Source: a virus
DNA: 64,000 nucleotides
Strand: one strand, 5' to 3'
Virus record (IMG/VR): IMGVR_UViG_3300045988_183796
In this document: piece by piece, positions 1 to 64,000 of the stretch
Layout: the number at the start of each line of letters is the position of its first letter
How positions within the stretch are numbered: position 1 is the stretch's first letter
Made by a program: the position numbers and the translations under genes
Notes under the pieces: model-generated
What the model was told of the DNA's origin: nothing
The model's database searches: none
What the model saw: the letters and a program-made list of their open reading frames with translations, nothing else

Positions 1-1611
1 GTTGTAGTCACTGACCCGAAAGGCGAAATTCACAACGATATGCGTAAACTTTTGGAGTCCCGTGGCTATAAGGTCAAGGTCTTTAACCTTATCAATCTGG
101 ACCTTTCTAATGCGTGGGATTGTGTTCAGGAAATCTATGACCCGATTACTGGTAACATTGATGACCAGCGTGTGATTACCTTTTGTAAGACCGTTATTGC
201 TAACACGGGAGGCGGTGCAAACAGTAAGGGTGACCCGTTCTGGGAAAGCTCGGAAGAAAACTTGTTCCGCGTTGCTGTTTCCTATTGTGCGTATATCCGT
301 GAAAAGAGCTTGATTGAGATTTATGAGCGCCGTGCAAAAGAGCTTTTGACTCAGCTGCCGTATATCACTCAGGAAGATGAGCAATCTCTGATTGAGATTG
401 TAAAGAATCCGGAATCCGCAATGGTGGATAGACGCCGGGTTGTCGAATACCTTGCTCATTCGTTCTACGGTGATGAGGAAGGTGACAGGAAGCTTTCTGA
501 ATGGGAAGAAGATGCTCCGACCTGTAACATCTCTGATATCTATGACGCTCTGCTTCACAACGACCTGGATAAATGGGAAGCAAACTTCAAGTATGTACCG
601 CTGAGCCATCCGGCCGCATCTGCATGGGCAGTGTTTAAGGGTATGGGTGAGCGCGTACAGCCCAACATTGTTGGCGGTTTGAATACTCGACTCCAGCTGT
701 TCATGACCTACAAGGTTCGCCGCGTTATCAGTAACGATGACATTCGCCTGGCAAATCTTGGCGCGGAAAAAACCGCATTGTTCCTTATCATTTCCGATGA
801 TAACGCTTCTATGCAGCTGCTTTCCTCTCTGCTTTTGAGCTTCCTGTTCAAAGACCTGAAAGAAGCTTTCGATGCAGTTGGTGGTGAAGGACGCATCCCG
901 GTCAACGTTGTTGCGGACGAGTTGGCAAACACTGGCGTCTGGCCGAACTTTGAAAAGACGATTGCTACTGCACGTTCTCGTAAGATTGCAGTTTCCCTCA
1001 TTTTGCAGAGTTTGCCGCAGTTGACTCAGTTGTACGGCGAGGAAAACGCCGAAACTATCATCGGCTGCTGCAATACGATGCTGGTTCTGGGCTGTAATGA
1101 TAAGTATACAGCCGAATACATTTCCGATAAGAGCGGCATTGTTACGATTCGCGCCAAGAGCGTCAGCGATACTCGTGCTTCCTCTGCCGGAAATCGCGGC
1201 GTGATGCAAGGGTATTCGCTCAGTGAAGGCGACGGCAAACGCAATCTTGTGAACCCTGATGAAGTTCAGCATTTGGACAAGGAACAGATTTTGATTATGA
1301 CGAATGGCCAGAACATGTTGGAAGCCAAGCGCTTCGGATTTATTCATCATCCTCTGTTCAATGACCCGCATTTTGTCCCCACCAAATGGGCAGAACTTCC
1401 GAAAACCGCAGACCTTTATCCCAATGCCCGGAAACACGACGCAATTGAATCCCGTGAATCGTCGTTCGGTGATATCCAGCGCCAGAAAGAAATCAATACA
1501 GATATTACGCAGAAGCGTTCCGAAGAGCGCATGAAACCGCGTTTGTCCAAGAAAGATTTGCTGGCTACGGATGAACCTGCTCCCAAAAAGAAAAACGCAT
1601 TCAAAAAATAA
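1..1611 (+). CDS. Type IV secretion coupling protein (TraG/VirD4/TraD family), 5'-partial
   Basis: The frame is open from nt 1 (VVVTDPKGEI... upstream of the first Met). The TraG-D_C-like segment ...VADELANTGVWPNFEKTIATARSRKIAVSLILQSLPQLTQLYGEEN... matches the conserved C-terminal region of T4SS coupling ATPases. Confidence 0.8.
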   Translation, partial: VVVTDPKGEIHNDMRKLLESRGYKVKVFNLINLDLSNAWDCVQEIYDPITGNIDDQRVITFCKTVIANTGGGANSKGDPFWESSEENLFRVAVSYCAYIREKSLIEIYERRAKELLTQLPYITQEDEQSLIEIVKNPESAMVDRRRVVEYLAHSFYGDEEGDRKLSEWEEDAPTCNISDIYDALLHNDLDKWEANFKYVPLSHPAASAWAVFKGMGERVQPNIVGGLNTRLQLFMTYKVRRVISNDDIRLANLGAEKTALFLIISDDNASMQLLSSLLLSFLFKDLKEAFDAVGGEGRIPVNVVADELANTGVWPNFEKTIATARSRKIAVSLILQSLPQLTQLYGEENAETIIGCCNTMLVLGCNDKYTAEYISDKSGIVTIRAKSVSDTRASSAGNRGVMQGYSLSEGDGKRNLVNPDEVQHLDKEQILIMTNGQNMLEAKRFGFIHHPLFNDPHFVPTKWAELPKTADLYPNARKHDAIESRESSFGDIQRQKEINTDITQKRSEERMKPRLSKKDLLATDEPAPKKKNAFKK

Positions 1612-1812
1612 ATAGTTTGTTCCTTAACCCCTGGTTACTGATTGTGTGACCGGAGGTTTTCTTTTTCCCTGATTCGCTCCATGCGGGTCAGGAACCACAC
1701 AAATCGACAGCCTCCGCGCGGCGTGTGGTGGACAGTGCCCGAATCCTGCTACCGGGCAGCGACAAATGTCGATAATCTCATATTTCTTTTTAATACAAAG
1801 GAGACAAATACC

Positions 1813-2949
1813 ATGAACGAAAATGAAATGCTGAATCCCACTGCCGTTGAAACCAATGAAGCTGCTGTCGCTGCTGCGCCTGGAGAAAATGTAAACGCCG
1901 CGCCGGTATCTGAACCGCAGGAACCGAAAGAGGCTACCGAAGCAGCTCCCGCCGATGAGGGCGTTGACGAAGAAGTCAATGAGGTTCCTCGTGCGACTCG
2001 CCGCTTCAATGATGATGACTTGGCGATTGGTGCTTTCATTGATGACGGCAACGATATGCTGCATGTCGATATGCCCGAAGACCGCCGCGCTCGTGACCTG
2101 GCTGAGATGCGCCGCTGCGTTGCTGACAACAAGCACGGTCCTCGACGCTTCCTGCAGGGCAAGGTCTTTGGCGTTCGCCCGGTTCAGAACGGCAGCGCTG
2201 TCGTTGAAGTGAGCCGTGGCACGCTGCGCGTCATGATTCCGGCAGAGGACTTCTTCTACTTCAGTCTGATGAAGGGCATTGAGGAGAACGATGCGACTAC
2301 CCGGCAGCGCCGTTATCTGCGTAAGGCAAAGCTGATGAATGGCGCTATCATCAACTTCTGCCCGTACATGGAAGCCAAGTCTGAGGATGGCGAGGTCGTA
2401 TTCGCTGGCTCTCGTCAGGACGCTATGCAGCTCCAGCGCAACCGTCACTTCTTTGGCCGTAATGCGGATGTTCAGAACGGCTCCCGCGCTATCGCTTCTA
2501 TTCTGTCCAGCGGCCCGGATTACGTCATCGCTGAAGCTCTGGGCGTTGAGACCAGCATTGGTGCTGGTGCTCTGTCTGCTTACGAGTATATCGACGATGT
2601 GTCCAAGAAGTTCCATGTCGGTGAAGGCATTCCCGTGGTTATCGAAGACCTGAACGTGGATAACGAAAATGGCACTGTTAGCCTGCGCATGAACCGCGCT
2701 ATCCTGGAACGCCGCGCTAATCCCGCAATGAACATCCACAGCCTGGCTCGCAACGGCGCTTACGGTGCTACCGTGACTTCCGTTCAGGACAACTACTACC
2801 GCCTGATTGTGGATGTTGGCAACATTCAGGCTCGCGTTGCTCGTACCGCTTCCGATGAACTGCTGACTCGCGGCGACCGCGTGACGCTGCTTGTCTACGG
2901 TTACGACGATAAGCGCAACTACGTTTGGGGCGCTTGCCATAAGGCGTAA
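1813..2949 (+). CDS. Hypothetical protein with an acidic N-terminus (conjugation-module associated)
   Basis: ATG at 1813 preceded by AAGGAGACAAATACC. Long ORF with coding-like composition and no motif I recognise. The antisense ORF 1624..2964 is low-complexity A/S/V-rich and was rejected. Confidence 0.55.
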   Translation: MNENEMLNPTAVETNEAAVAAAPGENVNAAPVSEPQEPKEATEAAPADEGVDEEVNEVPRATRRFNDDDLAIGAFIDDGNDMLHVDMPEDRRARDLAEMRRCVADNKHGPRRFLQGKVFGVRPVQNGSAVVEVSRGTLRVMIPAEDFFYFSLMKGIEENDATTRQRRYLRKAKLMNGAIINFCPYMEAKSEDGEVVFAGSRQDAMQLQRNRHFFGRNADVQNGSRAIASILSSGPDYVIAEALGVETSIGAGALSAYEYIDDVSKKFHVGEGIPVVIEDLNVDNENGTVSLRMNRAILERRANPAMNIHSLARNGAYGATVTSVQDNYYRLIVDVGNIQARVARTASDELLTRGDRVTLLVYGYDDKRNYVWGACHKA

Positions 2950-3123
2950 CTGAAACCCGGCCACTTACTTTTTCTGGCGAGTGGCCGGATACCGCGCATT
3001 GTCATCAGCCTTCTCGCGGCGCGTGGTGAGCAACTGCAAAAATTGCAGGCCAATGATGACTCTTGTTGAAAATGAATTTATTAAGTGGTGACGAGGTGAT
3101 TTTTTGTGAGTAGGTGTGCGAAT

Positions 3124-3447
3124 ATGCGGTCGGGAATGTTTCATACGACAATAAATGACACAGAAATTTTTGTTACGTGCAGTATAAATGGGCCATGCGT
3201 CAAACTGACGGTCTCTGCGTTCTTTGAAAGTGATTTATCTGATATTTGCAGTCAGATGCAGGCAATGAAAAGCAAGCCGGTTTTGCTTTCAATGGATGTC
3301 TATAAAAACGGTGTAGTAGCAAACATCAGCGCTATTGGATTATTGTCCAGAAAAGAAAAGGAAGACCAGAATATGCTGATGCAGCTATATCGTAATTGCT
3401 GCGCCGCAATGCTTGTATTGGCTCGGCAAAAGGGGGAAGAAGCATGA
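3124..3447 (+). CDS. Small hypothetical protein, possibly translationally coupled to the downstream gene
   Basis: Its stop overlaps the next start as ATGA (3444-3447). The start is uncertain (GTG 3106 or ATG 3124). Confidence 0.35.
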   Translation: MRSGMFHTTINDTEIFVTCSINGPCVKLTVSAFFESDLSDICSQMQAMKSKPVLLSMDVYKNGVVANISAIGLLSRKEKEDQNMLMQLYRNCCAAMLVLARQKGEEA

Positions 3448-4781
3448 GTAAAGAAGAGCAGAAGCCAAATATTTATCAAATCCCCAAAAACTCGTTTGAT
3501 ACCGGGTATGTGTTGAACGGACAATTCAAAACTCGAAACTTCGTTGAAGGTATCATCCTGGCACTACCGTTCTTGGGAATTTTCATTTATGGATGGCATG
3601 ATTTGGGATGGGATGTACAAAGTACCGTGGCCTATTGCGCAATACTCTGTGCTGCTGCTTTCCTTGGTGCAGCTCATGGTGTTGGCGGCGATAGCTTGTT
3701 TGAGTTTATTCAACGTGTTATCCGTTTCCGGCAAAGTCGCAGAATCTCAAAATACAATCCTCGTATCAAAACCGAACTTGAACCGGAATATCTGATTCAT
3801 GACGGGCGGATGCTCCCGAAAGACAAGCTCAAGCAAATGCTTGGCACTGTAAAGGGAAAAGTTCTTGGTGAAGAGAACGGTCCTATCAGTTCCGACATTA
3901 CAGATGAAGAGCTCAAGGTCTTCTACGATGATGACTATGGGTTCCTAGAAAAACCGGATGCCCTCAAATCTAAAGCAGAACTCCGTGCTGAAGCAAAACA
4001 GCGTGCGAAAGAAGAGAAGGAATACATTAACTCTTTGCCCCGTTCTGAACGCAAGGCTGCCAGAGAAGAAATCAAGCGTAAGCGTGAACAGGAAGAGGCT
4101 GAGAAGAAGGCAAAAGAAGCAGAGCGCGAACGCATTATTAACGAAGCTATTAAGAAGCGTCTGGATAAAGCCGAGCGTGTTAAGACCGCACAGTATTACG
4201 AGAAGTTCATGGACCCCGACAATGAGCAGGAAAATGACAAGCCGGAAGAGAATAACGCTGAACTGAATCCTCAGGCTGTAGAGTTCAAGCCCGTCACTAT
4301 AGGGCCGAGCAATAATGCGGTTCAGGATGATGTCGATATCTTTGACAGTGAAGAAAGCATCGACACCGATGAAGTAGAAGCGAATGTGGAAGCAGATGCG
4401 GATACAGAGCTGTTTGAGGACGGCACTGATACCGATATCCAAGTCCCGCAGATTGATGATGTAGTCTTTGACGATGAAGCGGAAGTACTTGACGTCGATG
4501 AGGACTTGGATGACTTATCGGTTGATATCCAGGATACTCAGTCTGCACAGCCCGCAAAGCAGGGCAGGGGACAAGTCGTGAACAGCGATGACGATGTCAG
4601 CTTGGATGATGTAGACCTTTTCGATGACAGCACGGTCAGCCGCACAGAGGAAAGACCTCAGAACGTCAAAACCTCTGGAAAGACGATGGGCTCGCAAAAG
4701 CAGCCGCAAACCACACAGAACAACAGCGATATTGATTATATGTCCTTGAATGACATTTCTATCTTTGATAGTGAGGAGTGA
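3444..4781 (+). CDS. PrgI/VirB3-like (TcpE-like) conjugal membrane protein with a long acidic/charged low-complexity C-terminal extension
   Basis: ATG 3444 after AAGGGGGAAGAAGC. Two N-terminal TM helices (ILALPFLGIFIYGW..., AYCAILCAAAFLGAAHG). It sits immediately upstream of VirB4, as in Tn916 orf17/orf16. The tail is rich in E/K/D repeats. Confidence 0.6.
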   Translation: MSKEEQKPNIYQIPKNSFDTGYVLNGQFKTRNFVEGIILALPFLGIFIYGWHDLGWDVQSTVAYCAILCAAAFLGAAHGVGGDSLFEFIQRVIRFRQSRRISKYNPRIKTELEPEYLIHDGRMLPKDKLKQMLGTVKGKVLGEENGPISSDITDEELKVFYDDDYGFLEKPDALKSKAELRAEAKQRAKEEKEYINSLPRSERKAAREEIKRKREQEEAEKKAKEAERERIINEAIKKRLDKAERVKTAQYYEKFMDPDNEQENDKPEENNAELNPQAVEFKPVTIGPSNNAVQDDVDIFDSEESIDTDEVEANVEADADTELFEDGTDTDIQVPQIDDVVFDDEAEVLDVDEDLDDLSVDIQDTQSAQPAKQGRGQVVNSDDDVSLDDVDLFDDSTVSRTEERPQNVKTSGKTMGSQKQPQTTQNNSDIDYMSLNDISIFDSEE

Positions 4782-4786
4782 AGCCT

Positions 4787-7447
4787 ATGTTTCGATTCAA
4801 AAATGGCGGAGAAATCCCCCACGGTGTTGTGGAACAGAGTATCGGTACAATCCCGCTGACGAAAAAGGAACGCGATGAAATCGCCAAAGAAGAGCGGCGG
4901 CGGATGAATCAAAAGCTGGAAGCTCAGAATGAGCGCTATCAAATCATTCGAAGCACACAGCGTATCATCCCTATTGAGGATATTTACGGCGGCATTGTTG
5001 TGACAAAGGACCACCGATATATCAAAATCATGGAATTTCGCCCTATCAACTTTGCCTATATGGACGCGGAAACTCAAAACCGTATTATTTCGCTTTTCTA
5101 TCAAACGTTCAAAGCAACTCCCTGCAATATCCAGTTCAAAACCTTTTCTCGTAAAGCTGATGTCGAGAATTCAATCGCGACCGTGACGGACTATTACAAA
5201 GCAGAAAAGAATCCGAGTCGTAAGCGAATGCTGCAGGCATACATCGGATTGCTTCGTAAGACGGCTTTGTCCGTTGGTATTACTCGTCGCTTCTTTGTGG
5301 TCGTAGAATTCCAGCGCACTATTAGTAACGATGGTTCTAAATTTGAAATGGTTGTGGCCGACTTGAATGCCGTTGCGGCAAACGTCCGCTCTCACATGGA
5401 ACAGTGTGGTAATATCTTTATTCCTGCACTTGGTAACCCTGACGGAAACGAGGACGCAGGTCTACACCAGCTTTTTTACCAGCTCTTGAACCGTAGAAAA
5501 AGCGAGACCATCACGTTCAAGCACCACATGGACCCCATTGTGGACCGTTATTTTGAAGCCGAAAAGAATGGCGTTAAGACGTCTTTGCAGGCAACGGAAC
5601 TGATTGCTCCAGACTGGATTGACTTTACGCATCACGATTACATTGTCATTGATGGCAAGTTTTATACTTTCGCTTACATTCCCTCGAACGGGTTCAGCCA
5701 GCGTGTCTATGCGGGCTGGGTGGCTACGTTCGTAAATGCTGGTGAAGGCATTGACGTCGATATGTTCTTTGAGCACATGTCCCGTGAAGCTGTCTTCAAT
5801 AAAATCAGTACACAGCTTCGTCTGAGCCGTGCAAACGCCATGGACAGTCACGATACTGACTCTGACTATCAGGCGCGTATGGAAAAAATTTCGTCCAGTG
5901 AATATATGCTGCGCGGCCTTTCCAGCGGCGAAGAGTTCTATTACCTGTCAATGCTCATCACTATCGTGGCAGATACAAAGAAGGAACTCGATTATAAGTT
6001 CGATGCTTTGAAAAAGCGTATCGAAGGTCAGAGCATGAAGATTCGCCGTGCGGATTTCATGATGGAAGAATGCTTCGATTCCTGCCTGCTTCCTCTTGCG
6101 AAAATCAATAAGGAGCTGGCAAAGAAATCTCATCGCAATCTTCTGACTTCGGGTGTTGCATCCTGCTATCCGTTCATCTCGTTTGAAATGCAGGACCCGG
6201 GCGGCGTTATGGTCGGTACAAACCATGTCAACAACTCTCTGGTCACCATCGATATGTTTGATACCCGTGCTCATGCAAACGCAAACGCCGTTATCCTGGG
6301 CTCTTCCGGCTACGGCAAGACTTTCACCGCACAACTGTTCGCACTACGCTTGTCTGAGATGGACACGCAAGTGTTTATCATCTCTCCTCTGAAAGGTTTG
6401 GAGGACTACGGCGGCGGTTGTAAGGCAGTCAATGGTCAGTTCGTCTCCATGGACCCCTCTTCGGACAACAACATCAACATCATGGACATTCGCGCTCCTG
6501 ACGATGAGGACGCAAAACTGCTGGATGATTATGAGGCTTCTGGCTCCTTCTTGACCAAAAAGATTCACACGATTCTTTCGTTCCTGCACCTGGTTGTTCG
6601 CAATATGACGCAGGAAGAAGAGCAGCTGATTGACGGCTGCCTGTATGCGACATACGCAAAGTTCGGCATTACCCGTGATAACAACTCTATCTACGATAAA
6701 GATGGCAACTATAAGGTGATGCCGCTGTTGGAAGATTTGCAGGAAGAAATGAGAAAAAAACCTGAACTGCATACCGTCTGCAACATCTTGAATCCGCTAA
6801 TTAACGGTTCTATGGCTTGCTTCAATCACCACACCAACGTGGACCTTGACTCCAAGTACATCGTATTTGACTTCAATGGCATGAAAGGCTCTTTGCTTAC
6901 CATGTCTATGTTCGTGGTTCTGGACTTTGTCTGGACGAAAATCAAAGAGGACCGTACACAGCGCAAAGCCGTATTTATTGACGAATGCTGGAAATTGATT
7001 GGTACTGACTCCAACGAGCAGGCAGCTGAAGACGTTGTTGAAATCTTCCGTACGATTCGTGCTTATGGCGGTTCCGCTTTTGCTATGACTCAGGATATTT
7101 CTCAGTTCTACGAATACAAGGGCGGCAAATACGGCAAGGCAATTATTGGTAACGCCGATACCAAAATCATCATGCACCTGATTCCGTCCGAAGCAAAAGC
7201 CCTTCAGGAAGCCATTCAGCTGACCAGCGTTGAGATGGAAGCGGTATCCAGCCTGCCGCGTGGTCAAGGTCTGGTTTGCTCTGCATCCGCAAAACTGTTC
7301 GTTGATTTTGTGGCCGATGACTATGAAGCCAAGGAAATCACAACCGATGCTAAGTCCTTCTACGAACGCCGCAAGGCTCTGGAAAAGAAAAAGCGGGAAG
7401 AAGAAGAGAAGGCGGCGGAAAATACCGTCATCGATGTTGAAATGTGA
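4787..7447 (+). CDS. VirB4/TrsE/TcpF-like T4SS ATPase
   Basis: Walker A ILGSSGYGKTF and Walker B VFIDECW. About 887 aa. RBS GAGGAG about 8 nt upstream of ATG 4787. Overlaps the stop of the upstream gene. Confidence 0.85.
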   Translation: MFRFKNGGEIPHGVVEQSIGTIPLTKKERDEIAKEERRRMNQKLEAQNERYQIIRSTQRIIPIEDIYGGIVVTKDHRYIKIMEFRPINFAYMDAETQNRIISLFYQTFKATPCNIQFKTFSRKADVENSIATVTDYYKAEKNPSRKRMLQAYIGLLRKTALSVGITRRFFVVVEFQRTISNDGSKFEMVVADLNAVAANVRSHMEQCGNIFIPALGNPDGNEDAGLHQLFYQLLNRRKSETITFKHHMDPIVDRYFEAEKNGVKTSLQATELIAPDWIDFTHHDYIVIDGKFYTFAYIPSNGFSQRVYAGWVATFVNAGEGIDVDMFFEHMSREAVFNKISTQLRLSRANAMDSHDTDSDYQARMEKISSSEYMLRGLSSGEEFYYLSMLITIVADTKKELDYKFDALKKRIEGQSMKIRRADFMMEECFDSCLLPLAKINKELAKKSHRNLLTSGVASCYPFISFEMQDPGGVMVGTNHVNNSLVTIDMFDTRAHANANAVILGSSGYGKTFTAQLFALRLSEMDTQVFIISPLKGLEDYGGGCKAVNGQFVSMDPSSDNNINIMDIRAPDDEDAKLLDDYEASGSFLTKKIHTILSFLHLVVRNMTQEEEQLIDGCLYATYAKFGITRDNNSIYDKDGNYKVMPLLEDLQEEMRKKPELHTVCNILNPLINGSMACFNHHTNVDLDSKYIVFDFNGMKGSLLTMSMFVVLDFVWTKIKEDRTQRKAVFIDECWKLIGTDSNEQAAEDVVEIFRTIRAYGGSAFAMTQDISQFYEYKGGKYGKAIIGNADTKIIMHLIPSEAKALQEAIQLTSVEMEAVSSLPRGQGLVCSASAKLFVDFVADDYEAKEITTDAKSFYERRKALEKKKREEEEKAAENTVIDVEM

Positions 7448-7701
7448 TATTTGAAACGTCAAAATGAGGCGAAGGAGCGCTGATTATTATAAAGAATGAT
7501 ACATTTTGAGTAAAGCTGTGAATGTACACGTTAAAATGTGTTCATTTTGCACTTTCAAAATGTGTCATTCTTTTTCTTTTATCCATAAAAAGGCACAATT
7601 CAATTTCACGTAAGCACAACGCTAATGCGTTTAATTTATGGTTCACAAACGGCAAAAGAACACATTGGTTCATTTTGCTAGAAATGAAAGGAGACATTTG
7701 T

Positions 7702-8292
7702 ATGTCTGAGATTCACAATTCCGATATCCGCGAACTGCTGGATGCCATCCCCGTTATTCCCAATGAACTGATGGCCGAGTATCTCACTCGTCAATATCAG
7801 GTCAGCAAAAATATGGCACAGGAAATCATTTACAACGCCTGCCGTAAAGGCTCCAACCGCCGTCCGGCTTGCTATCCTACCAAAGAAGGGTTGGCGAAAG
7901 CCGATTACATCACGATGACGAGCAGTATCCGCAAGCGCTGCCGTGCTTTCCGCGTTGCATGTGAATTTTTGCCGGAGAGTCGTAATTTTACGATTCCCAG
8001 CGGCACTCCCTGGCTGTTGAGCTTCTGCTTCGATGGCAGTGTCTACTATGTTTGTGAATTTGAACGTGGCAACGAACTTATTTTGGGAGACACGATTCGG
8101 AGCCTTGGCATTCGTGAGGATATGATGCCGGTCACTTCCCGTATCGCAATCCTGGCCCCCGGCGCAAATCGAAAGCTTCTGAGTGAATGCGGGATTCGTT
8201 ATTTCTGCATGGTCAGCGACAACTATGACCTGAATGTGACGGAACAAATTGACGACGAGGATGTTTGGAATGGCGTTCCCATCATTAAATGA
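7702..8292 (+). CDS. Hypothetical protein
   Basis: ATG 7702 after GAAAGGAGACATTTGT. The upstream part of the tracked ORF overlaps inverted repeats and a promoter-like region. Confidence 0.5.
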   Translation: MSEIHNSDIRELLDAIPVIPNELMAEYLTRQYQVSKNMAQEIIYNACRKGSNRRPACYPTKEGLAKADYITMTSSIRKRCRAFRVACEFLPESRNFTIPSGTPWLLSFCFDGSVYYVCEFERGNELILGDTIRSLGIREDMMPVTSRIAILAPGANRKLLSECGIRYFCMVSDNYDLNVTEQIDDEDVWNGVPIIK

Positions 8293-9037
8293 TTATAAAC
8301 GTTGCATCGATAAAAACGATGTCAAACGCAACGCCGGTGATGATGCCCCTGAAGCCGAATATCAAGCCCCGGTTTTGTACAATGCATCGACAAAGTTCGT
8401 AAAAAGCAAGCTCAAAAAGGCAGTGGATGCTTTGAAATCGGTTCCGGATGATGTTCCCTTGAAAAAGCTGCCGGATTCCATTCGCAATGATGTCTCGATT
8501 GAGATTCTTAAAGCCGAGCGGTCAATCCTTGTCTCATTTGAGAGTGATGAAGCCCCTGCACCGTATCAGCGAAAAAACATTGCAACGTCAATTCAAAACG
8601 ATTTCTGTATGGTTTCTATCCCTCAAAATGGCTTTCTCAAGCTCCGGTTTTCTTCCTTTTTGCCGCCTTTTCAGCATGAGTGGTACAGCCGCAAGGCAAA
8701 GGCGAAAGACGCTGTTGGGCAGTATTATCTTGATGCCGAATTCGATTACATCACAGAGGCTGCTATCAAGGCATTTATCGCTCAAAATGGGCCAATTAAC
8801 CTGCCTTCCGAACAGCTTTTTCTCGTGTTTTGTCGCGGCGTTTCACCCACGAAAAAGACCCCGATTGACAGCAACAATGTCTATACGGGAGCCATCACAA
8901 ATGCCATTTGCAGGGTGCTCCAACACGGTGATGGATGGGATATGATGAGCTTCCTTTACACTGCAATTCCGACCGAATATGACCCATATTTGGAAGTGAT
9001 TCTTTGCTCAAAAGCCGACCTCTTCCATTGGCTTTAA
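8249..9037 (+). CDS. Hypothetical protein
   Basis: Long ORF with coding-like composition. The start is ambiguous (8249, 8261 or 8270). Confidence 0.45.
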   Translation: MTTRMFGMAFPSLNDYKRCIDKNDVKRNAGDDAPEAEYQAPVLYNASTKFVKSKLKKAVDALKSVPDDVPLKKLPDSIRNDVSIEILKAERSILVSFESDEAPAPYQRKNIATSIQNDFCMVSIPQNGFLKLRFSSFLPPFQHEWYSRKAKAKDAVGQYYLDAEFDYITEAAIKAFIAQNGPINLPSEQLFLVFCRGVSPTKKTPIDSNNVYTGAITNAICRVLQHGDGWDMMSFLYTAIPTEYDPYLEVILCSKADLFHWL

Positions 9038-9209
9038 CGTAGTCCGGTAGTAACATTTTAAGGGATATAAAAGAGTAACATTTTTAGGTGTCATATTTTC
9101 GTTCCCTAGAAATGTTACTCTTTCTTTTTGATTTTACGCGGTACGATATGAATTTCAGCCCTGCGATTCGTATGAGGTACGGAATCGAACGGACAACTTT
9201 GGTGGTACT

Positions 9210-10487
9210 ATGACGAACGAACAAAAGCTTCTCGTATATCTCTATGGCGTTGATTCTATCCAGCACAAGCAGCTTGCCATTGCTCTCTCTGACATCCCAT
9301 ATCAATGCGTTACCAAAGCTCTGAGAGCGGCCAAAAAGCATGGGTATGTTGAGGTCTTTATGAGAGATGAATCGCGGTATGTGCGTATCTCTCCGGACGG
9401 TCTGAAATACATTCGAAGCACTCAAAAAGACGCTCTGGATGTAGACAAGCGGGCGGCTATGAAGCGGCGAATCAAAGGCGAACAAGGACGGCTCACCAGG
9501 GTGGAAACGACACTCTGCATGTGCCGAGCAGCGGGAATTCAGCCTGCCAAGGAAGCTGGTATCAAGTTAATCGATGTGCTTGACCCCGAGCAGGATGCGA
9601 CCCAAACTTTCATGAATGACTTCTTCTATGACAAAGGACTTCTTTTCCTGTCCGATGAAATCTCTGCAACTATCAAGACGAGCACCACAATGGGCGAGGA
9701 GTACACGCTCGGTCAAAGCCGTCTGGTAGGTATCGTAATCAACCGCACAGGCATTTCTTTTCTCTACTGTACGCTCGATAAACTGATGCGATGGGTTGTG
9801 TCTTACGAACAGCGGCGTGTAAGTGCAGTGATGGAACTCTTGAAATCCAGCTCACTTGCGGCAACTGACGAGGACTTCGCAACAATCTGCAATATGTCTC
9901 CTAAGTGCATCGTTATCGGCAAGACCTGCGCTATAGTTCCAAAAATCATTACTGGCGATAAGTATGGCAAAGCAATCGACAGCACTGATATTATCAAAAC
10001 CCATAACGCAACAAGGCTCTTGACGCTCACGAATCTCGAACAAGTCTACAAGTACAGCTATTTCGTTCCAACAAGTTCTATCGGCGTGGAACTTCTTGCT
10101 CGAACAGCAGCTTTAACACGAAACGAACTCAATGAAATGATTTCCGTGTGGCTGGATGAGATGGCTGAAAGCCATACAACCGTTACTACTGGGCGATATG
10201 TTGAAGCATACATCAATGAACAGAAATGCAAAACCATAACGCTGCCGGTCATTGAGTTTGAAGAACTCGAATATCAAAAAAACGGACGAGTGCCTTATCA
10301 TGTCGTTTGTGAGCGAGGAACGCAAGACGGTATCAGCCGGGCACTAGGAAGCAAAGTTCTCGATTTCAAGGATTTTGACAACATCCCAATGCCAGCACAT
10401 AAATACGACGACGACGGAATTCGCCGCGATGGGATTAACCCATTGACGCATAATGGATACAATGAAGAGGAGATGGATGACCAATGA
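9210..10487 (+). CDS. Hypothetical protein, possibly with an N-terminal wHTH
   Basis: RBS GGTGGTACT upstream. A perfect palindrome AAAGAGTAACATTT/AAATGTTACTCTTT lies upstream at about 9069-9121. Confidence 0.55.
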   Translation: MTNEQKLLVYLYGVDSIQHKQLAIALSDIPYQCVTKALRAAKKHGYVEVFMRDESRYVRISPDGLKYIRSTQKDALDVDKRAAMKRRIKGEQGRLTRVETTLCMCRAAGIQPAKEAGIKLIDVLDPEQDATQTFMNDFFYDKGLLFLSDEISATIKTSTTMGEEYTLGQSRLVGIVINRTGISFLYCTLDKLMRWVVSYEQRRVSAVMELLKSSSLAATDEDFATICNMSPKCIVIGKTCAIVPKIITGDKYGKAIDSTDIIKTHNATRLLTLTNLEQVYKYSYFVPTSSIGVELLARTAALTRNELNEMISVWLDEMAESHTTVTTGRYVEAYINEQKCKTITLPVIEFEELEYQKNGRVPYHVVCERGTQDGISRALGSKVLDFKDFDNIPMPAHKYDDDGIRRDGINPLTHNGYNEEEMDDQ

Positions 10488-10786
10488 TAGCGATTCGAGT
10501 ATGTCCAACCTGCAAGCGCAAGTTTGAAGCTCGTGTGGGAGAACCCCAAACTTATTGTGAAGAGTGTCTTGAACTCAAAACCATGAGTGAATCGTCCGTG
10601 TGCTCTTGGTTCTTTGATGACGATGACTTCGATGACGATTTCGATATCTCGGAAGCCGGAAAAGAAGAAAAGGCGGAGACACAAGAGAGAAAGCAGAGTA
10701 GACAAGTATTTGACTTGATTCCGCCGCACAAGGAAAAGACAAGACGCATGGACAACGCTTTCTTCCAGGAAGCATTGAAAGGCTGA
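10484..10786 (+). CDS. Small zinc-ribbon protein with an acidic tail
   Basis: CPTCKRKF...YCEECL gives a C-x2-C...C-x2-C pattern. Followed by a DDDDFDDDFD acidic stretch. Its start overlaps the stop of the upstream gene. Confidence 0.5.
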   Translation: MIAIRVCPTCKRKFEARVGEPQTYCEECLELKTMSESSVCSWFFDDDDFDDDFDISEAGKEEKAETQERKQSRQVFDLIPPHKEKTRRMDNAFFQEALKG

Positions 10787-11017
10787 CAGAATGGTTGATG
10801 GAGCTACTTCAACCTCTCGTCTGGCAGGCTGGCAACACTTTAACCGCTAATCGTGAACTTTCATTTAACAAACCGGCTTCCAAATTGAGAAAAAGTGCAA
10901 TTTATGGTATAATGCAGATATAGAAAAGAAAAATTGTACATACCTCTGACCACAAATCATTCAGATGCAATCTAATCAAAGTTTGAGGTTATCTAAATCA
11001 AATCGGAAGCATGTCCT

Positions 11018-11686
11018 ATGAAAAGAAAGTTTTTAATTTCATACGCTGCAGCAACACTGGCAATGGCAGCCGCAATCTGCACTGCCAGAATACCTTCCGT
11101 TGCTTTAGCAAGGACCTATGAGGGCTATAATGGAATGAAGCGTAGCTCGACGGCAGAAGAGACATTCCAGGAAATCAAAGTTCCTGCCTTTGCCTCCATC
11201 AAAGAAGTGACGGCGGAGGAAGCACGAAGTGTAGCTGATGGCATTATCGTTTTTGCATTTCCTACCTGCCCTTATTGCCGGAACCTGATGCCGGAACTTA
11301 TCGAGACCGCAAAAGAGGAGGGAAAGACCCTCTACTATTGCCAAATTGATAACTACCGCGACAAGTATGAATTTGATGAGACTCTGAATGGCCCGGTCAT
11401 GACCGTGGCTCCCGGAAAAGGGTATTATGAGCTTCTTGACTGGCTGAGCGATTATCTCATCGACTATACTGTGAAAGACGAGAACGGCGAAAGCATCAGT
11501 ATCGGTGAAAAGAGAATCGGAGCGCCCACCATAATTACAGTCCAGAACGGGGTTCCTGTATCCTCCTGGAAGCTGAGCATGGTAGAGAATGCCGAGTTCC
11601 CTGACAATGCGTATACTCGTTGGAGCCAGGAAACGCAGGAAATCGTATCGGAGTCACTGCATCAATATTTTGCTGAGGAGGCATAA
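11018..11686 (+). CDS. Secreted thioredoxin-like thiol-disulfide oxidoreductase
   Basis: Signal peptide MKRKFLISYAAATLAMAAAICTA. CxxC active-site motif FPTCPYCRNL. Regulon promoter at about 10885-10913. Confidence 0.7.
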   Translation: MKRKFLISYAAATLAMAAAICTARIPSVALARTYEGYNGMKRSSTAEETFQEIKVPAFASIKEVTAEEARSVADGIIVFAFPTCPYCRNLMPELIETAKEEGKTLYYCQIDNYRDKYEFDETLNGPVMTVAPGKGYYELLDWLSDYLIDYTVKDENGESISIGEKRIGAPTIITVQNGVPVSSWKLSMVENAEFPDNAYTRWSQETQEIVSESLHQYFAEEA

Positions 11687-11689
11687 ATC

Positions 11690-11914
11690 ATGTCGAATAT
11701 CACTGTTGGTCGAATCTTGCTTCTGGACCTTGTGTTCCTTGTTAATTCTGCTTTAACTCTTGTTGTTTTCAAGTTCGTTGGTCTTTTGGATGTTATGACT
11801 ACACCGGCCTTGTTCTTTCATTTTGTTGGTTCTTATATTATCCTGGCATATTTCATGTTTTGGATTTATCCGCAGATTCTGGAAGACCGGGAAAACAACG
11901 ACGACGATAAATAA
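11690..11914 (+). CDS. Small two-TM membrane protein
   Basis: Two hydrophobic helices and an acidic C-terminus. Starts 4 nt after the upstream stop. Confidence 0.45.
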   Translation: MSNITVGRILLLDLVFLVNSALTLVVFKFVGLLDVMTTPALFFHFVGSYIILAYFMFWIYPQILEDRENNDDDK

Positions 11915-12043
11915 CCTGGTCGGAACCGTAGGTGCTTGAAACCGTAGGTACTTGCCTAAAGTTGAGCGAAATGTACTTGCGGGAAGCGTAGCCGCAATAG
12001 ACTACTCCGAAAGTACCGTAGGCCCGCATACCGTAGGTCATAC
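11915..12043. repeat. Cluster of CGTAG-core direct repeats (ACCGTAGGTRC x4 and GAAGCGTAGCCGC)
   Basis: aaccgtaggtgcttg, aaccgtaggtacttg, gtaccgtaggcccg, ataccgtaggtcat and gaagcgtagccgc are read directly from the sequence. Related clusters lie at 13890-13990 and 57960-58030. Confidence 0.6.
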
Positions 12044-12411
12044 AGTCAACAACCCCGCCCAAACCGGTTCACCGGTTATAGACGGGGCTTGCGGGGCAAC
12101 CCGTAAGCCCGGTTGATTAGCCTTGGTGAACGGCAACTTCGGTTGCTGCGAACTCCGTTATGCATTTGATGAGCAATCATCTTCATAATATAGGCACCCC
12201 GATATGCTCCACAAGTGTCGGGCTCTGCGGGCAGTGTATGTATCAATGGCGCAAGCCGTTGATATGTATTACGTTAAAAATCTCTAAGGGTAGGAGATGT
12301 GCGGCTGCCATGCCGAAAGGCTGAAACAGTGCATAACATTGGCGAAGTGGACCACAGGGCGCAAGCCCTGACTTATAGTTTCATTACTATTTAACGAAAG
12401 GAGTATCTTGC
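12044..12411 (+). ncRNA. IscB-associated omega-RNA (HEARO-like) scaffold, copy 1
   Basis: About 365 nt of stop-rich non-coding sequence ending exactly at the iscB ATG. Contains GNRA-capped stems (cagggc-gcaa-gccctg; gcttgcgggg-caa-cccgtaagc; accggttcaccggt). Its 5' and 3' blocks are shared with a second copy at 30880-31198, and the two copies show compensatory base changes. Confidence 0.6.
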
Positions 12412-13605
12412 ATGAGCACTTGCGTTTGTGTTCTCAGCAACAGTGGTGAACGCTTAATGCCTACCTTCCGTCTTGGCAAGGTACGCCGACTCTTGAAAGA
12501 CGGAAAAGCAAAAATCGTTAAGCACCATCCATTTACTATCCAGTTACTGTATGACAGTAAAACAAACACGCAGCCCATCGAAATCTGCGAGGATGTGGGC
12601 TACAACTACATCGGCATCAGTGTAAAAAGTCAATCTCACGAGTATGTATCTGCGCAGTATGATACATTACAGGATGAGAAAGCCTGCCACGACAGTTGTC
12701 GTAAGTTGCGCCGAACCCGCAGAAATAGACTGCGCTACCGTAAACCGCGCTTCGATAACCGCAAGCGCGGCGAAGGTTGGCTTGCTCCTTCTTTGAAGCA
12801 TAAGAAAGAACTCAATGTCAACGTTGTCAAGATGTATTGTGCAGTAATGCCCATTACTCATGCAACGGTTGAGGTTGGTTCTTTTGATACGATGCTTGTA
12901 AAAGCAATTCAGGAGGGAAAAGCCATTCCTGAGGGAGCAGACTACCAGAAAGGTCCCCGCTACAACTTGGCAACTTTGCGTGAGGCAGTGTTCTACCGTG
13001 ATAATTACACCTGCCAAGTTTGTGGACGCAAAATCGCGGATGGTGCCATTTTACATATGCACCACATGTTCTACTGGAAAGGAAGACACGGCTACCAGCT
13101 TGATGAGTTGGTTACAGCGTGTGAAAAATGCCACACGCCAGCAAATCATCAAAAAGGCGGCAAGCTCTTCGGTTTTGGCGAAGATAAAGAATTTGCCAAT
13201 CTTTCAGGTGCAGCGTTTATGAACGCTGTTTGCTGGCAGATAGTAGATGCACTGCACGCCACATACGGTAAGGAATTTGTGACCATCACTTATGGTGCGA
13301 TGACAAAGGAAAAGCGAATCATTCTTGGCATAGAGAAAACCCACAACAACGATGCGTATGCAATGGGAGATTATCATCCGGTACATCGTTGCGTGTTTAG
13401 GCATTACCAAAAACGACGCAGAAACAATCGTGTGCTGGAAAAATTCTACGATGCCACTTATATCGACACCCGCACCGGTAACAAAGCAAAAGGTAAAGAA
13501 CTATTTAACGGCAGAATTAGCCGTAATCACAAAAAGAATTCTGAAGACCTGCACAAGTACCGCAGCAAAAAGGTATCGAAGGGCCGTCGCTCTATAAGAA
13601 GGTAG
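12412..13605 (+). CDS. iscB: IscB (IS200/605 OMEGA RNA-guided HNH/RuvC nuclease)
   Basis: N-terminal PLMP-type motif (SGERLMPTFRLGKVRRLLKDGKAKIVKHHPFTIQL). RuvC-I EDVGYNYIGISV. Arg-rich bridge helix RKLRRTRRNRLRYRKPRFDNR. RuvC-II ATVEVGSFD. HNH YTCQVCGRK...HMHH...ACEKCH. RuvC-III THNNDAYAM. No TnpA nearby. Confidence 0.8.
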   Translation: MSTCVCVLSNSGERLMPTFRLGKVRRLLKDGKAKIVKHHPFTIQLLYDSKTNTQPIEICEDVGYNYIGISVKSQSHEYVSAQYDTLQDEKACHDSCRKLRRTRRNRLRYRKPRFDNRKRGEGWLAPSLKHKKELNVNVVKMYCAVMPITHATVEVGSFDTMLVKAIQEGKAIPEGADYQKGPRYNLATLREAVFYRDNYTCQVCGRKIADGAILHMHHMFYWKGRHGYQLDELVTACEKCHTPANHQKGGKLFGFGEDKEFANLSGAAFMNAVCWQIVDALHATYGKEFVTITYGAMTKEKRIILGIEKTHNNDAYAMGDYHPVHRCVFRHYQKRRRNNRVLEKFYDATYIDTRTGNKAKGKELFNGRISRNHKKNSEDLHKYRSKKVSKGRRSIRR

Positions 13606-13889
13606 CGCTATGCAATTCAGCCATACGACACTGTGCGTCTCGAAGGTAAAACATACATTACAAGCGGGTGCCATAATAAAGGCACAAGACTTTTGATTCC
13701 TGCTAATGGGAAAAACAAGTCCGTAGCAATTTCCAAAGTTCAAGTTGTTTGCCATGCGGGAGCATGGATACAAATCATCTAAATATTGAAAGGAGGTAAG
13801 CAGGAAATGCTGTATCTTAGTCTTTTCTAAGAAACGCATTCCTCCCCACCTAAGCCTTACGGCTATAGATGGGGTGTCCTGCTCCATTA

Positions 13890-13990
13890 TCATGAAGCGT
13901 AGCTGCTTGTAAAGAAATGAAAGACGGATGACGGAAGCGTAGCCGCTGCCCGGTAACAGGCTGCCGGTTGCGTAGCTGCCATTCGTCTTT
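13890..13990. repeat. Three GCGTAGC(T/C)GC repeats with about 34-nt spacing
   Basis: gaagcgtagctgc, gaagcgtagccgc and ttgcgtagctgcc are read directly from the sequence. They lie downstream of iscB and upstream of gene 14014. Confidence 0.55.
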
Positions 13991-14013
13991 TTTGGTTTAG
14001 AGGAGAGACGAGA

Positions 14014-14247
14014 ATGGTATATGAGGTAATCAGTCCACGCCCACATGGTTCAGAAACATTCGTGGGATTGCATACAGAATACCCGGAATGCATCGACCCG
14101 TTGAGTGTGCAGGAAGCGATGCTCAGCGGCGGTAACAAAATTACATTCAAGGGCACTGAGAAAGAATATGAGGCGGTCAAGAAAAAGCTGGCAGCCAAAG
14201 TCAAGGTGACCATCATCAAAGAACAGAAAACGGAGAAAGAAAAATAA
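14014..14247 (+). CDS. Small hypothetical protein
   Basis: RBS AGGAGAGACGAGA before the ATG. 77 aa with a Lys-rich C-terminus. Confidence 0.5.
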   Translation: MVYEVISPRPHGSETFVGLHTEYPECIDPLSVQEAMLSGGNKITFKGTEKEYEAVKKKLAAKVKVTIIKEQKTEKEK

Positions 14248-14248
14248 T

Positions 14249-14998
14249 ATGGTAAAGACTGATTTCAAGAACACTTATGAAGCATTTATGCATTGCGATA
14301 AAAACAAGCTGGCGAAAGAATTTGCTGCCATGTATTCCGATAACGAGGAACAGGCGGCAGCAGTTAAGGAAGTCGATAGAGCATTTGCCAGAATGGAGAC
14401 CGTCACGCCAAAAGCAGTAAACCCGGATGAGCAAAGTATCATTGTGGTTTGCAAGGGATTTGGCGATGAAGGCGATGACACTGTCTGTATCGAAGTGAGA
14501 GACCTCCGTAACTGGAAAGAAAAGCACACGAAAAAGTCTGAGCCTATTAGTGACGAGATGCTGACCTTTATGAGCACGGACGAAATCGAAAACGCGGTGA
14601 TGAATCAGGACCTTCCCACGAAATATGCTTTTGAACTCAGCGCTTGGGACGAAATTCTTAGCTGGAAACTTGCACCATCTAGTATCTACATCTACGGCCT
14701 TGAGTTTTGCCTGTCCCGTGTGTTGTGGGAAATGACATTCTTCGGAGTGGATGAATCCGGTGTGGAGTTGGAAAAGGAAAAGCTCGATACGAGATTTGAG
14801 GAAGCGCAGAGGTCTTTTGATGAAAACAAAGAACCTCAAATCGGATTCTCGATTGAAGACATTGCTAAGAAACTTCTCGGCGATGATTATACAGAAGACT
14901 GGTATCCCGAAAAGGAGCAGGAACGCGACCGCCGAAATATGGTTATTTCCTCCTATAAGGACAACAATGAAATGGAACGGCTGCTCATGATGCTTTAA
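14249..14998 (+). CDS. Hypothetical protein
   Basis: Follows the upstream gene immediately. Coding-like acidic protein. No motif I recognise. Confidence 0.55.
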   Translation: MVKTDFKNTYEAFMHCDKNKLAKEFAAMYSDNEEQAAAVKEVDRAFARMETVTPKAVNPDEQSIIVVCKGFGDEGDDTVCIEVRDLRNWKEKHTKKSEPISDEMLTFMSTDEIENAVMNQDLPTKYAFELSAWDEILSWKLAPSSIYIYGLEFCLSRVLWEMTFFGVDESGVELEKEKLDTRFEEAQRSFDENKEPQIGFSIEDIAKKLLGDDYTEDWYPEKEQERDRRNMVISSYKDNNEMERLLMML

Positions 14999-15023
14999 GA
15001 GAAAACGAGAAGGGGAGATGAGG

Positions 15024-15863
15024 ATGAGCGAAATCTTCGTGGCGGGAGATATCCATGGAAACTATCAAGGATTGATGGAATCTCTCAATGCAGCAGGCTG
15101 GCAGGAAGGCGATACCATCATCTGCGTGGGAGATATCACCGACCGTGGAAAAGATAATGCCAGAACGGTGTCCTTTCTGCAGGAGCATGAATGTAATGTG
15201 AGATTGGTTCAGGGCAACCATGAGCTTCAACACAGGAAGATGCTTCAATACTATCATGTGTTAATCAAAGTCCCCCAAATTCGATTGTTTGCGGCAGGAA
15301 TATTCAGAACATACAAGGAAGGATATACTTATCCCAAAACAAAAGAAGAACTCAAAGAGTATGAGTGCAGTGCCGATAAACGAATCGAAATCATTCAGGG
15401 AAAGCCTAAGACCTTTCATGCTTTTGTTCGAGCCTTTATCGCTTATACATTAGCATGGGAAGACGATAGCCTTTGGAAGATTATTCTGTACTTGCTGGAA
15501 GTGATGTGCGGCAATCCCTATGATGCCGAAAGAACTATATACGAGTATCTCTCCTGTACAAGGAAACAAAGAGCAGCGTTTGAATGGCTTTGGAATCAGA
15601 CGGCTACTGAGGTTAATATCGATTATACGGAACCATATAAGTATCAGCATATAGTGATTACGCATAATAATCCTTTTGGAAGATATTATGGCTATGACCC
15701 GGATGAGGTACGGTCTGGACACGATAAGACGCTCTATATCTTTGGACACATCCCGCATTCCGAAATCGTCAGGTTTGACAGGGCTTGTTCTGGATGCACT
15801 TATCTGGACATTGACACATCTCCGACCTCGGTCGGCGTCATTAAGCTGAGTGATTATCTCTAA
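15024..15863 (+). CDS. Calcineurin-like metallophosphoesterase (Ser/Thr phosphatase / ApaH-like)
   Basis: GDIHGN, GDITDRG and GNHE motifs. RBS GAAGGGGAG. Intrinsic terminator downstream. Confidence 0.75.
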   Translation: MSEIFVAGDIHGNYQGLMESLNAAGWQEGDTIICVGDITDRGKDNARTVSFLQEHECNVRLVQGNHELQHRKMLQYYHVLIKVPQIRLFAAGIFRTYKEGYTYPKTKEELKEYECSADKRIEIIQGKPKTFHAFVRAFIAYTLAWEDDSLWKIILYLLEVMCGNPYDAERTIYEYLSCTRKQRAAFEWLWNQTATEVNIDYTEPYKYQHIVITHNNPFGRYYGYDPDEVRSGHDKTLYIFGHIPHSEIVRFDRACSGCTYLDIDTSPTSVGVIKLSDYL

Positions 15864-15873
15864 GAAAGCATAA

Positions 15874-15916
15874 GCACCATGGGGGCAGAGAGCCTCTGTG
15901 GTGCTTTTTCTTTTTG
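15874..15916 (+). terminator. Rho-independent terminator
   Basis: Stem gcaccatgggggcagagagcctctgtggtgc followed by a T-run. Confidence 0.7.
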
Positions 15917-16519
15917 TGCGGGTTCCCTTGCTCATACGAAAACGATGCGCAGGTAAGGGCTCTCTGGCGGATGTGAGGCGGTAAGGCAGCTAATCTAAAG
16001 CCTTGCTATACAATGCTCTGATGAACTCTCTACTAAGCCCAGATGTGGGCTCAGTGATTTTTGCGATATCATGGGCATCTGCAAAGATTCCATACTTGTC
16101 TTTCGGTGTTGGCTCTTTCCTATCAGAACAGACAGCCCGACTGGAACGAATCCAAGGCCGAGCATTCAGCTTTCGGCAGAGGACGACCGCCCTATATGAT
16201 AGGTCCAGAACGTCTGCAGCAGTTTGCGACAACTACCAGCTTGTCTTTTTGGCTGCCCGGTTGTCTCAGCAAACTCTCCTGTAACCAAAACCAGAGACTT
16301 GGCTATTCGGCTTTGATAAAAGCAGTTCACAAAGCGGACTTCCCATTGTATAATAGTGACATACATTTGAGTTTCGCAGGACTGATATCAGGTGGAGCAG
16401 ATGGGCAAGAATCGGATGAACCGCAGGGAAGCGTGAGCAAGGAAAATCACAAAGACCACAAATATAATCTTGGCAGAACGGGAAAATACCGATATCATTC
16501 AAGGAGGGAGGAATGTGAT

Positions 16520-17917
16520 ATGGAACGAATGATTGACGCAGAGACGGAGGAGCTCTCAAAGCGGGAAAAGTATCGTGAACGGCGCGGTGAGGAGTATGAT
16601 GTTGTCTCAAAAGTTGCTTTCCTTATTGGCGTGCCAGACTCTCACTGGAAAAGCCAGTATACGGGTTTGGATTCAGATATTTATGAGCAACTCAGCGATA
16701 ACCGAGACGCTCGCATCATCCGAAACCTCTGTGGCCTGCGGACCGAGATAGAGCGGAACTTCAAGCGCTTCTCAATGCTGATTCTGATGGAGTTAAAGAA
16801 CCTGCATACGATTCCGCAGACACAGGGAATGGTCAATCAACTCCGCAAGGATGGAATCGATATCATAAAAGCAAATCCAAAGCTGGAAGAATACCTTCCA
16901 AAAATCAATGCTCTCTTGCTGCAGCACATCGATGCCTGTAAATCTCTGTTTCCAATCTGGGTCAACTGGGAGTTCGTGCGGCAGCTGTTTATCATCCCTG
17001 GCGGCAACAGCACAAAGAAGTCCAAGGAAGTCTTCGAGTATTATATGGAGAACCTCGAACGCTATCCGTATCGCATGTTCATTAACTGGCGGTGGAGCAA
17101 AGACGAAGAGGGGAATCTTCTCTATAATGACGAAAAGTTCCTGAGCCGACTCTATCAGCAGAATGGTGAGGTGTTCACCGGTTATTCCAATGTCAGAGGA
17201 GAAGGAAGAGAAACCAAGAGAAACATTTATGGATTTGTGGATGCCAGCGAACAGACGGTTGCTCTCGTTGACTGCGAAAACTGTGACCCGCTGAAACTGT
17301 GTGCGGCTCTTCAAAGTATGCAGCCGGAAACACTTGCTAAAATCACAAAAATCATTTTGTACAATGATGTTAATGCTTCTTCTGCCTGGAATCTGCTTCA
17401 GAAACACACAAAGGCGGTTATTGAACATCAGATGTCGGAACGGGTCCTTACAGGGAAAAGCCTTGTGGATGTGATGCTAGTGGCAGGATGCTGTAAGGAG
17501 CACTATGTCAACAAGGTGGACAGTTTCTTACTGTTTTCATCGGATTCTGATTATTGGGGGCTTATCAGCTCGGTGTCCACTGCCAAATTTCTCGTGATGG
17601 TTGAGCAAAATAAAGTCAGCAGCGAAATTGTACAGAAAATGATTGACAGTGATATTCCCTTTTGCTATCTGGACCAGTTTTGCCAAGGTGGGCAATCTCA
17701 CAAAATGAAGGTCGATGCACTGCTCAGTGAATGCCAGCGCTTTGTCGGCAGGCACTTTGAAAGCTTTAATGTCAAGGAAATGATGAATGTAGCTCATCTA
17801 CAGACCCGCATCGAGCTTTCGAAGGCTGAGGAAAAACAGTTTTATGAACGATATATCAAAACCATGCGCATCAAGATTTCAGCGGATGGTTCCGTAAATA
17901 TTGAGTTCGGAAGCTGA
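16520..17917 (+). CDS. NYN/PIN-like (LabA/YacP-type) nuclease-domain protein
   Basis: Strong RBS AAGGAGGGAGG 8 nt before ATG 16520. C-terminal VDCENCDP ... FLLFSSDSDYWGLIS motifs are typical of NYN domains. An extended -10 (TTGTATAAT) lies about 170 nt upstream, giving a long leader. Confidence 0.55.
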   Translation: MERMIDAETEELSKREKYRERRGEEYDVVSKVAFLIGVPDSHWKSQYTGLDSDIYEQLSDNRDARIIRNLCGLRTEIERNFKRFSMLILMELKNLHTIPQTQGMVNQLRKDGIDIIKANPKLEEYLPKINALLLQHIDACKSLFPIWVNWEFVRQLFIIPGGNSTKKSKEVFEYYMENLERYPYRMFINWRWSKDEEGNLLYNDEKFLSRLYQQNGEVFTGYSNVRGEGRETKRNIYGFVDASEQTVALVDCENCDPLKLCAALQSMQPETLAKITKIILYNDVNASSAWNLLQKHTKAVIEHQMSERVLTGKSLVDVMLVAGCCKEHYVNKVDSFLLFSSDSDYWGLISSVSTAKFLVMVEQNKVSSEIVQKMIDSDIPFCYLDQFCQGGQSHKMKVDALLSECQRFVGRHFESFNVKEMMNVAHLQTRIELSKAEEKQFYERYIKTMRIKISADGSVNIEFGS

Positions 17918-18291
17918 AGACGATGCACAATGATAGCAAGGAGGGTAAATACCAAGTGATACCGATTGTATGTGTCGATGACCGATTCGGCATGGCGTTC
18001 ACCAAGCGGCGCTGCAGCTCGGATATGGCCGTCCTCAAAGATATTCTTGGCAGAACGGAAAATGCCAAGCTAAGGCGGCTGTGATAAGGGCCTTCCATCA
18101 CGCCAGGCGACTGCAAAAAGAAAAGGGTAGTGTTAGTTGTCCAGAAGAACTGGGAGGTTCAGTCGGGTACTATCTTTATCCCGTGTTTCTTCGAATCGGT
18201 GTATGCACGAAAAAGTAGAGGGTCACGAAGCCGTGGCTCTCTTTTGCTTTATCTGATATAATATAGCCAAAAATATTGCGGAGGAAGTCGC

Positions 18292-19437
18292 ATGGGAACA
18301 TACATCACGCACGAGGGTTTGCCATTCCATGGAAACCTCAAGAAAATCAGAATCAGGTCCTACCGAGCAACCGACCCATCTATGCCAGGATTTGATGAAG
18401 AGCAGCTTCTCGAAATCACACGGGACGGAACAGTGAAGCTCACGCAAAAGACTCCGTCAGGAACAGAAAAGGTGAAAACCCGTATTTCACAAGCTGATGC
18501 TGCTTATATCTTTGCTGCATTCTCCGAAGTATTCGCGAGCTATCGAAGGGAACACATCCCATCACTTAGTGGTCATTGGCGAGTTCGGCTTCTAACGGAT
18601 AATAATGAGGTATACTTCTACCACGGCGCAAATGGGCAGGATTACCGCTACCATGACGAGTCTCTTACGGATATTCTTCGACAAAGAACCGGAATGCAGA
18701 AACTATTTGGTCTGAGCGTTAAGGCTGAGACAAAGAGTAAGGTGGAATCCATAGAAATCAGTCTGGAACAGACTGCAACAGATGAGGTAAAAGACAAATA
18801 TGCCAGCGAGTATGGAATTTGTATACATGATATAAATGAGTGGCTGCTTGTCAGTTCAGAAGGTACGCTGACCTATAACCGCCGTATCGCAAAGATAGGA
18901 AGAGTCTCCTTGCAGTATGAGCTAAAAGACAAGGTGGCGGAATTCCTCAAACTATATGAGGACCGAGATGTGTTTTCTCGTCCAAAAGGGAACTCGCCAG
19001 ATACTGTACAAAATGAGATTCGAAAGACATACAAGATAGTTGTGACCCGTGATGACGGAGAAAGTTCCGTTCTGGAAGGCTCATTCGACAAGGACGGTCT
19101 GCCCGATAACTGGGCGGACTTTGTTGGCAGGCTGACAGACTTCTTCCAAGGTCAAAGCCTCGGGATGCTTTTCGATTCTCGCTCGTACAACAAGGTGCTG
19201 AGGAAGAACAATGAAGTGGCTTTTTGCGGCGTTGATATTGATGGCGCAGTAGGAACGCGCTATTACCGCTGCGGAGATGAAATCTGCGAGGGAGATACGG
19301 TCGTGGTCCCGACACCGATGAAGCACACATTGGCTATAGGACGGGCTGTCGAAATTCGGTATTGTCCCAAAGACCAGATTCCGAAAGAGATGGCGCAGGC
19401 ACAAGAGATTCTGGGCCTTGCCAAAGAAACAGAATAG
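18292..19437 (+). CDS. Hypothetical protein
   Basis: -10 GATATAATAT and RBS GGAGGAAG upstream. A hairpin with a T-run lies just upstream at about 18215-18250. Confidence 0.55.
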   Translation: MGTYITHEGLPFHGNLKKIRIRSYRATDPSMPGFDEEQLLEITRDGTVKLTQKTPSGTEKVKTRISQADAAYIFAAFSEVFASYRREHIPSLSGHWRVRLLTDNNEVYFYHGANGQDYRYHDESLTDILRQRTGMQKLFGLSVKAETKSKVESIEISLEQTATDEVKDKYASEYGICIHDINEWLLVSSEGTLTYNRRIAKIGRVSLQYELKDKVAEFLKLYEDRDVFSRPKGNSPDTVQNEIRKTYKIVVTRDDGESSVLEGSFDKDGLPDNWADFVGRLTDFFQGQSLGMLFDSRSYNKVLRKNNEVAFCGVDIDGAVGTRYYRCGDEICEGDTVVVPTPMKHTLAIGRAVEIRYCPKDQIPKEMAQAQEILGLAKETE

Positions 19438-19446
19438 GGAAAAGAA

Positions 19447-19478
19447 AAAAGAGGGGCTTAGAACAGCTCCTCTTTTCT
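19447..19478. terminator. Bidirectional intrinsic terminator
   Basis: agaggggcttagaacagctcctct is flanked by an A-run and a T-run, between convergent genes. Confidence 0.65.
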
Positions 19479-19485
19479 TGTTGCT

Positions 19486-19875
19486 TTATTCGCCCAGAGC
19501 CTCTCCGAGCGAAAGGACCGCATTGCGGACACATTCAGGGCAGGGACACAGAACTTTGCCGGTTCCAATGCCTTTCAGGTCCTTGCAGATGGTAGCACCG
19601 CATTTACGCTCGAAATTCTGTACAAGCTCTTTGGAAATACGGGGCGTGCCTTTGCCATCTGTGAGAATGCCTGCCACCATGACAGCGCCAATCAGGGCCC
19701 CGCAAGTGCTTTCCATACACCCCATCCCGGCAGCGTATCCCGCCGTCAGCTTCATCAGCGTTTCATCATCGATAGGTAGTTTATCCTCAAACACCTTGAC
19801 CACAGACTGTGTGCAGTTGCATTTCCCGGTCGCCTTCAGTTCAGCAGCCACCGCTGCGCGTTCCTCAATACTCAT
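19486..19875 (-). CDS. C_GCAxxG_C_C family redox protein
   Basis: ESTCGALIGAVM (C-GCAxxG) motif plus CxC...CPCPEC cysteine clusters. RBS AAGGAG on the minus strand. Confidence 0.7.
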   Translation of the reverse strand: MSIEERAAVAAELKATGKCNCTQSVVKVFEDKLPIDDETLMKLTAGYAAGMGCMESTCGALIGAVMVAGILTDGKGTPRISKELVQNFERKCGATICKDLKGIGTGKVLCPCPECVRNAVLSLGEALGE

Positions 19876-19994
19876 ATTTTACACTCCTTTTTCTTTCCAG
19901 TATACCACAAAAAGACGGGCACAGGCAAAAAAAGAAAGGAGCCACCCGAAGGTGACTCCAATAGTTTAGGTTCCTGTTTTAGCCGTAAAAAGCA

Positions 19995-21032
19995 TCAGGC
20001 GACAGATGGGGTATCCGTTGCTGCGTCAAAGAGCAGTGTGCCTTCGCCGTTATAGCTTGCGTCGTTCAGAGCGGCGTAGATGTAGTCAATGAAATAGCCA
20101 TCATCACCATTGTAGGTGGACTTCATGGAGACAAGATTGCCGTTGTCATCATAGGTGTTCTCGAAGGTCTGTTCGAAGTTGCCCATCGTAGCATCTTTGC
20201 CCTGCTGTTTGGTCATATTACCATGCTCATCGTATTCGGTCGAGACCTCACTGCCCTGACCAAAATAATAAGTGGTCTTGTTGTCGCTCACGCGCTTGTG
20301 ATACACAATGTCATCTGCACCATCTTCGCTGACAGTCTCGATATACAGACTATCGACGTCCATCGTATCAAAGTCACGAGTCGTGGTCTGAACGCCACTG
20401 TCATTCGTGATAACCTCCGTAACAGGCAGCTCGTGGGTGTCATCATAGGTGTAGGCGGTGGAGTAGTTCAGATACTGCTCACCATCACTTACGGTGTAGG
20501 ACTCTTCGCTCAGTTTCCGGCCGTTGTCATCATAGGTATACTGGCACACGATGGAAGGATTGCCATCCTCATCATCGCGTTCAATCAGGTCCCCGTGGTC
20601 GTTAAAAACCTGAGTGTACAGATAGTTTTGCTCGCCATTGAGGTAGGAGGTCATTTTCAGGACATTGCCGTTCTCGTCCAGCTCTTTGATGGTAACGGGG
20701 TCCATATCACTTGCTTTGTCGATTTCACGCATGAAAACCTCATTGCCGTTCTCATCGTACTTATGGACGGTAACAACGCCATCTTCATCATCAGCGCTGT
20801 AGTGCATCGTTTCGGTGCTCAACAGCAGGTCCTCTGCAGCAGCTTCGTCTACATCAGTGACCTCGGAAGGCACTTCCTCCGGCGTAGTCTCCTCAACCAC
20901 AGAACTTTCAGCCGGGGCGGTAGAAGCTGCTTCGGACGAGGAAGCGGCAGGCTTCTGGGTAGCACATCCGGCAAGCATCAGGGCTGTGGCGGTTGCCATG
21001 GCAGCGGCAGCGGTCAAGTTTTTGTTTCTCAT
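19995..21032 (-). CDS. YD-repeat lipoprotein
   Basis: Lipobox LMLAGCAT after a signal peptide. Repeated YDENGN/YTYDDNGR/TYDDNGNL YD-type repeats. ATG at 21032 with RBS GAAGGAGAACG. Confidence 0.65.
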   Translation of the reverse strand: MRNKNLTAAAAMATATALMLAGCATQKPAASSSEAASTAPAESSVVEETTPEEVPSEVTDVDEAAAEDLLLSTETMHYSADDEDGVVTVHKYDENGNEVFMREIDKASDMDPVTIKELDENGNVLKMTSYLNGEQNYLYTQVFNDHGDLIERDDEDGNPSIVCQYTYDDNGRKLSEESYTVSDGEQYLNYSTAYTYDDTHELPVTEVITNDSGVQTTTRDFDTMDVDSLYIETVSEDGADDIVYHKRVSDNKTTYYFGQGSEVSTEYDEHGNMTKQQGKDATMGNFEQTFENTYDDNGNLVSMKSTYNGDDGYFIDYIYAALNDASYNGEGTLLFDAATDTPSVA

Positions 21033-21359
21033 GTTCTTTCGTTCTCCTTCGTTTGGATAGTTTTTGCACAAATACTTCAATGTAGTATTTGTTGTACATC
21101 TCCTATTGTATCTGGCTCGCATATCCCGGCAAGCAAACAAGCATTACAAATTGGTAACCATTCGTGCAGCTACTGAAAAAATCGCGAAATTTCTTCGATG
21201 ACTTCCGGTTGTAGTGTATTTGATTGGACTTCCAAATTCTATTTTATCCGCACATATTGCAACTTACGGTTGTATTTGCTATACTATTAACAACCAATTA
21301 CAACCAGCAGAACATAAATAACAACCAACAGGTGTTGCAGCGGACGGAGGAGGCCAATC

Positions 21360-22661
21360 GTGGCGAGTGAACGAATCATTCTTCATTGTGACATGAATTG
21401 CTTTTATGCAAGCGTGGAGATGGCCTATAACCCAAAGCTGCAGGGGAAGCCGATTGCAGTATGTGGTGACCCGGAAAGGCGAAACGGCATTGTGTTGACT
21501 GCCTCGTATCCGGCCAAACGGATGGGCGTGAAAACCGGGATGGCACTCTGGGAAGCGCAGCAGCATTGCCGTGACATCATCTTTGTTCCGGCTCATTATG
21601 ACCTTTATACTAGGTACAGTAAATACACCAGAGAAATCTTCTTGCGTTTCACAGACCAGGTCGAATCGTTTGGCTTAGATGAAGCATGGCTTGATTGTAC
21701 CGCAAGCCAGTCTCTTTTTGGCAGCGGGCAAAAGATAGCCAAGCAAATCTCCGACGCCGTGAAGGATGAACTCGGCATCACCTGTTCTATCGGCGTGAGC
21801 TGGAATAAAGTCTTTGCAAAGCTGGGGTCCGACTATAAGAAACCGGATGCCACCACCATCATATCAAGGTCAAACTGGAAAGATATCGTATTCCCGCTGC
21901 CTGCCACAGACCTTTTGTATGTTGGGTCCAGAACGGGAAAAAAGTTATCAAGCTACTGTATCCATACAATCGGTGATTTGGCGACTGCCAATCCAAACTT
22001 TCTGAAAGAAAAACTCGGGAAAATCGGCCCGATGCTTTGGGGATTCGCCAATGGCCTTGACACGGGAGCAGTGGCGAAATACGAGGGAAGGGAAGCTCAG
22101 GCACCTATCAAGAGCATCGGAAACAGCTGGACAACGCCACGGGACTTGAAGACTGACCGGGATGTCTGGATTGTTATTTATCTGCTCGCGGAAAGTGTCG
22201 CTGCGCGGCTCAGAGAGAATCATTTCCGTTGCCGAGGCGTGGAAGTGAGCCTCCGGGATTCCAGCCTTTTCAGTTTCGAGCGGCAAGTGAAGCTGTCTCA
22301 GCCAACGATGCAGGAAAAGGATATTGCGGAGGCAGCTTACCAGCTGTATAAGAAGAACTACCGGTGGAGTGAGCACCTACGCTCAGTTGGCGTGCGTGCC
22401 ATTGACCTGCGGCCAGATACGGAACCAAACCAGATATCTTTTGAGTACAGCGCCGAAAAGCAGGAAGAGACCGAGCGGCTTGAATCCGCGATTGACGGGA
22501 TACGGAACCGATTCGGGTATTACTCTGTGCAGCGAGCCGTCATGTACAAAGACCGGTTTCTCTCTCATTGTGATGCAAAGGGAGACCATACGATTCACCC
22601 ACATGGGTATTTACAGGGAAACACAGGGGAGCATCTAATCTATGTCAGAACCAAGAATTAA
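21360..22661 (+). CDS. Y-family DNA polymerase (DinB/UmuC-like)
   Basis: N-terminus ILHCDMNCFYASVE...GKPIAVCG and FGLDEAWLD catalytic motifs. GTG start after GGAGGAGGCCAATC. Confidence 0.85.
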   Translation: MASERIILHCDMNCFYASVEMAYNPKLQGKPIAVCGDPERRNGIVLTASYPAKRMGVKTGMALWEAQQHCRDIIFVPAHYDLYTRYSKYTREIFLRFTDQVESFGLDEAWLDCTASQSLFGSGQKIAKQISDAVKDELGITCSIGVSWNKVFAKLGSDYKKPDATTIISRSNWKDIVFPLPATDLLYVGSRTGKKLSSYCIHTIGDLATANPNFLKEKLGKIGPMLWGFANGLDTGAVAKYEGREAQAPIKSIGNSWTTPRDLKTDRDVWIVIYLLAESVAARLRENHFRCRGVEVSLRDSSLFSFERQVKLSQPTMQEKDIAEAAYQLYKKNYRWSEHLRSVGVRAIDLRPDTEPNQISFEYSAEKQEETERLESAIDGIRNRFGYYSVQRAVMYKDRFLSHCDAKGDHTIHPHGYLQGNTGEHLIYVRTKN

Positions 22662-22902
22662 GAAATATGTCGAGGTCATTGCCGATTTCTCTCCTGAAGG
22701 CATTTTGACACCGCAGACAGTCATCTGGGACACAGGCCAGAAATTTGACATCACCTGCATCTCAGAAGTATTGCCGCGTAAATACTCAAAGACCGGCGGC
22801 ATTGGGGTGCGCTATACCTGCCAGATAGGCAGAGCAAAAACATACCTATACTACGAAGTGGATAAATGGTTCGTCGAAGCAAAGGAGGGACAATGTGAAT
22901 AA
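22642..22902 (+). CDS. Small hypothetical protein (possibly a YolD-like accessory to the polymerase)
   Basis: Overlaps the end of the polymerase gene. 86 aa. Functional call is weak. Confidence 0.4.
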   Translation: MSEPRIKKYVEVIADFSPEGILTPQTVIWDTGQKFDITCISEVLPRKYSKTGGIGVRYTCQIGRAKTYLYYEVDKWFVEAKEGQCE

Positions 22903-23449
22903 TAAATACCGAGAGCAAACCTGCTGCTTTGTCGGGCACAAAGATATTCCGCCAGGAGAACAGCTTAAAATATTAGTCAGGGTAGAGCATCGGCTCATTC
23001 CACTCATTCAGCAGGGGGCCACCTATTTTGGCATCGGCGGTTCCTTAGGCTTCGATACCCTCATGGCAGACATGTTAATTTCCTTAAAAGCTGCGCATCC
23101 ACGGATTCGGATTATTGAGGTTTTGCCATTTGAGGGATACCGTTCTAAATGGAGCTTGGAACAGCAGCGGCACGCAGAGAAGATAGACAAACAGGTGGAT
23201 AAGATTGTCTATGCGGTGAAAGAGCCAAGCAGGGGAGTATATCTTTTAAGAGACCGGCATTTAGTGGATTGTTCTGCCTATTGCATCTCCTATTGTACTA
23301 GAAATACTGGAGGCACAGCATATACGGTAAAATACGCTCTGGAACATGGCGTAACGGTGTATAACGCTTCCAGTTTCGATGTGAGCGCCTTGCTTCAGGC
23401 TCAGCCGCTTGGGAAGAACGAACAGGTAGTGTCTTCGCACAAAATATGA
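22895..23449 (+). CDS. DUF1273/SLOG (YpsA-like) protein
   Basis: TCCFVGHKDIP signature of the YpsA/DUF1273 family. Overlaps the upstream stop. Confidence 0.7.
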   Translation: MNNKYREQTCCFVGHKDIPPGEQLKILVRVEHRLIPLIQQGATYFGIGGSLGFDTLMADMLISLKAAHPRIRIIEVLPFEGYRSKWSLEQQRHAEKIDKQVDKIVYAVKEPSRGVYLLRDRHLVDCSAYCISYCTRNTGGTAYTVKYALEHGVTVYNASSFDVSALLQAQPLGKNEQVVSSHKI

Positions 23450-23790
23450 GGGAGATTTCCTGGCGTTTGGAGAAATACCCATAGGACTTTGAGCTTTGCT
23501 GCACAAAAACAAGCCTCCGCTCTTTGGCGGGGGCTCTTCTTGTATTCTCAAAAACGTTGAATTTAATTTCACTGAATTCCGATTCAGCATTATTTGGCGT
23601 GGCTCAGCTTGGCCCGGCAGCACGATACCATGGCGGCCGAACACAATGATTCTCCAGAACGGAATTCTCGACATTCGGTGCGAATCGTATATAATCTAAA
23701 TAATAAAACAGTATAGGAATATAGCTAAGCCGCCAAGCGAGTGAAATCGTTTGGTGGCTTTTCTTTTTGCTACGGAAAAGTAGATATTGT

Positions 23791-23875
23791 ACTTGTCATG
23801 AGCTTGTTGCATACTTGCTACGAACTTGCTAAAAACTTGCTAAGCACTTGCTACGCTTTACCTCGAAGCAAGTTC
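23791..23875. repeat. Iteron-like array: about five direct repeats of ACTTGCTA at 11-bp spacing plus one inverted copy
   Basis: atacttgctacg / aacttgctaaa / aacttgctaag / cacttgctacg, then gaagcaagtt. Read directly from the sequence. Confidence 0.65.
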
Positions 23876-24373
23876 ATTTTTTTGCGCGAAAGAATATCGG
23901 ATAAGTGACGCTTCCTACTCGTATGACCGAGAGAAAACATGCAAAGACTCTACCATTCTGGTAGGGCTTTTTTGCTGCCCAAAAAGTTGGAAAAATGTCG
24001 CAAGCGAGCCGCTGAAACCTCAGAATTTTGTCGCAGCCTTTCCGAATATGAGATGTATCTCACAAAAGCGAAATGCGCTGCTTCGTATCTGTGGTGAGAC
24101 AATCGGAACAGGCGAATAGCAAAATCTCAGCTGCCGCAAATGCTGTCAAGTTCAAATCACAACTCCCAAAAGTCTCGTTTGGGAAAGCCTGCATTAAAAG
24201 TTTCGTTCTGGGAAATGCAGAGGGGAAAGGAAAATGTCGAAGCATATATGCACTGATTTTCTTCTTGCTATTTGTGCAATCCGCTCAAATTGGCGATAAA
24301 TATTCCCAAAATAAATAAGTCAAAGTGCTTTTGGTGTATAATGGCTCTGACAAACAGAAAAAAGGAGAACACT

Positions 24374-25456
24374 ATGAAAAAGGTTGTATCATTAGCACTT
24401 TCGACTTTGCTCGTCCTCTCGTTGGCTGCCTGCGGCAAGGCGAATAGTTCCGCTGCAACAGCCGCAAGTGAATCCAAGTCAAGTGCTTCGTCAAATAGCA
24501 CTTCCAATAGCACGCAAGATTACAGCCCTGACGGGATTAAAGTAGGAGAGACATATACTACAGAAGACGGCAAAACATATGAAAGGGTGTGGAACGGCAC
24601 AGGCAGCGATTTACCTACGCCGTCCCCCGAACCCAAAATTACATACGATAATGATTTCCAGGCACAGACACTTGTTGATAATGAAGAATGCACCATTATC
24701 TTGCAGAGCGTCGGTTACGATGATGATTACGGCTATTATTGGAAGCTTTATTTCAAGAATAAGACATCAGATAAAAAACTCGGTTACTCGTTTGATGACT
24801 GCACATTGAATGGCGTGGGTGCGAGCCTTTGGCTTACGAGTGTTGAACCTGGTCAAGAGGAAACGGAGATTCATCATTGGGAAAGTTCCGGGCTTAAAAT
24901 TTATAACATCAATCCGCAGGATATCAATACGGTAAGTTTTTATCTCGATGTCTATAACGAATTAGATTATGATGTTATCCCACGGCATGACTTTGTTGAT
25001 GACGATTTCGTGGTTTATCCAAAAGGGGAAGAAAACGCAACCGAGCCAAAGCATGAAACCCAACCCACAGACCTCGTACTGGCCGACAATGACGCTTGCA
25101 CTCTGATGATTTGTGGATTTGACCCCGATGGCCTGCACGGTTATACGACCAAAGCTTACATAGAAAACAAAACAGATAAAGAAATCATGCTTGCCTTTAG
25201 AAGTGGAGGTTCCATAAATGGCTTTGAGTGCTTCCCTGAAACAGATACAATGGGAATTGATGCGCACACTAATGCCTATGTAGACATCTACTATTACGAT
25301 TATTTAGATACTTATGAGGCCAACGGTAAAGACCCCACCTCTATCACCGAAATGGTGATGCCAATCGTTATAAACAATTTCAATACTCGGGACATCTATG
25401 TAGATGAGACTTTCACTATTAACCCTCAGACAAATTCCGTGACAACATCGAAATAA
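24374..25456 (+). CDS. Lipoprotein, paralog 1 of a tandem pair
   Basis: MKKVVSLALSTLLVLSLAACG lipobox. Extended -10 TGTATAAT upstream. About 45% identity to the next gene. Confidence 0.7.
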   Translation: MKKVVSLALSTLLVLSLAACGKANSSAATAASESKSSASSNSTSNSTQDYSPDGIKVGETYTTEDGKTYERVWNGTGSDLPTPSPEPKITYDNDFQAQTLVDNEECTIILQSVGYDDDYGYYWKLYFKNKTSDKKLGYSFDDCTLNGVGASLWLTSVEPGQEETEIHHWESSGLKIYNINPQDINTVSFYLDVYNELDYDVIPRHDFVDDDFVVYPKGEENATEPKHETQPTDLVLADNDACTLMICGFDPDGLHGYTTKAYIENKTDKEIMLAFRSGGSINGFECFPETDTMGIDAHTNAYVDIYYYDYLDTYEANGKDPTSITEMVMPIVINNFNTRDIYVDETFTINPQTNSVTTSK

Positions 25457-25613
25457 TTTGACGCCCTCCTGCGATTAAAATTATTAACTTTCCCGGGCAT
25501 CGTTTGCGACTTTGTAAGTAAAGGTTTCGTTCTGGGAAAACACGGTGGAAAAGTAAAATGTCGAAGCGCTTTTGATGTATAATAGCCTTATACAAAGAAA
25601 AAAGGAGAAAATC

Positions 25614-26636
25614 ATGAAAAAGGTTGTATCATTAGCACTTTCGGCTTTGCTTGTACTTTCCCTGGCCGCCTGTAGCAGCTCTAACACTACCAGTACTGCT
25701 GCCAGCAGTGCAGCTACATCTGATGCTGCATCCTCCGAGGAAAGCACCAGCGACTCTTCAACGAGTACTGCAAGTAGTGCTGCCGATAATGCAACGGCTG
25801 AACCCGACATCCAGTTCGATGAGAGCTTCCAGCCACAGACGATTGCCGACAACGATACCTGTACCATCATCTTGCAGAACGTGGGTTATGATGACAGCTA
25901 TGGCTACTACTGGACCGTTGATTTCCAAAATAAAACGGATGACAAAACTCTTTGCGCTATCACAAGCAGCTCGTCCTTGAATGGAATCCCGGCAGATACC
26001 AGTTGGTTCCCGGAAATTGGACCAGGAGTGAAAACCACCGAGGTCGTTTCGTGGGATAAAGCAGGACTGGAAATCTATGGAGTGAAACCGCAAGACATCG
26101 ATACCGTCAAACTTCACATCGATGTCTATGATGAAGCAGAATGGGATGTGTCGAATCGTGATGACCCTGTCGATGATGACTTTGTGATTTATCCGAAAGG
26201 TGAAGAGAAAGCGACAGAACCAAAACACGAGATTCAGCCCACGGATATTGTGCTGTTCGACAATAATGCCTGCAGCATGGTCGTTTGCGGATTTTATTCT
26301 GATAGTTTCATGGGCTACACGGCAAAAGCCTACTATCAGAATAAGACAGATGACCGTATCGACATTATTCTGGATAAAGGCTCCATCAATGGCTTTGAGT
26401 GTACCCCGGGAGGAACAACATTGCTGGAACCACATTCTAATGCCTACGTGGATATCCGTTGGCAGGAATATGCCGAAACCTACGCAGAAAATGGCAATGA
26501 CCCAACATCCATCACAGAAATTGTAATGCCAGTTTTTGTGAGAAAAGACACAGGGAGCAATACGGTATACATTGACGCCACTTATTCCATTGACTCACAA
26601 GCAAGAACAGCAACGCCGATAGTGAATCCCCAATGA
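25614..26636 (+). CDS. Lipoprotein, paralog 2 of a tandem pair
   Basis: MKKVVSLALSALLVLSLAACS lipobox. Duplicated leader (tttcgttctgggaaa...aaaatgtcgaagc...tgtataat) as in paralog 1. Confidence 0.7.
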   Translation: MKKVVSLALSALLVLSLAACSSSNTTSTAASSAATSDAASSEESTSDSSTSTASSAADNATAEPDIQFDESFQPQTIADNDTCTIILQNVGYDDSYGYYWTVDFQNKTDDKTLCAITSSSSLNGIPADTSWFPEIGPGVKTTEVVSWDKAGLEIYGVKPQDIDTVKLHIDVYDEAEWDVSNRDDPVDDDFVIYPKGEEKATEPKHEIQPTDIVLFDNNACSMVVCGFYSDSFMGYTAKAYYQNKTDDRIDIILDKGSINGFECTPGGTTLLEPHSNAYVDIRWQEYAETYAENGNDPTSITEIVMPVFVRKDTGSNTVYIDATYSIDSQARTATPIVNPQ

Positions 26637-26746
26637 TAGCCGCATAATTTTCCAAAGCCAAATAAATTCTTTGGAAAACAGCAAAACTTTTCTGAGTTCA
26701 AAAAACTTTTAGTATTTTTGGGAAAAGTTTTCTGGAACGGAAAAAA

Positions 26747-26780
26747 TTAAAGCGCTCACCATCTTCGGTGGGCGCTTTCG
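26747..26780. terminator. Bidirectional terminator between convergent genes
   Basis: agcgctcaccatcttcggtgggcgct with T-runs on both strands. Confidence 0.55.
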
Positions 26781-26783
26781 TGT

Positions 26784-28313
26784 TTATTCTTCAGTTTTCT
26801 TTTTCAGCCACTGCCTTCTAACGAACGGTGTTACATAGGTTTCATCACTCTTCAGCTCATAGCCATAGCTTTCAGCTATCATGGTAGCACGTTCACTCGC
26901 TTTCTGCCCGGCAGGCAGGCGACGAATAAAACCATTGATGTTCTTGGACGAAGCATCATACTTGGACTTGTCGAACACCCGCAGCGGCTCGTCGTCATCA
27001 TTGCCTTTCTTGCGATAATCGCGGGGCTTTCCGCCAATCATCAGACAACGAATCCTGAATGGAGCATCCGCGTGTGTCACAAACGAAGACCGGAACGACG
27101 CATCAGTGGGCAGGACATCCGGCAAATCACAGGCGAGAGAAGTGTACAGCCAGAGAATCAGATTCGTGACGCTGTCAACCAGCTCTGGAAATTGAGCTCG
27201 GTCAGTCAAAATATAAAACCACTCGGTGCTTGTGTTATAGTATCCGGCCAGGTCACCGAACTTGGTTACGATTTTATACAGACACACAATCTCGTTGTCG
27301 CGGCAAGTCTCTTTCAGCTTAATTTCCTGTATCAGCTGGCAGGCATCAAACTGAAACAATGCACCGTTGGCGGGAAGAGTTCTGCGGCGATGGTGCAGCG
27401 TATCTTTCAAAAACTCTGTCGTATATTTGGGTGAGATGGGCTTTGGCCACCAGGACCACATGTTCGGAGTATTCTCAATCAGCGGCTTGTCCGGCAGCAT
27501 GTCCACGGTATACTCGTTCACATAGGTAGCCATCGAAAGGACTGTGTTCGTATACAGATGTGAGAGCAAAGCGAGGTTGTTGATGCTGTCGAAGTCGGCA
27601 ACGTCCTCATAACCATAACGCTTGTAGTACGAAAAGACCATATCCAGACGTCTATCTTCAGAAATCTGAGAATCGCATTTGTCGTATGGCCGATTGTTGA
27701 AAAGAGCATCACTATAATAGACAGGAACATCGGCGAGGGGATAGGGGTCCCGAATAATGATTGGCTCGTTCTCAGTTGAGATACCGACAATGTTGTTCAC
27801 AATATCGAATTCCTGAGGCTTGAGGTATTCGCTCCCCTGCATCAGCATATCGATTACCGCGTACAAGACAGAATCATTACGTTCCACAATTCCGTCAATG
27901 GTCAAACCTAAATGAACGCATTCCTGCGCATAAGCAATAGCCTTAAAATACAGAGCATAGTCCTTATTCTTCTTGATGGGCTTTGTGAGCTCCTGCAAGA
28001 ACCGATGATATCCCTTGATGAATTTATCAGAGTTCGCCATGGCGAGCTCTATCTGAGAGTTAACGGCCTCAATAAGAGGTTTGCACTCCTCAGCTCCACG
28101 GGCCAGGTGAAAGAGGAAAGTAGATGCTTTCCCAAAATCCATGTCATGCAATGTCGTCGCAACCTGGCAAGCGCTGGACAGGGTTCTTCTCTGAAATACC
28201 CAGATAGACTCGCCTTTGCTCCGATACTTCTTATCCCATACCGGTACGTATTTATCGACTAGGGCATTACCGAAATCTTCCTGCACTGCCAAAACACCAT
28301 TTTCGTTCTGCAC
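26784..28313 (-). CDS. Large hypothetical protein (509 aa), downstream partner of the HD-domain gene
   Basis: Long ORF with coding-like composition and no motif I recognise. Lies 73 nt downstream of the HD gene on the same strand. Confidence 0.6.
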   Translation of the reverse strand: MQNENGVLAVQEDFGNALVDKYVPVWDKKYRSKGESIWVFQRRTLSSACQVATTLHDMDFGKASTFLFHLARGAEECKPLIEAVNSQIELAMANSDKFIKGYHRFLQELTKPIKKNKDYALYFKAIAYAQECVHLGLTIDGIVERNDSVLYAVIDMLMQGSEYLKPQEFDIVNNIVGISTENEPIIIRDPYPLADVPVYYSDALFNNRPYDKCDSQISEDRRLDMVFSYYKRYGYEDVADFDSINNLALLSHLYTNTVLSMATYVNEYTVDMLPDKPLIENTPNMWSWWPKPISPKYTTEFLKDTLHHRRRTLPANGALFQFDACQLIQEIKLKETCRDNEIVCLYKIVTKFGDLAGYYNTSTEWFYILTDRAQFPELVDSVTNLILWLYTSLACDLPDVLPTDASFRSSFVTHADAPFRIRCLMIGGKPRDYRKKGNDDDEPLRVFDKSKYDASSKNINGFIRRLPAGQKASERATMIAESYGYELKSDETYVTPFVRRQWLKKKTEE

Positions 28314-28386
28314 AGTATCCTCCTCATAGTTTCAGCTGCCCTACACAGCTCTGCGCAGTGGGCAGTAGTTTGTGGGCCATCTCGTT

Positions 28387-29721
28387 TCAAAAATACTTGG
28401 GGTCCACGGCCCGCATCCCGAACCGCACACGGTCCAGGGCATCTGCGTCTTTCAGAATCGTATACAGCAGCCACACCCGTTCTTTGTCCCGGATATTGGA
28501 TGCTTTGAGGTCTGCAAGAGCCTTGCGGTCATCCAAGCAATGATACTCGATGAGGAAAGCAGTTGCCGGATTGCAGTCGGAGTCTGCGTCATAATAAATG
28601 TCCCTGGACTTTGCTCCGTGACTGTCATCGACATCATCATTCGTCCGCCCAATATCATGATAAAGAATCGCATCACATAGCTGGTGGGATTCTTTTTTTG
28701 TTAAGGCAATGCCCTGAACCTGAACCAAAAGCAGCGCATCAAAGAGAACTCGCAGCGTATGCTCGGCGTCGTGCTCCTCGTCATCAATCCGGCCATAATC
28801 ATCGTACAGTGCGGAGATACGGCTCCGGTAGCACTGATAGAGCGAATAAAACGCTGGGATTTTGTCTGCCAGAGCGTCGATACCGTAAAGTGTATCAATC
28901 TTGACTTCATTTATAGCAGCTGGTGAAATGAGAACTTCTTTTTCTTCATCACGCGAAAAGTATTCGATGATATCACTTTTGTTGACGTGAGCAGTTATGA
29001 TTCTGCTGTTATCAACACTTGGAATACGACAGGCAAAGAAACAGGCTGCCTTGTAGCTTGTGGTCCAGGAGAAAGATTTCTCGTATGGAGTTGACTTACT
29101 CCCTTCCCCACGATAGATGGTCACAATATCCGGCAGGCTGGATAGCTTCTTTTCAGTGTCCTGCTTTTGCTTCTGAGACTTTCCAGAAAAGACTTTCTGA
29201 AGGTTATCCTCTTTGAGAGCCGAGAACCCAAAATCACTGGTACGATAGAAGTCCAGAAAAAGCGCGTATAGATTCTCACCCGGACTGGACAACTCAATGT
29301 ATTTAGAAAGAACCGATACACGCAGGCTGTCTTCCAGGGAAAAGAGGTAGCTGCGAATGAAGGGGGCGTTTCCCGATGAGATTTTCTCGGCCCTATCCAG
29401 AACTCTCTGCTGAAACTTTTCGTCCGATTCGCCGTTCACAGCCAAGCGTTTGTCTCCATAAATGTTCAGAGAAAGAACAATAGGAATTATCGGATTGTTA
29501 AGCTCACAATAATATAGCGATGCCAGCATATTGTGCGTAGCATAGATTCTGGCGACAGGAAGCCTCGGATACTTCTTAGCAAATTCGTTGGCCGTTATGC
29601 CGACACTGTAGCCTTCTTTGTAGTACCGTTCGATATCTGCGCTTGTTTTCACTGCTGTAAGGGGAAGCATCGTGTCGAGATTTGCTTGATTTATTTGTAT
29701 CAGGATATCTCCGATTGTCAT
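28387..29721 (-). CDS. HD-domain phosphohydrolase-like protein with an N-terminal domain of unknown function
   Basis: C-terminal H...HD...D motifs (EHTLRVLF, YHDIGR, LKDADALDRV). Start chosen at MTIGDI because the extended -10 TGGTATAAT lies inside the longer ORF. Confidence 0.65.
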   Translation of the reverse strand: MTIGDILIQINQANLDTMLPLTAVKTSADIERYYKEGYSVGITANEFAKKYPRLPVARIYATHNMLASLYYCELNNPIIPIVLSLNIYGDKRLAVNGESDEKFQQRVLDRAEKISSGNAPFIRSYLFSLEDSLRVSVLSKYIELSSPGENLYALFLDFYRTSDFGFSALKEDNLQKVFSGKSQKQKQDTEKKLSSLPDIVTIYRGEGSKSTPYEKSFSWTTSYKAACFFACRIPSVDNSRIITAHVNKSDIIEYFSRDEEKEVLISPAAINEVKIDTLYGIDALADKIPAFYSLYQCYRSRISALYDDYGRIDDEEHDAEHTLRVLFDALLLVQVQGIALTKKESHQLCDAILYHDIGRTNDDVDDSHGAKSRDIYYDADSDCNPATAFLIEYHCLDDRKALADLKASNIRDKERVWLLYTILKDADALDRVRFGMRAVDPKYF

Positions 29722-29892
29722 AATTCTTTTCTTTCTACATTTCTTTACAAATGCATTATACCATATTTTGGTGATTACAGGGCTAAATCGCAAAATCGTT
29801 CATGAATGCTTTACTTTTGCAATGTGTTGGCGTTAACGACCTGCGCGTCCAGATACGCAACACTTTCTAAGGGGTCGCGTGAGGCTCGAACG

Positions 29893-30300
29893 TCAGATTC
29901 TCATTAGAAGTTCTGTCGGAGTAAATGCGACTACTTTGCTTCTTGTGAAATCACGAACGTTTCTCGTAATAATATAATCGGCATGAATTTGTTCTGCAGT
30001 AGCACTTTGAACTGCATCTTCAAAATCCTTCCAGTTCATTTCAACAGCTTTTGAAAGAATAGAAGAACTGAAATCAGCAAATTCAAAAATCAAACACAGT
30101 TTGTGATATACTTCTTCGATTTTATCGGAAGTGAGTTCTTTTCGGAGAATATACATAATATTTGCGAAGGATAGCGTGGAAATATAGCCTTTTGCTTGCT
30201 CTGTTTCGCATAGCTTCCATATCATCGCGGATTCCTTCACAAAGTTTTCTCGGTTTTGCAATACATCCAATACGATGTTAGCGTCAATCAGTAAGGTCAT
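29893..30300 (-). CDS. PIN-domain toxin (VapC-like)
   Basis: MTLLIDANIVLD..., with acidic residues in PIN positions. Overlaps the antitoxin gene by 17 nt. Confidence 0.8.
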   Translation of the reverse strand: MTLLIDANIVLDVLQNRENFVKESAMIWKLCETEQAKGYISTLSFANIMYILRKELTSDKIEEVYHKLCLIFEFADFSSSILSKAVEMNWKDFEDAVQSATAEQIHADYIITRNVRDFTRSKVVAFTPTELLMRI

Positions 30301-30535
30301 ACTTTTCTCTCAGCCTTTCCTCTTTCACTTCGTCAAGGTTGTAATTTCCTTTAAGGATGCCGGTGAGGGAATCTGTGAGATAGGAAACGGCAGCATCTTT
30401 GGGAATGAAACGACCAACTTCACGGCCGTTTTTTGTTACGATTATTTCCTGACCAGACATAACGAGATTCAAGTATCTTCCAAAATTATTCTGCATTTCA
30501 GTTGCGGTTGCAGTAGCAGTAATCATAACTGACAC
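30284..30535 (-). CDS. Phd/YefM-family antitoxin
   Basis: About 83 aa with the typical Phd fold sequence (QNNFGRYLNLVMSGQEIIVTKNGREV). Confidence 0.8.
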   Translation of the reverse strand: MSVMITATATATEMQNNFGRYLNLVMSGQEIIVTKNGREVGRFIPKDAAVSYLTDSLTGILKGNYNLDEVKEERLREKYDLTD

Positions 30536-30539
30536 CTCC

Positions 30540-30585
30540 TTTTAGCTAATTATATTATACACAAAGTTAGCTAATTTTGCAACTT
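30540..30585 (-). promoter_or_regulatory. Toxin-antitoxin promoter with twin TTAGCTAA palindromic operators flanking the -10
   Basis: Reverse complement reads TTGCAA-N17-TATAAT. The palindromes TTAGCTAA lie at about 30542-30549 and 30567-30574. Confidence 0.6.
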
Positions 30586-30615
30586 GAAAATATTTGGAAC
30601 CAAGCAAATTTGCTC

Positions 30616-30643
30616 TTGCGCTGCTGTGCGAACTTCGTACAAT
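30616..30643 (+). promoter_or_regulatory. Regulon promoter (TTGCGC-tgctGTGCGAACttcg-TACAAT) driving a short terminated transcript
   Basis: Member of the conserved-spacer promoter family. Followed by an intrinsic terminator at 30747-30785. Confidence 0.55.
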
Positions 30644-30746
30644 AAGAATTGTACAAGAGAAACGGCAAGAGACATTTGTAGTGATTGTAGTTGGTCGCCA
30701 CGAATCGATACCGTGTCTGCTTGCGCATAATTACCTCTTTTCGAAG

Positions 30747-30785
30747 CCCACAGGTCATTCTCTCACCTGTGGGTTTTGTTTATTG
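30747..30785 (+). terminator. Intrinsic terminator (perfect 9-bp stem plus T-run)
   Basis: cccacaggtcattctctcacctgtggg ttttgtttatt. Confidence 0.7.
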
Positions 30786-30810
30786 CGGAATCGTGCGAAT
30801 TGCAGATAAT
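30783..30810 (+). promoter_or_regulatory. Regulon promoter upstream of omega-RNA-like copy 2
   Basis: TTGCGG-aatcGTGCGAATtgca-GATAAT. Confidence 0.55.
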
Positions 30811-30879
30811 TAAAGACAAAGCGATTGTGAGATGGGGCGATACCGATGCAGTAGGGATGAGAATCTTAGCAGCTAAAAG

Positions 30880-31198
30880 AGTCAACAACCCCGCCTAAAC
30901 CGGTTCGCCGGTTATAGACGGGGCTTGCGGGGCAACCTGTAAGCCCAGTTGATTAGCCTAAGCCCATTGCTCCGGCAGTGGGGAAAACTACGTTGTGTAC
31001 TAATAATATAGGCACCTTATCCATGCTCCACAAGTGGTGAGCTCTGCAGGCGTTTCGTTAAACATCTCCGAGGGGAGGAGAAGTGCGAGCGTCATGTCGA
31101 AAGGCTAAAACAGTGCATAACATTGGCGAAGTGGACCACAGGACGCAAGTCCTGACTTATAGTTTTATTACTATTTTACGAATGGAGAAACAAAAATT
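30880..31198 (+). ncRNA. Omega-RNA/HEARO-like scaffold copy 2 (no iscB), abutting the flotillin start codon
   Basis: Shares the 5' ~75-nt and 3' ~95-nt blocks with copy 1. The middle is divergent. Shows compensatory base changes (caggac-gcaa-gtcctg versus cagggc-gcaa-gccctg). Confidence 0.5.
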
Positions 31199-32842
31199 AT
31201 GGTATATGTGATTGGAATTGTAGCAGCCCTGATTATTCTCTTTGGATTTCTCTGCTACAAGAAAGCTCCGCCCACGGAGGCTATCGTTGTAACTGGCTTT
31301 GGCCTGTCTAAGCCTAAAGTGGTTTGCGGAAAGGGTACATTTGTTCTGCCCGTTCTTCAACGGGCTGACCGACTGAATATGCGCCTTTTGAAAATCGATG
31401 TCAAGACTCCTGAAACAGGTGTTAAGACGAAGAACGGCGTAAGTCTCTGGATTGACTCTGTTGTCACGATTCAAGTCTACAGCGAAAACTCTACCGTTCT
31501 GGATGAAGAAGTGAAGGCATCCGGTCTGAAAGACGCCAAGGCGTACATCATGTCCCGCCAGCAGGCAGCCATCTCGAACTTTCTCGGCATGAACGAGCAG
31601 GGCATCAATGAGAAAGTTAATGACGTTCTGCAGGGCAATTTGCGTGAGATTGTCTCTGACATGACCGTTGACCAAATTCTGACGAACCGCAAGCAGATGG
31701 CTGTGAGCGTTATCGAGAATGCTCGCCCCGACCTTGCTAAGATGGGACTTGAGGTCGTGACTTTTAATGTCCAGGACATCAGGGATGCAGTGGATGTTCA
31801 AGGCCACAATCACGGCGTTATCGAAGCTATCGGCATCGAACAGGAAGAGCTCGTAAAGAAACAGGCTGAAATTGCCCGTGCTCAGGCTGCCCGTGATGTA
31901 GCCTGCGCGAAGGCCGATGCTGAGATGGCTGCAAATGCCAAAGAAGTTGAAGCGCAGACTGCGATTGCAAAACGCAACAATGAATTGCAGCTCGCCAAGG
32001 CAAAGCTGAAAGCTGAAGCTGATAAAGCTGCGGCTGACGCAGATGCTGCCGGTCAGATTCAGATGAATCTCCGCGCCAAAGAAATCAAAGAAGCGGAAGC
32101 GGATGCTGAAATTGCCAAGCAGAAGAAAATGGTAGACCTTGCCGCACAGGAAGCCGAGGTCCAACAACGCAAACTGGATGCGGAAGTCCGCAAACAGGCA
32201 GATGCTGACCTGTACCGCCGCCAGAAAGAGGCAGAAGCCAAGAAATATGAGGCGGAACGTGCAGCTGAGGCACAGAAGTTCTCCAAGCAGCAGGAAGCAG
32301 AAGGCATCGAGCTTGTCGGTAAGGCAGAAGCTGAAGCGATTCGTCAGAAAGGCTTGGCTGAAGCGGAAGCTATGAAACAGAAAGCAGAGGCATATAAGCA
32401 GTATAACGATGCGGCTGTGGCTGAAATGCTCATCAAGGTTCTTCCGGACATTGCCAAGAGCGTGGCTCAGCCTTTGTCCAGCATTGATAAGGTTTCTATC
32501 ATTGGCGGTGATGCCTCCGGCGTATCCGGCGTTTCCGGGAACGTTCCTATCCTGATGGCTCAAACCATGCAGACGGTGAAAGAAGCGACCGGCATTGACA
32601 TGGGCGAAATTGTCCGTGCCAACAGCATCCAGGCAAAGACAGACCGCAACATCAACATTATGACTCAATGTGAACAGCCTGAGAATAACAAAGAGAAAGG
32701 AGGTGCCAAGGCAATGGAACGCGTAGAAGGCGGCTATCTGATTCATGAGAAGAGTCTCAACGGTGAGGAAGTCACTCATTTTCGACCGGATGTGACCGAA
32801 GAAGAGAAGGCTATCATGAAAGACAAAAAAGCCAAAGATTAA
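31199..32842 (+). CDS. Flotillin-like SPFH/Band-7 protein
   Basis: N-terminal TM helix, then an SPFH domain (VVTGFGLSKPKVVCGKGTFVLPVLQRADRLNMR...) and a long EA/K-rich coiled-coil. The antisense 581-aa ORF was rejected. Confidence 0.8.
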   Translation: MVYVIGIVAALIILFGFLCYKKAPPTEAIVVTGFGLSKPKVVCGKGTFVLPVLQRADRLNMRLLKIDVKTPETGVKTKNGVSLWIDSVVTIQVYSENSTVLDEEVKASGLKDAKAYIMSRQQAAISNFLGMNEQGINEKVNDVLQGNLREIVSDMTVDQILTNRKQMAVSVIENARPDLAKMGLEVVTFNVQDIRDAVDVQGHNHGVIEAIGIEQEELVKKQAEIARAQAARDVACAKADAEMAANAKEVEAQTAIAKRNNELQLAKAKLKAEADKAAADADAAGQIQMNLRAKEIKEAEADAEIAKQKKMVDLAAQEAEVQQRKLDAEVRKQADADLYRRQKEAEAKKYEAERAAEAQKFSKQQEAEGIELVGKAEAEAIRQKGLAEAEAMKQKAEAYKQYNDAAVAEMLIKVLPDIAKSVAQPLSSIDKVSIIGGDASGVSGVSGNVPILMAQTMQTVKEATGIDMGEIVRANSIQAKTDRNINIMTQCEQPENNKEKGGAKAMERVEGGYLIHEKSLNGEEVTHFRPDVTEEEKAIMKDKKAKD

Positions 32843-32964
32843 AGACAACGAATAAAAAGAGGGTGACTCGAAAGAGCCATCCTTTTTTCTGTTGTGACGC
32901 AAACGAAAAGCTCATGGTAGCCATCCAATTAGGGTGACTGTCTTTTTTGCATGTTAAGGCTTTG

Positions 32965-32992
32965 TTGCTGAATTGTGCGAATTGAAGATAAT
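32965..32992 (+). promoter_or_regulatory. Regulon promoter
   Basis: TTGCTG-aattGTGCGAATtgaa-GATAAT. Upstream of gene 33047. Confidence 0.55.
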
Positions 32993-33046
32993 TAAAAACA
33001 AAAGATGCTTTGTATCAAATCGATTGAAACCGAAGAGGTGAAGTTA

Positions 33047-33850
33047 ATGCTCGGCGTGAGTTTGATTATCATAGCAGCGGCTATAGTCTACATGGTCGAA
33101 ACCTATATCAGCACCTATTACACTATCGAATACATGCACGGAACATCGCTGTTCCTTATCCTCCTTGCGAAATATGGCACGCCGGTCCTGTTCCTGCTGC
33201 TCTGCGCATACATTGCATATCGCAATTTTCTCAAAAAGCAGAAAGCTGCGGCTTCTGCTGCATCTGAACGGCCTGCAAGCAAAGAAGAGCTGTATACCAA
33301 CAAAATTCAAACGGCAGTAAAGACAAAAAGCGTCTTCTCAGAGCAGGCTGACCAAATGCTGTATCAGGTACGGCGCTTCGGGCAAAAAATGGCCGTTGCC
33401 TACAGCATGACCCAGGATAGCAAGACATCCGGGGAACAAGCCAAGTGCCTAACGTTATTGGAATCCGCAGAACGTATCTTCTATGACCGACTGGATGACG
33501 CGATTCGCTCGGCTTCAATGTTTGATGAAACGGAATACAAGGCTTTCTGTCAAGGCTCTATCTCGTTTGGAAACAAAGAAGAAGCGCAGAAAAAGAAAGA
33601 AATCTACAATGGTATCGTAAGTACCGTGGATAAGGTAGTTCATGACAATGAGCGCTTAATCCTCCGATTAGATTCTTTAGCATACGCTCTGAACCAACGT
33701 TCTGCCCAGAATCCATGGGATGCAGAGGTTGTCCTCGCAATGTCTAAGCTCGACGCTGTCATCAACAAGACGACGCAGGACATCGAGCAGGATGAAGTAA
33801 TCAGCCGCGAGGCTATGAAGCAATATGATATTTTGAAAGGAGAGTCTTAA
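33047..33850 (+). CDS. Membrane protein (two N-terminal TM helices plus a helical domain; TelA/XpaC-like guess)
   Basis: RBS GAAGAGGTGAAG. Two TM helices, then a coiled region. Confidence 0.5.
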   Translation: MLGVSLIIIAAAIVYMVETYISTYYTIEYMHGTSLFLILLAKYGTPVLFLLLCAYIAYRNFLKKQKAAASAASERPASKEELYTNKIQTAVKTKSVFSEQADQMLYQVRRFGQKMAVAYSMTQDSKTSGEQAKCLTLLESAERIFYDRLDDAIRSASMFDETEYKAFCQGSISFGNKEEAQKKKEIYNGIVSTVDKVVHDNERLILRLDSLAYALNQRSAQNPWDAEVVLAMSKLDAVINKTTQDIEQDEVISREAMKQYDILKGES

Positions 33851-33851
33851 C

Positions 33852-35546
33852 GTGACGAAGAAAAATATTTTCCCTGTAGTTGCAACCATCGCCGTGGTGG
33901 GTGTTGTTCTCGGCGTGTTTTCGACGACTGTGCTGCGCGACTCGAATGTCAGCATCAGCACGATGACTTCCGAGCAGGCGTATGCGGATTTAAGCGGAAA
34001 GATGAAACGTATCGGGGTGCAGGAAGTATCCGTCAATCCGCAACAGCTTGATGTATCGGAGTTTCTGGACGCAAAAGATGAGTTGCCGGATATCGACTCC
34101 TCCTACCCGTTTGTGGTGGAGGGAAACGGTGATGTCAACATTGAAATTTTCTCTTCCGGCGAGAAAGCAGCAGAATCCGGCTCCGATTCTTTCCTGACAA
34201 GCATGGCAAAGAAGTTCAACGCCCAGCACAACAAGACTTCCGGAGACAAGACTATGAGTGTCTCCCTGCGCTCCATTCCGTCCGGTACGGCGGCTGAGTA
34301 CATCTCGACGGGAAAGTATCAGCCCGAGTGCTATACCCCTTCAAATACGCTCTTTGGCGAGCTGGTGAAGAACGAGGGCGTAGAATTGACCGTTGAGGCT
34401 GACCGTCTGGTCGGCAATGTGGCGGGTATTCTCGTATCAAAGAAGACAGGGGATATGCTTCGCTCTGAATACGGTGAAGCGTCTGTTTCTTCCGTTCTGA
34501 ACGCAACCATCGATGGCAAACTCATGATGGGGTATTCCAACCCATATACCAGCGCAACTGGTCTTAACTTCCTGCTTGCTGCATTGGCAAGCAGCGGCAG
34601 CGATACGATTGTCGATACGGCTGCTGTTGAGAATTTCCAGAAATTTCAAGCGAACGTCCCTCTCGTATCCTTCACGACCCAGCAGATGGTCCAGTCGGCA
34701 GACAAGGGCATCGTGGACGGCGTTGTCATGGAGTATCAGTCTTATCAGAATGACCCGACCTTACAGCGCAACTACGAGTTCATCCCGTTCGGTGTGCGGC
34801 ATGATAACCCCCTGTATTCTATTGGAAGCATCTCGGCCGAAAAGAAGGAAGTTATTGCTGCGTTCGTTTCCCTCTGCGCCCAGAATCAGGCAGAAGCGAC
34901 GAAGGACGGGTTCAATGGTCTTGACGACTATGCTTATACAGGCAAGGCATACGACGGCAACACCATCGCACAGGCTCAGAGTGTCTGGAAAGAAGAGAAG
35001 GATTCCGGTATTCCTATTGTGGCAGAGTTCGTTGTCGATACTTCCGGCTCGATGCGCGGCGAACCCCTGAATGCCCTGAAAACCGCGATGATAAACACCA
35101 TCCAGTATATCAATGACGACAACTATATCGGCATCATTGGCTTTGATTCAGATGTCAGGGAATACCTGCCCATTGACCAGTTCTCTCTGACCCAGAAAAC
35201 TCTGTATAAGGGTGCCGTGAACTCCCTCGATGCGAACGGCAGCACCGCAATGTACAACGGTCTTTGCGTTGCTATGGACCGCATCTACCAGAAATCTCAG
35301 GAACTGGGTGGGAATTGCACGCCCATCATCTTTGTGCTCACGGACGGTGACAACAATACCGGATATGGCTTCTCCGATACGAAGAACATCATTGCCGGTA
35401 TGGATATCCCCATTTACACCATCAGCTACAACTACGCAGCGGATAGTCTTTCGGAGCTCGCTTCCATCAACGAAGCGGCAGCTATCGTTGGTAACAGCGA
35501 GGATATCACCTACAAGCTCCGCAACCTGTTTAACGCAGAGATGTAA
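33852..35546 (+). CDS. von Willebrand factor A domain protein with an N-terminal TM anchor
   Basis: C-terminal vWA/MIDAS motif VVDTSGSMRGEP ... TDGDNNTG. N-terminal TM helix. Starts 2 nt after the upstream stop. Confidence 0.7.
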   Translation: MTKKNIFPVVATIAVVGVVLGVFSTTVLRDSNVSISTMTSEQAYADLSGKMKRIGVQEVSVNPQQLDVSEFLDAKDELPDIDSSYPFVVEGNGDVNIEIFSSGEKAAESGSDSFLTSMAKKFNAQHNKTSGDKTMSVSLRSIPSGTAAEYISTGKYQPECYTPSNTLFGELVKNEGVELTVEADRLVGNVAGILVSKKTGDMLRSEYGEASVSSVLNATIDGKLMMGYSNPYTSATGLNFLLAALASSGSDTIVDTAAVENFQKFQANVPLVSFTTQQMVQSADKGIVDGVVMEYQSYQNDPTLQRNYEFIPFGVRHDNPLYSIGSISAEKKEVIAAFVSLCAQNQAEATKDGFNGLDDYAYTGKAYDGNTIAQAQSVWKEEKDSGIPIVAEFVVDTSGSMRGEPLNALKTAMINTIQYINDDNYIGIIGFDSDVREYLPIDQFSLTQKTLYKGAVNSLDANGSTAMYNGLCVAMDRIYQKSQELGGNCTPIIFVLTDGDNNTGYGFSDTKNIIAGMDIPIYTISYNYAADSLSELASINEAAAIVGNSEDITYKLRNLFNAEM

Positions 35547-35665
35547 CTCAAAAGCGCGGTTTTGTCCGCGCAGCTGCTCCAAAAGACAGCCTCCACGCGG
35601 CGAGCAGCGGGCAACGGGAGACAGTCCCGGCAAATTGTCTTTGAGACGGAAGGAAGAAGTGCCCT

Positions 35666-36055
35666 ATGCGAGTACAACAGGTTCCGAACTCACCCTATTT
35701 CATCCATTACGACGATGAGGGCTTTTGCTGTATATCCAAAAGCAGAGAAAGCCAAGAACCTATCCCGGAATCTGAGATGCAAGCGTTCCTTGATGCAGTA
35801 GCCAACGGGTTACTCTACATCGAGAAAGAGCGAAAGAGCAGATACCAGCGCATCGAAGAAGCCGAAAAAGCAGCTTTTGCCAAGGGTGAAGCGGAAGGTC
35901 GAGAAGATAAGCTGCTCGCCACAGTCAAGGAGCTGAAGGAAGAACAAGCGTCAAGAGCAGAGTATGAGCGCAAGCTGCAATATGAAGTATATGCTCATCA
36001 TACTTCGCACACCACGAAAACCGAGTGGGTTCGCCTTGGTCGTGGAGGATGGTAA
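35666..36055 (+). CDS. Hypothetical protein
   Basis: RBS GGAAGGAAGAAG upstream. Coiled-coil C-terminus. Confidence 0.45.
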   Translation: MRVQQVPNSPYFIHYDDEGFCCISKSRESQEPIPESEMQAFLDAVANGLLYIEKERKSRYQRIEEAEKAAFAKGEAEGREDKLLATVKELKEEQASRAEYERKLQYEVYAHHTSHTTKTEWVRLGRGGW

Positions 36056-36060
36056 TTGAC

Positions 36061-36321
36061 ATGATGGGAAGCATTCTGATTCCGAATACCAGATTTTATC
36101 TGACCAGCATCGACGGCAAGAAATGGTCAGTGACAGAATATTATAGAACAGCACCGTTTAATCCCAACAAGGAGACCTACGACTTGTACAAGGCGTTTGC
36201 GGAAGCATTCCGAAAAAACGAAATAGAAGAACAGGAGTTTCCGGAAGAACTCAAAAAGGCCGTGAACAAGGCTTACGGAAACGGCTTATATGCCGGGCGG
36301 CATAGTGTTGATTTTGGCTGA
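36061..36321 (+). CDS. Small hypothetical protein
   Basis: RBS GGAGGATGG before the ATG. Confidence 0.45.
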   Translation: MMGSILIPNTRFYLTSIDGKKWSVTEYYRTAPFNPNKETYDLYKAFAEAFRKNEIEEQEFPEELKKAVNKAYGNGLYAGRHSVDFG

Positions 36322-36367
36322 GCCGAACAAGAAAAGAAGAACGGCACAGGAAAGCGGCAGAACGAAT

Positions 36368-36613
36368 ATGAGCATAGCAAAAATCGAAACGGCATCCGGC
36401 GTAACGCTGGTTCTCAACGGCAAAACAGTTTTCGCCTCAGATGATACCTCATACCGGATGCAGGGGTCTAAAATCATCGACGAAAACGGTCGGATTTGTG
36501 GGAACGCCGAGACTATCCGAGATGCCCTGTGCATAGTCTTGGCAAAGCACGGCGGGCTAAAAGGCAAAAATATAAAACATACAAAACCGAAAAAGGTGGT
36601 GAAAACATGGTAG
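36368..36613 (+). CDS. Small protein, family B paralog 1
   Basis: Shares the pattern ...NG...Y..G..L.G.G.VISY.C.S.DEA...V..LYGG with 36607-36789, 36809-37018 and 56159-56368. Confidence 0.5.
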   Translation: MSIAKIETASGVTLVLNGKTVFASDDTSYRMQGSKIIDENGRICGNAETIRDALCIVLAKHGGLKGKNIKHTKPKKVVKTW

Positions 36614-36789
36614 TATACACAAAATCCAGTGTGACGGTGAATTGCTACGGCAATATTATGACGGCATCGGACGGCAAGACCTACAACCTCTGCGGCAGGA
36701 TGTTGACCTGCAGCGGCAAGGTCATTAGCTACAACTGTCAGTCGAAAGACGAAGCACTGGGTACGGTCGTGGGACTGTACGGCGGTTGA
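36607..36789 (+). CDS. Small protein, family B paralog 2
   Basis: ATG overlaps the upstream stop. RBS AAAAGGTGGTG. Ends in ...VGLYGG. Confidence 0.5.
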   Translation: MVVYTKSSVTVNCYGNIMTASDGKTYNLCGRMLTCSGKVISYNCQSKDEALGTVVGLYGG

Positions 36790-36808
36790 AGGTTCTAGGA
36801 GGTACAAT

Positions 36809-37018
36809 ATGCAAACGGTCACGACAAACAACGGTGTAGAACTGCATGTTAAGGGCAGCATCATTTACACAACCGATGCCAAGGCGTTTTGGCGCAGCGG
36901 GAATATGCTGGTCGGAAACGGTACGGTCATCAGCTACCAGTGCCGGTCGATGGATGAGGCGGTCGATATGGTCGCCGCCTTGTACAATGGCAGAAAAATA
37001 GAAGCAGCGCAAGCATAA
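36809..37018 (+). CDS. Small protein, family B paralog 3
   Basis: RBS AGGAGGTACAAT. Contains ...VISYQCRSMDEAVDMVAALYNG. Confidence 0.5.
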   Translation: MQTVTTNNGVELHVKGSIIYTTDAKAFWRSGNMLVGNGTVISYQCRSMDEAVDMVAALYNGRKIEAAQA

Positions 37019-37037
37019 CCATCCTGCAAAAATATAT

Positions 37038-37075
37038 GCCGTTCATCTTTTTGGGTGGACGGCTTTTTGTTTTGT
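37038..37075 (+). terminator. Intrinsic terminator
   Basis: gccgttcatctttttgggtggacggc followed by a T-run. Confidence 0.5.
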
Positions 37076-37106
37076 GAATACAGCGATTCAGTGGCGAAGC
37101 GAGCCG

Positions 37107-37165
37107 ATTTTACCAGCAGTTTGATATTCTGCGGCATGATTTCCAGCAGTTTGATACTCTGTGGG
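37107..37165. repeat. Two tandem copies of a 27-bp element TTT(T/C)ACCAGCAGTTTGATA(T/C)TCTG(C/T)GG
   Basis: A third copy lies at 43312-43339 (ATTTTACCAGCACTTTGATATTTTGTGG). All three are immediately upstream of promoters. Confidence 0.6.
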
Positions 37166-37168
37166 CAG

Positions 37169-37196
37169 TTGCACAGCCGTGCAAATTGCATACAAT
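37169..37196 (+). promoter_or_regulatory. Regulon promoter (variant GTGCAAAT)
   Basis: TTGCAC-agccGTGCAAATtgca-TACAAT. Followed by a 340-nt leader before gene 37538. Confidence 0.5.
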
Positions 37197-37537
37197 GGGA
37201 ATTGGAGAACAAAAAAGCGATGCAAGGATGTATTTGCAATAAATATGGCGGCTGTTTTTGGTATTCACGAAACAACACGAAATTAAACGAAACGCGAAGA
37301 GGATACAAGAAAAGACGAATGAAATCCGGCTGAGGTGGATAATACTTGTGCCGAGTAGTTTAAAGTCCGGACAATGGGACAGCTAAAGTGGTAAAATGAA
37401 ACTAGGAATACCTAAAATCAGATTTAACCGAAAAAACAAAAACCATGAATGAATAATTGGTTGCTAAAAAGTAACCGCTCGCTTTTATACCCAAACCAAC
37501 AAATGACCCAAATCTGTTTAGGAAGGATAGGTACAAA

Positions 37538-39571
37538 ATGGTAAGAAGAAAAGCAAACGACTTGGAAAATCAGATGTCGCTGATGGACATGATGGCATCG
37601 AAAAGCCCCGAATATACCGAAGAAGGCCCGGAAGAACTCTTGGACCCCGGCGAGGACATGGAGGACAGTGAAGGGCAGACGGATAAGCCCTTCAAACTCG
37701 TGGCGAACAAGACCACGAAGGCAAAGGCGAGCATCTCCACGCAGGCGTTGAGTGTTGTGAAGGCGGTATATGCTGATACGGTAGAAACGAATTGGGAAGA
37801 GTTGTTTGACGGGTTCGACAGACTCTATGCTATCACTTTTTCGTCCGGTATCGAGTTCGTGAATAAGGTCATCAACAAGTTCTCGTATGCGGAAGTCGTG
37901 TTCGGATGCGAGAAAATCATCGCCAACGACATTGCTGCCATCATGTCGGTGCAAATCGACAGCGTGCAGCGGCTCGCTAAGTCTAAGTCGGCAGGGAACC
38001 TTGCGAACCGCCTCGATGACGGGTCCTTGCAGCTGTATGTATCGCGAGACACGAAATCGCACGAGAAAATCTTTATCTTGGAGAGCGCTGACCATAAGCG
38101 TGTCCGAGTCATCACCGGCAGTGCGAATATGTCGGCATCGGCGTTTTGCGGCATTCAGCGAGAGAATATCGTCTGCTTCGATGACGAGGCGGCATTTTCG
38201 CATTACAAGGTTCTGTTCGAGACCTTCAAGGAGACCTGCTCCGACAATGTCTCCTATAAGGCAGTCGTGAACACCATGAACCAGGAAGATTATCTGAAAG
38301 AGAACATCAAAGAAGTGCCCGTCTTTCAGTCTATTGAAAAGCAGAAGCTTGTCTTTCTGGAACAGGCACAGCCTGAGGATGAGGTCGAATACGAGATAGC
38401 TGCCGATGTCAAGAAAATGCAGGAACTCGTCAAGCCAATCATGCCTAAGATGCCGGTACAGGCGAATCGTATTGTAGTGGCAGCGGAACCGATGCGCGTT
38501 TTCGGGAAACGATATACCGAGGTGCGGCGTGTGGCAGCTGAGGCAGTTAAGCAGCTCCCAAAATTACATATCGACTATGATGCCGGGACCATGACCTTCA
38601 ACGACGAAAATATCGACCTCAATCCGAATCTCAGCGAGGTGGCAAAGAACATCAAGAGCATCCAGAAGTTCTTCTCAGGCATGGACTACTTTTACGGCGA
38701 TGTCGAACAGGCCAAGAAGGACTACTTCAAGTACATGACCTGGTATCTGGCTACTCCGTTCATGGCGTATCTGCGGTATTTCGCATCGAGGAACAACTAC
38801 GATACGAAGCTGTTCCCGATGTACGGCGTTATATACGGCGACTCAAACGGCGGCAAGACGACCTTTATAAAATTTCTTGTCAAACTCATGTGCGGTGAGA
38901 CCGTTAAGATGAACACGACGGAGGATTTCACAGCCACAAGAATCGACGGCCTCAAACGAGTTTGTGAGGGACTGCCGCTGAACATCGACGACCTCGCCAA
39001 GACCCAGTTTCAGAACCATTCAGAACGGGTAATCAAGAACGATGAATGGGGTATCTCGGACAGGCTCGTGAACTATCCTGCTGTATCTATCACATCGAAT
39101 AAAATTACCTCGCTGACAAAAGACCTCTCGAAACGTGCTATCATCTGTCGAATTGGTGCTAAAATCGACAACGAGCGCGGTGCCAAGAACTCAAAGCGTG
39201 TGAATGAGAGTATGTCGGAGCTGACAACCGCGTTCTATGGCGAATATGTCCGCCGAATGCTTGTTTGCATCGATGAGATGACGACGGAAATGCGTGAAAA
39301 TGCGAATGGCAAGGAATACTTCCCGGATATCTTCCACGCTTCGTCTAGTGTCATTGCAGATATCTTCGAGGCATGCGGAATCGATTTGCCGGACTATGTG
39401 CGTATCCTGTACTATAACGACTATATGGGTGATGAGAGCATTGGTCGTGCTGCAATTGAGAAAATCGAACTGGCATGGCATGGCAGGCTGACCCGAGCAA
39501 GTTCCGGGTTGATAAGAAGCAGAACAGGCTCATTTACTCCTATCCGCCGGATGGACCGTGGTACGAACTGA
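37538..39571 (+). CDS. Fusion protein: N-terminal PLD-like (HxK...GSxN) domain plus C-terminal SF3/D5-type P-loop NTPase
   Basis: HEKIFILESADHKRVRVITGSANMS resembles the PLD HKD motif. Walker A YGDSNGGKTTF, with a downstream SITSN motif-C-like element. RBS GGAAGGATAGG. Confidence 0.65.
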   Translation: MVRRKANDLENQMSLMDMMASKSPEYTEEGPEELLDPGEDMEDSEGQTDKPFKLVANKTTKAKASISTQALSVVKAVYADTVETNWEELFDGFDRLYAITFSSGIEFVNKVINKFSYAEVVFGCEKIIANDIAAIMSVQIDSVQRLAKSKSAGNLANRLDDGSLQLYVSRDTKSHEKIFILESADHKRVRVITGSANMSASAFCGIQRENIVCFDDEAAFSHYKVLFETFKETCSDNVSYKAVVNTMNQEDYLKENIKEVPVFQSIEKQKLVFLEQAQPEDEVEYEIAADVKKMQELVKPIMPKMPVQANRIVVAAEPMRVFGKRYTEVRRVAAEAVKQLPKLHIDYDAGTMTFNDENIDLNPNLSEVAKNIKSIQKFFSGMDYFYGDVEQAKKDYFKYMTWYLATPFMAYLRYFASRNNYDTKLFPMYGVIYGDSNGGKTTFIKFLVKLMCGETVKMNTTEDFTATRIDGLKRVCEGLPLNIDDLAKTQFQNHSERVIKNDEWGISDRLVNYPAVSITSNKITSLTKDLSKRAIICRIGAKIDNERGAKNSKRVNESMSELTTAFYGEYVRRMLVCIDEMTTEMRENANGKEYFPDIFHASSSVIADIFEACGIDLPDYVRILYYNDYMGDESIGRAAIEKIELAWHGRLTRASSGLIRSRTGSFTPIRRMDRGTN

Positions 39572-39759
39572 AATACATTGCAGATGAGCTGCCGAACTCC
39601 CTCGAAGCAGAGATTTCTGGCGGCAACCAGCTTATCATGAACTACGAGCAGGCACAGAAATTGTTCGGCATCAAGTTTCGGCGCTGGCTGGGCATCTTTA
39701 ACCTCTAATATGCATGGCAGGTTCTTTTCGGAGCCTGCCTTCTTATTTCGCAAAAATAG

Positions 39760-39787
39760 TTGCCCATTTGTGCGAATTGCAGACAAT
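39760..39787 (+). promoter_or_regulatory. Regulon promoter
   Basis: TTGCCC-atttGTGCGAATtgca-GACAAT. Confidence 0.55.
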
Positions 39788-39870
39788 CAGAAATAAAGCG
39801 TAAAGCAAAGGAGCTGAGTACCATCTCAAAATTTGCAAGCAAAAAGTTGATTGAGCGAAATTGCAATATC

Positions 39871-40359
39871 ATGAAAGACTACGGCAACGGCTATTCCATT
39901 GAGGAGCTTGCCGCAAAATACAGGTTGAGCGTCCGTACATGCTATCGAGCGTTAGACGACGCGAAACAGGAGGCCAGAATTCAGCTGGCACAGGTTGAGG
40001 ATGCCAGAAAAGCTGAAATCCTTGCGGCATACAAGAACAGTGTCCCTCTCAAGGAAATGATTGCGAAATTCAACGTGACAGAAGGATATTGCGGCATGGT
40101 TGCCAACGATGCGGGCCTGACTGAAAACCGCAGAAACGAGCGCATCAAAATTAGACAAAGACCGCGCAACGAGAATATCTTTCGAGAATACGAGAGTGGC
40201 GTGCCGGTGCAGAAACTATCCGAAAAGTATCAGCTCTCGGTTCCTGGTATTTACAAGGTTATCCAGCGAGTGAGAAGGCAAAAGGAGGCGATGGAGTTTT
40301 GCAATGGATTGTTAAGCAAACCAAATCGAAAGGATATGAGTTCACCTTCGATATCGTGA
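39871..40359 (+). CDS. HTH-domain protein (repeated resolvase/sigma-region-4-like HTH units)
   Basis: Repeated motifs YSIEELAAKYRLSVRTCYRAL, PLKEMIAKFNVTEGYC and VQKLSEKYQLSVPGIYKVI. The start is uncertain; a non-ATG start further upstream near RBS AAAGGAG is possible. Confidence 0.45.
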   Translation: MKDYGNGYSIEELAAKYRLSVRTCYRALDDAKQEARIQLAQVEDARKAEILAAYKNSVPLKEMIAKFNVTEGYCGMVANDAGLTENRRNERIKIRQRPRNENIFREYESGVPVQKLSEKYQLSVPGIYKVIQRVRRQKEAMEFCNGLLSKPNRKDMSSPSIS

Positions 40360-40937
40360 AAGGCAAGGCCGTTATCGGGCAGGCACACTATATTCCGAAA
40401 GTGCTGCGGCAAGGTTATGGCATCCGGCTGAATGATTCCAAGTTCCTGCTGCAATACATGCCAGCTGGTGACGCAAGGGCGTACATGCGCGGCATCAACA
40501 CGAAAGATATTCTGAGACACCCTTTTGCTATCTGTGAGAACAACCGCACGGTAGGCGAGATTTCCGTCATCCATACAAAAACCGGATTCCTCCAAGGATA
40601 CAATTCTATCACCATGCAGCTGTATGGCGAGGAATACCAGAGCTACAAAATTGGTTTTGGAAAAGAAGGAGTATGCTGCCCTGTATTCCTTTGCGGACAG
40701 CAAATCGCCCAAATCAATAAGAGCGCGGTGGTCAAGGATAATCTGGATGAATACCTGATTTACGCAGTGAATGAAAAGGCACTGATGCCGTCCGTCGTGT
40801 TCGCCATTTATATCGATGGGATATACTACGCAAACCGCGGCGTGTATACGAATGACGCGACAACTATTAAGTGCGAGTACTGCCTGAATGAGGATGTCCT
40901 GTCTCACTATGACCCGAACTTCATCAAGGGGTTGTAA
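40299..40937 (+). CDS. Hypothetical protein
   Basis: Probable TTG start after AAGGAGG. Overlaps the end of the upstream gene. Confidence 0.45.
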   Translation: MQWIVKQTKSKGYEFTFDIVKGKAVIGQAHYIPKVLRQGYGIRLNDSKFLLQYMPAGDARAYMRGINTKDILRHPFAICENNRTVGEISVIHTKTGFLQGYNSITMQLYGEEYQSYKIGFGKEGVCCPVFLCGQQIAQINKSAVVKDNLDEYLIYAVNEKALMPSVVFAIYIDGIYYANRGVYTNDATTIKCEYCLNEDVLSHYDPNFIKGL

Positions 40938-40970
40938 TTCCAACGCCTGGCATTCACAGACAATATCATG

Positions 40971-40998
40971 TTGCGAAACTGTGCGAATCGCAGACAAT
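40971..40998 (+). promoter_or_regulatory. Regulon promoter
   Basis: TTGCGA-aactGTGCGAATcgca-GACAAT. Confidence 0.55.
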
Positions 40999-41034
40999 TA
41001 AGAACAGATGAAGTACAAAAGCTGAGGTTACACA

Positions 41035-41631
41035 ATGAGCTACGAACCTATCATAACACCTGGTAATAACTTTTTTCTTGTCTCAACAGAATACAAAGAG
41101 AGCTGCTTCGCCTGGTGCCGCAAGCAAATTAGAGCGACACTGAGGACCTGTCAGGGACGAGTCATCATCATTGATGCAACGGGCGAGTACGCGGACTTGG
41201 CGCTTGAGCATGACAGATTGATTCGAGAGAAAATTCCGTCCATTATTTATCGGTATAAGCTGGTGGACGGGAAACCGTATATTGCTCATGTCATTGAAGT
41301 TGATACGGAAGCAAATGAAGCACCGCACCTGATTGTATACGATATCAGCCGGACCATAATCACCAGCTGGAAGGTCGGCGTAGAGGCAATTGATAAAATC
41401 CTGCAATCCTATGCCGTGATGCAAGACAGTGAAATCGCGTGGTTGTATGTTCCGCTGGACTTATATACCAATGTCAAGCCCGAAAGCGAATCCTGGAACA
41501 TTCTGGAACGAACCATCAAGGGCAATGAAGGAAAGCTCATGACAGTGCTAACGACTCGAAAATTCACCATCGGCATGGTTCAGCGCTGTTTGCATATGAC
41601 AAAAAATAAACTTTTGGAGGATAGCAAATGA
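41035..41631 (+). CDS. Hypothetical protein
   Basis: RBS GCTGAGGTTACACA. Coding-like composition. Confidence 0.55.
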   Translation: MSYEPIITPGNNFFLVSTEYKESCFAWCRKQIRATLRTCQGRVIIIDATGEYADLALEHDRLIREKIPSIIYRYKLVDGKPYIAHVIEVDTEANEAPHLIVYDISRTIITSWKVGVEAIDKILQSYAVMQDSEIAWLYVPLDLYTNVKPESESWNILERTIKGNEGKLMTVLTTRKFTIGMVQRCLHMTKNKLLEDSK

Positions 41632-42515
41632 CCAAGGAACAGCTGAGAATCGCATTGACGGCGAATGCCGTTACCAAACAGACCCGTAACCATTTTGGGT
41701 TCAGTGACCCGTGTGGGAAGACTCTGGAAGAGTACAACAAATCTTCAATGCTTTGCTGTGTGACGGCAGCGCAGAAAATGAACACGCCGGGTTTCGAGCG
41801 TGTCCTTGCTGCACAGATTTTCCCCTGCTTCACCATCGGCTGCTGGAACCAGACGAAGACGGTCTGTGATTTTGACTACGAGTTCCAGAAAATTCTTATG
41901 GATACGGATGACATGGCGATTCATCAGGATATCCTGCAGCGGCTTCCGATTCGTGATTTCTTTATCCCGGTGTATGACAGCTACGACTACAACGGTATGT
42001 TCGTGCATGTGGAATTCGAAGAGAAAGAGAAGACCACTGCTTTCGGCATCGTTCTTGTCGGCCCGGCCAAAGGCAGCCATGATGATTTCACGTTCCTGAC
42101 TCTGCCTGCCTGGGCCAAAGAAAACCAGAGTTTGACGGAAGCAACTCGGAGCACGAAAGAATACCTGGAAAAGGCAGCCGGGCAGCGGCAGGTAAATGGT
42201 ATCAGCGTACCGGCTGTGATGGAAGCAGTTCCTTCGGTCTTTGACGGCGGCACACCTTATGTTCGCCTGGCAATCCTGTGTGCCTACTATCTTGCCAGTA
42301 AGAACCCTGATGTCCGCTTGGAAACTTCCAAAAAGCGTGACCGCCCGGTATTCGTGTTTCAGGGAAAGGCACAGCGAATCAACGTCAAGACATATACCGT
42401 TGGTGAGAATGCGGCCAAAGAATACAAAAAGAATGGGGAAGGCAAAACTCCCCGCTGGCAGCATTACTGGTGCGGCAATGGCCGGGAACGCCGGGAATGC
42501 AAGTTTATTTACTGA
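41628..42515 (+). CDS. Hypothetical protein
   Basis: ATGA overlap with the upstream gene. RBS TGGAGGATAGCAA. Confidence 0.55.
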   Translation: MTKEQLRIALTANAVTKQTRNHFGFSDPCGKTLEEYNKSSMLCCVTAAQKMNTPGFERVLAAQIFPCFTIGCWNQTKTVCDFDYEFQKILMDTDDMAIHQDILQRLPIRDFFIPVYDSYDYNGMFVHVEFEEKEKTTAFGIVLVGPAKGSHDDFTFLTLPAWAKENQSLTEATRSTKEYLEKAAGQRQVNGISVPAVMEAVPSVFDGGTPYVRLAILCAYYLASKNPDVRLETSKKRDRPVFVFQGKAQRINVKTYTVGENAAKEYKKNGEGKTPRWQHYWCGNGRERRECKFIY

Positions 42516-42533
42516 TGGCGGTGAGGGTGAATC

Positions 42534-43241
42534 ATGGCTCCCCATACTTATCAGGACCCGATTGGGTTCTATGAATGGTTCGATGACCTTCCTTATGCTA
42601 TCCAGGATAGTATTCTGAAACACCTGCCGCATATGGAAGGCGAGGAATGGCTCATTGTCATTATCCTTGCAGCTCTTCTTCTGATGATTCTGGTTTCAGC
42701 GTATCTGTGCTATGCAAGGCATAATGTCAGAAAGACGAGTGAACGACTCAACGCTCTGAAAGAACTGAATGCTGCAACAAAGTTTATACCGGTCGAGACG
42801 CAGTACCGATACTACCTACGCTCTGATACGAAACTGGAATACGAGGAGTTTTCACTCCCGAAATTCTTCCGCCGCGAAGTGAGAGAAAACTTTAAGCTGT
42901 TCAACACTCTTCTTGGCAATGCTCGGGCAAACACGATATTTTATGAAACATATGCCCTCGAAATCCAGGAACTCCCGGATTGGACAGAATCGGATGACGA
43001 TTGCGGGCGGCATATCCCGTTCTTCCTCTACCACAACATCGAGAAAGAGTTGTACGATGAAACTGTCCTGGACTGCCCTGTAACGAACCCTGAGTTTGTC
43101 TGTACGAAAAGTTATCTGCCCAAAGATGCCAAAGAGCCGATTGAGACGGAAGAGACCTATACACTGGAGGAACTGGAAGAGTACATACGCCGCTTGAAGG
43201 TTGCAGCCGAGGTTAAGAAAAGCGGCCAGAGTGCAAGCTGA
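42534..43241 (+). CDS. Hypothetical membrane protein (single TM helix)
   Basis: TM helix LIVIILAALLLMILVSAYL. RBS GGTGAGGGTGAA. Confidence 0.5.
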   Translation: MAPHTYQDPIGFYEWFDDLPYAIQDSILKHLPHMEGEEWLIVIILAALLLMILVSAYLCYARHNVRKTSERLNALKELNAATKFIPVETQYRYYLRSDTKLEYEEFSLPKFFRREVRENFKLFNTLLGNARANTIFYETYALEIQELPDWTESDDDCGRHIPFFLYHNIEKELYDETVLDCPVTNPEFVCTKSYLPKDAKEPIETEETYTLEELEEYIRRLKVAAEVKKSGQSAS

Positions 43242-43339
43242 AAAAAGTCAGCAGCCATAAGCAAGAGGCAGGGCCCTGTGTTTCATGGTTCCAGAACGTC
43301 TTCCCACCTTAATTTTACCAGCACTTTGATATTTTGTGG

Positions 43340-43405
43340 TTATTGACAAACGGCGCAAAAGGTGCTTGGGTTAAAAGCCCTTGCAAAAAGTGCGATATCC
43401 ATATA
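43340..43405 (+). promoter_or_regulatory. sigma70-like promoter (TTGCAA ... TATAAT) preceded by a copy of the 27-bp element
   Basis: ttgcaaaaagtgcgatatccatataataaa, with ATTTTACCAGCACTTTGATATTTTGTGG just upstream. Confidence 0.45.
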
Positions 43406-43437
43406 ATAAATTGAAATTCAAAAGGGAGATACACATT

Positions 43438-44046
43438 ATGAGTGAACAGAAAGAAAATGCTCAGCTCGAAGCTTATCGGAAGCTCGTTGAAGATTTCAAG
43501 CGCTTTGTCAGCTCTGAGATTCGAACGGAGGAAAACAGTTACCGAATTGTGGACATGACTTCCGAAGATGCCGAAATCGATGACCCGAGCGTTCCGGTGA
43601 CTCAACTGGAGGACGAAAAAGCAGAGAAGCTTGCCGGTATTTGCATGGACCTGTCCAATGCCACGCTGTGGCTCTACTACAACCGTGACAAATTTGCAAA
43701 CGTCGAGTTCATGCCCCTGACTGATGAAACTCTGAAAGAATACCAGAAGCAGGCTCAGAATGCTCTGAATGAACCGAAGAGCCCTCTGTATCTGAAATCC
43801 TGGTATCAGCTCATTGAAATGTTGAGTCAGGAATGTATCCCGCAGCGCTACGAGGACGACGGTCAGCGATATACAGACGTCTATGTGAACACCTATATGC
43901 TCATGTACCTGACCATGACCCGACTCAAGAACGGCGGAACCTTTACACGCCTTGCAAACGGGCAGGGAAGCGATGCTGTGAAAATCACGACCATCGCAAT
44001 GTACTACTTCTCCAGCCTTTTGACGGTTCTCTGCACTGAATATTAA
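43438..44046 (+). CDS. Hypothetical protein
   Basis: RBS AAAAGGGAGATACACATT. Confidence 0.55.
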   Translation: MSEQKENAQLEAYRKLVEDFKRFVSSEIRTEENSYRIVDMTSEDAEIDDPSVPVTQLEDEKAEKLAGICMDLSNATLWLYYNRDKFANVEFMPLTDETLKEYQKQAQNALNEPKSPLYLKSWYQLIEMLSQECIPQRYEDDGQRYTDVYVNTYMLMYLTMTRLKNGGTFTRLANGQGSDAVKITTIAMYYFSSLLTVLCTEY

Positions 44047-44056
44047 GAAATTTTTT

Positions 44057-44094
44057 CCCGTGTGAGCAGCGACGCTCATGCGGGAATTTTTTTG
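44057..44094. terminator. Intrinsic terminator
   Basis: cccgtgtgagcagcgacgctcatgcggg followed by a T-run. Confidence 0.7.
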
Positions 44095-44104
44095 TGATTT
44101 TCTA

Positions 44105-44132
44105 TTGTCAATCTGTGCGAATTACGTACAAT
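44105..44132 (+). promoter_or_regulatory. Regulon promoter
   Basis: TTGTCA-atctGTGCGAATtacg-TACAAT. Confidence 0.6.
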
Positions 44133-44165
44133 GAAAAATATAAACCAAAAATATATCTTATCGTT

Positions 44166-44200
44166 GTCCCGCATGAGTTGTTTGTGCGGGACTTTTTTGT
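44166..44200 (+). terminator. Leader-embedded intrinsic terminator/attenuator between the promoter and gene 44221
   Basis: Perfect 8-bp stem gtcccgca...tgcgggac followed by TTTTTTG. Confidence 0.6.
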
Positions 44201-44220
44201 TTGCGGAAAGGAAATGCACT

Positions 44221-44418
44221 ATGTACGGTTTATCAGAAGAAAGCTTAACGATTGTTGGTGTTATTTTGATTGTGGTTGGTGTCGCTATGATTGGTTGGGG
44301 ATTTGAATGGAATCAGGACATTACCAATGATAAACGGGTCGGAACCGTTGTCAGAGACATTGGCGTTATGGTTTTGGCAACCGGCATTATATTTGTGATG
44401 CAGCGGGCAATGAACTAA
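44221..44418 (+). CDS. Small two-TM membrane protein
   Basis: RBS GGAAAGGAAATG. Two hydrophobic helices. Confidence 0.45.
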   Translation: MYGLSEESLTIVGVILIVVGVAMIGWGFEWNQDITNDKRVGTVVRDIGVMVLATGIIFVMQRAMN

Positions 44419-44434
44419 ATTGAGAAAAAGTAAG

Positions 44435-44465
44435 GCAGGCTCATTTCGGGCCTGCTTGTTTTTTG
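44435..44465 (+). terminator. Intrinsic terminator
   Basis: gcaggctcatttcgggcctgc followed by a T-run. Confidence 0.7.
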
Positions 44466-44473
44466 GGTGAAAT

Positions 44474-46669
44474 ATGATTACAACAAAGAAGATTGACCCA
44501 CGGCCATATCAGCAGAAAGCTGCTGCGGCGATTCATAGAGAGTGGGATGCCGGGAATAAGAAAACGCTGGTTGTGATGCCGACCGGAACCGGCAAAACTA
44601 TTGTGTTTGCAAGCATCGTGAACGACCAGGTGGAAAAGGGCGAACACGTTTTGATTCTTGCGCACCGGGAAGAGCTTTTACAGCAGGCAAGCGACAAGCT
44701 CAAGATGGTGACGGGGCTAGAGACCGCATTGGAGAAAGCTCAGAACTCGGCACTTGATTCCGATAAAATGGTCGTTGTCGCCAGTGTTCAGACTCTCTCT
44801 AAGCAGAATCGGTTAATGAAGTATCCGCGTGATTATTTCGGGGCTATCATCATTGATGAAGCGCATCACACGGCAGCCAAAACTTACAAGGGAATTCTCG
44901 AGCATTTCATTGATGCCAAAGTGTTGGGCGTGACTGCAACACCCGACCGAAGCGACATGAAATCCCTATCTGATATCTTTGATAGTCTTGCATTTGAATA
45001 TAAGCTCCCGGATGCAATTCGGGAAGGATATCTCTGCAAAATTAACACGAAGACAATTCCGGTCGAGGTAGACATCAGCAAGGTTCATATCAATGCCGGT
45101 GATTTCAGTGCTCAGGACCTCGGCAATGTTCTTGACCTGTATCTGGACACGATTGCGGATGCCATTGTGCGAGAATGCCTGAACCGAAAGACTGTCATCT
45201 TTACGCCTCTGGTACGAATCAGCAAAAGACTGTGCAATATCCTCAATAAGCGAAACTTCAAGACCGCAGAAGTCAATGGCGCGTCTGCGGACCGGGAGGA
45301 CGTTCTGAAAGGGTTTGACAATGGCGAGTACAAGGCGCTGACGAACGCGATGCTCCTGACGGAAGGCTGGGATTGCCCGACCGTTGACTGTATCATCTGC
45401 TTGCGTCCTACCAAGAGCCGTAGCCTGTATGCGCAGATTGTGGGACGCGGAACACGCCTATGTGAAGGGAAAAAGAATCTTCTCGTGCTGGATTTCCTGT
45501 GGCTGACAAAGAAACATAGTCTTTGCCATCCTGCTGATATTTTCTGTGAAGACCCGGAAGTGGCACAAAAGACCACCGATATGCTGGCGGATGCGGCACT
45601 CACCGGTTCGAATAGCCAGGAAAATTTCGGGAGTCCCGAATTGGGGCTGATTGAGGCAATCGAGGAAGCACAGACTGAGCTGGACGAGGAAAAGCGGAAA
45701 GCACTGTGTGAACTCGAAAAGCAGGATACGATTCAGCGCAAGCTCAAGGCACAGCGTCAAAAGCCGAGAGGATTGGTTGACCCGCTGCAGTACATTTTCA
45801 GCATCGAAGCGCCGGAACTCAACGATTATCAGCCGATGTTTGAGAGTGAGAGGCAGGAGCCTTCCGATGACATCATCGATAGTATTTCGTGCTACGGCGT
45901 AAAAGGGGATGCCATCAAATCTCAGGGCCTTGCCGCTGCAATTCTCAAACGACTCATTGCTCGCAGAGCCAGCGGAATGGCTACCCCGAAACAAATTCGG
46001 TGTCTTGAAAGTTTTGGGTTCGTCCATGTTGGGCGCTGGACATTGCGGTATGCAAGCGGCTTTTTGGACATCATCAGTTCTCATGACTGGAAACTTCCGA
46101 ATGGGTTCGACGCATCCACGCTGGACCCGGAAAAGAATACGGCAGAAGACCTCGCCAAGCTGTATCCAGACTACAAGGAAGATGAGACGAAGAAAGCACC
46201 GCGTGGGGATGCTTTCATCTGCTGCTACTACGATGCAAGCTACAATTTGGCTCGCAAGAAGGTCTGCAACAGTGAAAAAGAAATGTTGAATCTGTATTAT
46301 TCACTGTTCAATACTTGCGAAGCAAAGTACTTCTATTATACGAAGGAAGCTGATGCCTGGATGGCAGAAAAGCAGAATCTAATTGCCAGAAAGACTGGAA
46401 CACCGATTCCTGCCGCACAGCCGACTCAGGCAACACCCGCAGTACCTCCTCCCTTTGTCCCGACAGCTCCCGCTAAGAGCCACGAATATTATTGCTGCCT
46501 TGCCCGATGGGATGGGTCCTACATTGGCTATGAAACTTACAAGAGTGAGCAGGCAGCTCAGAATGCCCGAAAGCAGATTGCCCGGCGCGGTGAGACGGCA
46601 GTGTATGCCACAGTAGAGGAAGCCGAAGCGTGGGTCGAACAACAGAAGGCGGCAAGAACCAGGAGGTAA
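44474..46669 (+). CDS. SF2 DEAD/DEAH-box helicase (type III restriction-res-like helicase core) with a C-terminal extension
   Basis: Walker A VVMPTGTGKT. DEAH box IIIDEAHH. Helicase C motifs LTEGWDCP, QIVGRGTR. Confidence 0.8.
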   Translation: MITTKKIDPRPYQQKAAAAIHREWDAGNKKTLVVMPTGTGKTIVFASIVNDQVEKGEHVLILAHREELLQQASDKLKMVTGLETALEKAQNSALDSDKMVVVASVQTLSKQNRLMKYPRDYFGAIIIDEAHHTAAKTYKGILEHFIDAKVLGVTATPDRSDMKSLSDIFDSLAFEYKLPDAIREGYLCKINTKTIPVEVDISKVHINAGDFSAQDLGNVLDLYLDTIADAIVRECLNRKTVIFTPLVRISKRLCNILNKRNFKTAEVNGASADREDVLKGFDNGEYKALTNAMLLTEGWDCPTVDCIICLRPTKSRSLYAQIVGRGTRLCEGKKNLLVLDFLWLTKKHSLCHPADIFCEDPEVAQKTTDMLADAALTGSNSQENFGSPELGLIEAIEEAQTELDEEKRKALCELEKQDTIQRKLKAQRQKPRGLVDPLQYIFSIEAPELNDYQPMFESERQEPSDDIIDSISCYGVKGDAIKSQGLAAAILKRLIARRASGMATPKQIRCLESFGFVHVGRWTLRYASGFLDIISSHDWKLPNGFDASTLDPEKNTAEDLAKLYPDYKEDETKKAPRGDAFICCYYDASYNLARKKVCNSEKEMLNLYYSLFNTCEAKYFYYTKEADAWMAEKQNLIARKTGTPIPAAQPTQATPAVPPPFVPTAPAKSHEYYCCLARWDGSYIGYETYKSEQAAQNARKQIARRGETAVYATVEEAEAWVEQQKAARTRR

Positions 46670-46673
46670 CAAG

Positions 46674-47216
46674 ATGCGTACAAACAAGACGGCAAGCCAT
46701 ATTTACTATGAGCTTGACCACGATGTGCAGGAATATGCGAAACGGCTTTTAGCCAAAAAAATTCTGCACGCGGCACAGCAGAATAATGCCGCTCCGTTAT
46801 CTGATAAAACGGCAAAGAAGACTGCTGAGACGGCAGTATTTCTGACCGAACGCCTCGCGCTTTTGTATGAGCTGAATTCTGGATTCCGAGGCATCCGATT
46901 CAGCACTTTCGGAGAACAACCTGCTGTTTACACTACCATGGTCCAGCACAATGCTCCGCTGTACGATGAGCTGATGCTTGGACGGGCCTATAACCTTGCC
47001 AACTACCTTACTGCTGATAATGAGGATATCAAAGAATCTGCTTTGATGAAGCACAAGGTTTTGGCAGCAATTTATAGTGCCGCTGCATACATGAAAGGGC
47101 AGACTCCGGAGCAGGGAAAAATCTCGATTCAGAACCAGCTGTTTGTGTCTACGGCTGTTGAGCTGTTTGATGGTCTTTTGAGTGCAGCGGAAGAGAAAAA
47201 AGAACGGCAGCGATAA
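46674..47216 (+). CDS. Hypothetical protein
   Basis: Starts 5 nt after the helicase stop. Confidence 0.5.
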   Translation: MRTNKTASHIYYELDHDVQEYAKRLLAKKILHAAQQNNAAPLSDKTAKKTAETAVFLTERLALLYELNSGFRGIRFSTFGEQPAVYTTMVQHNAPLYDELMLGRAYNLANYLTADNEDIKESALMKHKVLAAIYSAAAYMKGQTPEQGKISIQNQLFVSTAVELFDGLLSAAEEKKERQR

Positions 47217-47251
47217 AAGTGTCGCCTGAGTTAGAAATTAGGAGAATTTGC

Positions 47252-47704
47252 ATGATTCGAGTTAAGAAAGAGAACCACCGTAGTTGGTTCATGAGCAACT
47301 ATTATCCTTGCGAATTTGTGATGAATGGGATTCGCTACAAGAACGCTGAAGCAGCGTTTCAGAGTCACAAGGTCCCACTGGAAGAGCGCAGACAGTTTGC
47401 GGACATGCCACCGGCTTCTGCCAAGCGCTTTGGCCGCAATGTAGCTATCCCCGCAAACTGGGGTGAGGCTCGGGACGACGTGATGCGCCGCGTGGTGATG
47501 GCCAAGTTCGAGCAGAATGAGGACCTCAAACAGCGCCTCCTCGAAACGGGTACGCAGCCTATTGAGGAAGACACGACCAGCTGGCATGACAATTACTGGG
47601 GCAACTGCCACTGCCCGAAATGCCAGAACATCCCAGGTCAAAACCGGCTTGGGATTATTCTGATGGAAACGAGGGACAAGCTAAAAAAACAAACGAGTAA
47701 ATAA
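47252..47704 (+). CDS. NADAR (YbiA/DUF1768) family ADP-ribosyl N-glycosidase
   Basis: SNYYPCEF, YKNAEAAFQSHK, WHDNYWGNC and GQNRLGIILMETR match NADAR signatures. Confidence 0.75.
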   Translation: MIRVKKENHRSWFMSNYYPCEFVMNGIRYKNAEAAFQSHKVPLEERRQFADMPPASAKRFGRNVAIPANWGEARDDVMRRVVMAKFEQNEDLKQRLLETGTQPIEEDTTSWHDNYWGNCHCPKCQNIPGQNRLGIILMETRDKLKKQTSK

Positions 47705-47735
47705 TATTTGCGAGTCATTTCCTTTTTTAAGACAA

Positions 47736-47776
47736 AAGGCTGCCGCCCATCACGGGTAGCAGCCTTCTTTTTTTGT
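47736..47776. terminator. Bidirectional intrinsic terminator
   Basis: aaggctgccgcccatcacgggtagcagcctt with flanking A- and T-runs. Confidence 0.7.
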
Positions 47777-48229
47777 TTAGTGGGTGTCGTGGCACACATG
47801 CTCGAAATCGACGAGCAGCTCATTTGCTGCCTTTTGCACACATGCTATGGCCGGTTCATCCTTGACTTTTTCAGGTAAAAGGATAAGGCACGGACGGTTA
47901 ATATCAGTTGAGCTGCTATAGTGGCAGGAGAGCAACTCTTCTCCAAATTCGTGATTAAGGGCGGAGGCAAGACATTTACCGAGCAAAGCACAATCCTCAT
48001 CTTTCGCCAAAAGCCTATCCGCCTCATCGTAGTTAATGCGGCCGTTATCGAGACATATACGGTCAAGAAATGCACGAACAGAAGCAGATGCGCTCATGGC
48101 ATCTATAGTCTGACGATGATTCTCAAGAAAAATGCAAAATATCGGCTTTTCGATTTCATCCAAGTAAAAGCCAAGGCCGGTAATACGGGTATTGGTATCG
48201 GTTTGTGTCATAGGAAACACCTCATCCAT
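47777..48229 (-). CDS. Hypothetical protein
   Basis: Coding-like. No motif I recognise. Confidence 0.45.
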   Translation of the reverse strand: MDEVFPMTQTDTNTRITGLGFYLDEIEKPIFCIFLENHRQTIDAMSASASVRAFLDRICLDNGRINYDEADRLLAKDEDCALLGKCLASALNHEFGEELLSCHYSSSTDINRPCLILLPEKVKDEPAIACVQKAANELLVDFEHVCHDTH

Positions 48230-48265
48230 TATGGCAGCGAATCACCTTGCCGCATTCAGAACAAC

Positions 48266-50152
48266 TCACTGAACAACTTCGCCAAGGTCATTTGCGTATT
48301 TCGGGTCACACATCATGAAATAGTTGACGGGGCCGTACTCCAGACCGAGCTCCTGCGCGTATGCCTTGATGACTTCCAGAACGTCCTCTTTCTTGAGATT
48401 ATACTTGGAATGCAGACGGGCAAACTCTTTGTCAGAGACAGAAACGCAAGAGCAATTTTCTGCATCGGTTTCTTTGCTGCCCAGCATCCCGTCAAAGATG
48501 TCCTGCCCTGCACAGAGAATCGTCTCATTGTTCATCGCATAGGCGATAACGGAAGCCTTACAGTCAAAGTCGCTGTTTTCCACAAGGAAATCCTCAGGGC
48601 GGCCGTGACGTTCAACAACGTTTTCATAGATGTCCCGGAGTTCGATAGGAGCAGAAGGAGCGGTCAGAGCTGCTTTATGAAGGCGCATGAATTCCACAAA
48701 CTTTTCATTCGAGAGGGTATCGGTATAAAAGCCGATGCCGGAAACGCGAACCTTCACTTCGCTGGCAAAGTAATCGTCAATTTTGGAGACGATTTTCTGC
48801 TGAACCCGCTTGTACGCTTCCTGAACATTGGAAGCCGTGTAAAATACCGGGAACTTCATGATGTCGATTCCCTCCGGCAGACTCGCGTCATAGGCCGCAT
48901 CAATGCCGCCTCGCAGCGCCGGAACCGCGTCATGAAGCTCTTTCACAGAAGAAATGTATCCGGTAATGTACAGCTCATCGTTTTTGCTGTAATGCCCGAT
49001 AAGTCCCACATAGAGGGTCTGCATCAGCATCCGCTTGAAGCTGAACCAACATAGACGAATGGGTAGAATGACATTAGCAGCCGTACCTTCCGCACGATAG
49101 GTGCCGGGGGCAGAGACCTTTTCCAGCAGAATCTGGTCGTTCTTGTCACCGTATTTTTCCTTGAAAAGAGCTTGAAGAATTTCAGTGGACGAAAGAGGAG
49201 TGGACATTGGAATCGTTTCATTCAGAAAAGAGAGGAATGCATCCACATTGTCTTTCTGCCATGCGTCATTAGACATGCTTGCACGCTGCATAGAGAGCTT
49301 GTCTTTCCTATCATCGGGCAGGGGCTCATACCCACAGGCGATACGAAGTTCGTTCTCCGTGACAGCATCCGTTGCACTTGCAATTTTTTTGATGGTGTTC
49401 TCGGTCGGCTGAGCTTTTGCGTTGCCATTCACGAGGCTGCTGATATACCCACGAGTCAGCCCCGCTTGAAACGCAAACTTACCCTGTGTGCGGGTTCCGA
49501 TGGCTTTTTTGACCAGCGATGCCAGCCTTTGAAAGTCGGGCTCTTTGGGAAAGGTGGCCTCCGCATCCTTATTGCTGTTCTTTTCAAGTACCGACTTGTC
49601 CCAACCGGTGACAAGAGAATACCCAATATCCTTCAAGGATTGATAGGCAACCCCGTTCTGGTCAAGAGCCGGGGAGTATGTACCGCTGTTATCTTCCAGC
49701 TGCTCTACTGCCTCACGCACCATCCTTGCTTCGTTCATCAGGATGACGTCCGGGGCTTCAAGCCGGGCAAGACTCTTGTACCGATTATTGAGGCGCTCGA
49801 CTCGTGCGGCCAATGCAGTGATGTTGGCAACTTGGTCTTCCGTTGCATGGGCAGAGATATCTGCACCAAGTTCAAAATGGTTTAGTGCAGGAATATCCAC
49901 GCCTTTGCTCTTGGCGAATTCCACAATGGCTTCCGCGCCATAGAAACGCTTCTCATGGGCTGCGACAACTTTCGTTATCGTGTCGGCCGAGTTGTCCAGC
50001 TCAAGCACTTCACCTTTTCCGGCATCCTCGACATAACACCTGGTGTTGGTGAGAAAGCCTTTCAAAAAATCAGCATCCACATCCAGCTTCTTAGCGATGC
50101 CGGGCAGCTGCTTATAGAAAATCACGCGCGTGGCGAGGTTAACAGAAATCAT
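48266..50152 (-). CDS. Large hypothetical protein with an internal XRE-like HTH
   Basis: GLTRGYISSLVNG resembles a Cro/C1 HTH. 628 aa. Confidence 0.5.
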   Translation of the reverse strand: MISVNLATRVIFYKQLPGIAKKLDVDADFLKGFLTNTRCYVEDAGKGEVLELDNSADTITKVVAAHEKRFYGAEAIVEFAKSKGVDIPALNHFELGADISAHATEDQVANITALAARVERLNNRYKSLARLEAPDVILMNEARMVREAVEQLEDNSGTYSPALDQNGVAYQSLKDIGYSLVTGWDKSVLEKNSNKDAEATFPKEPDFQRLASLVKKAIGTRTQGKFAFQAGLTRGYISSLVNGNAKAQPTENTIKKIASATDAVTENELRIACGYEPLPDDRKDKLSMQRASMSNDAWQKDNVDAFLSFLNETIPMSTPLSSTEILQALFKEKYGDKNDQILLEKVSAPGTYRAEGTAANVILPIRLCWFSFKRMLMQTLYVGLIGHYSKNDELYITGYISSVKELHDAVPALRGGIDAAYDASLPEGIDIMKFPVFYTASNVQEAYKRVQQKIVSKIDDYFASEVKVRVSGIGFYTDTLSNEKFVEFMRLHKAALTAPSAPIELRDIYENVVERHGRPEDFLVENSDFDCKASVIAYAMNNETILCAGQDIFDGMLGSKETDAENCSCVSVSDKEFARLHSKYNLKKEDVLEVIKAYAQELGLEYGPVNYFMMCDPKYANDLGEVVQ

Positions 50153-50389
50153 GGTGTACTCCTTTCAAATATGTCATTAGCTGTACAATGCTGTCATCTT
50201 CTGTAATTATAATAGCACATCCCGCACCAAAAAGCAAGCATGAATTTACAAAAAATGACAAGAAAATACACAAGATGACATATTTGGGCAAAGCAGTTGA
50301 TTTCCGAGTCTTTGCTACCCCGTGATGGAACATGCCCTGTGCGTCTTGTCTATGCCACAGTTTTGCCACGATTTTGCCATGATTTTGCC

Positions 50390-50418
50390 TTGTGCATCCG
50401 TGCGAATTGGATATGATA
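50390..50418 (+). promoter_or_regulatory. Regulon promoter preceded by three GATTTTGCC direct repeats
   Basis: TTGTGC-atccGTGCGAATtgga-TATGAT. Repeats at about 50360-50390. Confidence 0.5.
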
Positions 50419-50441
50419 GGAAATATAAGATAAATAAGTGT

Positions 50442-50523
50442 AGCCGCAGAGATTTCGATTTCTGCGGCTCATTTCTTTTGTGGTCCCCATGCGGATGAAA
50501 ATGTCTGCGTGGGGATTTTTTAT
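50442..50523 (+). terminator. Two tandem leader hairpins with T-runs between the promoter and the methyltransferase gene
   Basis: agccgcagagatttcgatttctgcggct followed by catttctttt, then tccccatgcggatgaaaatgtctgcgtgggga followed by tttttt. Confidence 0.5.
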
Positions 50524-50537
50524 TTGGAGATATAGAC

Positions 50538-51632
50538 ATGGCAAAGAATGAGAATCTGCACAAGGCAAAGGATGCCAAGAACGACGAGTTCTATACGCTG
50601 TTGAGCAGTATATCCGAAGAACTCAGACACTACAAGCAGCATTTCGCTGCAAAAATTGTATTCTGCAACTGCGATGACCCGACATGGTCTGCTTTCTGGC
50701 GGTATTTCCACCTGAACTTTGCAGAACTTGGCTTAAAGAAGCTGATTTCCACGCACTATGACCGTACAGAACCCACCTACAAGATGGAGTATGAGGGCGG
50801 AGACGACAATGATGTGGAGGTCGGTGTGAAGACCCCGCTGGAAGGCAATGGTGATTTCCGCAGTCAAGAATGCCTTAATTTGCTGGATGAGTGCGATATC
50901 GTGGTAACCAACCCGCCCTTCAGCCTTTTTAGAGAATTCGTCGGGACGTTGATGGAACACGATAAGAAGTTCATTATTTGGGGCAACAACAATGCCATTA
51001 CATACAAAGAGTTCTTTCCACTTTTGAAAGAAAACAAGGTGTGGCTTGGTTATACAGCGAATAAGACGTGTACATTTAGAGTTGCCGAAGGCTATCGCTT
51101 CGACGAAAAACTTACTGCACAATTCAATGACGGGCACAAGTATGGGAAAGTGCCCGCCATTTCTATTTTTACCAACCTCGACATCCAGAAGCGCCACGAA
51201 AAGCTGATTCTTTGGCAGAGATACTATGACGATAACGGGAATCCGTTGCCGGATGCGGAGGAGAGATACCCCCACTACGATAATTACGATGCCATCAATG
51301 TAGACAGGGTTGCTGATATTCCGGTGGATTATCGAGACGTAATGGGTGTGCCGATTACGTTCTTGGATAAGTATAATCCGAAAGAATTTGAAATTTTAGG
51401 CTACACGGGCGGTTTGGGGTGGAATAACCAAAACAATATAAAAACCACCAAAGAGTATTTGGAATGCAAACAGCACAACCCAGACGGGAGTATTACAAGT
51501 GGGGGCAAGGTAAATACTGGCGCGGCATTGTGCTTTAGTGAAATTCCTGCACAAAGATACTATTCGGCATCAAATTGCGACGGATATCTACTCAGAACAT
51601 ACGGACGAATTCTTATTTGCAAGACGAAATGA
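50538..51632 (+). CDS. N6-adenine DNA methyltransferase (orphan; NPPF motif IV)
   Basis: VVTNPPFSLF catalytic motif. N-terminal DEFYT element, as in EcoRI-methylase-like phage/plasmid methyltransferases. Confidence 0.75.
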   Translation: MAKNENLHKAKDAKNDEFYTLLSSISEELRHYKQHFAAKIVFCNCDDPTWSAFWRYFHLNFAELGLKKLISTHYDRTEPTYKMEYEGGDDNDVEVGVKTPLEGNGDFRSQECLNLLDECDIVVTNPPFSLFREFVGTLMEHDKKFIIWGNNNAITYKEFFPLLKENKVWLGYTANKTCTFRVAEGYRFDEKLTAQFNDGHKYGKVPAISIFTNLDIQKRHEKLILWQRYYDDNGNPLPDAEERYPHYDNYDAINVDRVADIPVDYRDVMGVPITFLDKYNPKEFEILGYTGGLGWNNQNNIKTTKEYLECKQHNPDGSITSGGKVNTGAALCFSEIPAQRYYSASNCDGYLLRTYGRILICKTK

Positions 51633-51646
51633 ATGGTGGAATTGGA

Positions 51647-52456
51647 ATGGATATAAAATGGGAAATCGCCTATTATTTAATTGAAGCGAAAAAAGCTGTC
51701 GATTCTTTATGGTATATATCAAACCATGTCGGCGAATTATATGATGTCAGGCAATTATGCAACGATAGACGAAGTCAGTATTACATTAACACCTGTGCCG
51801 TCTTGGATAAAACTGTGTGTAATGGTAAAGGAAAGAAAAAGGAATTAACGCAAAGCGACAATGTTATTGCACACATCTATTACGAAAGAGATAAGCACTA
51901 TGCTCACAAAGATAGTGATTATAGACAAAACTATCCGTGGACAAATTTGGAGCAAGAAGCGTTTGCATTACAAGAGGAATTGCGCCACATTTCAAAAAAA
52001 TGTAAGGATTATCTTCCACAAGTGCTTACACTCGACTTTGTATGTTATGACAGCGTCCAATATCGATATATCAATAAAATTGGCAAAAGTGATGAAGAAA
52101 AAATAAAGAATGAAAAGTATCCTTTTTACAATAAGCCGTTTATAGTAAATGGAAAGACAATTAAAAAGAAACCTATATACGATATTGAAACCATAAAAAG
52201 CATCCCTACTGATAAGCATAATGAATATTGCGTTATTATAGAAAGTGGCTTGACATTTGAAGAAGATTTGCAAAATAGGCAAGATGCCTTAATTAAATTA
52301 AACGTCCTATGTGGTGGAAGTCTTTGGTATGCAAGAAACGAAACCATGTGGAATGAATGTCTCAGGTTACGAGAATTGGGAATATTTGATGCTTTTGGGA
52401 AAATAAATCGTGAAAGAATTAAAGAGGAGATAAAGAAAGGAAATAAAATCCTATGA
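51647..52456 (+). CDS. Hypothetical protein encoded on an AT-rich insert
   Basis: GC drops visibly (about 32-35%) between about 51650 and 52450. Start is 51629 or 51647. Confidence 0.45.
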   Translation: MDIKWEIAYYLIEAKKAVDSLWYISNHVGELYDVRQLCNDRRSQYYINTCAVLDKTVCNGKGKKKELTQSDNVIAHIYYERDKHYAHKDSDYRQNYPWTNLEQEAFALQEELRHISKKCKDYLPQVLTLDFVCYDSVQYRYINKIGKSDEEKIKNEKYPFYNKPFIVNGKTIKKKPIYDIETIKSIPTDKHNEYCVIIESGLTFEEDLQNRQDALIKLNVLCGGSLWYARNETMWNECLRLRELGIFDAFGKINRERIKEEIKKGNKIL

Positions 52457-53589
52457 AAATTACAGAAACGAAAATCAAGGTATTCGACCTTGTCGAGAAT
52501 TACAAGGACAACGGTGATGGCGGTGTCTTTGGCTACAATGACCGTCTTACGATTCGCCCGTCCTTCCAGCGTGAATTTATATATGGGGAGAAGCAGCGTA
52601 CCGCTGTTATTGATTCCGTAATGAACGGATTCCCTTTGAACGTTATGTACTGGTCCAAGACAGGAGATGACACCTACGAGGTTCTTGATGGACAACAACG
52701 TACTATCTCTATTGCTCAGTACATCAACAAGGATTTTCCTGTCAAAGTCAACGGCAATGATAAGTTCTTCCAGAACCTGACCAACGAAGAAAAGCAGGCA
52801 ATTCTGGACTACGAGCTGACGGTTTATGTCTGCGAAGGCACCGAGGCTGAGAAGCTTGAATGGTTTAAGCGCATCAATATCGCTGGTGAGGTTTTGACTC
52901 CGCAGGAACTTCTGAACGCTACATACACAGGACCGTGGCTGGCCGATGCAAAGAACTACTTCTCAAAGCGCAACTGCGTGGCTGTTAAGATGGCAGATGG
53001 CTATTTGAAAGGCAACCCGATTCGACAGGAACTGCTGGAAAAGGCACTGATTTGGATTGCGGACCGGGATGGTCTGGAATCCGGGCAGATGTACATGGCG
53101 ATTCACCAGCATGACGAGGACGCCAATGACCTCTGGCTTTACTTCCAGTCGGTAATCAACTGGGCCAAAATGCTGTTCCCGTCTAAGCGGAAGGGGATTA
53201 CGGATGCACAGGCATGGGGACTGCTCTACAACAAGTACCATTCGAAGCAGTACAACAGCAACGCTCTGGAAGCAGACATCAAGAAGCTCGTGATGGACGA
53301 TGATGTGACGAAGAAAGCAGGCATCGTTCCGTACATCCTGTCTGACCGTACATGGCGTGACGAAAAGCATCTGTCTCTGCGTGCGTTTACTGAGTCTCAG
53401 AAGCTCCGTGCCTATGAGCGGCAGGGACATAAGTGTCCGCTGTGCGTTGCGAACGGTATCAACACCGAGTATGCCTATGAGGATATGGAAGGTGACCACA
53501 TCATTCCTTGGAGCAAGGGTGGGCATACCACGGATGACAATTTGCAGATGCTGTGCAAGAAGTGTAATTCGGCAAAGTCGGATATGTGA
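52453..53589 (+). CDS. DUF262 (ParB/Srx-like, DGQQR) plus C-terminal HNH endonuclease: type IV restriction / defence-like nuclease
   Basis: VLDGQQRT motif. C-terminal HKCPLC...GDHIIPWSKGG...NLQMLCKKCN HNH motif. Confidence 0.75.
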   Translation: MKITETKIKVFDLVENYKDNGDGGVFGYNDRLTIRPSFQREFIYGEKQRTAVIDSVMNGFPLNVMYWSKTGDDTYEVLDGQQRTISIAQYINKDFPVKVNGNDKFFQNLTNEEKQAILDYELTVYVCEGTEAEKLEWFKRINIAGEVLTPQELLNATYTGPWLADAKNYFSKRNCVAVKMADGYLKGNPIRQELLEKALIWIADRDGLESGQMYMAIHQHDEDANDLWLYFQSVINWAKMLFPSKRKGITDAQAWGLLYNKYHSKQYNSNALEADIKKLVMDDDVTKKAGIVPYILSDRTWRDEKHLSLRAFTESQKLRAYERQGHKCPLCVANGINTEYAYEDMEGDHIIPWSKGGHTTDDNLQMLCKKCNSAKSDM

Positions 53590-53604
53590 TGGTGGGAGCA
53601 TATC

Positions 53605-54063
53605 ATGAAAAAATATTGCTATTTCATGTTCGGTATGTTCACCGGCACAGACGGAAACAAATACAACATCTGCATCCCGTCGCCGTTTGTCCGAGACTCA
53701 AAAGCTGAAGCTATGAAGGATGAAAATTTTGCTTACCGCTTTTTGACAATCGACTCGGCCGGACCTATGCTGGTCGCTTTTGCAAACGAGCACTTCAAAC
53801 CCATGAACAACGGCAAAATGCAGTTGAAATGCTGGGTGGATAAGGATGTTGCCGGGAACTATACCTTTGAAGAATTCAAGAAAAATGGCGGGTATATTCG
53901 ACAACTGAAGCCGAGTAGCAAGGGAAAATATGTAACTGATGAGTCGGACTTTATTGATGCTGATAAGGCATTTGCCGATGTATTCCCCAATGTGGAGCAA
54001 GGGAAGCTCTACTATGTGGATGATGAGGCTTATTTCATCGGGAATGTGACGAAAATCAAATAA
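53605..54063 (+). CDS. Hypothetical protein
   Basis: RBS GGTGGGAGCATATC. Confidence 0.5.
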   Translation: MKKYCYFMFGMFTGTDGNKYNICIPSPFVRDSKAEAMKDENFAYRFLTIDSAGPMLVAFANEHFKPMNNGKMQLKCWVDKDVAGNYTFEEFKKNGGYIRQLKPSSKGKYVTDESDFIDADKAFADVFPNVEQGKLYYVDDEAYFIGNVTKIK

Positions 54064-54085
54064 TATAAAGCTGGAGGGACCCTTT

Positions 54086-54442
54086 ATGGTAGTTAAAGGA
54101 GAAGCTTGTTTTGTTTCTATGCAGTTGAGCATGAAATCTACTGACACCACGAGCAAAGGAATTATCATGCCAGATTTTCTTTGCTCTAGTGCAGATTTTT
54201 CGCTTCCTTACAATCCAGAGATTATCGACAAATTTGTCTATGACGACAAAATGATTTCTCACATGGTCCACGAATTGTACAGTCTCGTGAAGTGCCTACG
54301 CCCTGATAAATTGGATGACAAAGAAAAATGCCTGGTACTGGATATTGACGTGGATGATGAATTCTATGATTTCTACGATGTATATGTAACTATGAGCAAA
54401 GATACTTGTACCTACAGGGTCGAAGAAGATGATGACTACTGA
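54086..54442 (+). CDS. Acidic small protein, family A paralog 1
   Basis: VHELYSLVKCLRPDKLDDKEKCLVLDIDVDD aligns with paralogs at 54707 and 56697. Start is 54086 or 54122. Confidence 0.5.
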   Translation: MVVKGEACFVSMQLSMKSTDTTSKGIIMPDFLCSSADFSLPYNPEIIDKFVYDDKMISHMVHELYSLVKCLRPDKLDDKEKCLVLDIDVDDEFYDFYDVYVTMSKDTCTYRVEEDDDY

Positions 54443-54630
54443 TATACTGTGCTCTCTCATCGAACGATGTAACGTTCTGAACAGCGCTCATGGCGCTGCT
54501 TGGGCTGACAGGCACCGGAGCTTATCACTAAAACCTTGAAAAAAGAAGTGGAACGCAACAATATAGAAAATTATTAAAAAATATTTTTTTGAGAAATCCG
54601 ACCTAGCCGGATTCCACGCTACTGGACCGA

Positions 54631-54658
54631 TTGACCGTCCTTGCGAACTGCGTAGAAT
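54631..54658 (+). promoter_or_regulatory. Regulon promoter (variant TGCGAAC)
   Basis: TTGACC-gtccTTGCGAACtgcg-TAGAAT. Confidence 0.5.
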
Positions 54659-54706
54659 TAAAGGTGTAAGAAGAAACCCGTAACACACACAAAGGGGAAT
54701 ACCAAC

Positions 54707-55027
54707 ATGTATACTTGCACCTTAAAATTCGAAGCTACCGCGTTCCGCGAGGATGATGACAACGAGCTCGAAAGCATCTCTGCTTCCATCAGCGTCCCCG
54801 TAAAAGGTGATGATGAAACGGTTGAAGAAACGCTGAGTAATGAGAAGCTGATTGTCCGCACTGTTGTAGCGTTGTACGAAATCGTTAGCTACCTGCGCCC
54901 CAACTGGCTGGACAACGAGGCTACCAGCCTGACGCTGGATATTTCCATCGATGGCAGTGAAGTTCAGTCGCGTGGCGGCCTTGTTACCATGAAACCGGAA
55001 GGCTTTATCTTTAACCTGGATGATTAA
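54707..55027 (+). CDS. Acidic small protein, family A paralog 2
   Basis: RBS AAAGGGGAATACCAAC. About 40% identity to 56697-57017. Confidence 0.55.
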   Translation: MYTCTLKFEATAFREDDDNELESISASISVPVKGDDETVEETLSNEKLIVRTVVALYEIVSYLRPNWLDNEATSLTLDISIDGSEVQSRGGLVTMKPEGFIFNLDD

Positions 55028-55040
55028 GTAAAGTTGATTG

Positions 55041-55078
55041 GGAGTCTTACCTGCAAAAGCGGGCAAGACTCCTTTTTT
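55041..55078 (+). terminator. Intrinsic terminator
   Basis: ggagtcttacctgcaaaagcgggcaagactcc followed by a T-run. Confidence 0.65.
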
Positions 55079-55094
55079 ATAAGCAGGTGAACAT

Positions 55095-55982
55095 ATGAAC
55101 ATTGCGTTTTATGACGGTATACTTTTGCAAGTGAACTTGCATAACAGCAAAGCCACCGTTCTTTCGAAACACAAAATTGGAACCGACACCATAGATTTCT
55201 ACAACTACTTCACAAAACACCGCCCGTCTCCTGAAGAGCCGCTTTTGGAGTTGTCGAACTTTCCGGCAAATGAAGCCATCAAAATCATTTCCGGGCAGCC
55301 CCTTGTCAATCAATTCTTTTCGGATTACATCGATACTAGCCAGGAAAACAATCAGGCCACTGCAAAAGAAGCTTTGGCCTATACTCACAATCTTGTCCAG
55401 AATGTTTTTTCTGATATAGATGCTGCTTTGGCGATGCATTCTGGTGTTAATGCTAAGGGATTCGAAGGTAACCAGATGCTTTTCGGAGCTGACCAGTTCA
55501 CGATGGTCTTTGCTCTGTTGGGCAATCGAATTGTTCAGGTCTACACGGTAAAAGACCTGCGTGAATATCTCCTGCTTGATTTATACTACGCCAATTTTGT
55601 GCCGGATTTCTCAAAAAAGATTGCTATTTGCCCTTGCTGCGGAAAGACTTTCCGTTTGAGTCAGCGGAACAAGGTATACTGCAGCAAGGCTTGCAAAGAT
55701 AAAAGCATTCGGGCAAACAACAAGAAAGACCCATACTATTCAAAATACCGATACCTGCAGCAATACAACAACCGGCAACTCAACAAGCAGCGCAGGCGTA
55801 TGGCAGATTCATCGCTACAAGCGCAGAAGCTGCGAGATGCCTATACCACCTGGAACAAATGGGCACGCTCTGAATACAAGCAGGTGAGTGGCATCTCAGA
55901 CCACACGCAGCGGGTGAATGTTGAAGAGTTCGATGGGCGCTTGAAAGAGCGGTGGAAGGCTCTAACATGGGACCTGAATTAA
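55095..55982 (+). CDS. Hypothetical protein with a C-terminal zinc ribbon and a basic tail
   Basis: CPCCGKTF...YCSKACKDK motif. RBS AAGCAGGTGAAC. Confidence 0.55.
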   Translation: MNIAFYDGILLQVNLHNSKATVLSKHKIGTDTIDFYNYFTKHRPSPEEPLLELSNFPANEAIKIISGQPLVNQFFSDYIDTSQENNQATAKEALAYTHNLVQNVFSDIDAALAMHSGVNAKGFEGNQMLFGADQFTMVFALLGNRIVQVYTVKDLREYLLLDLYYANFVPDFSKKIAICPCCGKTFRLSQRNKVYCSKACKDKSIRANNKKDPYYSKYRYLQQYNNRQLNKQRRRMADSSLQAQKLRDAYTTWNKWARSEYKQVSGISDHTQRVNVEEFDGRLKERWKALTWDLN

Positions 55983-56003
55983 AGTGCTCAGCATGAAGAA
56001 CGA

Positions 56004-56040
56004 CCTACCTGCCATAAACAGGTGGGGCTTTTTCTTTTTG
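56004..56040 (+). terminator. Intrinsic terminator
   Basis: acctgccataaacaggtgggg followed by cttttt. Confidence 0.55.
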
Positions 56041-56105
56041 TGTTGACAGCAGGCTAAAGAGGAGAAAACCGCCCCAATGGAATGCTCATTCCAGAACGTC
56101 AGAAA

Positions 56106-56133
56106 TTGACTCATTATGCGATTTGCCTAGAAT
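56106..56133 (+). promoter_or_regulatory. Regulon promoter (variant ATGCGATT)
   Basis: TTGACT-cattATGCGATTtgcc-TAGAAT. Confidence 0.45.
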
Positions 56134-56158
56134 GAAAAGAAATGAGGCAGAAAGTGAG

Positions 56159-56368
56159 ATGCGTAATATGTTTGCAATGTGCCGAGACGGTTCAGCCGTT
56201 CATGTCTTCGGAAATACCATCAGCGTCAGTGGCCGGGGCATGAGCGAAACCTACGTCCTCTGCGGGAACATGCTGACCGGTCCGCACGGGTTCCGGTCGA
56301 TGAACTGCAGAAGTATCGATGAGGCATTTTGCCTGGTGTGCGGCGTACATGGCGGTAAGAGCTGGTGA
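56159..56368 (+). CDS. Small protein, family B paralog 4
   Basis: ...YVLCGNMLTGPHGFRSMNCRSIDEAFCLVCGVHGG matches family B. Start is uncertain (56159, 56168 or 56177). Confidence 0.4.
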   Translation: MRNMFAMCRDGSAVHVFGNTISVSGRGMSETYVLCGNMLTGPHGFRSMNCRSIDEAFCLVCGVHGGKSW

Positions 56369-56384
56369 AGCAAAATTCTTGATT

Positions 56385-56460
56385 TGTGTTGTTTTCGGCC
56401 CCTCTAAAGGTCTTGACTTGTGAGGCTTTTGACCTTCCAAAAGTCTTGATTTGTGTTGAA
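56385..56460. repeat. Three direct repeats (G)TCTTGAYTTGTG upstream of a promoter
   Basis: ttcttgatttgtgtt, ggtcttgacttgtgagg and agtcttgatttgtgttg. Confidence 0.5.
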
Positions 56461-56482
56461 CGCCAAGGCAAATACAAGAAGT

Positions 56483-56510
56483 TTGACACCTTATGCGACT
56501 TGCATACAAT
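56483..56510 (+). promoter_or_regulatory. Regulon promoter with a consensus -35
   Basis: TTGACA-ccttATGCGACTtgca-TACAAT. Confidence 0.55.
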
Positions 56511-56696
56511 AATACTTATGCAGTACACCAGAGCAAACAAACGGATATATACGCTTGCACAGTATAGCAAGTACGGCAAAATAAAAGCTCGAAACAGATT
56601 GAAAAGTATAAGACCGTATAATAGAGTCAAGCAGGTTGAAAGGTAAAAGATGGTTTCTAGGACTGCATAAATATAATCTAAAAGGAGATATTCCCA

Positions 56697-57017
56697 ATGA
56701 ACACCAGTATCTTGAAACTTGAAGCCAGCGTGATTCGCCCCAAAGATTTTGACGAACTCGACGGTCTTGCTGCTTCCATCAGCTTCCCCGTCGAATACGA
56801 TGATGAGGCAATCGGTGAGGCTCTGGCCGACCAGGACCTGATGGCCTATGTCGTCGGTGAGCTGCATGACCTCGTTGTCCGTATGCGCCCCGAATGGCAG
56901 GATAACGAAGATACCAGCCTGACTATCAAGGCATTCCTGGACGAAGCCGAGTGCCAGACGCTCAAGGGCCTTGTCGCAATGAAAGAGGACAGCTACACCT
57001 TCGTCATTGAGGGCTAA
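56697..57017 (+). CDS. Acidic small protein, family A paralog 3
   Basis: RBS AAAAGGAGATATTCCCA. Aligns with 54707-55027. Confidence 0.55.
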   Translation: MNTSILKLEASVIRPKDFDELDGLAASISFPVEYDDEAIGEALADQDLMAYVVGELHDLVVRMRPEWQDNEDTSLTIKAFLDEAECQTLKGLVAMKEDSYTFVIEG

Positions 57018-57350
57018 TAGCTAAAAGAACAAGTGAAAACCCTGCTCGCAGTAAAATGCGGGCGGGGTCTTTTTTTGTTTGACAAGGTGTGCGAGATGGC
57101 TATGATGATTATTGTATCAAAGATACCACTTACCTTCATTTTTAACATTCCGCTTTTGCAAGGACAGCCTCATTCCGAGGTTGTCCTTTTTCTTTTGCGT
57201 AACTCTCCACGGAAACACTTGTCCCCGTGTTTAACATAAATCCGCAAGCTGCTCTAAATTTTGGAACAGCTTAGTCAATTCAAATCGTACGAAAGTACGA
57301 AAACACTACGCAAACATTCTGCGTAGACTGTAAAAAAAGGAGTAATAATT

Positions 57351-57848
57351 ATGAAGTTCGAAAATCTTTACATCCGTGCCACCCGTCATGGCAGCCAGGA
57401 ACCCACCGAAATCAACCTTGCGGATGCCCTGAAGCTTCTCGGCATCCTTGACGCAGCCAACATAGCTCACTTTGACCTTGTGGTCAAGGACGAGAACGGC
57501 TGCGAAATCGCCGCCCAGGTCGATGGCGAAGGCGTCCTTTCGGACGGAATCAACATCGAAGGCGTGAACGAAGCTGGTGAACCTACCGGTTTTGCCCACG
57601 TCGCTCTCCCCAGTGAGGATTGCCCTCACATTGTCACCGAAATCCTGTGAGGCGACGGTGACACCGAAGACCTTGACCATCCGGTTCTCGTGCGCGTCCC
57701 TGACTGCGTGCGTGCCGAAGGGGACAAGAGTCTCCGCAAGGTGTACTTCGACAAGGAAGTTGCGAGTGCAACTGGCTTCAACACGGAGGAAGACCAGTCC
57801 AAGCTCAACGCATCCACCGTGGATGAGTACGCCCTCATGAAGAAGTGA
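57351..57848 (+). pseudogene. Acidic protein ORF interrupted by an in-frame TGA at 57648-57650 (recoding/readthrough candidate or nonsense pseudogene)
   Basis: RBS AAAAAAGGAGTAATAATT before ATG 57351. After the TGA the same frame stays open for 65 more codons (GDGDTEDLDHPVLVRVPDCVRAEGDKSLRKVYFDKEVASATGFNTEEDQSKLNASTVDEYALMKK), with similar acidic composition and codon usage. Confidence 0.45.
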
Positions 57849-57959
57849 TTCTTCATTTTTTCCAAACGTTGCCTTTAAGCTTTGTTTCTAGCTGCAGTAT
57901 GAATCAAGGTTAAAATGGCCTGGCTTGAAAGTCGTTCACCTTTTGGTGAGCGGCTTTTT

Positions 57960-58030
57960 CTTTTTGCTCATTTGCGTAGCTGCGCTTCTTTGTTGTTGGA
58001 ACCGTAGGTGCCAGGATGCGTAGCTGCCAG
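57960..58030. repeat. CGTAG-core repeat cluster (GCGTAGCTGC x2 and ACCGTAGGTGCC)
   Basis: ttgcgtagctgcg, aaccgtaggtgcc and atgcgtagctgcc. Same motif family as the clusters flanking the IscB locus. Confidence 0.55.
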
Positions 58031-58036
58031 TATGAC

Positions 58037-58064
58037 TTGACCTGATGTGCGAATCTTATACAAT
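58037..58064 (+). promoter_or_regulatory. Regulon promoter driving a short transcript
   Basis: TTGACC-tgatGTGCGAATctta-TACAAT. A second regulon promoter lies 90 nt downstream. Confidence 0.5.
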
Positions 58065-58142
58065 CAGATTTGTACGAGAGATACTATTCACACAATAGGA
58101 TTCACACGAAGCTGCTCGGGAGCCGTATGGCTGCTGGGTGGC

Positions 58143-58170
58143 TTTTTCTTTTGTGCGAGTTGCGTACAAT
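58143..58170 (+). promoter_or_regulatory. Regulon promoter (weak -35) for the lipoprotein / macro / MazG operon
   Basis: ttttGTGCGAGTtgcg-TACAAT. Confidence 0.45.
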
Positions 58171-58194
58171 ATAAATCAAACGGAGGAAATTACC

Positions 58195-58602
58195 ATGAAA
58201 AAATTTATTGAAACTGCTTTGGCATTATGCTGCCTGGCTATGCCTTTGGCTGGCTGTGAGGACGCAATCAGCACTGTGACAAGTACTACGATGTCTGAAC
58301 TCGAAGATATCCCGGGTCAGATATTGTCTACACCAGAAAGTGCTGAGACAGTACCGGAATACAATTACATTCATTTTCGCTACGACAACATTTGGACCGT
58401 ATCCGCTCTCGTAAGCTACGAAATCGTGGACAACGGGCAAAACATCAAATTTGAAATCAGTGATAGCCGTTACCGAGACAAGGTTTTCTATACCAGCATG
58501 TCGAATGTAGAGCTCGTATACCGAGACAATAACGTTGATTATGGCACAGACTATGCTATTTATCCAGGGAATGCTTCGAAATTTGGAAAGGGGAGTAAGT
58601 GA
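58195..58602 (+). CDS. Lipoprotein
   Basis: Signal peptide plus lipobox LAMPLAGCE. RBS AACGGAGGAAATTACC. Confidence 0.55.
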   Translation: MKKFIETALALCCLAMPLAGCEDAISTVTSTTMSELEDIPGQILSTPESAETVPEYNYIHFRYDNIWTVSALVSYEIVDNGQNIKFEISDSRYRDKVFYTSMSNVELVYRDNNVDYGTDYAIYPGNASKFGKGSK

Positions 58603-58603
58603 G

Positions 58604-59080
58604 ATGAGCGTGAAATTCATTGACGGCGATATCCTTTCCAAACGTTCTGAAGACGAACTGACCTACATCTGCCAGCAGGTAAATTGCCGTGGCGTGATGG
58701 GAGCCGGGCTCGCTCTGCAAATCCGAAACAAGTGGCCGGTCGTGTATCGGCGTTATCTGGGGCTCTGCTACGGCAGCGACGGAAACAAGCTCGGAATGTA
58801 TCAGGAGGTTTTGGTTGGACCGAAGCTGTATATTGTGAATTTGTTCGGTCAGGATGGCTATGGTCGGAGCGAAAGACAGACGAATTACGCTGCACTCGCA
58901 GCTGCGCTGTTCTCGTTTTTTAAGGACTGTGCCCAAAAGAATCGGGACGCAACCATCCGGCTGCCATATGGTTTAGGCTGCGGCCTTGCTGGGGGTGACT
59001 GGAACATGGTTCTCACCATCATCAGCGATGCGGCTAAAGCCTCAAACCTGAATGTCGAGATTTGGAAACTTCAGAAATAA
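58604..59080 (+). CDS. Macro-domain protein (ADP-ribose binding/hydrolase)
   Basis: ICQQVNCRGVMGAGLALQI, NLFGQDGYG and LPYGLGCGLAGGDW are macro-domain signatures. RBS AAAGGGGAGTAAGTGAG. Confidence 0.75.
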   Translation: MSVKFIDGDILSKRSEDELTYICQQVNCRGVMGAGLALQIRNKWPVVYRRYLGLCYGSDGNKLGMYQEVLVGPKLYIVNLFGQDGYGRSERQTNYAALAAALFSFFKDCAQKNRDATIRLPYGLGCGLAGGDWNMVLTIISDAAKASNLNVEIWKLQK

Positions 59081-59090
59081 TAGCAAAAAA

Positions 59091-59126
59091 GCCCTTACCG
59101 AAAACGGTAGGGGTCTTTCTTTTTTG
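59091..59126 (+). terminator. Intrinsic terminator
   Basis: gcccttaccgaaaacggtaggggtc followed by a T-run. Confidence 0.7.
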
Positions 59127-59220
59127 TAGGGACATAAATATGTACAGATTGCAAACAAATAGCACCTGCTGTTGCGGGAAAAGCACGATAGTGAGATAAT
59201 ATTCTTTGAAGGAGCCGAGA

Positions 59221-59640
59221 ATGAACGAGAAACCGCAAACACCTGTCGTGAGCTGCGCATGCCGCTGCGGCGCTGTAAACTGGGAGGAGCATAAGCCTAT
59301 GATGTACCAGAAATTAGTTCGGGACAACATCCCGGCAATTATCGAAAAGAGCGGTGAGACCTGTGTAACCCGTAAGCTGTCCGACAAGGAGTATGAAGAC
59401 GCTCTGGTAGAAAAATTACAGGAAGAAGTAAAGGAGCTGTTGGAAGCGTACACCTCCAAGGAACGGAGCGTTCTGGACTGTGCTGAGGAAATGGCAGATG
59501 TGATGGAGGTCCTGTACGCTATGGGTAAGACCTGCGCTGTTTCCAAGCGGGAAATAGAACAGGTTCGAAGCCAGAAGGCAGCAGAGAAGGGAACTTTTTC
59601 CAAAAAAGTCTTCTTGGTATCAACGGAAAAGCACACCTAA
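59221..59640 (+). CDS. MazG-like nucleoside triphosphate pyrophosphohydrolase
   Basis: KLVRDNIPAII, EELLEA and EEMADVMEVL are MazG/PRA-PH-like signatures. RBS GAAGGAGCCGAGA. Confidence 0.7.
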   Translation: MNEKPQTPVVSCACRCGAVNWEEHKPMMYQKLVRDNIPAIIEKSGETCVTRKLSDKEYEDALVEKLQEEVKELLEAYTSKERSVLDCAEEMADVMEVLYAMGKTCAVSKREIEQVRSQKAAEKGTFSKKVFLVSTEKHT

Positions 59641-59653
59641 GAGGAGGCACACA

Positions 59654-60073
59654 GTGAATCAAGATGAAGCGTTGCTGATTCGGAAACTGATTTTCGCAAA
59701 AAACAGCCAAGACATTACGCACTTTTCTCGCCTCATGGACGAAATTGCACAAGCATTTGAACAGCAAGGTGATAGAGAAAGCGCTCGTGCTATTCTTCAG
59801 ACTCTTCATAACGGTTACGTCCAGTCGTACTTTGAACTAGGTAGGCAGGTACAACCAGAAGGATGCCCGTATGTAACCTACGAGCCTGCATATACAATCG
59901 AATACAGAGATATGGCGCTACGAATGGCACGGGAATCCACGCGACCCATGCGTGTGCGACATATTTTAGAGTATGTAGAGTGCGGCAATGTTGTAGCCAA
60001 AGATGTTCTGGAATATGACAGAAACACGGAAAAGTGGGTTCGGATTGAAAATGAATGTGTCGCGTTGACATAA
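59654..60073 (+). CDS. Hypothetical protein
   Basis: GTG start after GAGGAGGCACACA. Confidence 0.5.
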   Translation: MNQDEALLIRKLIFAKNSQDITHFSRLMDEIAQAFEQQGDRESARAILQTLHNGYVQSYFELGRQVQPEGCPYVTYEPAYTIEYRDMALRMARESTRPMRVRHILEYVECGNVVAKDVLEYDRNTEKWVRIENECVALT

Positions 60074-60093
60074 AATAGCAAGGAAGTGATATA

Positions 60094-61101
60094 GTGACCA
60101 ATGTAGAATTGAAAGCAATTTTCCAACGCGAAGAATACGATTTTTTACGTACCAACAAACATCTGGGAGATAACATCCTGTTTTTGACCGTCGGCGGCAG
60201 CCATGCTTACGGAACCAACGTTGAAGGCTCTGACATCGATATCCGTGGCGTGGCAGGCTCGCCTGAAATTTTGGGATTCAATCATTTTGAGCAGGCAATC
60301 GATAACCAAACGGATACCGTCATCTACGCGGTCAACAAATTCGTCAGTTTGCTTGTGCAGGGCAACCCCAACATTATCGAACTTCTTGGCAATGACCCGG
60401 AGTTGTACGTTAATATGACACCGGAAGGCCAAATGCTGCTTGACAATCGGACACTGTTCTTGACGCGGCGTATTGCCTACAGCTACGGCGGCTTTGCAAA
60501 CGACCAGCTCAGACGCCTGCAGATGGGCCTTCTTCGGAATGGGACCTCGCCGGAAGCATTTAAGAACAAATTTGAGAAGAGGAGCCTGGAACGGTCGATT
60601 GCCGGTTGGGGTAAGGATGACATTTTTGAAATCTCCATCAGCGAAGATGCGGATGAAGAAGGCAAACATCCGCTCCTGATTTCCGGCAATTTGAACGATT
60701 ATCCGGTCATCTCTCTCAAGTCCCTGCTAAAGAGTCTGACTACGACCATCGACCAGTATGAGCAGCCGCAGCATCCGAAAGCACAAAAAGATGCTGCCCA
60801 CATCAACAAACACGCGATGCACATTGTGCGGTTGTACTACACGGCGTTCGATATTCTGGAAAAAGGCGAGATTATCACTCACCGAGACAAGGAACGCGAG
60901 GAATTGTTGGCGATTCGCAACGGCAAGTACCTGCGTGAAGACGGGTCGTACGCACCCGAATTCTTTGAGTTTGTTGATGCGCTTGAAAAGAGATTTCAGG
61001 ATGACGTGAGGAAAACCTCTCTTCCTGCTAAGCCTGACTTTGGAAAAATTGAGGAGCTTCTGGTGGAAATCAACAAGTCATATTTGCGGCGTATCGTGTA
61101 A
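60094..61101 (+). CDS. Nucleotidyltransferase-domain protein (pol-beta superfamily)
   Basis: LFLTVGGSHAYGTNVEGSDIDIRGV matches the GS...D.D nucleotidyltransferase motif. Confidence 0.6.
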   Translation: MTNVELKAIFQREEYDFLRTNKHLGDNILFLTVGGSHAYGTNVEGSDIDIRGVAGSPEILGFNHFEQAIDNQTDTVIYAVNKFVSLLVQGNPNIIELLGNDPELYVNMTPEGQMLLDNRTLFLTRRIAYSYGGFANDQLRRLQMGLLRNGTSPEAFKNKFEKRSLERSIAGWGKDDIFEISISEDADEEGKHPLLISGNLNDYPVISLKSLLKSLTTTIDQYEQPQHPKAQKDAAHINKHAMHIVRLYYTAFDILEKGEIITHRDKEREELLAIRNGKYLREDGSYAPEFFEFVDALEKRFQDDVRKTSLPAKPDFGKIEELLVEINKSYLRRIV

Positions 61102-61217
61102 AGCGGAACACCAACGACAACAACCATCAAGGCTGTACAAGACTATGCGCTCATTCGCAAGTTGCGGGTGGGCGTTCTTTTTTGCCCAAAAAACAAAAAT
61201 AAACATAGTAAAAAGCC

Positions 61218-61245
61218 TTGCACATCTGTGCGAATCAGATATAAT
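61218..61245 (+). promoter_or_regulatory. Regulon promoter
   Basis: TTGCAC-atctGTGCGAATcaga-TATAAT. Confidence 0.55.
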
Positions 61246-61268
61246 AACCCTAATAAGATAAAAATTGT

Positions 61269-61314
61269 GCCCTGACGGCATCTGAATTGGATGCTGCCGG
61301 GGCTTTTTGTTTTT
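61269..61314 (+). terminator. Leader-embedded intrinsic terminator/attenuator between the promoter and the helicase gene
   Basis: gccctgacggcatctgaattggatgctgccggggc followed by TTTTTGTTTTT. Confidence 0.55.
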
Positions 61315-61329
61315 CAAGGAGATATGGCT

Positions 61330-64000
61330 ATGACACTGAACGACTTGTCAAGCGAACAGCAGGAGTTCGTACATTTGGCACTGTCGGGCAAGAACGTATT
61401 GTGTGACGCCTGCATTGGCAGCGGAAAAACATCTACCATCAATGTGCTCTGTGATGCGTACCCGCCAGAACGGCGTATTTTGTACTTGACCTATAACCGA
61501 CTGCTCAAACTGGATGCCAAAGACAAAATCAAGAATGGCAATGTCCTGGTTCAGAACTATCATGGATTTGCAAGCCTGCTACTGAACAAAAAGGGAATCC
61601 GGAATTGCGGACAGGGCGAACAGCTTGCCATGGTATTGGAAAAGAAAATTCCGATTCCGCCGATTGATACTCTTATCATTGACGAGTATCAGGATATCAA
61701 TGACGAGATTGCAGAACTGCTCAAATATATTCGTTCTCAGAATCCGGGCCTTCAAATCGTCGCAGTGGGCGATATGAAGCAGAAAATCTACGATGATACA
61801 GCACTGGATGTCTGGGAGTTTATGCAGGATTTTCTCGGCCGCCATGAACAGGTGGTTTTCACGAAATGCTTCCGTATTTCTCATGACTTGGCAGAACGAC
61901 TCGGCAATATCTGGGGCAAGACCATCAACGGCGTAAATGGTTCCTGCATCGTGGAACAGATGTCGGTCGATGAGGTGACGGAGTTTCTGAATAAACAAAA
62001 CCCGAAAGATGTTTTGTGTCTGGGCGCTCGAATCGGAGCTATGACAAAGGTGCTCAATGACCTGGAAAATCGCCCCGGAAACCTCTATGACAAGCATCAC
62101 GTCTATGCAAGTATCGCGGACAATGACGGGGATAAGGCGGTAGCACCCTCCTCGGATGTTGGTATCTTCACAACATTTGACGGCAGCAAAGGTATGGAGC
62201 GACCTATCTGTGTCGTGTTCGATTTCACTGAAGAATACTGGTCGTCCCGCACAAGCAAGCCGATGTCACGATATGAGATTCTTCGGAATCTGTTTTGTGT
62301 CGCAGCAAGCCGAGGAAAGCAGCGGATTATCTTCGTGAACTATGACCATCCGTTGAGCGATAAATCCCTGATGACTCCGACTGGAATGAATTGCGTGTTC
62401 CGGCATCCGTTTTCGTTCTCCGAGATGTTCGACCACAAATTCATCGAAGATGTGGATGCCTGCTATAAGCTGCTGGAAGTCACACCGATTGAACGCGATG
62501 ACAATACGACCATTGATGTACAAACAGCAGACGCAATGATTGATTTATCCCCCTGTATCAGTATCTACATGCAGGCGGGCTTCTTTAATTCCTATGATAT
62601 CGATGATGCACTCGCTTATTACATGGACCTACACAAGGACATGCAGTATTTGAAAATCAAGAAGGGTGCAACGGTCGAGGATAAGGTTCTGCTGCTCACG
62701 GCGCTTGAAACGAATCAGTGCCGGTATGTAAAACAGGTCAAGCCTCCTTTTGTGAACGCAAAAGCCAAAATGTCGCTCAGTATGCGGCTTGGCACCGTGT
62801 TCACTCCCGATGAGTATGTTCAGGCACGCGGAGATATCGACATCCATACTAATGACCATAAAGTGATTTATACTTCGGGCCTTGCGGATGTCGTAAAGAA
62901 CAACACCGTCTACTGCATCAAGTTCATCAGCAGTCTGGCACACAAGCATTTTCTGCAGTGTGCGTGTTCTATGATTGCGCTGGGTCTTCCATATGGCGTT
63001 GTCTGGAACGTGAAAAGTAACCTGATGTACAGCGTAAAAATCAAGGATAAGGACGCTCTGATTGACGCAATCCTCAAGTGCATCACGAAACGAGCTTACA
63101 ACGGCGCGGATTATTACACCTGCCGAAAAGGCTTTGTACAGGATACGGCATCGATTATCGACCGCTGGACTGACGACGGATATGCGGAAGAACCCACCGC
63201 CATCACTTCAGGCGACGGTATCGCCATCATCAAGCAAGGAACTCGCTATTTTGTGATGGACGGGGCACGCCGAAACACTCTGAACGATAATTTTGGGCTT
63301 GGTTTTGCCGATGTGAAAGACGCTTGTCTTGCTTATGCGAAGAGTTGCGAACTTCAAAAGACTGTGGACCATGATTCTCCTTATTCCGAAGTCGAGTTCT
63401 GGCTCGACCAGAACAAGGCGTTTGAGGAATACATGACTCAGGTAAGCCATGAAATCGAGCAGCACAAAGAAGGACCGTATGCAAAATACAAGTCTTTTGC
63501 TACGCCTGCTGTCCGAAAGATGCTGGCGGAAAAGGGACTTGCCATCACATTCCCGGAAAAAGCCCTCATCAAGGTCTGGAAAATGCGCCGCGCCGAAGAT
63601 GCCATGTATCAGAAAATCGAAGAAGCAAATAAGCAGAACAATTCCAATGTGCCGCTCGATGAGGCGTTCTTTGACTCTGAACTGGTGGATTCTGTTGAGG
63701 GAAATACCGAAAGTGCCAAGGCAAAAGCCAAACCCCAAAAGGAATCCGCATTGCCGTTTTCCAAGTACGGCGCAGATGAAAAGAAGAGTTACCGTGTCGT
63801 GAAGAGTCCTGAACTTTCAAAGCCCAATCAGCCGCGCTATGTTGTGGTCGAGACGGCTACCGATACGGTCCTGGACAACGCCAACGGATACGGATACCTC
63901 TCCTATCAGGCTGCCTGGAAAGGGTATTCGTACAAGAGCAAGCATCATCTGGATGGGGCAAAGAAGCCTATGAGCAAGAGCGCAAAAGAACGGGCTAAGA
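61330..64000 (+). CDS. UvrD/Rep-family SF1 helicase, 3'-partial (runs off the window end)
   Basis: Walker A CIGSGKTSTI. Motif II IDEYQDIN. The frame is open to nt 64000. RBS AAGGAGATATGGCT. Confidence 0.8.
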   Translation, partial: MTLNDLSSEQQEFVHLALSGKNVLCDACIGSGKTSTINVLCDAYPPERRILYLTYNRLLKLDAKDKIKNGNVLVQNYHGFASLLLNKKGIRNCGQGEQLAMVLEKKIPIPPIDTLIIDEYQDINDEIAELLKYIRSQNPGLQIVAVGDMKQKIYDDTALDVWEFMQDFLGRHEQVVFTKCFRISHDLAERLGNIWGKTINGVNGSCIVEQMSVDEVTEFLNKQNPKDVLCLGARIGAMTKVLNDLENRPGNLYDKHHVYASIADNDGDKAVAPSSDVGIFTTFDGSKGMERPICVVFDFTEEYWSSRTSKPMSRYEILRNLFCVAASRGKQRIIFVNYDHPLSDKSLMTPTGMNCVFRHPFSFSEMFDHKFIEDVDACYKLLEVTPIERDDNTTIDVQTADAMIDLSPCISIYMQAGFFNSYDIDDALAYYMDLHKDMQYLKIKKGATVEDKVLLLTALETNQCRYVKQVKPPFVNAKAKMSLSMRLGTVFTPDEYVQARGDIDIHTNDHKVIYTSGLADVVKNNTVYCIKFISSLAHKHFLQCACSMIALGLPYGVVWNVKSNLMYSVKIKDKDALIDAILKCITKRAYNGADYYTCRKGFVQDTASIIDRWTDDGYAEEPTAITSGDGIAIIKQGTRYFVMDGARRNTLNDNFGLGFADVKDACLAYAKSCELQKTVDHDSPYSEVEFWLDQNKAFEEYMTQVSHEIEQHKEGPYAKYKSFATPAVRKMLAEKGLAITFPEKALIKVWKMRRAEDAMYQKIEEANKQNNSNVPLDEAFFDSELVDSVEGNTESAKAKAKPQKESALPFSKYGADEKKSYRVVKSPELSKPNQPRYVVVETATDTVLDNANGYGYLSYQAAWKGYSYKSKHHLDGAKKPMSKSAKERAK

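Follow-up and report, generated by a model that had tools for sequence, protein, structure and literature searches.

The second omega-RNA copy in front of the flotillin operon (copy 2) is a transposon remnant of an ordinary kind rather than a new regulatory system. In our preferred reading, to which we assign a probability of roughly 0.78, it is what remains of an IscB-type IS200/IS605 insertion into a pre-existing flotillin leader, with iscB subsequently lost. The copy lies in a 64,000-nt stretch of viral DNA (IMG/VR record IMGVR_UViG_3300045988_183796; hereafter, the window), which also contains a full IscB element with its own omega RNA, copy 1 (Table 1).

An earlier note on this DNA had recognised a second omega-RNA scaffold copy here, and an Rfam covariance-model search bears this out. 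Copy 2 matches HEARO (RF02033) above the gathering threshold and over the full length of the model (positions 1-211, E = 3e-17), and the related omega RNAs of L077 and L065 score 91.3 and 91.6 bits. Copy 1 reaches just 59.2 bits (12045-12357) because of two insertions. In good agreement with the note, both the repeat finder and a pairwise alignment show 5′ and 3′ blocks common to the two copies (12035-12123 versus 30871-30959, 91% identity; 12269-12403 versus 31053-31187, 87% identity), with a diverged, indel-containing centre between them. The two pairing-preserving differences that it had quoted are also real: the copy 1 stem CAGGGC/GCCCTG becomes CAGGAC/GTCCTG in copy 2, a GC to AU change at alignment columns 316/323, and GGGG/CCCG becomes GGGG/CCTG, a G-C to G-U change that still pairs. 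RNAalifold applied to 11 family members yielded 95 pairs, 11 of them with changes on both sides, including stem 154-158/175-179 and the hairpin pair 316/323; G-U intermediates of the terminal hairpin are found in L018, L038 and L109. This 3′ hairpin, which is followed by an AU-rich tail, lies directly 3′ of the base-paired region of the HEARO model and overlaps only the unpaired model tail. Downstream structural elements absent from RF02033 have been described (Meers et al., bioRxiv 10.1101/2023.03.14.532601).

Table 1. Features of the two omega-RNA copies and of the flotillin leader in the window.
Feature	Position	Strand	Remarks
Core omega-RNA scaffold of copy 2	30881..31141	+	Rfam HEARO (RF02033), 91.2 bits versus gathering 83
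Solo omega-RNA insert	30881..31181	+	301 nt, GTCAAC...TTTTACGA; from the L077/empty-allele comparison
3′ terminal hairpin	31139..31154	+	CAGGAC-GCAA-GUCCUG; double change keeps the pair; terminator-like in scan
Would-be guide	30865..30880	+	16 nt 5′ of the scaffold, CTTAGCAGCTAAAAGA; native flotillin-leader sequence
ATGGAG	31182..31187	+	TAM-like ATGGA plus native flotillin Shine-Dalgarno; in empty alleles B and C
Flotillin gene	31199..32842	+	Band_7 and Flot (Pfam); first operon gene 3′ of the insert
Promoter/operator-like 41-nt repeat	30783..30823	+	Flotillin leader; older than the insertion; in empty alleles
Conserved upstream unit	30616..30785	+	Promoter-like motif, ~100-nt structured stretch, 14-bp hairpin plus U tract; independent of the omega copy
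Full IscB element (copy 1)	12045..13891	+	Omega RNA 12045-~12403; iscB 12412-13782; in-frame TAG 13603-13605; far-end hairpin 13845-13875; followed by ATGAA 13892-13896

There is no iscB directly 3′ of copy 2 in the same orientation; the next ORF encodes the flotillin. The ORF that follows the copy 1 omega RNA matches RRXRR and HNH (Pfam). Also missing from copy 2 is the far-end hairpin (CCCCACCTAAGCC...GATGGGG) present in all full copies, and what it has is the omega-side end alone (GTCAACAACCCCGCC...GGGG) rather than subterminal hairpins at both ends. Of an IscB IS200/IS605-type element, the solo insert keeps the omega-RNA-side end but neither iscB nor the far transposon end, and for lack of the latter copy 2 has lost the ability to excise or transpose as an IS.

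Full and decaying versions of the element are found in relatives. In more than 20 insertions with differing flanks GTCAAC forms the left element boundary, with divergence beginning immediately 5′ of it. Full IscB copies sit 5′ of ATGAA, the reverse complement of TTCAT, the TAM of GstIscB (Meers et al., bioRxiv 10.1101/2023.03.14.532601); no tnpA gene is present within the IscB element. The allele series shows that the family inserts 5′ of ATGAA or ATGGA, often between the Shine-Dalgarno sequence and the start codon of a gene. In L065, an omega RNA 92% identical to copy 2 is followed by an intact 456-aa IscB (91% identical to the IscB of the window) and a standard far end, and intact IscBs of 456-477 aa are common among related elements. 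Codon 398 of the iscB of the window is an in-frame TAG; in relatives it reads CAG. Recoding of TAG to Gln was considered as a rescue of this stop and rejected as the simplest reading, since the window contains no tRNA, its long ORFs lack in-frame TAG and the relatives have CAG. Several relatives have lost parts of the element: iscB and the far end are gone between ATGAA repeats in L020, iscB is truncated or internally deleted in L100, L033, L060 and L054, and the middle is lost with both transposon ends kept in L064. In L048, an IscB element interrupts the flotillin gene itself.

We compared 85 related flotillin leaders from gut metagenomes (10 long contigs, 66 metagenome leaders and 9 IMG/VR leaders). 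The omega insert is missing from about two thirds of them (57/85), namely from 9 of the 10 long contigs with an identical flotillin protein, 41 of the 66 metagenome leaders and 7 of the 9 IMG/VR leaders; this exact flotillin protein is present in 1245 collection blocks. In all 57 empty leaders the promoter-like motif, the leader, the Shine-Dalgarno GGAG and the ATG are contiguous. No HEARO was found in the empty alleles L084 and L107, which are more distant, nor in the chromosomal flotillin homologues of Gemmiger and Subdoligranulum. Given the predominance of empty leaders, the absence of HEARO from these alleles and homologues and the near-invariance of the solo copies, the insert is the derived state and the flotillin leader came first. 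Removal of exactly 301 nt (GTCAAC...TTTTACGA) from L077 recreates empty allele B, with the insert located just 5′ of ATGGAG; that is, the insertion adjoins a TAM-like motif without target-site duplication. The insert is polymorphic, present in about one third of the sampled elements (~33%) on polyphyletic backbones, and its linkage to flanking SNPs decays within ~300-600 bp; it has been shuffled among backbones by recombination. Counting against our preferred reading, this frequency, found across many backbones, is high for an element that is neutral, and some advantage or drive may lie behind it.

The empty alleles also bear on the proposed role of the RNA in flotillin expression. The ribosome-binding site had been thought to be supplied by the 3′ end of the RNA; however, the flotillin leader has its own GGAG and its own 17 nt ahead of the ATG, and both occur in alleles without the element. 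That the insert is a co-opted cis-regulatory leader, a structured RNA that controls how the flotillin operon mRNA is stabilised, terminated or translated, is likewise unsupported, and we regard it as very improbable. It does lie within the 5′ UTR, directly before the Shine-Dalgarno sequence, its 3′ hairpin and AU-rich tail scored as terminator-like, and the solo copies are nearly invariant (≤3 substitutions). However, a cis-regulatory class is recognised by a conserved association with a gene, and here the association is a minority insertion polymorphism: the 57 near-identical operons use the same promoter and Shine-Dalgarno sequence without the insert, and the Gemmiger and Subdoligranulum homologues show no such association. 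Moreover, since every full element carries this hairpin ahead of iscB, it is not a strong terminator; near-invariance is expected of a recent insertion, and the broken flotillin gene of L048 argues for weak selection on the operon. We think that the insert has no required function for the flotillin operon.

Judging from the flanks, the insertion would have split ...CTGAAT from ATGGAG, at the family's usual position directly 5′ of ATGGA and with no target duplication, which gives the predicted ancestor ...CTGAAT/GTCAAC...iscB...CCATAATT/ATGGAGAAAC (slashes mark the element ends). iscB and the far end would then have been lost together in a deletion that ran from the iscB Shine-Dalgarno sequence (AAGGAG) to its near-identical counterpart in front of flotillin (ATGGAG), which abutted the far transposon end. 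What remained would be an omega-RNA gene of 301 nt joined to flotillin's own ribosome-binding site and ATG. The allele series suggests that the 5′ flank later lost 6 nt, YTGAAT, giving rise to the common allele, which is that of the window. The insert would most likely be transcribed passively in the operon leader from the motif at 30783-30823. Since no contig with the full element at exactly this site was found (0 metagenome matches for the far end joined to the flotillin Shine-Dalgarno sequence), we infer the order of insertion and deletion rather than observe it. One point counts against the Shine-Dalgarno-to-Shine-Dalgarno deletion: the junction requires that the A/T mismatch in A[A/T]GGAG was resolved to T. 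Mis-excision by TnpA was considered as the deletion route and rejected, as it predicts the junction TATTTT/ATGGAG, whereas the observed one is ACGA/ATGGAG. Among the three options of the earlier note, a solo omega RNA retained after iscB was replaced comes closest to this reading, but with the order reversed, since the flotillin operon, its motif, leader and Shine-Dalgarno sequence are older than the insert.

The 301-nt unit might instead have moved as such, as a self-contained, PATE-like miniature transposon served by TnpA in trans. L077 looks like a clean 301-nt insertion by a TAM-like motif with no target duplication, and PATE-like derivatives do exist in the IscB family (L064; also Meers et al., bioRxiv 10.1101/2023.03.14.532601). 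However, CCCCACC...GGGG, the far-end subterminal hairpin of every full copy and of L064, is missing from the unit, and all solo copies (28/28) were found at one single site. A second ATGGA-adjacent junction is seen at window position 20706 and in L043, which fits an IS origin of the insert. L043 retains the flotillin right flank and is therefore a rearrangement, not a new insertion. A clean appearance would also follow automatically from a deletion that used a Shine-Dalgarno sequence abutting the element end. Independent movement of the unit is thus highly unlikely in our estimation, and we favour insertion of a full element followed by deletion.

Because the 5′ end of a HEARO/IscB omega RNA is the transposon end, its guide is flanking DNA. 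The would-be guide of copy 2, CTTAGCAGCTAAAAGA, has a single match within the window, and the copy 2 5′ flank matches the empty alleles at 15-16 of 16 positions; in empty allele C, the same 16 nt are followed by TTGAAT. For the common allele, the matching site in empty alleles (CTTAGCAGCTAAAA[G/A]A) has YTGAAT next to it, either TTGAAT or CTGAAT, and not ATGAA or ATGGA; only the rare L077 form keeps a guide next to ATGGAG. By its sequence, the guide of the common allele no longer adjoins a good TAM.

A further possibility is that the insert is a homing allele: a solo omega RNA made in quantity from the operon promoter would be loaded by IscB encoded elsewhere in the element or cell and direct cutting of empty leaders in co-resident elements, with recombinational repair copying the insert in. 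We consider this unlikely, and slightly more doubtful still its extension to a ‘guide-only’ selfish allele, i.e. an RNA-only homing drive that outlives the loss of nuclease and transposon end by borrowing IscB from copies in the same ~250-kb element or cell. Several observations are compatible with homing. The scaffold is intact and outscores copy 1, it lies ~60 nt 3′ of the conserved promoter-like motif, its 5′ flank matches the empty alleles, the IscBs that go with the two omega types share 91% identity, with intact ones frequent in related elements, and the insert combines its ~33% frequency and polyphyletic backbones with short linkage tracts. Furthermore, according to Meers et al. (bioRxiv 10.1101/2023.03.14.532601), the omega RNAs of protein-less elements are necessarily used in trans. 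Against this, the site in the empty alleles is followed by YTGAAT, the TAM of IscB reportedly tolerates mutation poorly (Meers et al., bioRxiv 10.1101/2023.03.14.532601), and the general mosaic recombination throughout these elements predicts rapid linkage decay equally well. The premature TAG in the window's own iscB, together with the common guide lacking ATGAA or ATGGA in empty alleles, also weakens the specific proposal of a trans-acting guide for the IscB 19 kb away.

The upstream unit and the promoter motif are parts of the flotillin leader and not of the omega copy. The copy had been credited with its own promoter at 30783; the motif itself is real, a 41-nt repeat with 4 copies in the window, but it fails a sigma-70 consensus scan and belongs to the flotillin leader. 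The ~140-nt unit upstream, suggested as a possible small RNA, is indeed structured (fold z = −3.9 for 30648-30785, with the 14-bp hairpin and U tract at its end) and is conserved in empty alleles. A permissive Rfam search of 30530-30900 returned no Rfam family, only a chance-level match to P37 (E 0.1), and across 40 variants the changes are mostly G-C to G-U with little covariation; neither an sRNA nor a coding role was established for the unit. The 281-aa ORF of the operon that had been called TelA-like has no Pfam match even at E 0.1, and megablast of 28000-40000 against phage and plasmid collections gave no match.

The main demonstrated consequence of the insert is that it offers homologous sequence through which omega-RNA copies can rearrange with one another: in L100 and L043, one flank has been swapped at an omega RNA. 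Omega-RNA copies dispersed over a large gut mobile element act as seeds for inversions and flank swaps. With filled, empty and intermediate alleles all available, the locus offers a well-documented natural case of IscB element decay, in which microhomology between Shine-Dalgarno sequences or between ATGAA repeats can strip the nuclease and leave an intact guide-RNA gene under a host promoter. If IscB does load the orphan RNA in trans, guide-only relics would be active players in plasmid competition.

Standalone omega RNAs were reportedly noticed by Altae-Tran et al. in 2021. Protein-less omega-RNA relics are already described, and copy 2 adds another. The earlier note could not match the copy to a described system; the full Rfam HEARO match and the description of protein-less, omega-RNA-bearing IS200/IS605 derivatives (Meers et al., bioRxiv 10.1101/2023.03.14.532601) supply one. 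With the HEARO/IscB omega RNAs (OMEGA; IS200/IS605-family ‘ISC’), copy 2 shares the full covariance match, a 5′ end at the transposon end and an extra 3′ hairpin past the Rfam model, as in Meers et al.; ATGAA is the motif flanking the family. It differs in preceding a flotillin gene instead of iscB and in missing the far end. Like PATEs and standalone omega RNAs, it is an omega-RNA gene without a nuclease, usable only with a nuclease in trans. However, PATEs keep both palindromic ends, are mobilisable and occur without a protein gene in multiple genomic copies, whereas copy 2 keeps one end, by the proposed Shine-Dalgarno-to-Shine-Dalgarno deletion, at a single site inside an operon leader. It resembles solo LTRs and IS fragments in being a derived, polymorphic 5′ UTR insertion, partly retained and a substrate for homologous rearrangement, but what has been retained is a complete, structurally intact guide-RNA gene, not a promoter or terminal repeat. 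Finally, as with TldR and other nuclease-dead TnpB repressors, a transposon-derived guide-RNA part is located at a host-gene promoter or leader; unlike in those systems, copy 2 has no neighbouring effector gene, its link to the operon is not conserved, and the RNA is part of the transcript instead of being aimed at the promoter.

The omega-RNA insert in the 5' leader of the flotillin operon (copy 2) is polymorphic and derived: the leader was there first. An identical flotillin protein is encoded in 1245 blocks of the collection of assemblies, and in nine of the ten longest contigs window positions 30604-30878 join 31183-31230 directly, with the insert absent; among these ten, the HEARO element is confined to L004, a contig identical to the window. 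When metagenomes were scanned with a 22-nt word from the leader, 66 loci came back, 25 of them occupied by the insert and 41 empty; an IMG/VR scan found two of nine leaders occupied, and overall the omega element is present in 28 of 85 leaders. HEARO was likewise absent from the more distant empty alleles L084 and L107 and from chromosomal homologues. Since all empty haplotypes (A, ...CTAAAAAACTGAATGTGGAGAAAT; B, ...AACTGAATATGGAGAAAC; C, ...GATTGAATATGGAGAAAC) keep the promoter-like motif, GGAG and the ATG, the promoter and the ribosome-binding site (RBS) are those of the flotillin leader, contrary to the earlier note, which had the RNA supplying the RBS and the copy carrying its own promoter. 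The occupied copies are at most three substitutions apart. In a flotillin-gene comparison occupied alleles were intermingled with empty ones, and association of the insert with flanking SNPs was complete (r2 = 1) over the first 150 nt but had dropped to an r2 of about 0.1 at 300-600 nt, indicating that the insert has recombined onto many backbones.

By score and structure, the copy 2 RNA is a member of the HEARO/omega RNA family. It matches the full Rfam model RF02033 (IscB omega RNA) over 30881-31141 (+) with 91.2 bits (E 3e-17; gathering score 83); it is not followed by iscB, one of the criteria for a HEARO/omega RNA. The match in copy 1, at 12045-12357, scores just 59.2 bits owing to two insertions; the ORF that follows from 12412 has RRXRR and HNH domains and is IscB. 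The repeat finder and pairwise alignment bear out the shared outer blocks and diverged centre described earlier: the copies are 91% identical over the 5' 89 nt and 87% over the 3' 135 nt, with indels between; GTCAAC marks the exact start of the similarity, which stops about 10 nt short of each ATG. Both of the pairing-preserving differences previously pointed out are real, and RNAalifold on 11 family members predicted 11 pairs with changes on both sides, including a terminal hairpin pair for which three related loci (L018, L038, L109) have G-U intermediates.

Searching for the 3' block common to both copies gave 53 IMG/VR loci, nearly all with a copy-1-type omega RNA (93-99% identical) followed by an IscB of 456-477 aa. 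The copy-2 type is rarer and occurs fused to flotillin; its sole occurrence (92% identity) before an intact 456-aa IscB and a standard far end is at locus L065, whose IscB is 91% identical to that of the window and which we take to be the parent lineage of copy 2. Across more than 20 insertion sites, flanks diverge directly 5' of GTCAAC, and the far side terminates in ...GATGGGGTGTCCTGCTCCATAATT followed by ATGAA, which frequently is where the next gene starts. Reverse-complemented, ATGAA reads TTCAT, reported as the TAM of GstIscB in a study that also locates HEARO at the right end as defined by TnpA and describes RF02033 as being without 3' structural elements (bioRxiv 10.1101/2023.03.14.532601). 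IscB elements recurrently lie between a host-gene Shine-Dalgarno (SD) sequence and its ATGAA start, in the same orientation (L016/L017, L032/L036/L065, L044/L058, L064), parting the gene from its RBS. The far-end hairpin of copy 1 (CCCCACCTAAGCCTTACGGCTATAGATGGGG) resembles the first omega-RNA hairpin of copy 2 (CCCCGCCTAAACCGGTTCGCCGGTTATAGACGGGG), and one DNA hairpin may double as transposase end and RNA stem. Copy 1 is embedded in short-repeat arrays (ACCGTAGG four times upstream; GCGTAGC(T/C)GC three times downstream and once upstream at ~11986), and L100 has similar GCGTAGCTGC repeats in its right flank; the repeats could be iterons or sites where a protein binds.

The rare allele L077 reads CTAAAAAACTGAAT/GTCAAC...TTTTACGA/ATGGAGAAAC (slashes mark junctions) and, minus 301 nt, equals empty allele B exactly; thus the insert sits directly 5' of ATGGA, which differs from ATGAA by a single base. 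L043 has a second ATGGA-type junction, where window 21158-20706 (-) is fused to GTCAAC and the next bases in the window are ATGGAC. What comes after the omega RNA in full elements is ACGAAAGGAG-N9-ATG, the ATG being that of iscB. In the leader, the far transposon end would have adjoined ATGGAG, and a deletion between AAGGAG and ATGGAG would have removed iscB and the far end, leaving the observed ACGAATGGAG. Such a deletion would explain the clean look of the junction and why the flotillin ATG appears, as the earlier note had it, where the iscB ATG sits. Locus L076 reads CTAAAAAA/GTCAAC and the common allele CTAAAAGA/GTCAAC, with 30938 C to T; in a series L077, L076, L109, common allele, loss of the 6-nt YTGAAT and two substitutions would suffice. 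A metagenome scan for the far end joined to the flotillin SD returned no match to the predicted full-length ancestor, so we infer the order of events.

Decay and recombination are also seen in relatives. In L020 the stretch between two ATGAA repeats, with iscB and the far end, is gone, and iscB is truncated or internally deleted in L100, L033, L060 and L054. In L100 the left flank of the flotillin leader is combined with an omega RNA of copy-1 type, the gutted iscB and a foreign right flank, and L043 has a foreign left flank fused to copy 2 and flotillin, demonstrating that omega copies serve as recombination substrates. The L043 arrangement is consistent with inversion between oppositely oriented omega copies; its left flank is RHS-repeat gene sequence (window 19995-21140, -) with the junction beside ATGGAC, and the rearrangement looks like an inversion of ~10 kb. 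L064 has a copy-2-type 5' half in an internally deleted derivative keeping both element ends. This PATE-like derivative (L064:1881-2300) continues with a copy-1-type insertion, the last iscB codons and an intact, ATGAA-flanked far end, and is inserted between SD and start codon, with a promoter-like motif lying upstream.

No computation made indicates a function for the insert, and passive co-transcription with the flotillin operon is most likely. Some 60 nt upstream of the insert lies a 41-nt motif that resembles a promoter plus operator but does not pass a strict sigma-70 consensus scan. The flotillin SD region is still AU-rich and open, and the 3' hairpin of copy 2 is weakly terminator-like, the same hairpin preceding iscB in all full copies. 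A cis-regulatory role is unlikely: operons that are near-identical otherwise lack the element in two thirds of cases, and an IscB element (copy-1 type, L048:1793-2700, ...AAACGCAACA/GTCAAC) breaks the flotillin coding sequence itself in L048, an allele whose leader is empty. Copy 2 might act as a guide in trans for an IscB supplied elsewhere, for which the intact scaffold and the commonness of related IscBs speak, but several points count against this, and we consider a guide-only homing allele improbable. The window iscB has an in-frame TAG (13603-13605) for CAG in relatives, the empty-leader site matching the common-allele guide runs into YTGAAT rather than ATGAA/ATGGA, the proper guide-plus-TAM arrangement is found only in the rare L077 form, and a search of the window yielded no other target. 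No suppressor tRNA or sign of recoding was found in the window; apart from the TAG (CAG, Gln, in relatives) the ORF is open to 13782, encodes 456 aa and is 96% identical to L032, and the TAG is probably a fresh nonsense mutation.

The unit upstream of the promoter-like motif of the leader, previously thought a possible small RNA, has a better fold than its shuffled versions (z = -3.9) and closes with a 14-bp hairpin and U tract. It matches no Rfam family, and its variation is too low for a covariation test. It is conserved alike in occupied and empty alleles. It has no part in the history of the omega RNA, and could represent a small RNA of the flotillin locus or an attenuated leader. The conserved promoter/operator-like motif of the 41-nt repeat, TTGC-N7-TGTGCGAATTGCAGAYAAT, heads several modules; between L003 and L001 identity stops right after it, where an IscB element replaces a Mor-like gene, and the motif may mark module boundaries.

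Since the window holds T4 coupling protein and VirB4-like ATPase genes, it is part of a conjugative element; related contigs, from metagenomes of the human gut, measure 220-280 kb, and the nearest cultured flotillin homologues (84-86% identity) are from Gemmiger formicilis and Subdoligranulum. The TelA-like label once given to the 281-aa ORF finds no support, with zero Pfam matches even at E 0.1. An HDV-like ribozyme match begins 27 nt past the stop codon of the vWA gene, and 24 nt separate it from a following 129-aa ORF without a Pfam match. Similarity of relatives to the window in this region begins at 30604, and the module just 5' of the leader is polymorphic: PIN toxin and Phd/YefM-like antitoxin in the window and L004, a TnpB (OrfB_IS605) gene in five relatives (L003, L006-L008, L010:8242-9351) and neither type in others.

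Coordinates of features in the window
Feature	Position	Strand	Remark
Repeat array upstream of copy 1	11926-12044		
IscB element (copy 1)	12045-13891	+	
Far-end hairpin of copy 1	13845-13875		
Repeat array downstream of copy 1	13897-13985		
Adjacent ORFs (tandem paralogues)	24272-25456; 25572-26636		N-termini and upstream regions 71-82% identical
Shared upstream and N-terminal stretches of the paralogues	24195-24492; 25519-25732		
Polymorphic module	29893-30530	-	
Upstream unit	30616-30785		
41-nt repeat, four copies	30783; 32965; 39760; 40971		similar at 30616
Omega-RNA insert (copy 2)	30881-31181	+	
First omega-RNA hairpin of copy 2	30889-30923		
Flotillin (Band_7/Flot)	31199-32842		downstream of copy 2
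281-aa ORF			downstream of copy 2
Protein with C-terminal vWA domain			downstream of copy 2
HDV-F-prausnitzii ribozyme match	35573-35642	+	RF02682, 60.4 bits (gathering score 44)

Altae-Tran et al. are said to have reported standalone omega RNAs in 2021. Copy 2 keeps only one transposon end, which makes it no intact ISC element and no PATE either. The earlier note could match it to no described system; besides its place in the HEARO family, protein-less omega-RNA-bearing derivatives that would need a nuclease in trans have already been discussed (bioRxiv 10.1101/2023.03.14.532601). Copy 2 is thus no new class of RNA leader but a well-resolved case of IS decay within the leader of an operon.

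Follow-up and report, generated by a model that had tools for sequence, protein, structure and literature searches.

We find that a 64-kb stretch of DNA (the whole stretch analysed here, referred to as the window) carries four genes, A to D, whose sequences identify them as long-diverged members of one undescribed family of small proteins. The four open reading frames (ORFs) lie where the initial annotation had placed them, all on the plus strand, and their real sizes are 60-81 aa:

36368 to 36613, plus strand: paralog A, 81 aa; family domain in residues 1-63, followed by a Lys-rich 18-aa tail ending in Trp
36607 to 36789, plus strand: paralog B, 60 aa; GGTGGTG ribosome-binding site (RBS); first 7 nt shared with the end of A
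36809 to 37018, plus strand: paralog C, 69 aa; perfect AGGAGG RBS; start 19 nt after B
56159 to 56368, plus strand: paralog D, 69 aa, stand-alone; independent profile E-value 4.6e-23

The motif block that had been noticed in all four proteins reflects homology, not low complexity or chance. With phmmer against a six-frame translation of the window, B matched C (3e-10) and D (1e-7), and C matched D (6e-5); A reached only 0.01-0.04 against B, C and D, yet these were always its top non-self matches. A profile made independently, from distant family members only and with the window sequences and A-type sequences left out, recovers not only D but also B (7e-20), C (1.2e-17) and A (1.5e-11), while the next best ORF of the window scores 0.34, which argues that the similarity among A-D is due to common descent. 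Neither the six-frame phmmer search nor the independent profile revealed a fifth copy in the window. D is the copy nearest the family consensus. The family counts 113 cluster representatives, over which the profile is conserved along its full length; A-D have no match in Pfam-A, NCBIfam, PHROGs or PADLOC, and the family has no significant sequence or fold match among solved structures.

The motif quoted initially (..VISY.C.S.DEA...V..LYGG) corresponds to the family's C-terminal strand, helix and GG cap. The most conserved feature is h-G-G-[RK]-[RK]-aromatic at the very C-terminus, with glycine in 45/45 and 44/45 sequences; B ends exactly in ..LYGG here, its orthologs end in ..LYGGRRF, and C is the sole subtype with ..YNG in place of ..GG. 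Conserved columns (Gly at turns, Tyr, Leu, Ala and the terminal GG) look structural, not catalytic. Cysteine, by contrast, is not the family trait it was taken to be: even in the three Cys-rich columns no more than 17-19 of the 45 sequences have the residue, and a protein may contain anywhere from 0 to 5 of them. Since these columns are not conserved, a metal site or disulfide is unlikely; a role as a DNA mimic is likewise unlikely because the proteins are not acidic. No signal peptide or transmembrane segment was found in the family proteins. The tail of A raises its pI to 9.75 for the whole protein, compared with 6.5 for the core.

Structure prediction, which had been proposed as a check, gave a confident fold for paralog C (AlphaFold model m092e4e8b082a, pLDDT 92.4, pTM 0.79), with strands at residues 2-6, 11-15, 18-21, 26-30, 33-36 and 39-42 and a helix at 48-58. 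In the predicted family fold, one C-terminal helix thus packs against a beta-meander of six strands. The N-terminal two thirds consist of hairpin units of roughly 11 residues (..GNxIxxSDGxxYxLxGNxL..) and in this respect resemble secreted multi-repeat GNT(I/V)xGSDG(T/S)xY beta-hairpin proteins (for example P0207, P0210, P0213 and P0216), which are unnamed, have no Pfam family and give weak matches to the family profile (E 1e-4 to 1e-5). These secreted proteins differ in having signal peptides and many repeats and in lacking the C-terminal helix and GG motif, and the likeness may be one of convergent turn composition.

The start of A at 36368 is right as first annotated; a 107-aa form preferred by gene callers (ATG at 36290) was rejected, as most orthologous loci have in-frame stops upstream. 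Conservation upstream of the start of A is limited to about 30 nt of the RBS region. The tandem arrangement of A, B and C is real, as is the translational overlap described for it, the stop of A (TAG, 36611-36613) falling within B, whose ATG is at 36607, so that the two genes share 7 nt. For D, an alternative start at the ATG at 56168 is possible. A 192-aa minus-strand ORF overlaps the family genes.

The initial annotation had further proposed diversification under selection. At any measurable level this is not seen; comparison of orthologs instead shows strong purifying selection on each paralog. The dN/dS values (NG86, pooled), the kind of measure suggested at the outset, are 0.17 for A, 0.08 for B, 0.07 for C and 0.03 for D; between D and its ortholog in the related locus L094, 24.5 synonymous and 5.5 non-synonymous differences likewise give 0.03. 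The annotated frame (0.03-0.17) stands apart from four other frames, where dN/dS is 1-3.6; in the antisense frame that shares third positions it is also low (0.13-0.25). Compared with each other, the paralogs are 20-40% identical with saturated synonymous sites, and on sequence they are old. One might ask whether such short ORFs, overlapped as they are by the minus-strand ORF, are chance ORFs in non-coding DNA. We give this reading next to no weight: it is refuted by the substitution pattern, with its frame-specific purifying selection, and is further opposed by the good RBSs, the 113 representatives and the confident fold prediction. A-D are real, conserved genes.

A, B and C form the 3' part of an apparent operon in the order ribozyme, 129-aa gene, 86-aa gene, A, B, C, terminator, and D has its own surroundings:

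35573 to 35642, plus strand: HDV-like self-cleaving ribozyme (Rfam RF02682, HDV-F-prausnitzii), found with cmscan
35666 to 36055, plus strand: ORF for a 129-aa coiled-coil-like protein, first gene of the operon
36061 to 36321, plus strand: 86-aa protein, second gene, also called as an 86-aa gene in relatives; coordinates transferred through the offset between L002 and the window
37038 to 37073, plus strand: intrinsic-terminator-like hairpin at the operon end, 11 pairs (6 GC), then TTTTTGTTTT
56004 to 56026: terminator-like hairpin of the gene upstream of D, from a consensus scan only
56106 to 56133, plus strand: promoter-like site TTGACT-16-TAGAAT before D, from a consensus scan only

The ribozyme match covers the full model (1-74) at 60.4 bits, above the gathering score of 44; 27 nt separate it from the preceding VWA gene and 24 nt from the operon's first gene, and it occupies the same position in the relatives L001, L005, L019, L030 and L065. 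In this full-length match it is like the HDV-like ribozyme of Faecalibacterium prausnitzii, but the published example is found on the chromosome, upstream of glmM (PMC6765202), whereas this one belongs to a mobile element, with a VWA gene on one side and small accessory genes on the other. The 129-aa gene is called in all relatives, and in the L009 lineage a homolog of its product, 70% identical, is encoded by a gene that does not adjoin the small-protein genes. Neither the 129-aa nor the 86-aa protein matches Pfam, PHROG, NCBIfam or PADLOC. The terminator is followed by about 460 nt of non-coding sequence, up to the next gene at 37538. In vivo, the ribozyme would cut a polycistronic RNA free of the upstream flotillin-VWA genes; A, B and C would be translated from the 3' portion of this RNA, with A and B coupled in translation, and D would have its own promoter.

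The family genes are co-directional with T4CP and VirB4-like genes, and the following genes lie around them:

21360 to 22661, same strand as the T4CP/VirB4-like genes: umuC-like polymerase
37538 to 39571, same strand as the T4CP/VirB4-like genes: PLD-like nuclease
39760 to 40359: HTH/Mor gene, the nearest to the operon
41628 to 42515, same strand as the T4CP/VirB4-like genes: AcrVA2-like (PF26125), 4.6 kb downstream of C
47219 to 47704, same strand as the T4CP/VirB4-like genes: NADAR, about 10 kb downstream of C
50538 to 51632, same strand as the T4CP/VirB4-like genes: EcoRI-like methylase, 4.5 kb upstream of D
52453 to 53589, same strand as the T4CP/VirB4-like genes: GmrSD_N-HNH

In the window the family genes thus cluster with known anti-defence-type genes, and neighbours are similar in L009-13, L018 and L101: AcrVA2-like and NADAR genes lie within 6 kb of family genes in L009-13, and an EcoRI-like methylase and/or GmrSD-HNH gene lies within 5 kb in L018, L076, L097 and L101. 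The A-B-C operon has no adjacent Aca-type HTH regulator of the kind used to recognise Acr loci; the nearest HTH/Mor gene is 2.7 kb away, past a terminator and a 677-aa gene. Neither a relaxase nor an oriT turned up in the window, and we therefore do not place A-D in a leading region. No CRISPR array was found at 61-64 kb. In relatives, a type I-C CRISPR-Cas system lies near D.

The family resides in the accessory region of conjugative elements that are large, at about 200-300 kb, and that belong to gut Clostridia, probably Oscillospiraceae. Within these elements it is dispensable and plastic. The order A-B-C is near-constant (44 of 68 loci), but C is reduced to its 3' half in 9 of the 46 IMG/VR loci, B is truncated in 4 loci, deletion variants without A and B persist, and B/C chimeras as well as A-B, VWA-A and 129aa-A/B/C fusions occur. 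The L009 lineage has an A-C pair, overlapping by 8 nt, about 7.5 kb from the 130-aa gene that directly precedes the array in the window. In the wider family the commonest state is a solitary 60-66-aa gene. There is no constant neighbour, as upstream genes vary between lineages; the 295-aa gene upstream of D proved unrelated to the 296-aa gene upstream of the L009 A-C pair. Megablast of 20 kb around the locus, and tblastn of D and a consensus-like member, found no match among INPHARED phages or PLSDB plasmids. In a genome collection, a protein query gave pattern matches without tblastn confirmation, and a degenerate DNA pattern for EAxGIVxGx[HY]GG matched 23 times, with just two of these matches, both from Clostridia MAGs, proving to be genuine family members. 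One family subtype is listed in 1,650 blocks of an assembly collection.

Our best explanation, offered tentatively and, taken as a whole, at rather less than even odds, is that these are small, cytoplasmic, single-domain proteins that, to go by their gene neighbourhood, would bind other proteins in the service of element establishment or anti-defence. Stoichiometric binding is the most likely mode of action given the absence of catalytic-looking conserved residues. Each paralog would neutralise or modulate a different host or rival-element protein, and a different target per paralog would explain why four diverged copies are each under purifying selection. The suggestion that they are small anti-defence effectors is plausible from context, with AcrVA2-like, NADAR, EcoRI-like methylase and nuclease genes nearby. 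Conjugative elements carry islands, frequently flanked by umu-like genes, in which anti-defence genes occur together with methylases and uncharacterised small genes (PMC11541004). Like the small anti-defence proteins of conjugative elements (Samuel and Burstein, Nature 2024; PMC11541004), A-D are 60-80 aa long and have no enzymatic motifs; as in those islands, they share their direction with the methylase, AcrVA2-like, NADAR and nuclease genes around them, the element carries a T4SS and has a umuC-like gene in the same region, and they are patchily present and often deleted. They differ in resembling no known anti-defence protein, either by homology or by fold, and in lacking an adjacent Aca-type regulator. 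We note that every context belongs to a single broad clade of related elements, so that synteny by descent, and not functional linkage, may account for the recurring neighbours, and that strong purifying selection and the near-constant A-B-C order would fit an element-housekeeping role as well.

Such a role is at the centre of a different proposal, which we regard as unlikely though deserving of some weight: that the proteins are element-internal small subunits, A, B and C forming a hetero-oligomer and D a separate homo-oligomer, in a nucleic-acid-binding, regulatory or maintenance adaptor whose Lys-rich A tail contacts DNA or RNA. The translational coupling of A with B, and of A with C in the L009 lineage, speaks for this, together with the order conserved in 44 loci, the strong purifying selection, the basic tail and the natural A-B fusion proteins P0001 and P0002. 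However, the fusions are singletons and may be defective, and the AlphaFold model of P0001 (pLDDT 72, pTM 0.45) has no confident interface; the alignment behind it, which set A-types against the N-terminal half and B-types against the C-terminal half, was possible with 8 sequences only, since MAFFT stacks both subtypes in larger ones, and four of five models had pLDDT at or below 55. Moreover, the proteins bear no HTH, RHH or other known DNA-binding signature, most members elsewhere are solitary, and variants lacking A and B persist.

Immunity proteins, the other function first proposed, would form a diverged paralog array, as antitoxins or 'orphan' immunity genes, neutralising toxins of the element or of competitors. 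Small soluble proteins in diverged tandem copies, with chimeras and variable copy number through unequal recombination, are typical of the immunity arrays of polymorphic toxins, and in one relative (L002) a PIN/PhdYeFM toxin-antitoxin pair lies about 6 kb upstream. Nevertheless, in every lineage examined no toxin domain (LXG, Rhs, CdiA or nuclease-toxin) adjoins the family, the directly upstream genes are unrelated between lineages, Pfam and NCBIfam hold no matching immunity family, and, unlike in such arrays, the solitary copy is commonest; we therefore disfavour this reading and consider it improbable. Still further from likelihood is processing or conjugation at the C-terminal Gly-Gly, as in a ubiquitin-like modifier or a double-glycine leader type precursor, which the conservation of the GG motif and the ending of the window's B exactly at GG might suggest: the predicted fold is not a beta-grasp, no E1/ThiF, JAB or C39-peptidase/ABC exporter gene occurs in any neighbourhood, the roughly 3 residues after GG are far too short for a core peptide, and the C subtype has NG.

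Lastly, the anti-defence explanation can be taken further, to a version that we find possible but somewhat more doubtful still. A-D would then represent a new anti-defence class with a fold absent from solved structures, each paralog blocking a different Oscillospiraceae immune system and being expressed early from a ribozyme-processed transcript of a gut megaplasmid. In a less likely variant, the conserved basic C-terminus would be a T4SS export signal, and the proteins would enter the recipient together with the DNA. Human metagenomes are rich in large conjugative elements of Faecalibacterium-like gut bacteria, and this family is almost wholly unannotated. The locus provides four candidates whose starts and operon are defined and for which there is a confident structure model; they could be screened against defence systems, restriction and CRISPR among them, of hosts that are hard to manipulate. 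If they are not inhibitors, the family is one more conserved hypothetical of a mobile element; if they are, a new fold would join the anti-defence repertoire, and making such bacteria genetically tractable could become easier.

The four small-protein genes, A to D, belong to one paralogous family, and they lie in the window as follows:

36368-36613, plus strand, A (81 aa)
36607-36789, plus strand, B (60 aa)
36809-37018, plus strand, C (69 aa)
56159-56368, plus strand, D (69 aa)

All four reading frames are placed as in the initial annotation, and the overlap it described between A and B is present, the start of B (ATG 36607, preceded by GGTGGTG) lying within the final codons of A, before the stop at 36611-36613. 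B is separated by 19 nt from C, which has AGGAGG in front of it. In pairwise phmmer comparisons on the six-frame translation of the window, B-C (3e-10), B-D (1e-7) and C-D (6e-5) matched one another, and A matched the other paralogs marginally (E 0.01-0.04). An independent profile, made from distant relatives only with window and A-type sequences left out, recovered D (4.6e-23), B (7e-20), C (1.2e-17) and A (1.5e-11), with the next ORF at 0.34; the proposed paralogy is therefore real, A included. Neither search found a fifth copy in the window.

We find that A, B, C and D code for protein and are kept by purifying selection. The suggestion that the copies are diversifying under selection is not supported by the dN/dS values among orthologs, 0.03-0.17. 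Pooled by the Nei-Gojobori method, 28 distinct A sequences gave a ratio of 0.17, 21 of B gave 0.08 and 30 of C gave 0.07; in control frames (two shifted sense and two antisense) the ratio was 1-3.6, and the antisense frame with common third positions gave 0.13-0.25, every time above the annotated frame. Between D and its ortholog we counted 24.5 synonymous against 5.5 non-synonymous changes (dN/dS 0.03). A starts at ATG 36368, upstream of which conservation among orthologous loci is limited to about 30 nt including the ribosome-binding site. We rejected a 107-aa upstream-extended A, a frequent gene-caller choice, which meets stops or unrelated sequence upstream in most orthologous loci, and consider a 192-aa minus-strand ORF overlapping the genes spurious.

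The protein family is undescribed and without a detectable fold relative. A word-indexed search gave 183 close relatives, none named, and when 1.84 billion cluster representatives were searched exhaustively with HMMER, only 113 reached E <= 1e-3 (43 at <= 1e-10); Pfam, PHROG, NCBIfam and PADLOC models and PDB sequences gave no match. The typical member is a solitary protein of 60-66 aa with the consensus ..DG..V...GN.I.(C)SDG..Y.L.G..L.GP.G..S.N..S..EA.GIV.G.HGG[RK][RK][FYWL]-end, in which the turn glycines, one Tyr, one Leu, one Ala and the terminal GG are near-invariant. Cysteine, initially taken as a family trait, does not define it: three Cys columns are filled in only ~40% of sequences, with 0 to 5 per protein. 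Window B ends directly after ..LYGG at 36789, as does its counterpart in L002, so that the terminal basic-aromatic motif conserved in the family is cut off; RRF follows in nearly all orthologs. Secreted proteins that contain many GNTIxGSDGxxY units match the family profile weakly, which suggests that the N-terminal part is built of such beta-hairpin units. The AlphaFold2 model of C (20-sequence alignment; pLDDT 92.4, pTM 0.79) is a meander of six short strands, after which come a single helix (residues 48-58) and a GG turn.

Gene order and a terminator-like hairpin place A-B-C at the 3' end of an operon, and D is monocistronic. The associated elements are:

30881-31141, plus strand, HEARO RNA RF02033 (91 bits)
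35573-35642, plus strand, HDV-like self-cleaving ribozyme RF02682 (Rfam, 60.4 bits against a gathering score of 44)
37038-37073, strong terminator-like hairpin and T-run after C
56004-56026, terminator-like hairpin of the gene upstream of D
56106-56133, promoter-like site TTGACT-16-TAGAAT before D

The ribozyme lies 27 nt past a VWA gene and 24 nt ahead of a 129-aa gene, which is followed by an 86-aa gene, A, B, C and the hairpin; it is kept at the same spot in five relatives (L001, L005, L019, L030, L065). HDV-like ribozymes cut at their own 5' end; by this chemistry, the operon transcript is probably released from that of the preceding flotillin, 281-aa and VWA genes. The ribozyme belongs to the same family as that of F. 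prausnitzii, but the latter lies upstream of chromosomal glmM (PMC6765202), whereas ours stands between the VWA gene and an operon of small genes on a mobile element. The HEARO RNA, also found in L001 (4595-4855) and L005 (4594-4854), is directly 5' of the flotillin/Band_7 gene (31199-32842) and lacks an adjoining HNH ORF; an RRXRR+HNH protein is encoded 18 kb away (12412-13605).

Among 68 related loci gathered from metagenomes and IMG/VR, 44 have an intact A-B-C. B is truncated in four, and in nine IMG/VR loci nothing but the 3' half of C is left of the array, the upstream junctions being of at least three kinds. Chimeras of B and C (P0005, P0034), chimeras or fusions of A and B (P0130, P0001, P0002) and proteins in which the VWA or 129-aa gene product is joined to A, B or C (P0126, P0235, P0090, P0184) also occur; the array is thus reshaped by inter-paralog recombination and deletion, and can be lost. 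At least three independent deletions (L056-L064) end in mid-C, at codons ~28-37, which looks like a recurrent breakpoint. Lost with them are the ribozyme, the genes encoding the 129-aa and 86-aa proteins, all of A and B, and C's 5' half.

The wider surroundings contain the following genes, of which the first four share one strand:

41628-42515, AcrVA2-like (PF26125)
47219-47704, NADAR
50538-51632, EcoRI-like adenine methylase
52453-53589, GmrSD_N-HNH
around A-B-C and D, ResIII helicase and PLD-like nuclease
54707-55027 and 56697-57017, plus strand, two 106-aa paralogs (43% identical, E 7e-29)

A function-unassigned 293-aa gene (51575-52456) overlaps the methylase end; in L018 and L101 only a short ORF (40-84 aa) comes next. 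The 106-aa pair flanks D, with a 295-aa gene between its first member and D, and the order 106aa-D-106aa recurs in L094-L098. In relatives, a Cas5d-like gene (weak Pfam match; L094 9662-10237, L096 7516-8091) follows an RlaP-like nucleotidyltransferase gene ~4.5 kb downstream of D; the counterpart stretch of the window (61.1-64 kb) has neither a long plus-strand ORF nor a repeat array. A diverged sister element (L009-13) has an A-C array only, with the overlap retained, behind an unrelated 296-aa gene, ~7.5 kb from the 129-aa gene homolog and within 6 kb of AcrVA2-like and NADAR genes. Distant solitary members lie near EcoRI-like methylase and/or GmrSD-HNH genes (L018, L076, L097, L101), Band_7, YpsA and IS605 genes (L099), Mrr_cat and numerous small ORFs (L014-16), or RNase HII and pilus genes (L017). 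No constant partner gene was found in the neighbourhoods compared across lineages.

Conjugation genes in the window code for a T4SS coupling protein (40-1611) and for a VirB4-like ATPase (4778-7447). In PLSDB the nearest relatives of the ATPase are on a Subdoligranulum variabile plasmid of 247 kb (38% identity) and on a plasmid from Vescimonas, both Oscillospiraceae genera. Family-carrying contigs are repeatedly 220-300 kb; one member is labelled 'Clostridiales bacterium', and a pattern scan across genomes found true members in two Clostridia MAGs only. In IMG/VR, 46 contigs from this family of elements (L019-L064, 26-188 kb) are classed as viral, which contrasts with the conjugation genes and the absence of a recognisable capsid or terminase from the window, where we found no phage structural proteins. 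We regard the viral listing as a classification issue; a phage-plasmid is possible.

Enzymatic activity is unlikely, the proteins being too small and having too few conserved polar residues. They are cytoplasmic, are not acidic mimics and show no recognisable DNA-binding features; they are also accessory, multi-copy and each conserved individually, and the surrounding genes are of kinds typical of anti-defence or establishment islands on conjugative elements (PMC11541004). Because of these features we tentatively lean towards A-D acting as stoichiometric binders that would neutralise or modulate proteins of the host or of competitors, each paralog perhaps adapted to a target of its own. The leading alternative, a hetero-oligomer or regulator serving the element itself, is suggested by the translational coupling and the basic tail of A and is rather unlikely; the model of the natural A-B fusion P0001 shows the same topology twice (pLDDT 72, pTM 0.45) with no confident mutual arrangement, and so gave no support to a hetero-oligomer. 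Immunity proteins, as initially proposed, are improbable, since no toxin partner was found in the lineages compared, and GG-processing, for which both the fold and the enzymes are absent, is very improbable indeed; the remaining probability falls to something else. A-D form a firm, clearly bounded set of candidates with a confident model and represent, on present evidence, one more small accessory-protein family of a mobile element.

Follow-up and report, generated by a model that had tools for sequence, protein, structure and literature searches.

Canonical intrinsic-terminator signatures stand between the promoters and the start codons of a regulon in the 64-kb stretch of DNA analyzed here (the window), and they are recurrent, strand-specific and conserved. 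Our tentative reading, to which we assign a probability of roughly 45%, is that these Rho-independent terminators gate about half of an establishment and anti-defence regulon, with read-through favoured as being imposed in trans. The original prediction had placed such terminators in the leaders behind five regulon promoters; all five are present, and the pattern is broader than had been described.

The promoters and their genetic context

Thirteen sigma-A-like promoters on the + strand of the window share the pattern TTG-N8-TGCGAAT-N4-TAnAAT, in which the heptamer TGCGAAT has a fixed position within the spacer; this shared motif is real. The promoter hexamers differ between units, and the start region is alike across them, with T at -1, a purine at +1 and then TA (all transcription start sites were deduced from the sequence). 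Since the same heptamer and a similar start region occur in every unit, there is presumably one common regulator, encoded by the element, that would switch the units together. A longer promoter-plus-leader pattern had two matches in the window and none in shuffles, and identified 98 loci in metagenome contigs and 30 in IMG/VR; the two loci that it matched in GTDB genomes look like chance, being devoid of a hairpin and lying in a different sequence context. Single-stranded-DNA (Frpo-like) promoters were considered and dropped, as the regulon promoters are not located within hairpins.

The element carries conjugation genes (T4CP and VirB4-like), and among the genes of the island are AcrVA2-like, NADAR, orphan methyltransferase, GmrSD-like and helicase genes. 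A megablast search with 48 kb of the window returned no match among INPHARED phages and PLSDB plasmids. This family of elements is plentiful in metagenomes of the human gut, and single protein clusters from it comprise about 2,800–4,600 members.

Leader terminators in the window

The unit at 44105 encodes a small membrane protein followed by a ResIII/DEAD helicase, and displays the following features:

44055–44093, + strand: terminator of the upstream gene (43381–44046), 13 pairs, 7 GC, then TTTTTTTG
44105–44132, + strand: regulon promoter, -35 TTGTCA, 16-nt spacer, TGCGAAT at 44116–44122, -10 TACAAT
44166–44202, + strand: leader terminator, hairpin 44166–44192 then TTTTTTGTTT, 19 nt 5' of the ATG at 44221
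44221–44418, + strand: small membrane-protein ORF, 65 aa, first gene of the unit
44433–44466, + strand: second terminator-like hairpin (44433–44457) and T-run, 8 nt before the ResIII/DEAD helicase ATG at 44474

The promoter, the perfect 8-bp hairpin with its T-run and the start codon at 44221 are thus where they had been predicted. The start site of this promoter was inferred at about 44139–44140, and the hairpin of its leader (folding energy of the leader -19.3 kcal/mol, RNAfold) has a perfect 8-bp core (GTCCCGCA/TGCGGGAC) that G-U pairs extend to 11–12 bp. The same promoter and leader also occur in relatives L001, L025, L036, L057 and L125, and in L024 and L100 a double change from U-A to C-G is found at the base of the stem (GCCCCGCA...TGCGGGGC). 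Immediately upstream, the T-run of the terminator at 44055–44093 adjoins the -35 element, and the 3' arm of that terminator, CTCATGCGGGA, is perfectly complementary to the 5' arm of hairpin 44166–44192. The 8-mer ATAAGATA, which is reverse-complemented in the leader, was considered as an orientation-free operator or sRNA target and rejected because this stretch is not kept in L024 and L100. Leader-peptide attenuation was likewise rejected, since the sole upstream in-frame ATG (44131) overlaps the -10 element.

The second hairpin of this unit, between the small ORF and the helicase gene, has an energy of -18.7 kcal/mol (z -3.8), and no promoter lies between the terminator and the helicase. In L002, which has a helicase ortholog that is 70% identical, a hairpin, T-run and RBS are kept there with an unrelated stem; the position of the hairpin before the helicase RBS is therefore constant, being preceded by a promoter in L002 and by the ORF in the window. 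The 65-aa ORF is likewise called immediately 5' of the helicase in L001–L004.

The units of the methyltransferase and of the UvrD-like helicase had been described as repeating this layout, the former with two tandem hairpins, and both descriptions proved accurate:

50390–50417, + strand: regulon promoter, TTGTGC, TGCGAAT at 50401–50407, TATGAT
50425–50441, + strand: conserved 17-nt block ATAAGATAAATAAGTGT, beginning approximately at the inferred transcription start
50442–50526, + strand: two tandem leader terminators, hairpins 50442–50469 and 50482–50517, each with a T-run
61219–61245, + strand: regulon promoter, TTGCAC, TGCGAAT at 61229–61235, TATAAT
61269–61314, + strand: leader terminator, hairpin 61269–61303 then TTTTTGTTTTT; UvrD-like helicase ATG at 61330

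The tandem terminators precede an EcoRI-like methyltransferase gene (50538–51632, ATG at 50538), and the leader has an energy of -49 kcal/mol (z -7.5); the corresponding values for the 61218 leader are -26.9 kcal/mol and z -3.8. A block closely similar to that at 50425, ATAAGATAAAAATTGTG, is found at 61253–61269, and there is no other near-match to the 17-mer on either strand of the window. In leaders of this 17-nt-block class, an RBS and ATG follow the U-tract at a distance of about 10–30 nt without any other promoter. The start of the block (T at -1, R at +1, TA, AGAYA core) is common to terminator-less leaders. The proposal that the block is a terminator-specific loading site is thereby weakened: a 5' block that is not limited to terminator-bearing leaders is no evidence of a dedicated loading site. 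Approximately 30 distinct metagenome variants of the methyltransferase-type leader were found, with one or two hairpins, and the same leader type occurs before different downstream genes and, in L014, before a decayed gene fragment.

At the remaining two of the predicted sites, a second promoter stands behind the terminator:

30616–30643, + strand: regulon promoter P1, TTGCGC, TGCGAAC, TACAAT
30747–30785, + strand: terminator, hairpin 30747–30773 and T-run, ending an inferred P1 transcript of about 135 nt
30794–30810, + strand: core of second regulon promoter P2, TGCGAAT 30794–30800, -10 GATAAT 30805–30810
58037–58064, + strand: regulon promoter P1, TTGACC, TGCGAAT, TACAAT
58108–58152, + strand: long hairpin (38-nt stem-loop 58108–58145) and T-run, ending an inferred P1 transcript of about 80 nt
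58154–58170, + strand: core of promoter P2, TGCGAGT 58154–58160, -10 TACAAT 58165–58170

The P2 promoter at 30794 lies directly 3' of the predicted P1 terminator and 5' of a HEARO RNA (30881–31141) and a flotillin gene. At 58037, a hairpin and T-run do precede the next promoter as had been claimed; the hairpin had been called weak, which does not agree with a 38-nt stem-loop in a leader of -36.9 kcal/mol (z -5.0). Its T-run stands where the -35 element of P2 would be, P2 lies 5' of a lipoprotein-like gene (ATG at 58195), and the promoter-terminator-promoter arrangement is kept in about 15 distinct relatives.

Three further terminators were identified, at 23727–23760, at 57160–57188 and at 44433–44457, the last being the hairpin before the helicase described above. 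The other two belong to the following leaders:

23679–23695, + strand: core of the leftmost regulon promoter in the window, TGCGAAT 23679–23685, -10 TATAAT 23690–23695
23727–23769, + strand: leader terminator behind promoter 23679, hairpin 23727–23760, z -4.5
57079–57106, + strand: regulon promoter with a variant heptamer, TTGACA, TGCGAGA, TATGAT
57160–57197, + strand: leader terminator, hairpin 57160–57188, z -5.5; next start codon at 57352

The 57160 terminator is kept in L026, L052, L059, L067 and L068. In L001, the counterpart of promoter 23679 drives its gene directly, without a terminator.

Enrichment, recurrence and selection on structure

Overall, a GC-rich hairpin with a T-run stands ahead of any start codon behind seven of the 13 promoters. 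About half of these near-identical promoters have such a predicted stop within 20–60 bases. A strict detector that accepts perfect stems found a terminator in 4/13 leaders, compared with 0.01 on average across 1000 dinucleotide-shuffled controls, and 3.5% of random 150-nt windows contain such a terminator. Strong terminators in the window number 19 on the + strand and two on the - strand. At the eight sites, stems have 10–16 pairs, five or more of the 8 nt that follow them are T, and the hairpins begin at about +18 to +95 relative to the inferred start site. The RNA ahead of the hairpin is 17–31 nt long and purine-rich in most leaders and about 50–95 nt long in three, and the median distance from the start of the U-tract to the start codon is 28 nt across leaders.

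We extended the comparison to about 1.2 Mb of related metagenomic loci, which yielded 123 distinct regulon leaders; a terminator was present in 83 and two were present in 16. When the classes selected by the search pattern were removed, 41/81 leaders contained a terminator. Covariation was evaluated in 14 distinct orthologous UvrD-helicase leaders, in which 94% of the cells were paired and both sides had changed in four pairs. The covariation score was reached by none of 500 shuffles, and slid controls gave 37–50% pairing. An A.C mismatch in the stem has given way to G-C and, independently in other relatives, to A-U. The alignment indicates that the hairpin of the UvrD-leader family is maintained by compensatory changes. 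In all leader families, a GC stem with 5–8 U directly after it is kept. Because leader and gene-end terminators have stems of similar length, no long-stem 'antitermination-resistant' class of terminator (PMC10325885) is visible on comparing the two. Recombination sites, whether integron attC-like or of another kind, were discarded as an explanation, as the stem sequences differ and all are accompanied by T-runs.

Comparison with known RNA switches

Two of the mechanisms originally proposed for these leaders, processive antitermination with the pLS20 layout and riboregulated attenuation, call for an RNA element within the leader. The conAn2 element is a 260–600-nt RNA region with a GC-rich box and stem-loops that acts with the ConAn1 protein, whose gene is at the start of the operon and whose homologs share only 13–33% identity (PMC8191782); the first genes of the units encode the 65-aa membrane protein, the methyltransferase and a helicase. 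The pLS20 attenuator cATT is located in a 456-nt leader (PMC13401043), and an attenuator of the zipper type is a long imperfect stem-loop whose flanks pair mutually and compete with the terminator (PMC13401043). An Rfam search of our leaders gave nothing at threshold, the sub-threshold matches to CyaR (E 0.98) and RsaJ (E 0.22) being due to chance, and the minimum-energy folds of the leaders contained no alternative fold that competes with the terminator stems. In these folds the 5' block pairs solely with the U-tract, lengthening the terminator stem, and in two leaders the U-run is able to base-pair with an A-rich block at the 5' end and so sequester that end.

That the element is conjugative and comes from Firmicutes-like gut bacteria, and that systems of this kind are described as widespread (PMC8191782, PMC13401043, PMC11658703), would favour a known cis-acting RNA mechanism such as pLS20 conAn2, Tn916 canT, the zipper attenuator, a riboswitch or a T-box. 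Against this, most leaders have 17–31 nt before the hairpin (about 95 at most), compared with 260–600 nt for conAn2 and 456 nt in pLS20, and the organization is one of many short units and no single long operon. As the leaders are short and have neither a competing fold nor an Rfam family, riboswitch-like attenuators are unlikely, and we regard any of the known cis-acting mechanisms as very improbable here.

Discussion

If the leader terminators act as their anatomy suggests, most initiations would end as RNAs of about 55–140 nt without a ribosome-binding site. The genes behind them (two helicases, the orphan methyltransferase and others) would then be expressed solely from read-through, and would probably be 'off by default'. 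The leader is too short for an RNA switch, which leaves two options for read-through: a fixed leak, or a trans-acting effect on polymerase while it is at the promoter or close to it, as exerted by lambda Q and N and by NusG paralogs. In the latter case, units without a terminator would be expressed immediately and those with one after a delay. We favour gating over tuning because the stems are strong and the U-tracts uninterrupted, and because two terminators stand in series before both the methyltransferase and the ResIII helicase; the promoter hexamers already vary, so weakening of the promoter would be a simpler route to tuning. The signals probably do terminate transcription and an antitermination factor probably exists, and we favour factor-dependent antitermination, which we infer solely from the layout. 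Other observations point the other way. A fresh promoter follows nearly every gene-end terminator, so the units appear self-contained, and such promoters would be superfluous under processive antitermination. The scanned ORFs of the 64-kb window contained no NusG, Q or sigma-family Pfam match; related contigs run to about 240–280 kb. In addition, inverted repeats in a leader of p576 raised expression approximately 2-fold and did not lower it (PMC6294495), which we count against gating.

The same terminators might instead be real but unregulated, acting as fixed-ratio attenuators or insulators that pass a constant small fraction of transcripts, such that units sharing a constrained promoter/operator would differ in having no terminator, one weak, one strong or two. 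The graded series from zero to one to two terminators fits this explanation, as do the presence of a terminator behind promoter 23679 in the window and its absence in L001, the joining of one leader type to different genes and the failure to find an antiterminator in the scanned window ORFs. However, the terminators look strong, and a tandem pair would reduce to very little the output of genes that are expected to be needed quickly after transfer; tuning through the variable promoter hexamers is already available; we consider a fixed ratio somewhat unlikely. The hairpins could also serve as 5'-UTR stabilizers or translation insulators that guard the mRNA from 5' decay and give the RBS a constant context in a shuffling island, with the T-run as a spacer or enhancer and termination being incidental. 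Their placement 8–30 nt 5' of the start codons at the 44105, 50390 and 61218 sites would suit such a role, together with the constant position of the pre-helicase hairpin after either promoter or ORF, the capacity of the 5' A-rich block to pair with the U-run in two leaders, and the 2-fold increase conferred by the repeats of the p576 ardC leader (PMC6294495). Yet a GC stem that runs directly into 5–8 U is what signals termination, and every leader family retains it; in the 30616, 58037 and 57079 leaders the hairpin is far from an RBS or is followed by another promoter. Classical 5' stabilizers, moreover, are not expected to have 17–30 unpaired nt at the 5' end, and on balance we find this role unlikely.

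Small RNAs had been offered as a further possibility, namely stand-alone genes for functional RNAs of 55–140 nt, with the downstream ORFs being expressed otherwise. Part of this holds at 30616 and 58037, where the regulon promoter right after the terminator can serve the gene; the conservation of the 58037 arrangement and the decayed gene fragment behind the leader in L014 agree with it. No second promoter follows at 44105, 50390 or 61218, and in the 17-nt-block class the RBS and ATG lie close behind the U-tract, with no other promoter present. The similarity of the 5' block extends across the regulon, including terminator-less leaders, and is therefore not evidence of an sRNA seed; a search of the window gave no complementary target, the 8-mer reverse-complemented in the 44105 leader being absent from L024 and L100, and the leaders lack an Rfam match. 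Small RNA genes are thus improbable as a general explanation, and gating by trans-imposed read-through remains the reading that we prefer.

As to what might act in trans, a gene for a conserved 628-aa HTH_3 protein is oriented divergently, and we regard it as a candidate regulator only:

48266–50152, - strand: divergent gene for the 628-aa HTH_3 protein

The N-terminal part of this protein contains a copy of the clamp-helix region of the RNA polymerase beta' subunit. In the polymerase, sigma region 2 and NusG/RfaH dock on these beta' clamp helices. Nothing relevant on mimics of the helices emerged from a literature search. One speculative scheme, which we think has little chance of being correct, makes the protein the trans factor of a new promoter-loaded antitermination or sigma-handling system in which the leader terminators represent the 'off' state: acting at the TGCGAAT promoters or as a soluble decoy, it would alter the engagement of sigma-A or NusG and so decide whether polymerase stops at the leader terminators. 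If true, immediate and delayed classes of anti-defence genes would follow conjugative entry. For a repressor that would bind the shared motif, the candidates are the 628-aa protein and a protein of the Mor/CD3324 family, the Mor-like gene being at 39760–40359.

Several known systems resemble this arrangement in part. Plasmid p576 has a repressor-controlled multi-promoter establishment regulon (EGeRS2/Reg576; PMC6294495, PMC8708921), and judging from the sequence the element studied here resembles the EGeRS2 type, with repeated sigma-A promoters that share a short putative operator motif before the anti-defence genes of a conjugative element. Both are Gram-positive conjugative elements in which several strong sigma-A promoters with a common heptamer precede variable, separately transcribed establishment or anti-restriction genes, and one p576 leader (ardC) has inverted repeats. 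In p576 the repeats increased expression and were interpreted as stabilizers (PMC6294495), whereas the hairpins here have U-tracts. The p576 heptamer is a dual TTATCCC, mostly 5' of the -35, in contrast to a single TGCGAAT within the spacer, and there are four promoters in 8 kb compared with 13 in 38 kb here; no Reg576-like RHH repressor was identified in the window. At the lambdoid PR', a strong promoter is closely followed by tR', giving a short terminated RNA by default until the Q antiterminator acts. Lambda PR' is similar in having a conserved DNA element between -35 and -10, and the 17-nt-block class has a -10-like TAAGAT at +2 to +7, where lambda has a sigma-dependent pause element. Unlike in lambda, TAAGAT is absent from the other leader classes, TGCGAAT also occurs in terminator-less promoters, the promoters are many, the host is Gram-positive-like and the scanned window ORFs include no Q-family Pfam match.

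Firmicutes conjugative elements do use termination and antitermination (PMC8191782, PMC11658703). pLS20 likewise has a leader terminator in a conjugative-element unit and many co-oriented intrinsic terminators, but in a single 32-kb operon with competing structures in its 456-nt leader and an antiterminator RNA of 260–600 nt (PMC13401043, PMC8191782), whereas leaders of 55–140 nt head many short units in an accessory island, outside a T4SS operon, in our case. The Tn916 T1/canT system is alike in that terminators silence genes of the element until the right state is reached and antitermination releases them (PMC11658703). T1 of Tn916 insulates the end of the element from host read-through, whereas the terminators described here follow the element's own promoters. 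In the PeSL cassettes of T4-type phages, a stem-loop is placed before the promoter. These cassettes share with our units the repeated modules of stem-loop and promoter that lie, within a shuffling region, between small accessory genes of common orientation and precede varied genes, and they differ in that our conjugative element, which is not a phage, has an additional hairpin after the promoter. The element family displays a large regulon, defined from sequence, in which about half of the units have a predicted default stop directly behind the promoter.

The anti-defence genes of conjugative elements need quick and brief expression on entry, and for Gram-positive elements the solutions to this need have been described in very few plasmids. 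Whether or not read-through is regulated here, the promoter-plus-leader pattern provides a practical key for finding such islands in metagenomes. If read-through is regulated, the arrangement would constitute a two-tier temporal programme for anti-defence genes that is run by a new factor; if it is unregulated, the regulon would illustrate clearly how a natural system sets expression through terminators when its promoters are constrained.

The regulon promoters and their leaders

Thirteen plus-strand promoters located between 23.6 and 61.3 kb of the window share the arrangement TTG-N8-TGCGAAT-N4-TAnAAT, in which the heptamer holds a constant position within the 16-nt spacer; none of these regulon promoters was found within the T4SS part of the window. 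Counting from the -10, 74% of leaders (the stretch between promoter and start codon) have T at position 7 and 93% have a purine at position 8, with TA next. This profile suggests that transcription starts 8 nt past the -10. A direct reading of 43900-44400 combined with a consensus scan delimited the 44105 unit as follows:

44055-44086 plus T7 (+), terminator of the upstream gene
44105-44132 (+), promoter TTGTCA-16-TACAAT
44166-44192 (+), leader hairpin with arms GTCCCGCATGAG / TTTGTGCGGGAC, then TTTTTTGTTT
ATG 44221 (+), preceded by ribosome-binding site AAAGGAAA, start of a 65-aa membrane-protein ORF
44433-44457 (+), second hairpin with T-run, after the 65-aa ORF
ATG 44474 (+), ResIII/DEAD helicase, 731 aa

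The leader hairpin has a perfect core of 8 bp and 11-12 pairs when G-U is included. Read as its reverse complement, the upstream terminator's 3' arm (CTCATGCGGGA, 44075-44085) is identical to the leader terminator's 5' arm (TCCCGCATGAG, 44167-44177); the two promoter-flanking hairpins are therefore paralogous, and pairing between them would be possible in single-stranded DNA or in a transcript that reads through.

Hairpins had been predicted behind the promoters at 44105, 50390, 61218, 30616 and 58037; RNAfold recovered them at every one of these sites, and three additional sites were found. Folding energies were -19.3 kcal/mol for 44139-44223, -26.9 (z -3.8) for 61252-61332, -49 (z -7.5) for the two hairpins of 50424-50540, -45.1 for 30650-30795, -24.8 (z -5.5) for 57113-57200, -30.9 (z -4.5) for 23702-23790 and -18.7 (z -3.8) for segment 44419-44476. 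The hairpin at 58037, originally described as weak, is instead a 38-nt stem-loop in a leader (58071-58160) of -36.9 kcal/mol, z -5.0. A strict perfect-stem detector reported 19 strong terminators on the plus strand of the window vs two on the minus strand, and placed a terminator within +1 to +150 in 4 of the 13 leaders vs a mean of 0.01 over 1000 dinucleotide shuffles; the rate in random 150-nt windows is 3.5%. RNAfold adds three leaders with a bulge or large loop, for a total of 7/13.

Conservation in related loci

Loci that hold helicase homologs at 91% and 70% identity have the same promoters. A pattern joining promoter to leader start (TGCGAAT N4 KANNAT N7 RTAAGATAWA) matched twice in the window and never in shuffles, and retrieved 98 loci in metagenome contigs and 30 in IMG/VR. 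These yielded 61 distinct leaders, of which ~52 are real and grouped in families; in all of the real ones, a hairpin with T-run lies directly 3' of a 17-nt block, RTAAGATAAAYAAGTGT. Stem sequences are unrelated between families, and the same leader precedes various genes. A promoter-only scan of all 138 loci (1.22 Mb) gave 123 distinct leaders, with a terminator before the start codon in 83 and two terminators in 16. Once the classes selected by the joined pattern were removed, 41/81 leaders carried a terminator; the layout thus characterizes the family and is present in about half of the units.

The stems appear to be under selection. Across 14 distinct leaders of the UvrD-like helicase (ATG 61330 in the window), which form two sub-families, a 16-pair helix is retained with 94% of cells paired, and both sides are altered in 4 pairs. 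The observed pairing or covariation score was reached by 0/500 shuffles, and in a partner-sliding control pairing fell to 37-50%. An A.C mismatch in this stem is restored as G-C in one relative and A-U in another. At the base of the 44166-44192 hairpin, U-A becomes C-G in two relatives (L024 and L100), and the helicase ortholog of locus L002 retains promoter, start block, hairpin, TTTTTGTTTTTT, RBS and ATG with a different stem.

Several arrangements were observed alongside. At 58037-58170 and 30616-30810, and in ~15 relatives (e.g. L030, L056, L104), two promoters stand in tandem, separated by a short structured RNA and a terminator, with the -35 of the second promoter replaced by the terminator T-run; the first RNA has a 5' end complementary to both this T-run and the beginning of the TGTGCGAG motif. 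In locus L014 (7110-7550), a methyltransferase-type leader precedes a decayed gene fragment, past which lie a terminator, a non-regulon promoter and then a hairpin with T-run adjoining an RBS, in a leader with a fold z of -3.8. Placement of a hairpin before the RBS is therefore not restricted to TGCGAAT promoters. Just 3' of the 23679 promoter-terminator pair, four direct repeats ACTTGCTAnnn with an 11-nt period (23803-23846, +) resemble iterons or a centromere-like site.

What sets read-through

The leader hairpins are very probably working terminators. What can be read directly are default stop signals behind co-regulated promoters; the determinant of read-through we infer. The reading that we prefer, at a probability of roughly 45%, is that expression is gated by these terminators, with release in trans: transcription would stop by default at the leader terminator, and a trans-acting release would permit read-through.

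The original prediction had likened the layout to the processive antitermination of pLS20, which does not fit. The inferred start lies 17 nt (50390, 61218), 26-30 nt (44105, 23679) or ~36-95 nt (58037, 57090, 30616) before the hairpin, whereas conAn2 is an RNA of 260-600 nt that requires ConAn1 (PMC8191782) and the zipper attenuator of the same plasmid requires a 456-nt leader (PMC13401043). The 5' stretch of the leaders is purine-rich and, in minimum-energy folds, pairs solely with the U-tract or is single-stranded, leaving no antiterminator fold available. Both identities were rejected because the pre-hairpin RNA is too short and has no alternative fold. An Rfam search of the leaders, even at E<=1, matched no family, and a known cis-RNA mechanism is very improbable. 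The 17-nt block does not set terminator leaders apart: leaders without a terminator begin alike, and an AGAYA core is seen in 36% of leaders vs a background of 4%. A reverse-complement 8-mer in the 44105 leader was not conserved and was dropped.

Release in trans is favored by the strength of the terminators, by the two in series before both the methyltransferase and the ResIII helicase, and by the -10-like TAAGAT at +2 to +7 in the 17-nt-block class. It is also favored by the order promoter, short RNA, terminator and genes, in which the likeness to lambdoid late promoters consists. Fixed-ratio attenuation is less likely; promoter hexamers vary, so that tuning would be cheaper by hexamer change, which again favors trans-acting release. 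Weighing on the other side, no NusG, Q or sigma-like protein was found in any scanned ORF, the units look autonomous, with a new promoter after each gene-end terminator, and stems are of similar length in leader and gene-end terminators. That the hairpins serve as stabilisers or insulators is improbable, though the leader repeats of p576 ardC increase expression 2-fold (PMC6294495). Small RNA genes, which we consider less probable still, would fit best at 30616 and 58037, the two sites at which the terminator T-run overlaps with another regulon promoter.

A candidate factor related to the RNA polymerase clamp

Divergent from the double-terminator leader at 50390, and adjoining it, is the following gene:

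48266-50152 (-), conserved HTH_3 protein, 628 aa

Residues 110-176 (ITALAARVERLNNRYKSLARLEAPDVILMNEARMVREAVEQLEDN) resemble beta' 264-320, with a best PDB match of E 3e-7 (phmmer; 73 beta' or gamma chains) and an NCBIfam rpoC match of E 5e-8. The key residues of this segment are invariant in homologs down to 38% identity, in a family that spans 38 to 99% identity on contigs of up to ~350 kb. The AlphaFold model (pLDDT 84) contains a two-helix hairpin at residues 105-153, and the top 50 Foldseek PDB matches are all RNAP beta' or gamma chains, about two-thirds of them aligned over ~230 columns at 19-24% identity. The N-terminal part is homologous to the clamp region of beta', clamp helices included, where sigma region 2 and NusG/RfaH dock. 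The protein is a candidate for a factor that might act on the regulon, possibly as a sigma or NusG decoy or as a tethered regulator. Between this gene and the methyltransferase, 3-4 direct repeats TTTTGCCAnnn with an 11-nt period run into the methyltransferase promoter -35 (50358-50392, +; also L014 6990-7035), an arrangement unique in the window; they appear operator-like or iteron-like.

The element and its closest described relative

The element is conjugative, because the window encodes a coupling protein and a VirB4-like ATPase:

40-1611, type IV coupling protein
4778-7447, VirB4-like ATPase

In the regulon region, a gene at 41628-42515 has same-sized counterparts in syntenic L001, L003 and L004 that match the AcrVA2-like Pfam family; the window copy matched only a PHROG of unknown function. 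No match was found in PLSDB or INPHARED for the 48 kb of the window compared by megablast. The helicase and HTH protein have hundreds of metagenomic relatives on contigs of up to ~280-350 kb, with some clusters of 2,800-4,600 member sequences.

A full-length HEARO match (IscB omega-RNA family; 30881-31141, +; 91 bits) stands under a regulon promoter, and the gene that comes next (31199-32842) encodes flotillin/SPFH rather than an IscB nuclease. Upstream of an IscB-like HNH endonuclease (12412-13605, +; PHROG 119, E 1.5e-48), the 3' ~50 nt of ~12290-12395 are nearly identical to the HEARO 3' end (31090-31141); Rfam reported no second HEARO there at the gathering threshold. HDV-like ribozyme matches (HDV-F-prausnitzii family) lie just past the VWA gene (35573-35642, +) and, in locus L058, at 1386-1453 and 3181-3261, where they adjoin an array of four tRNA genes. 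The window's few minus-strand genes include a PIN-domain toxin-like gene (29893-30300) and an RHS-repeat protein (19995-21140). A Mor/CD3324-family protein with two HTH regions (39760-40359, +), behind a regulon promoter without terminator, is a candidate early regulator; L001 also has a called Mor-family gene.

Among described systems, the nearest is EGeRS2, the establishment regulon of p576, in which the repressor Reg576 acts on heptamer operators common to four strong sigma-A promoters and repression is lifted after transfer (PMC6294495, PMC8708921). The two differ in the motif and its placement and in scale; a Reg576 homolog was not identified for the window regulon, and the canonical terminator found in about half of its leaders is not described in the p576 papers (PMC6294495, PMC8708921). 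The present regulon is nevertheless the same in kind. Its region also encodes a NADAR protein, a GmrSD_N/HNH-domain protein, the Mor/CD3324-family regulator, an EcoRI-like orphan methyltransferase, two helicases, RlaP, flotillin, and VWA and PLD proteins. This region resembles an anti-defence or establishment island, and would be the leading region of the element.
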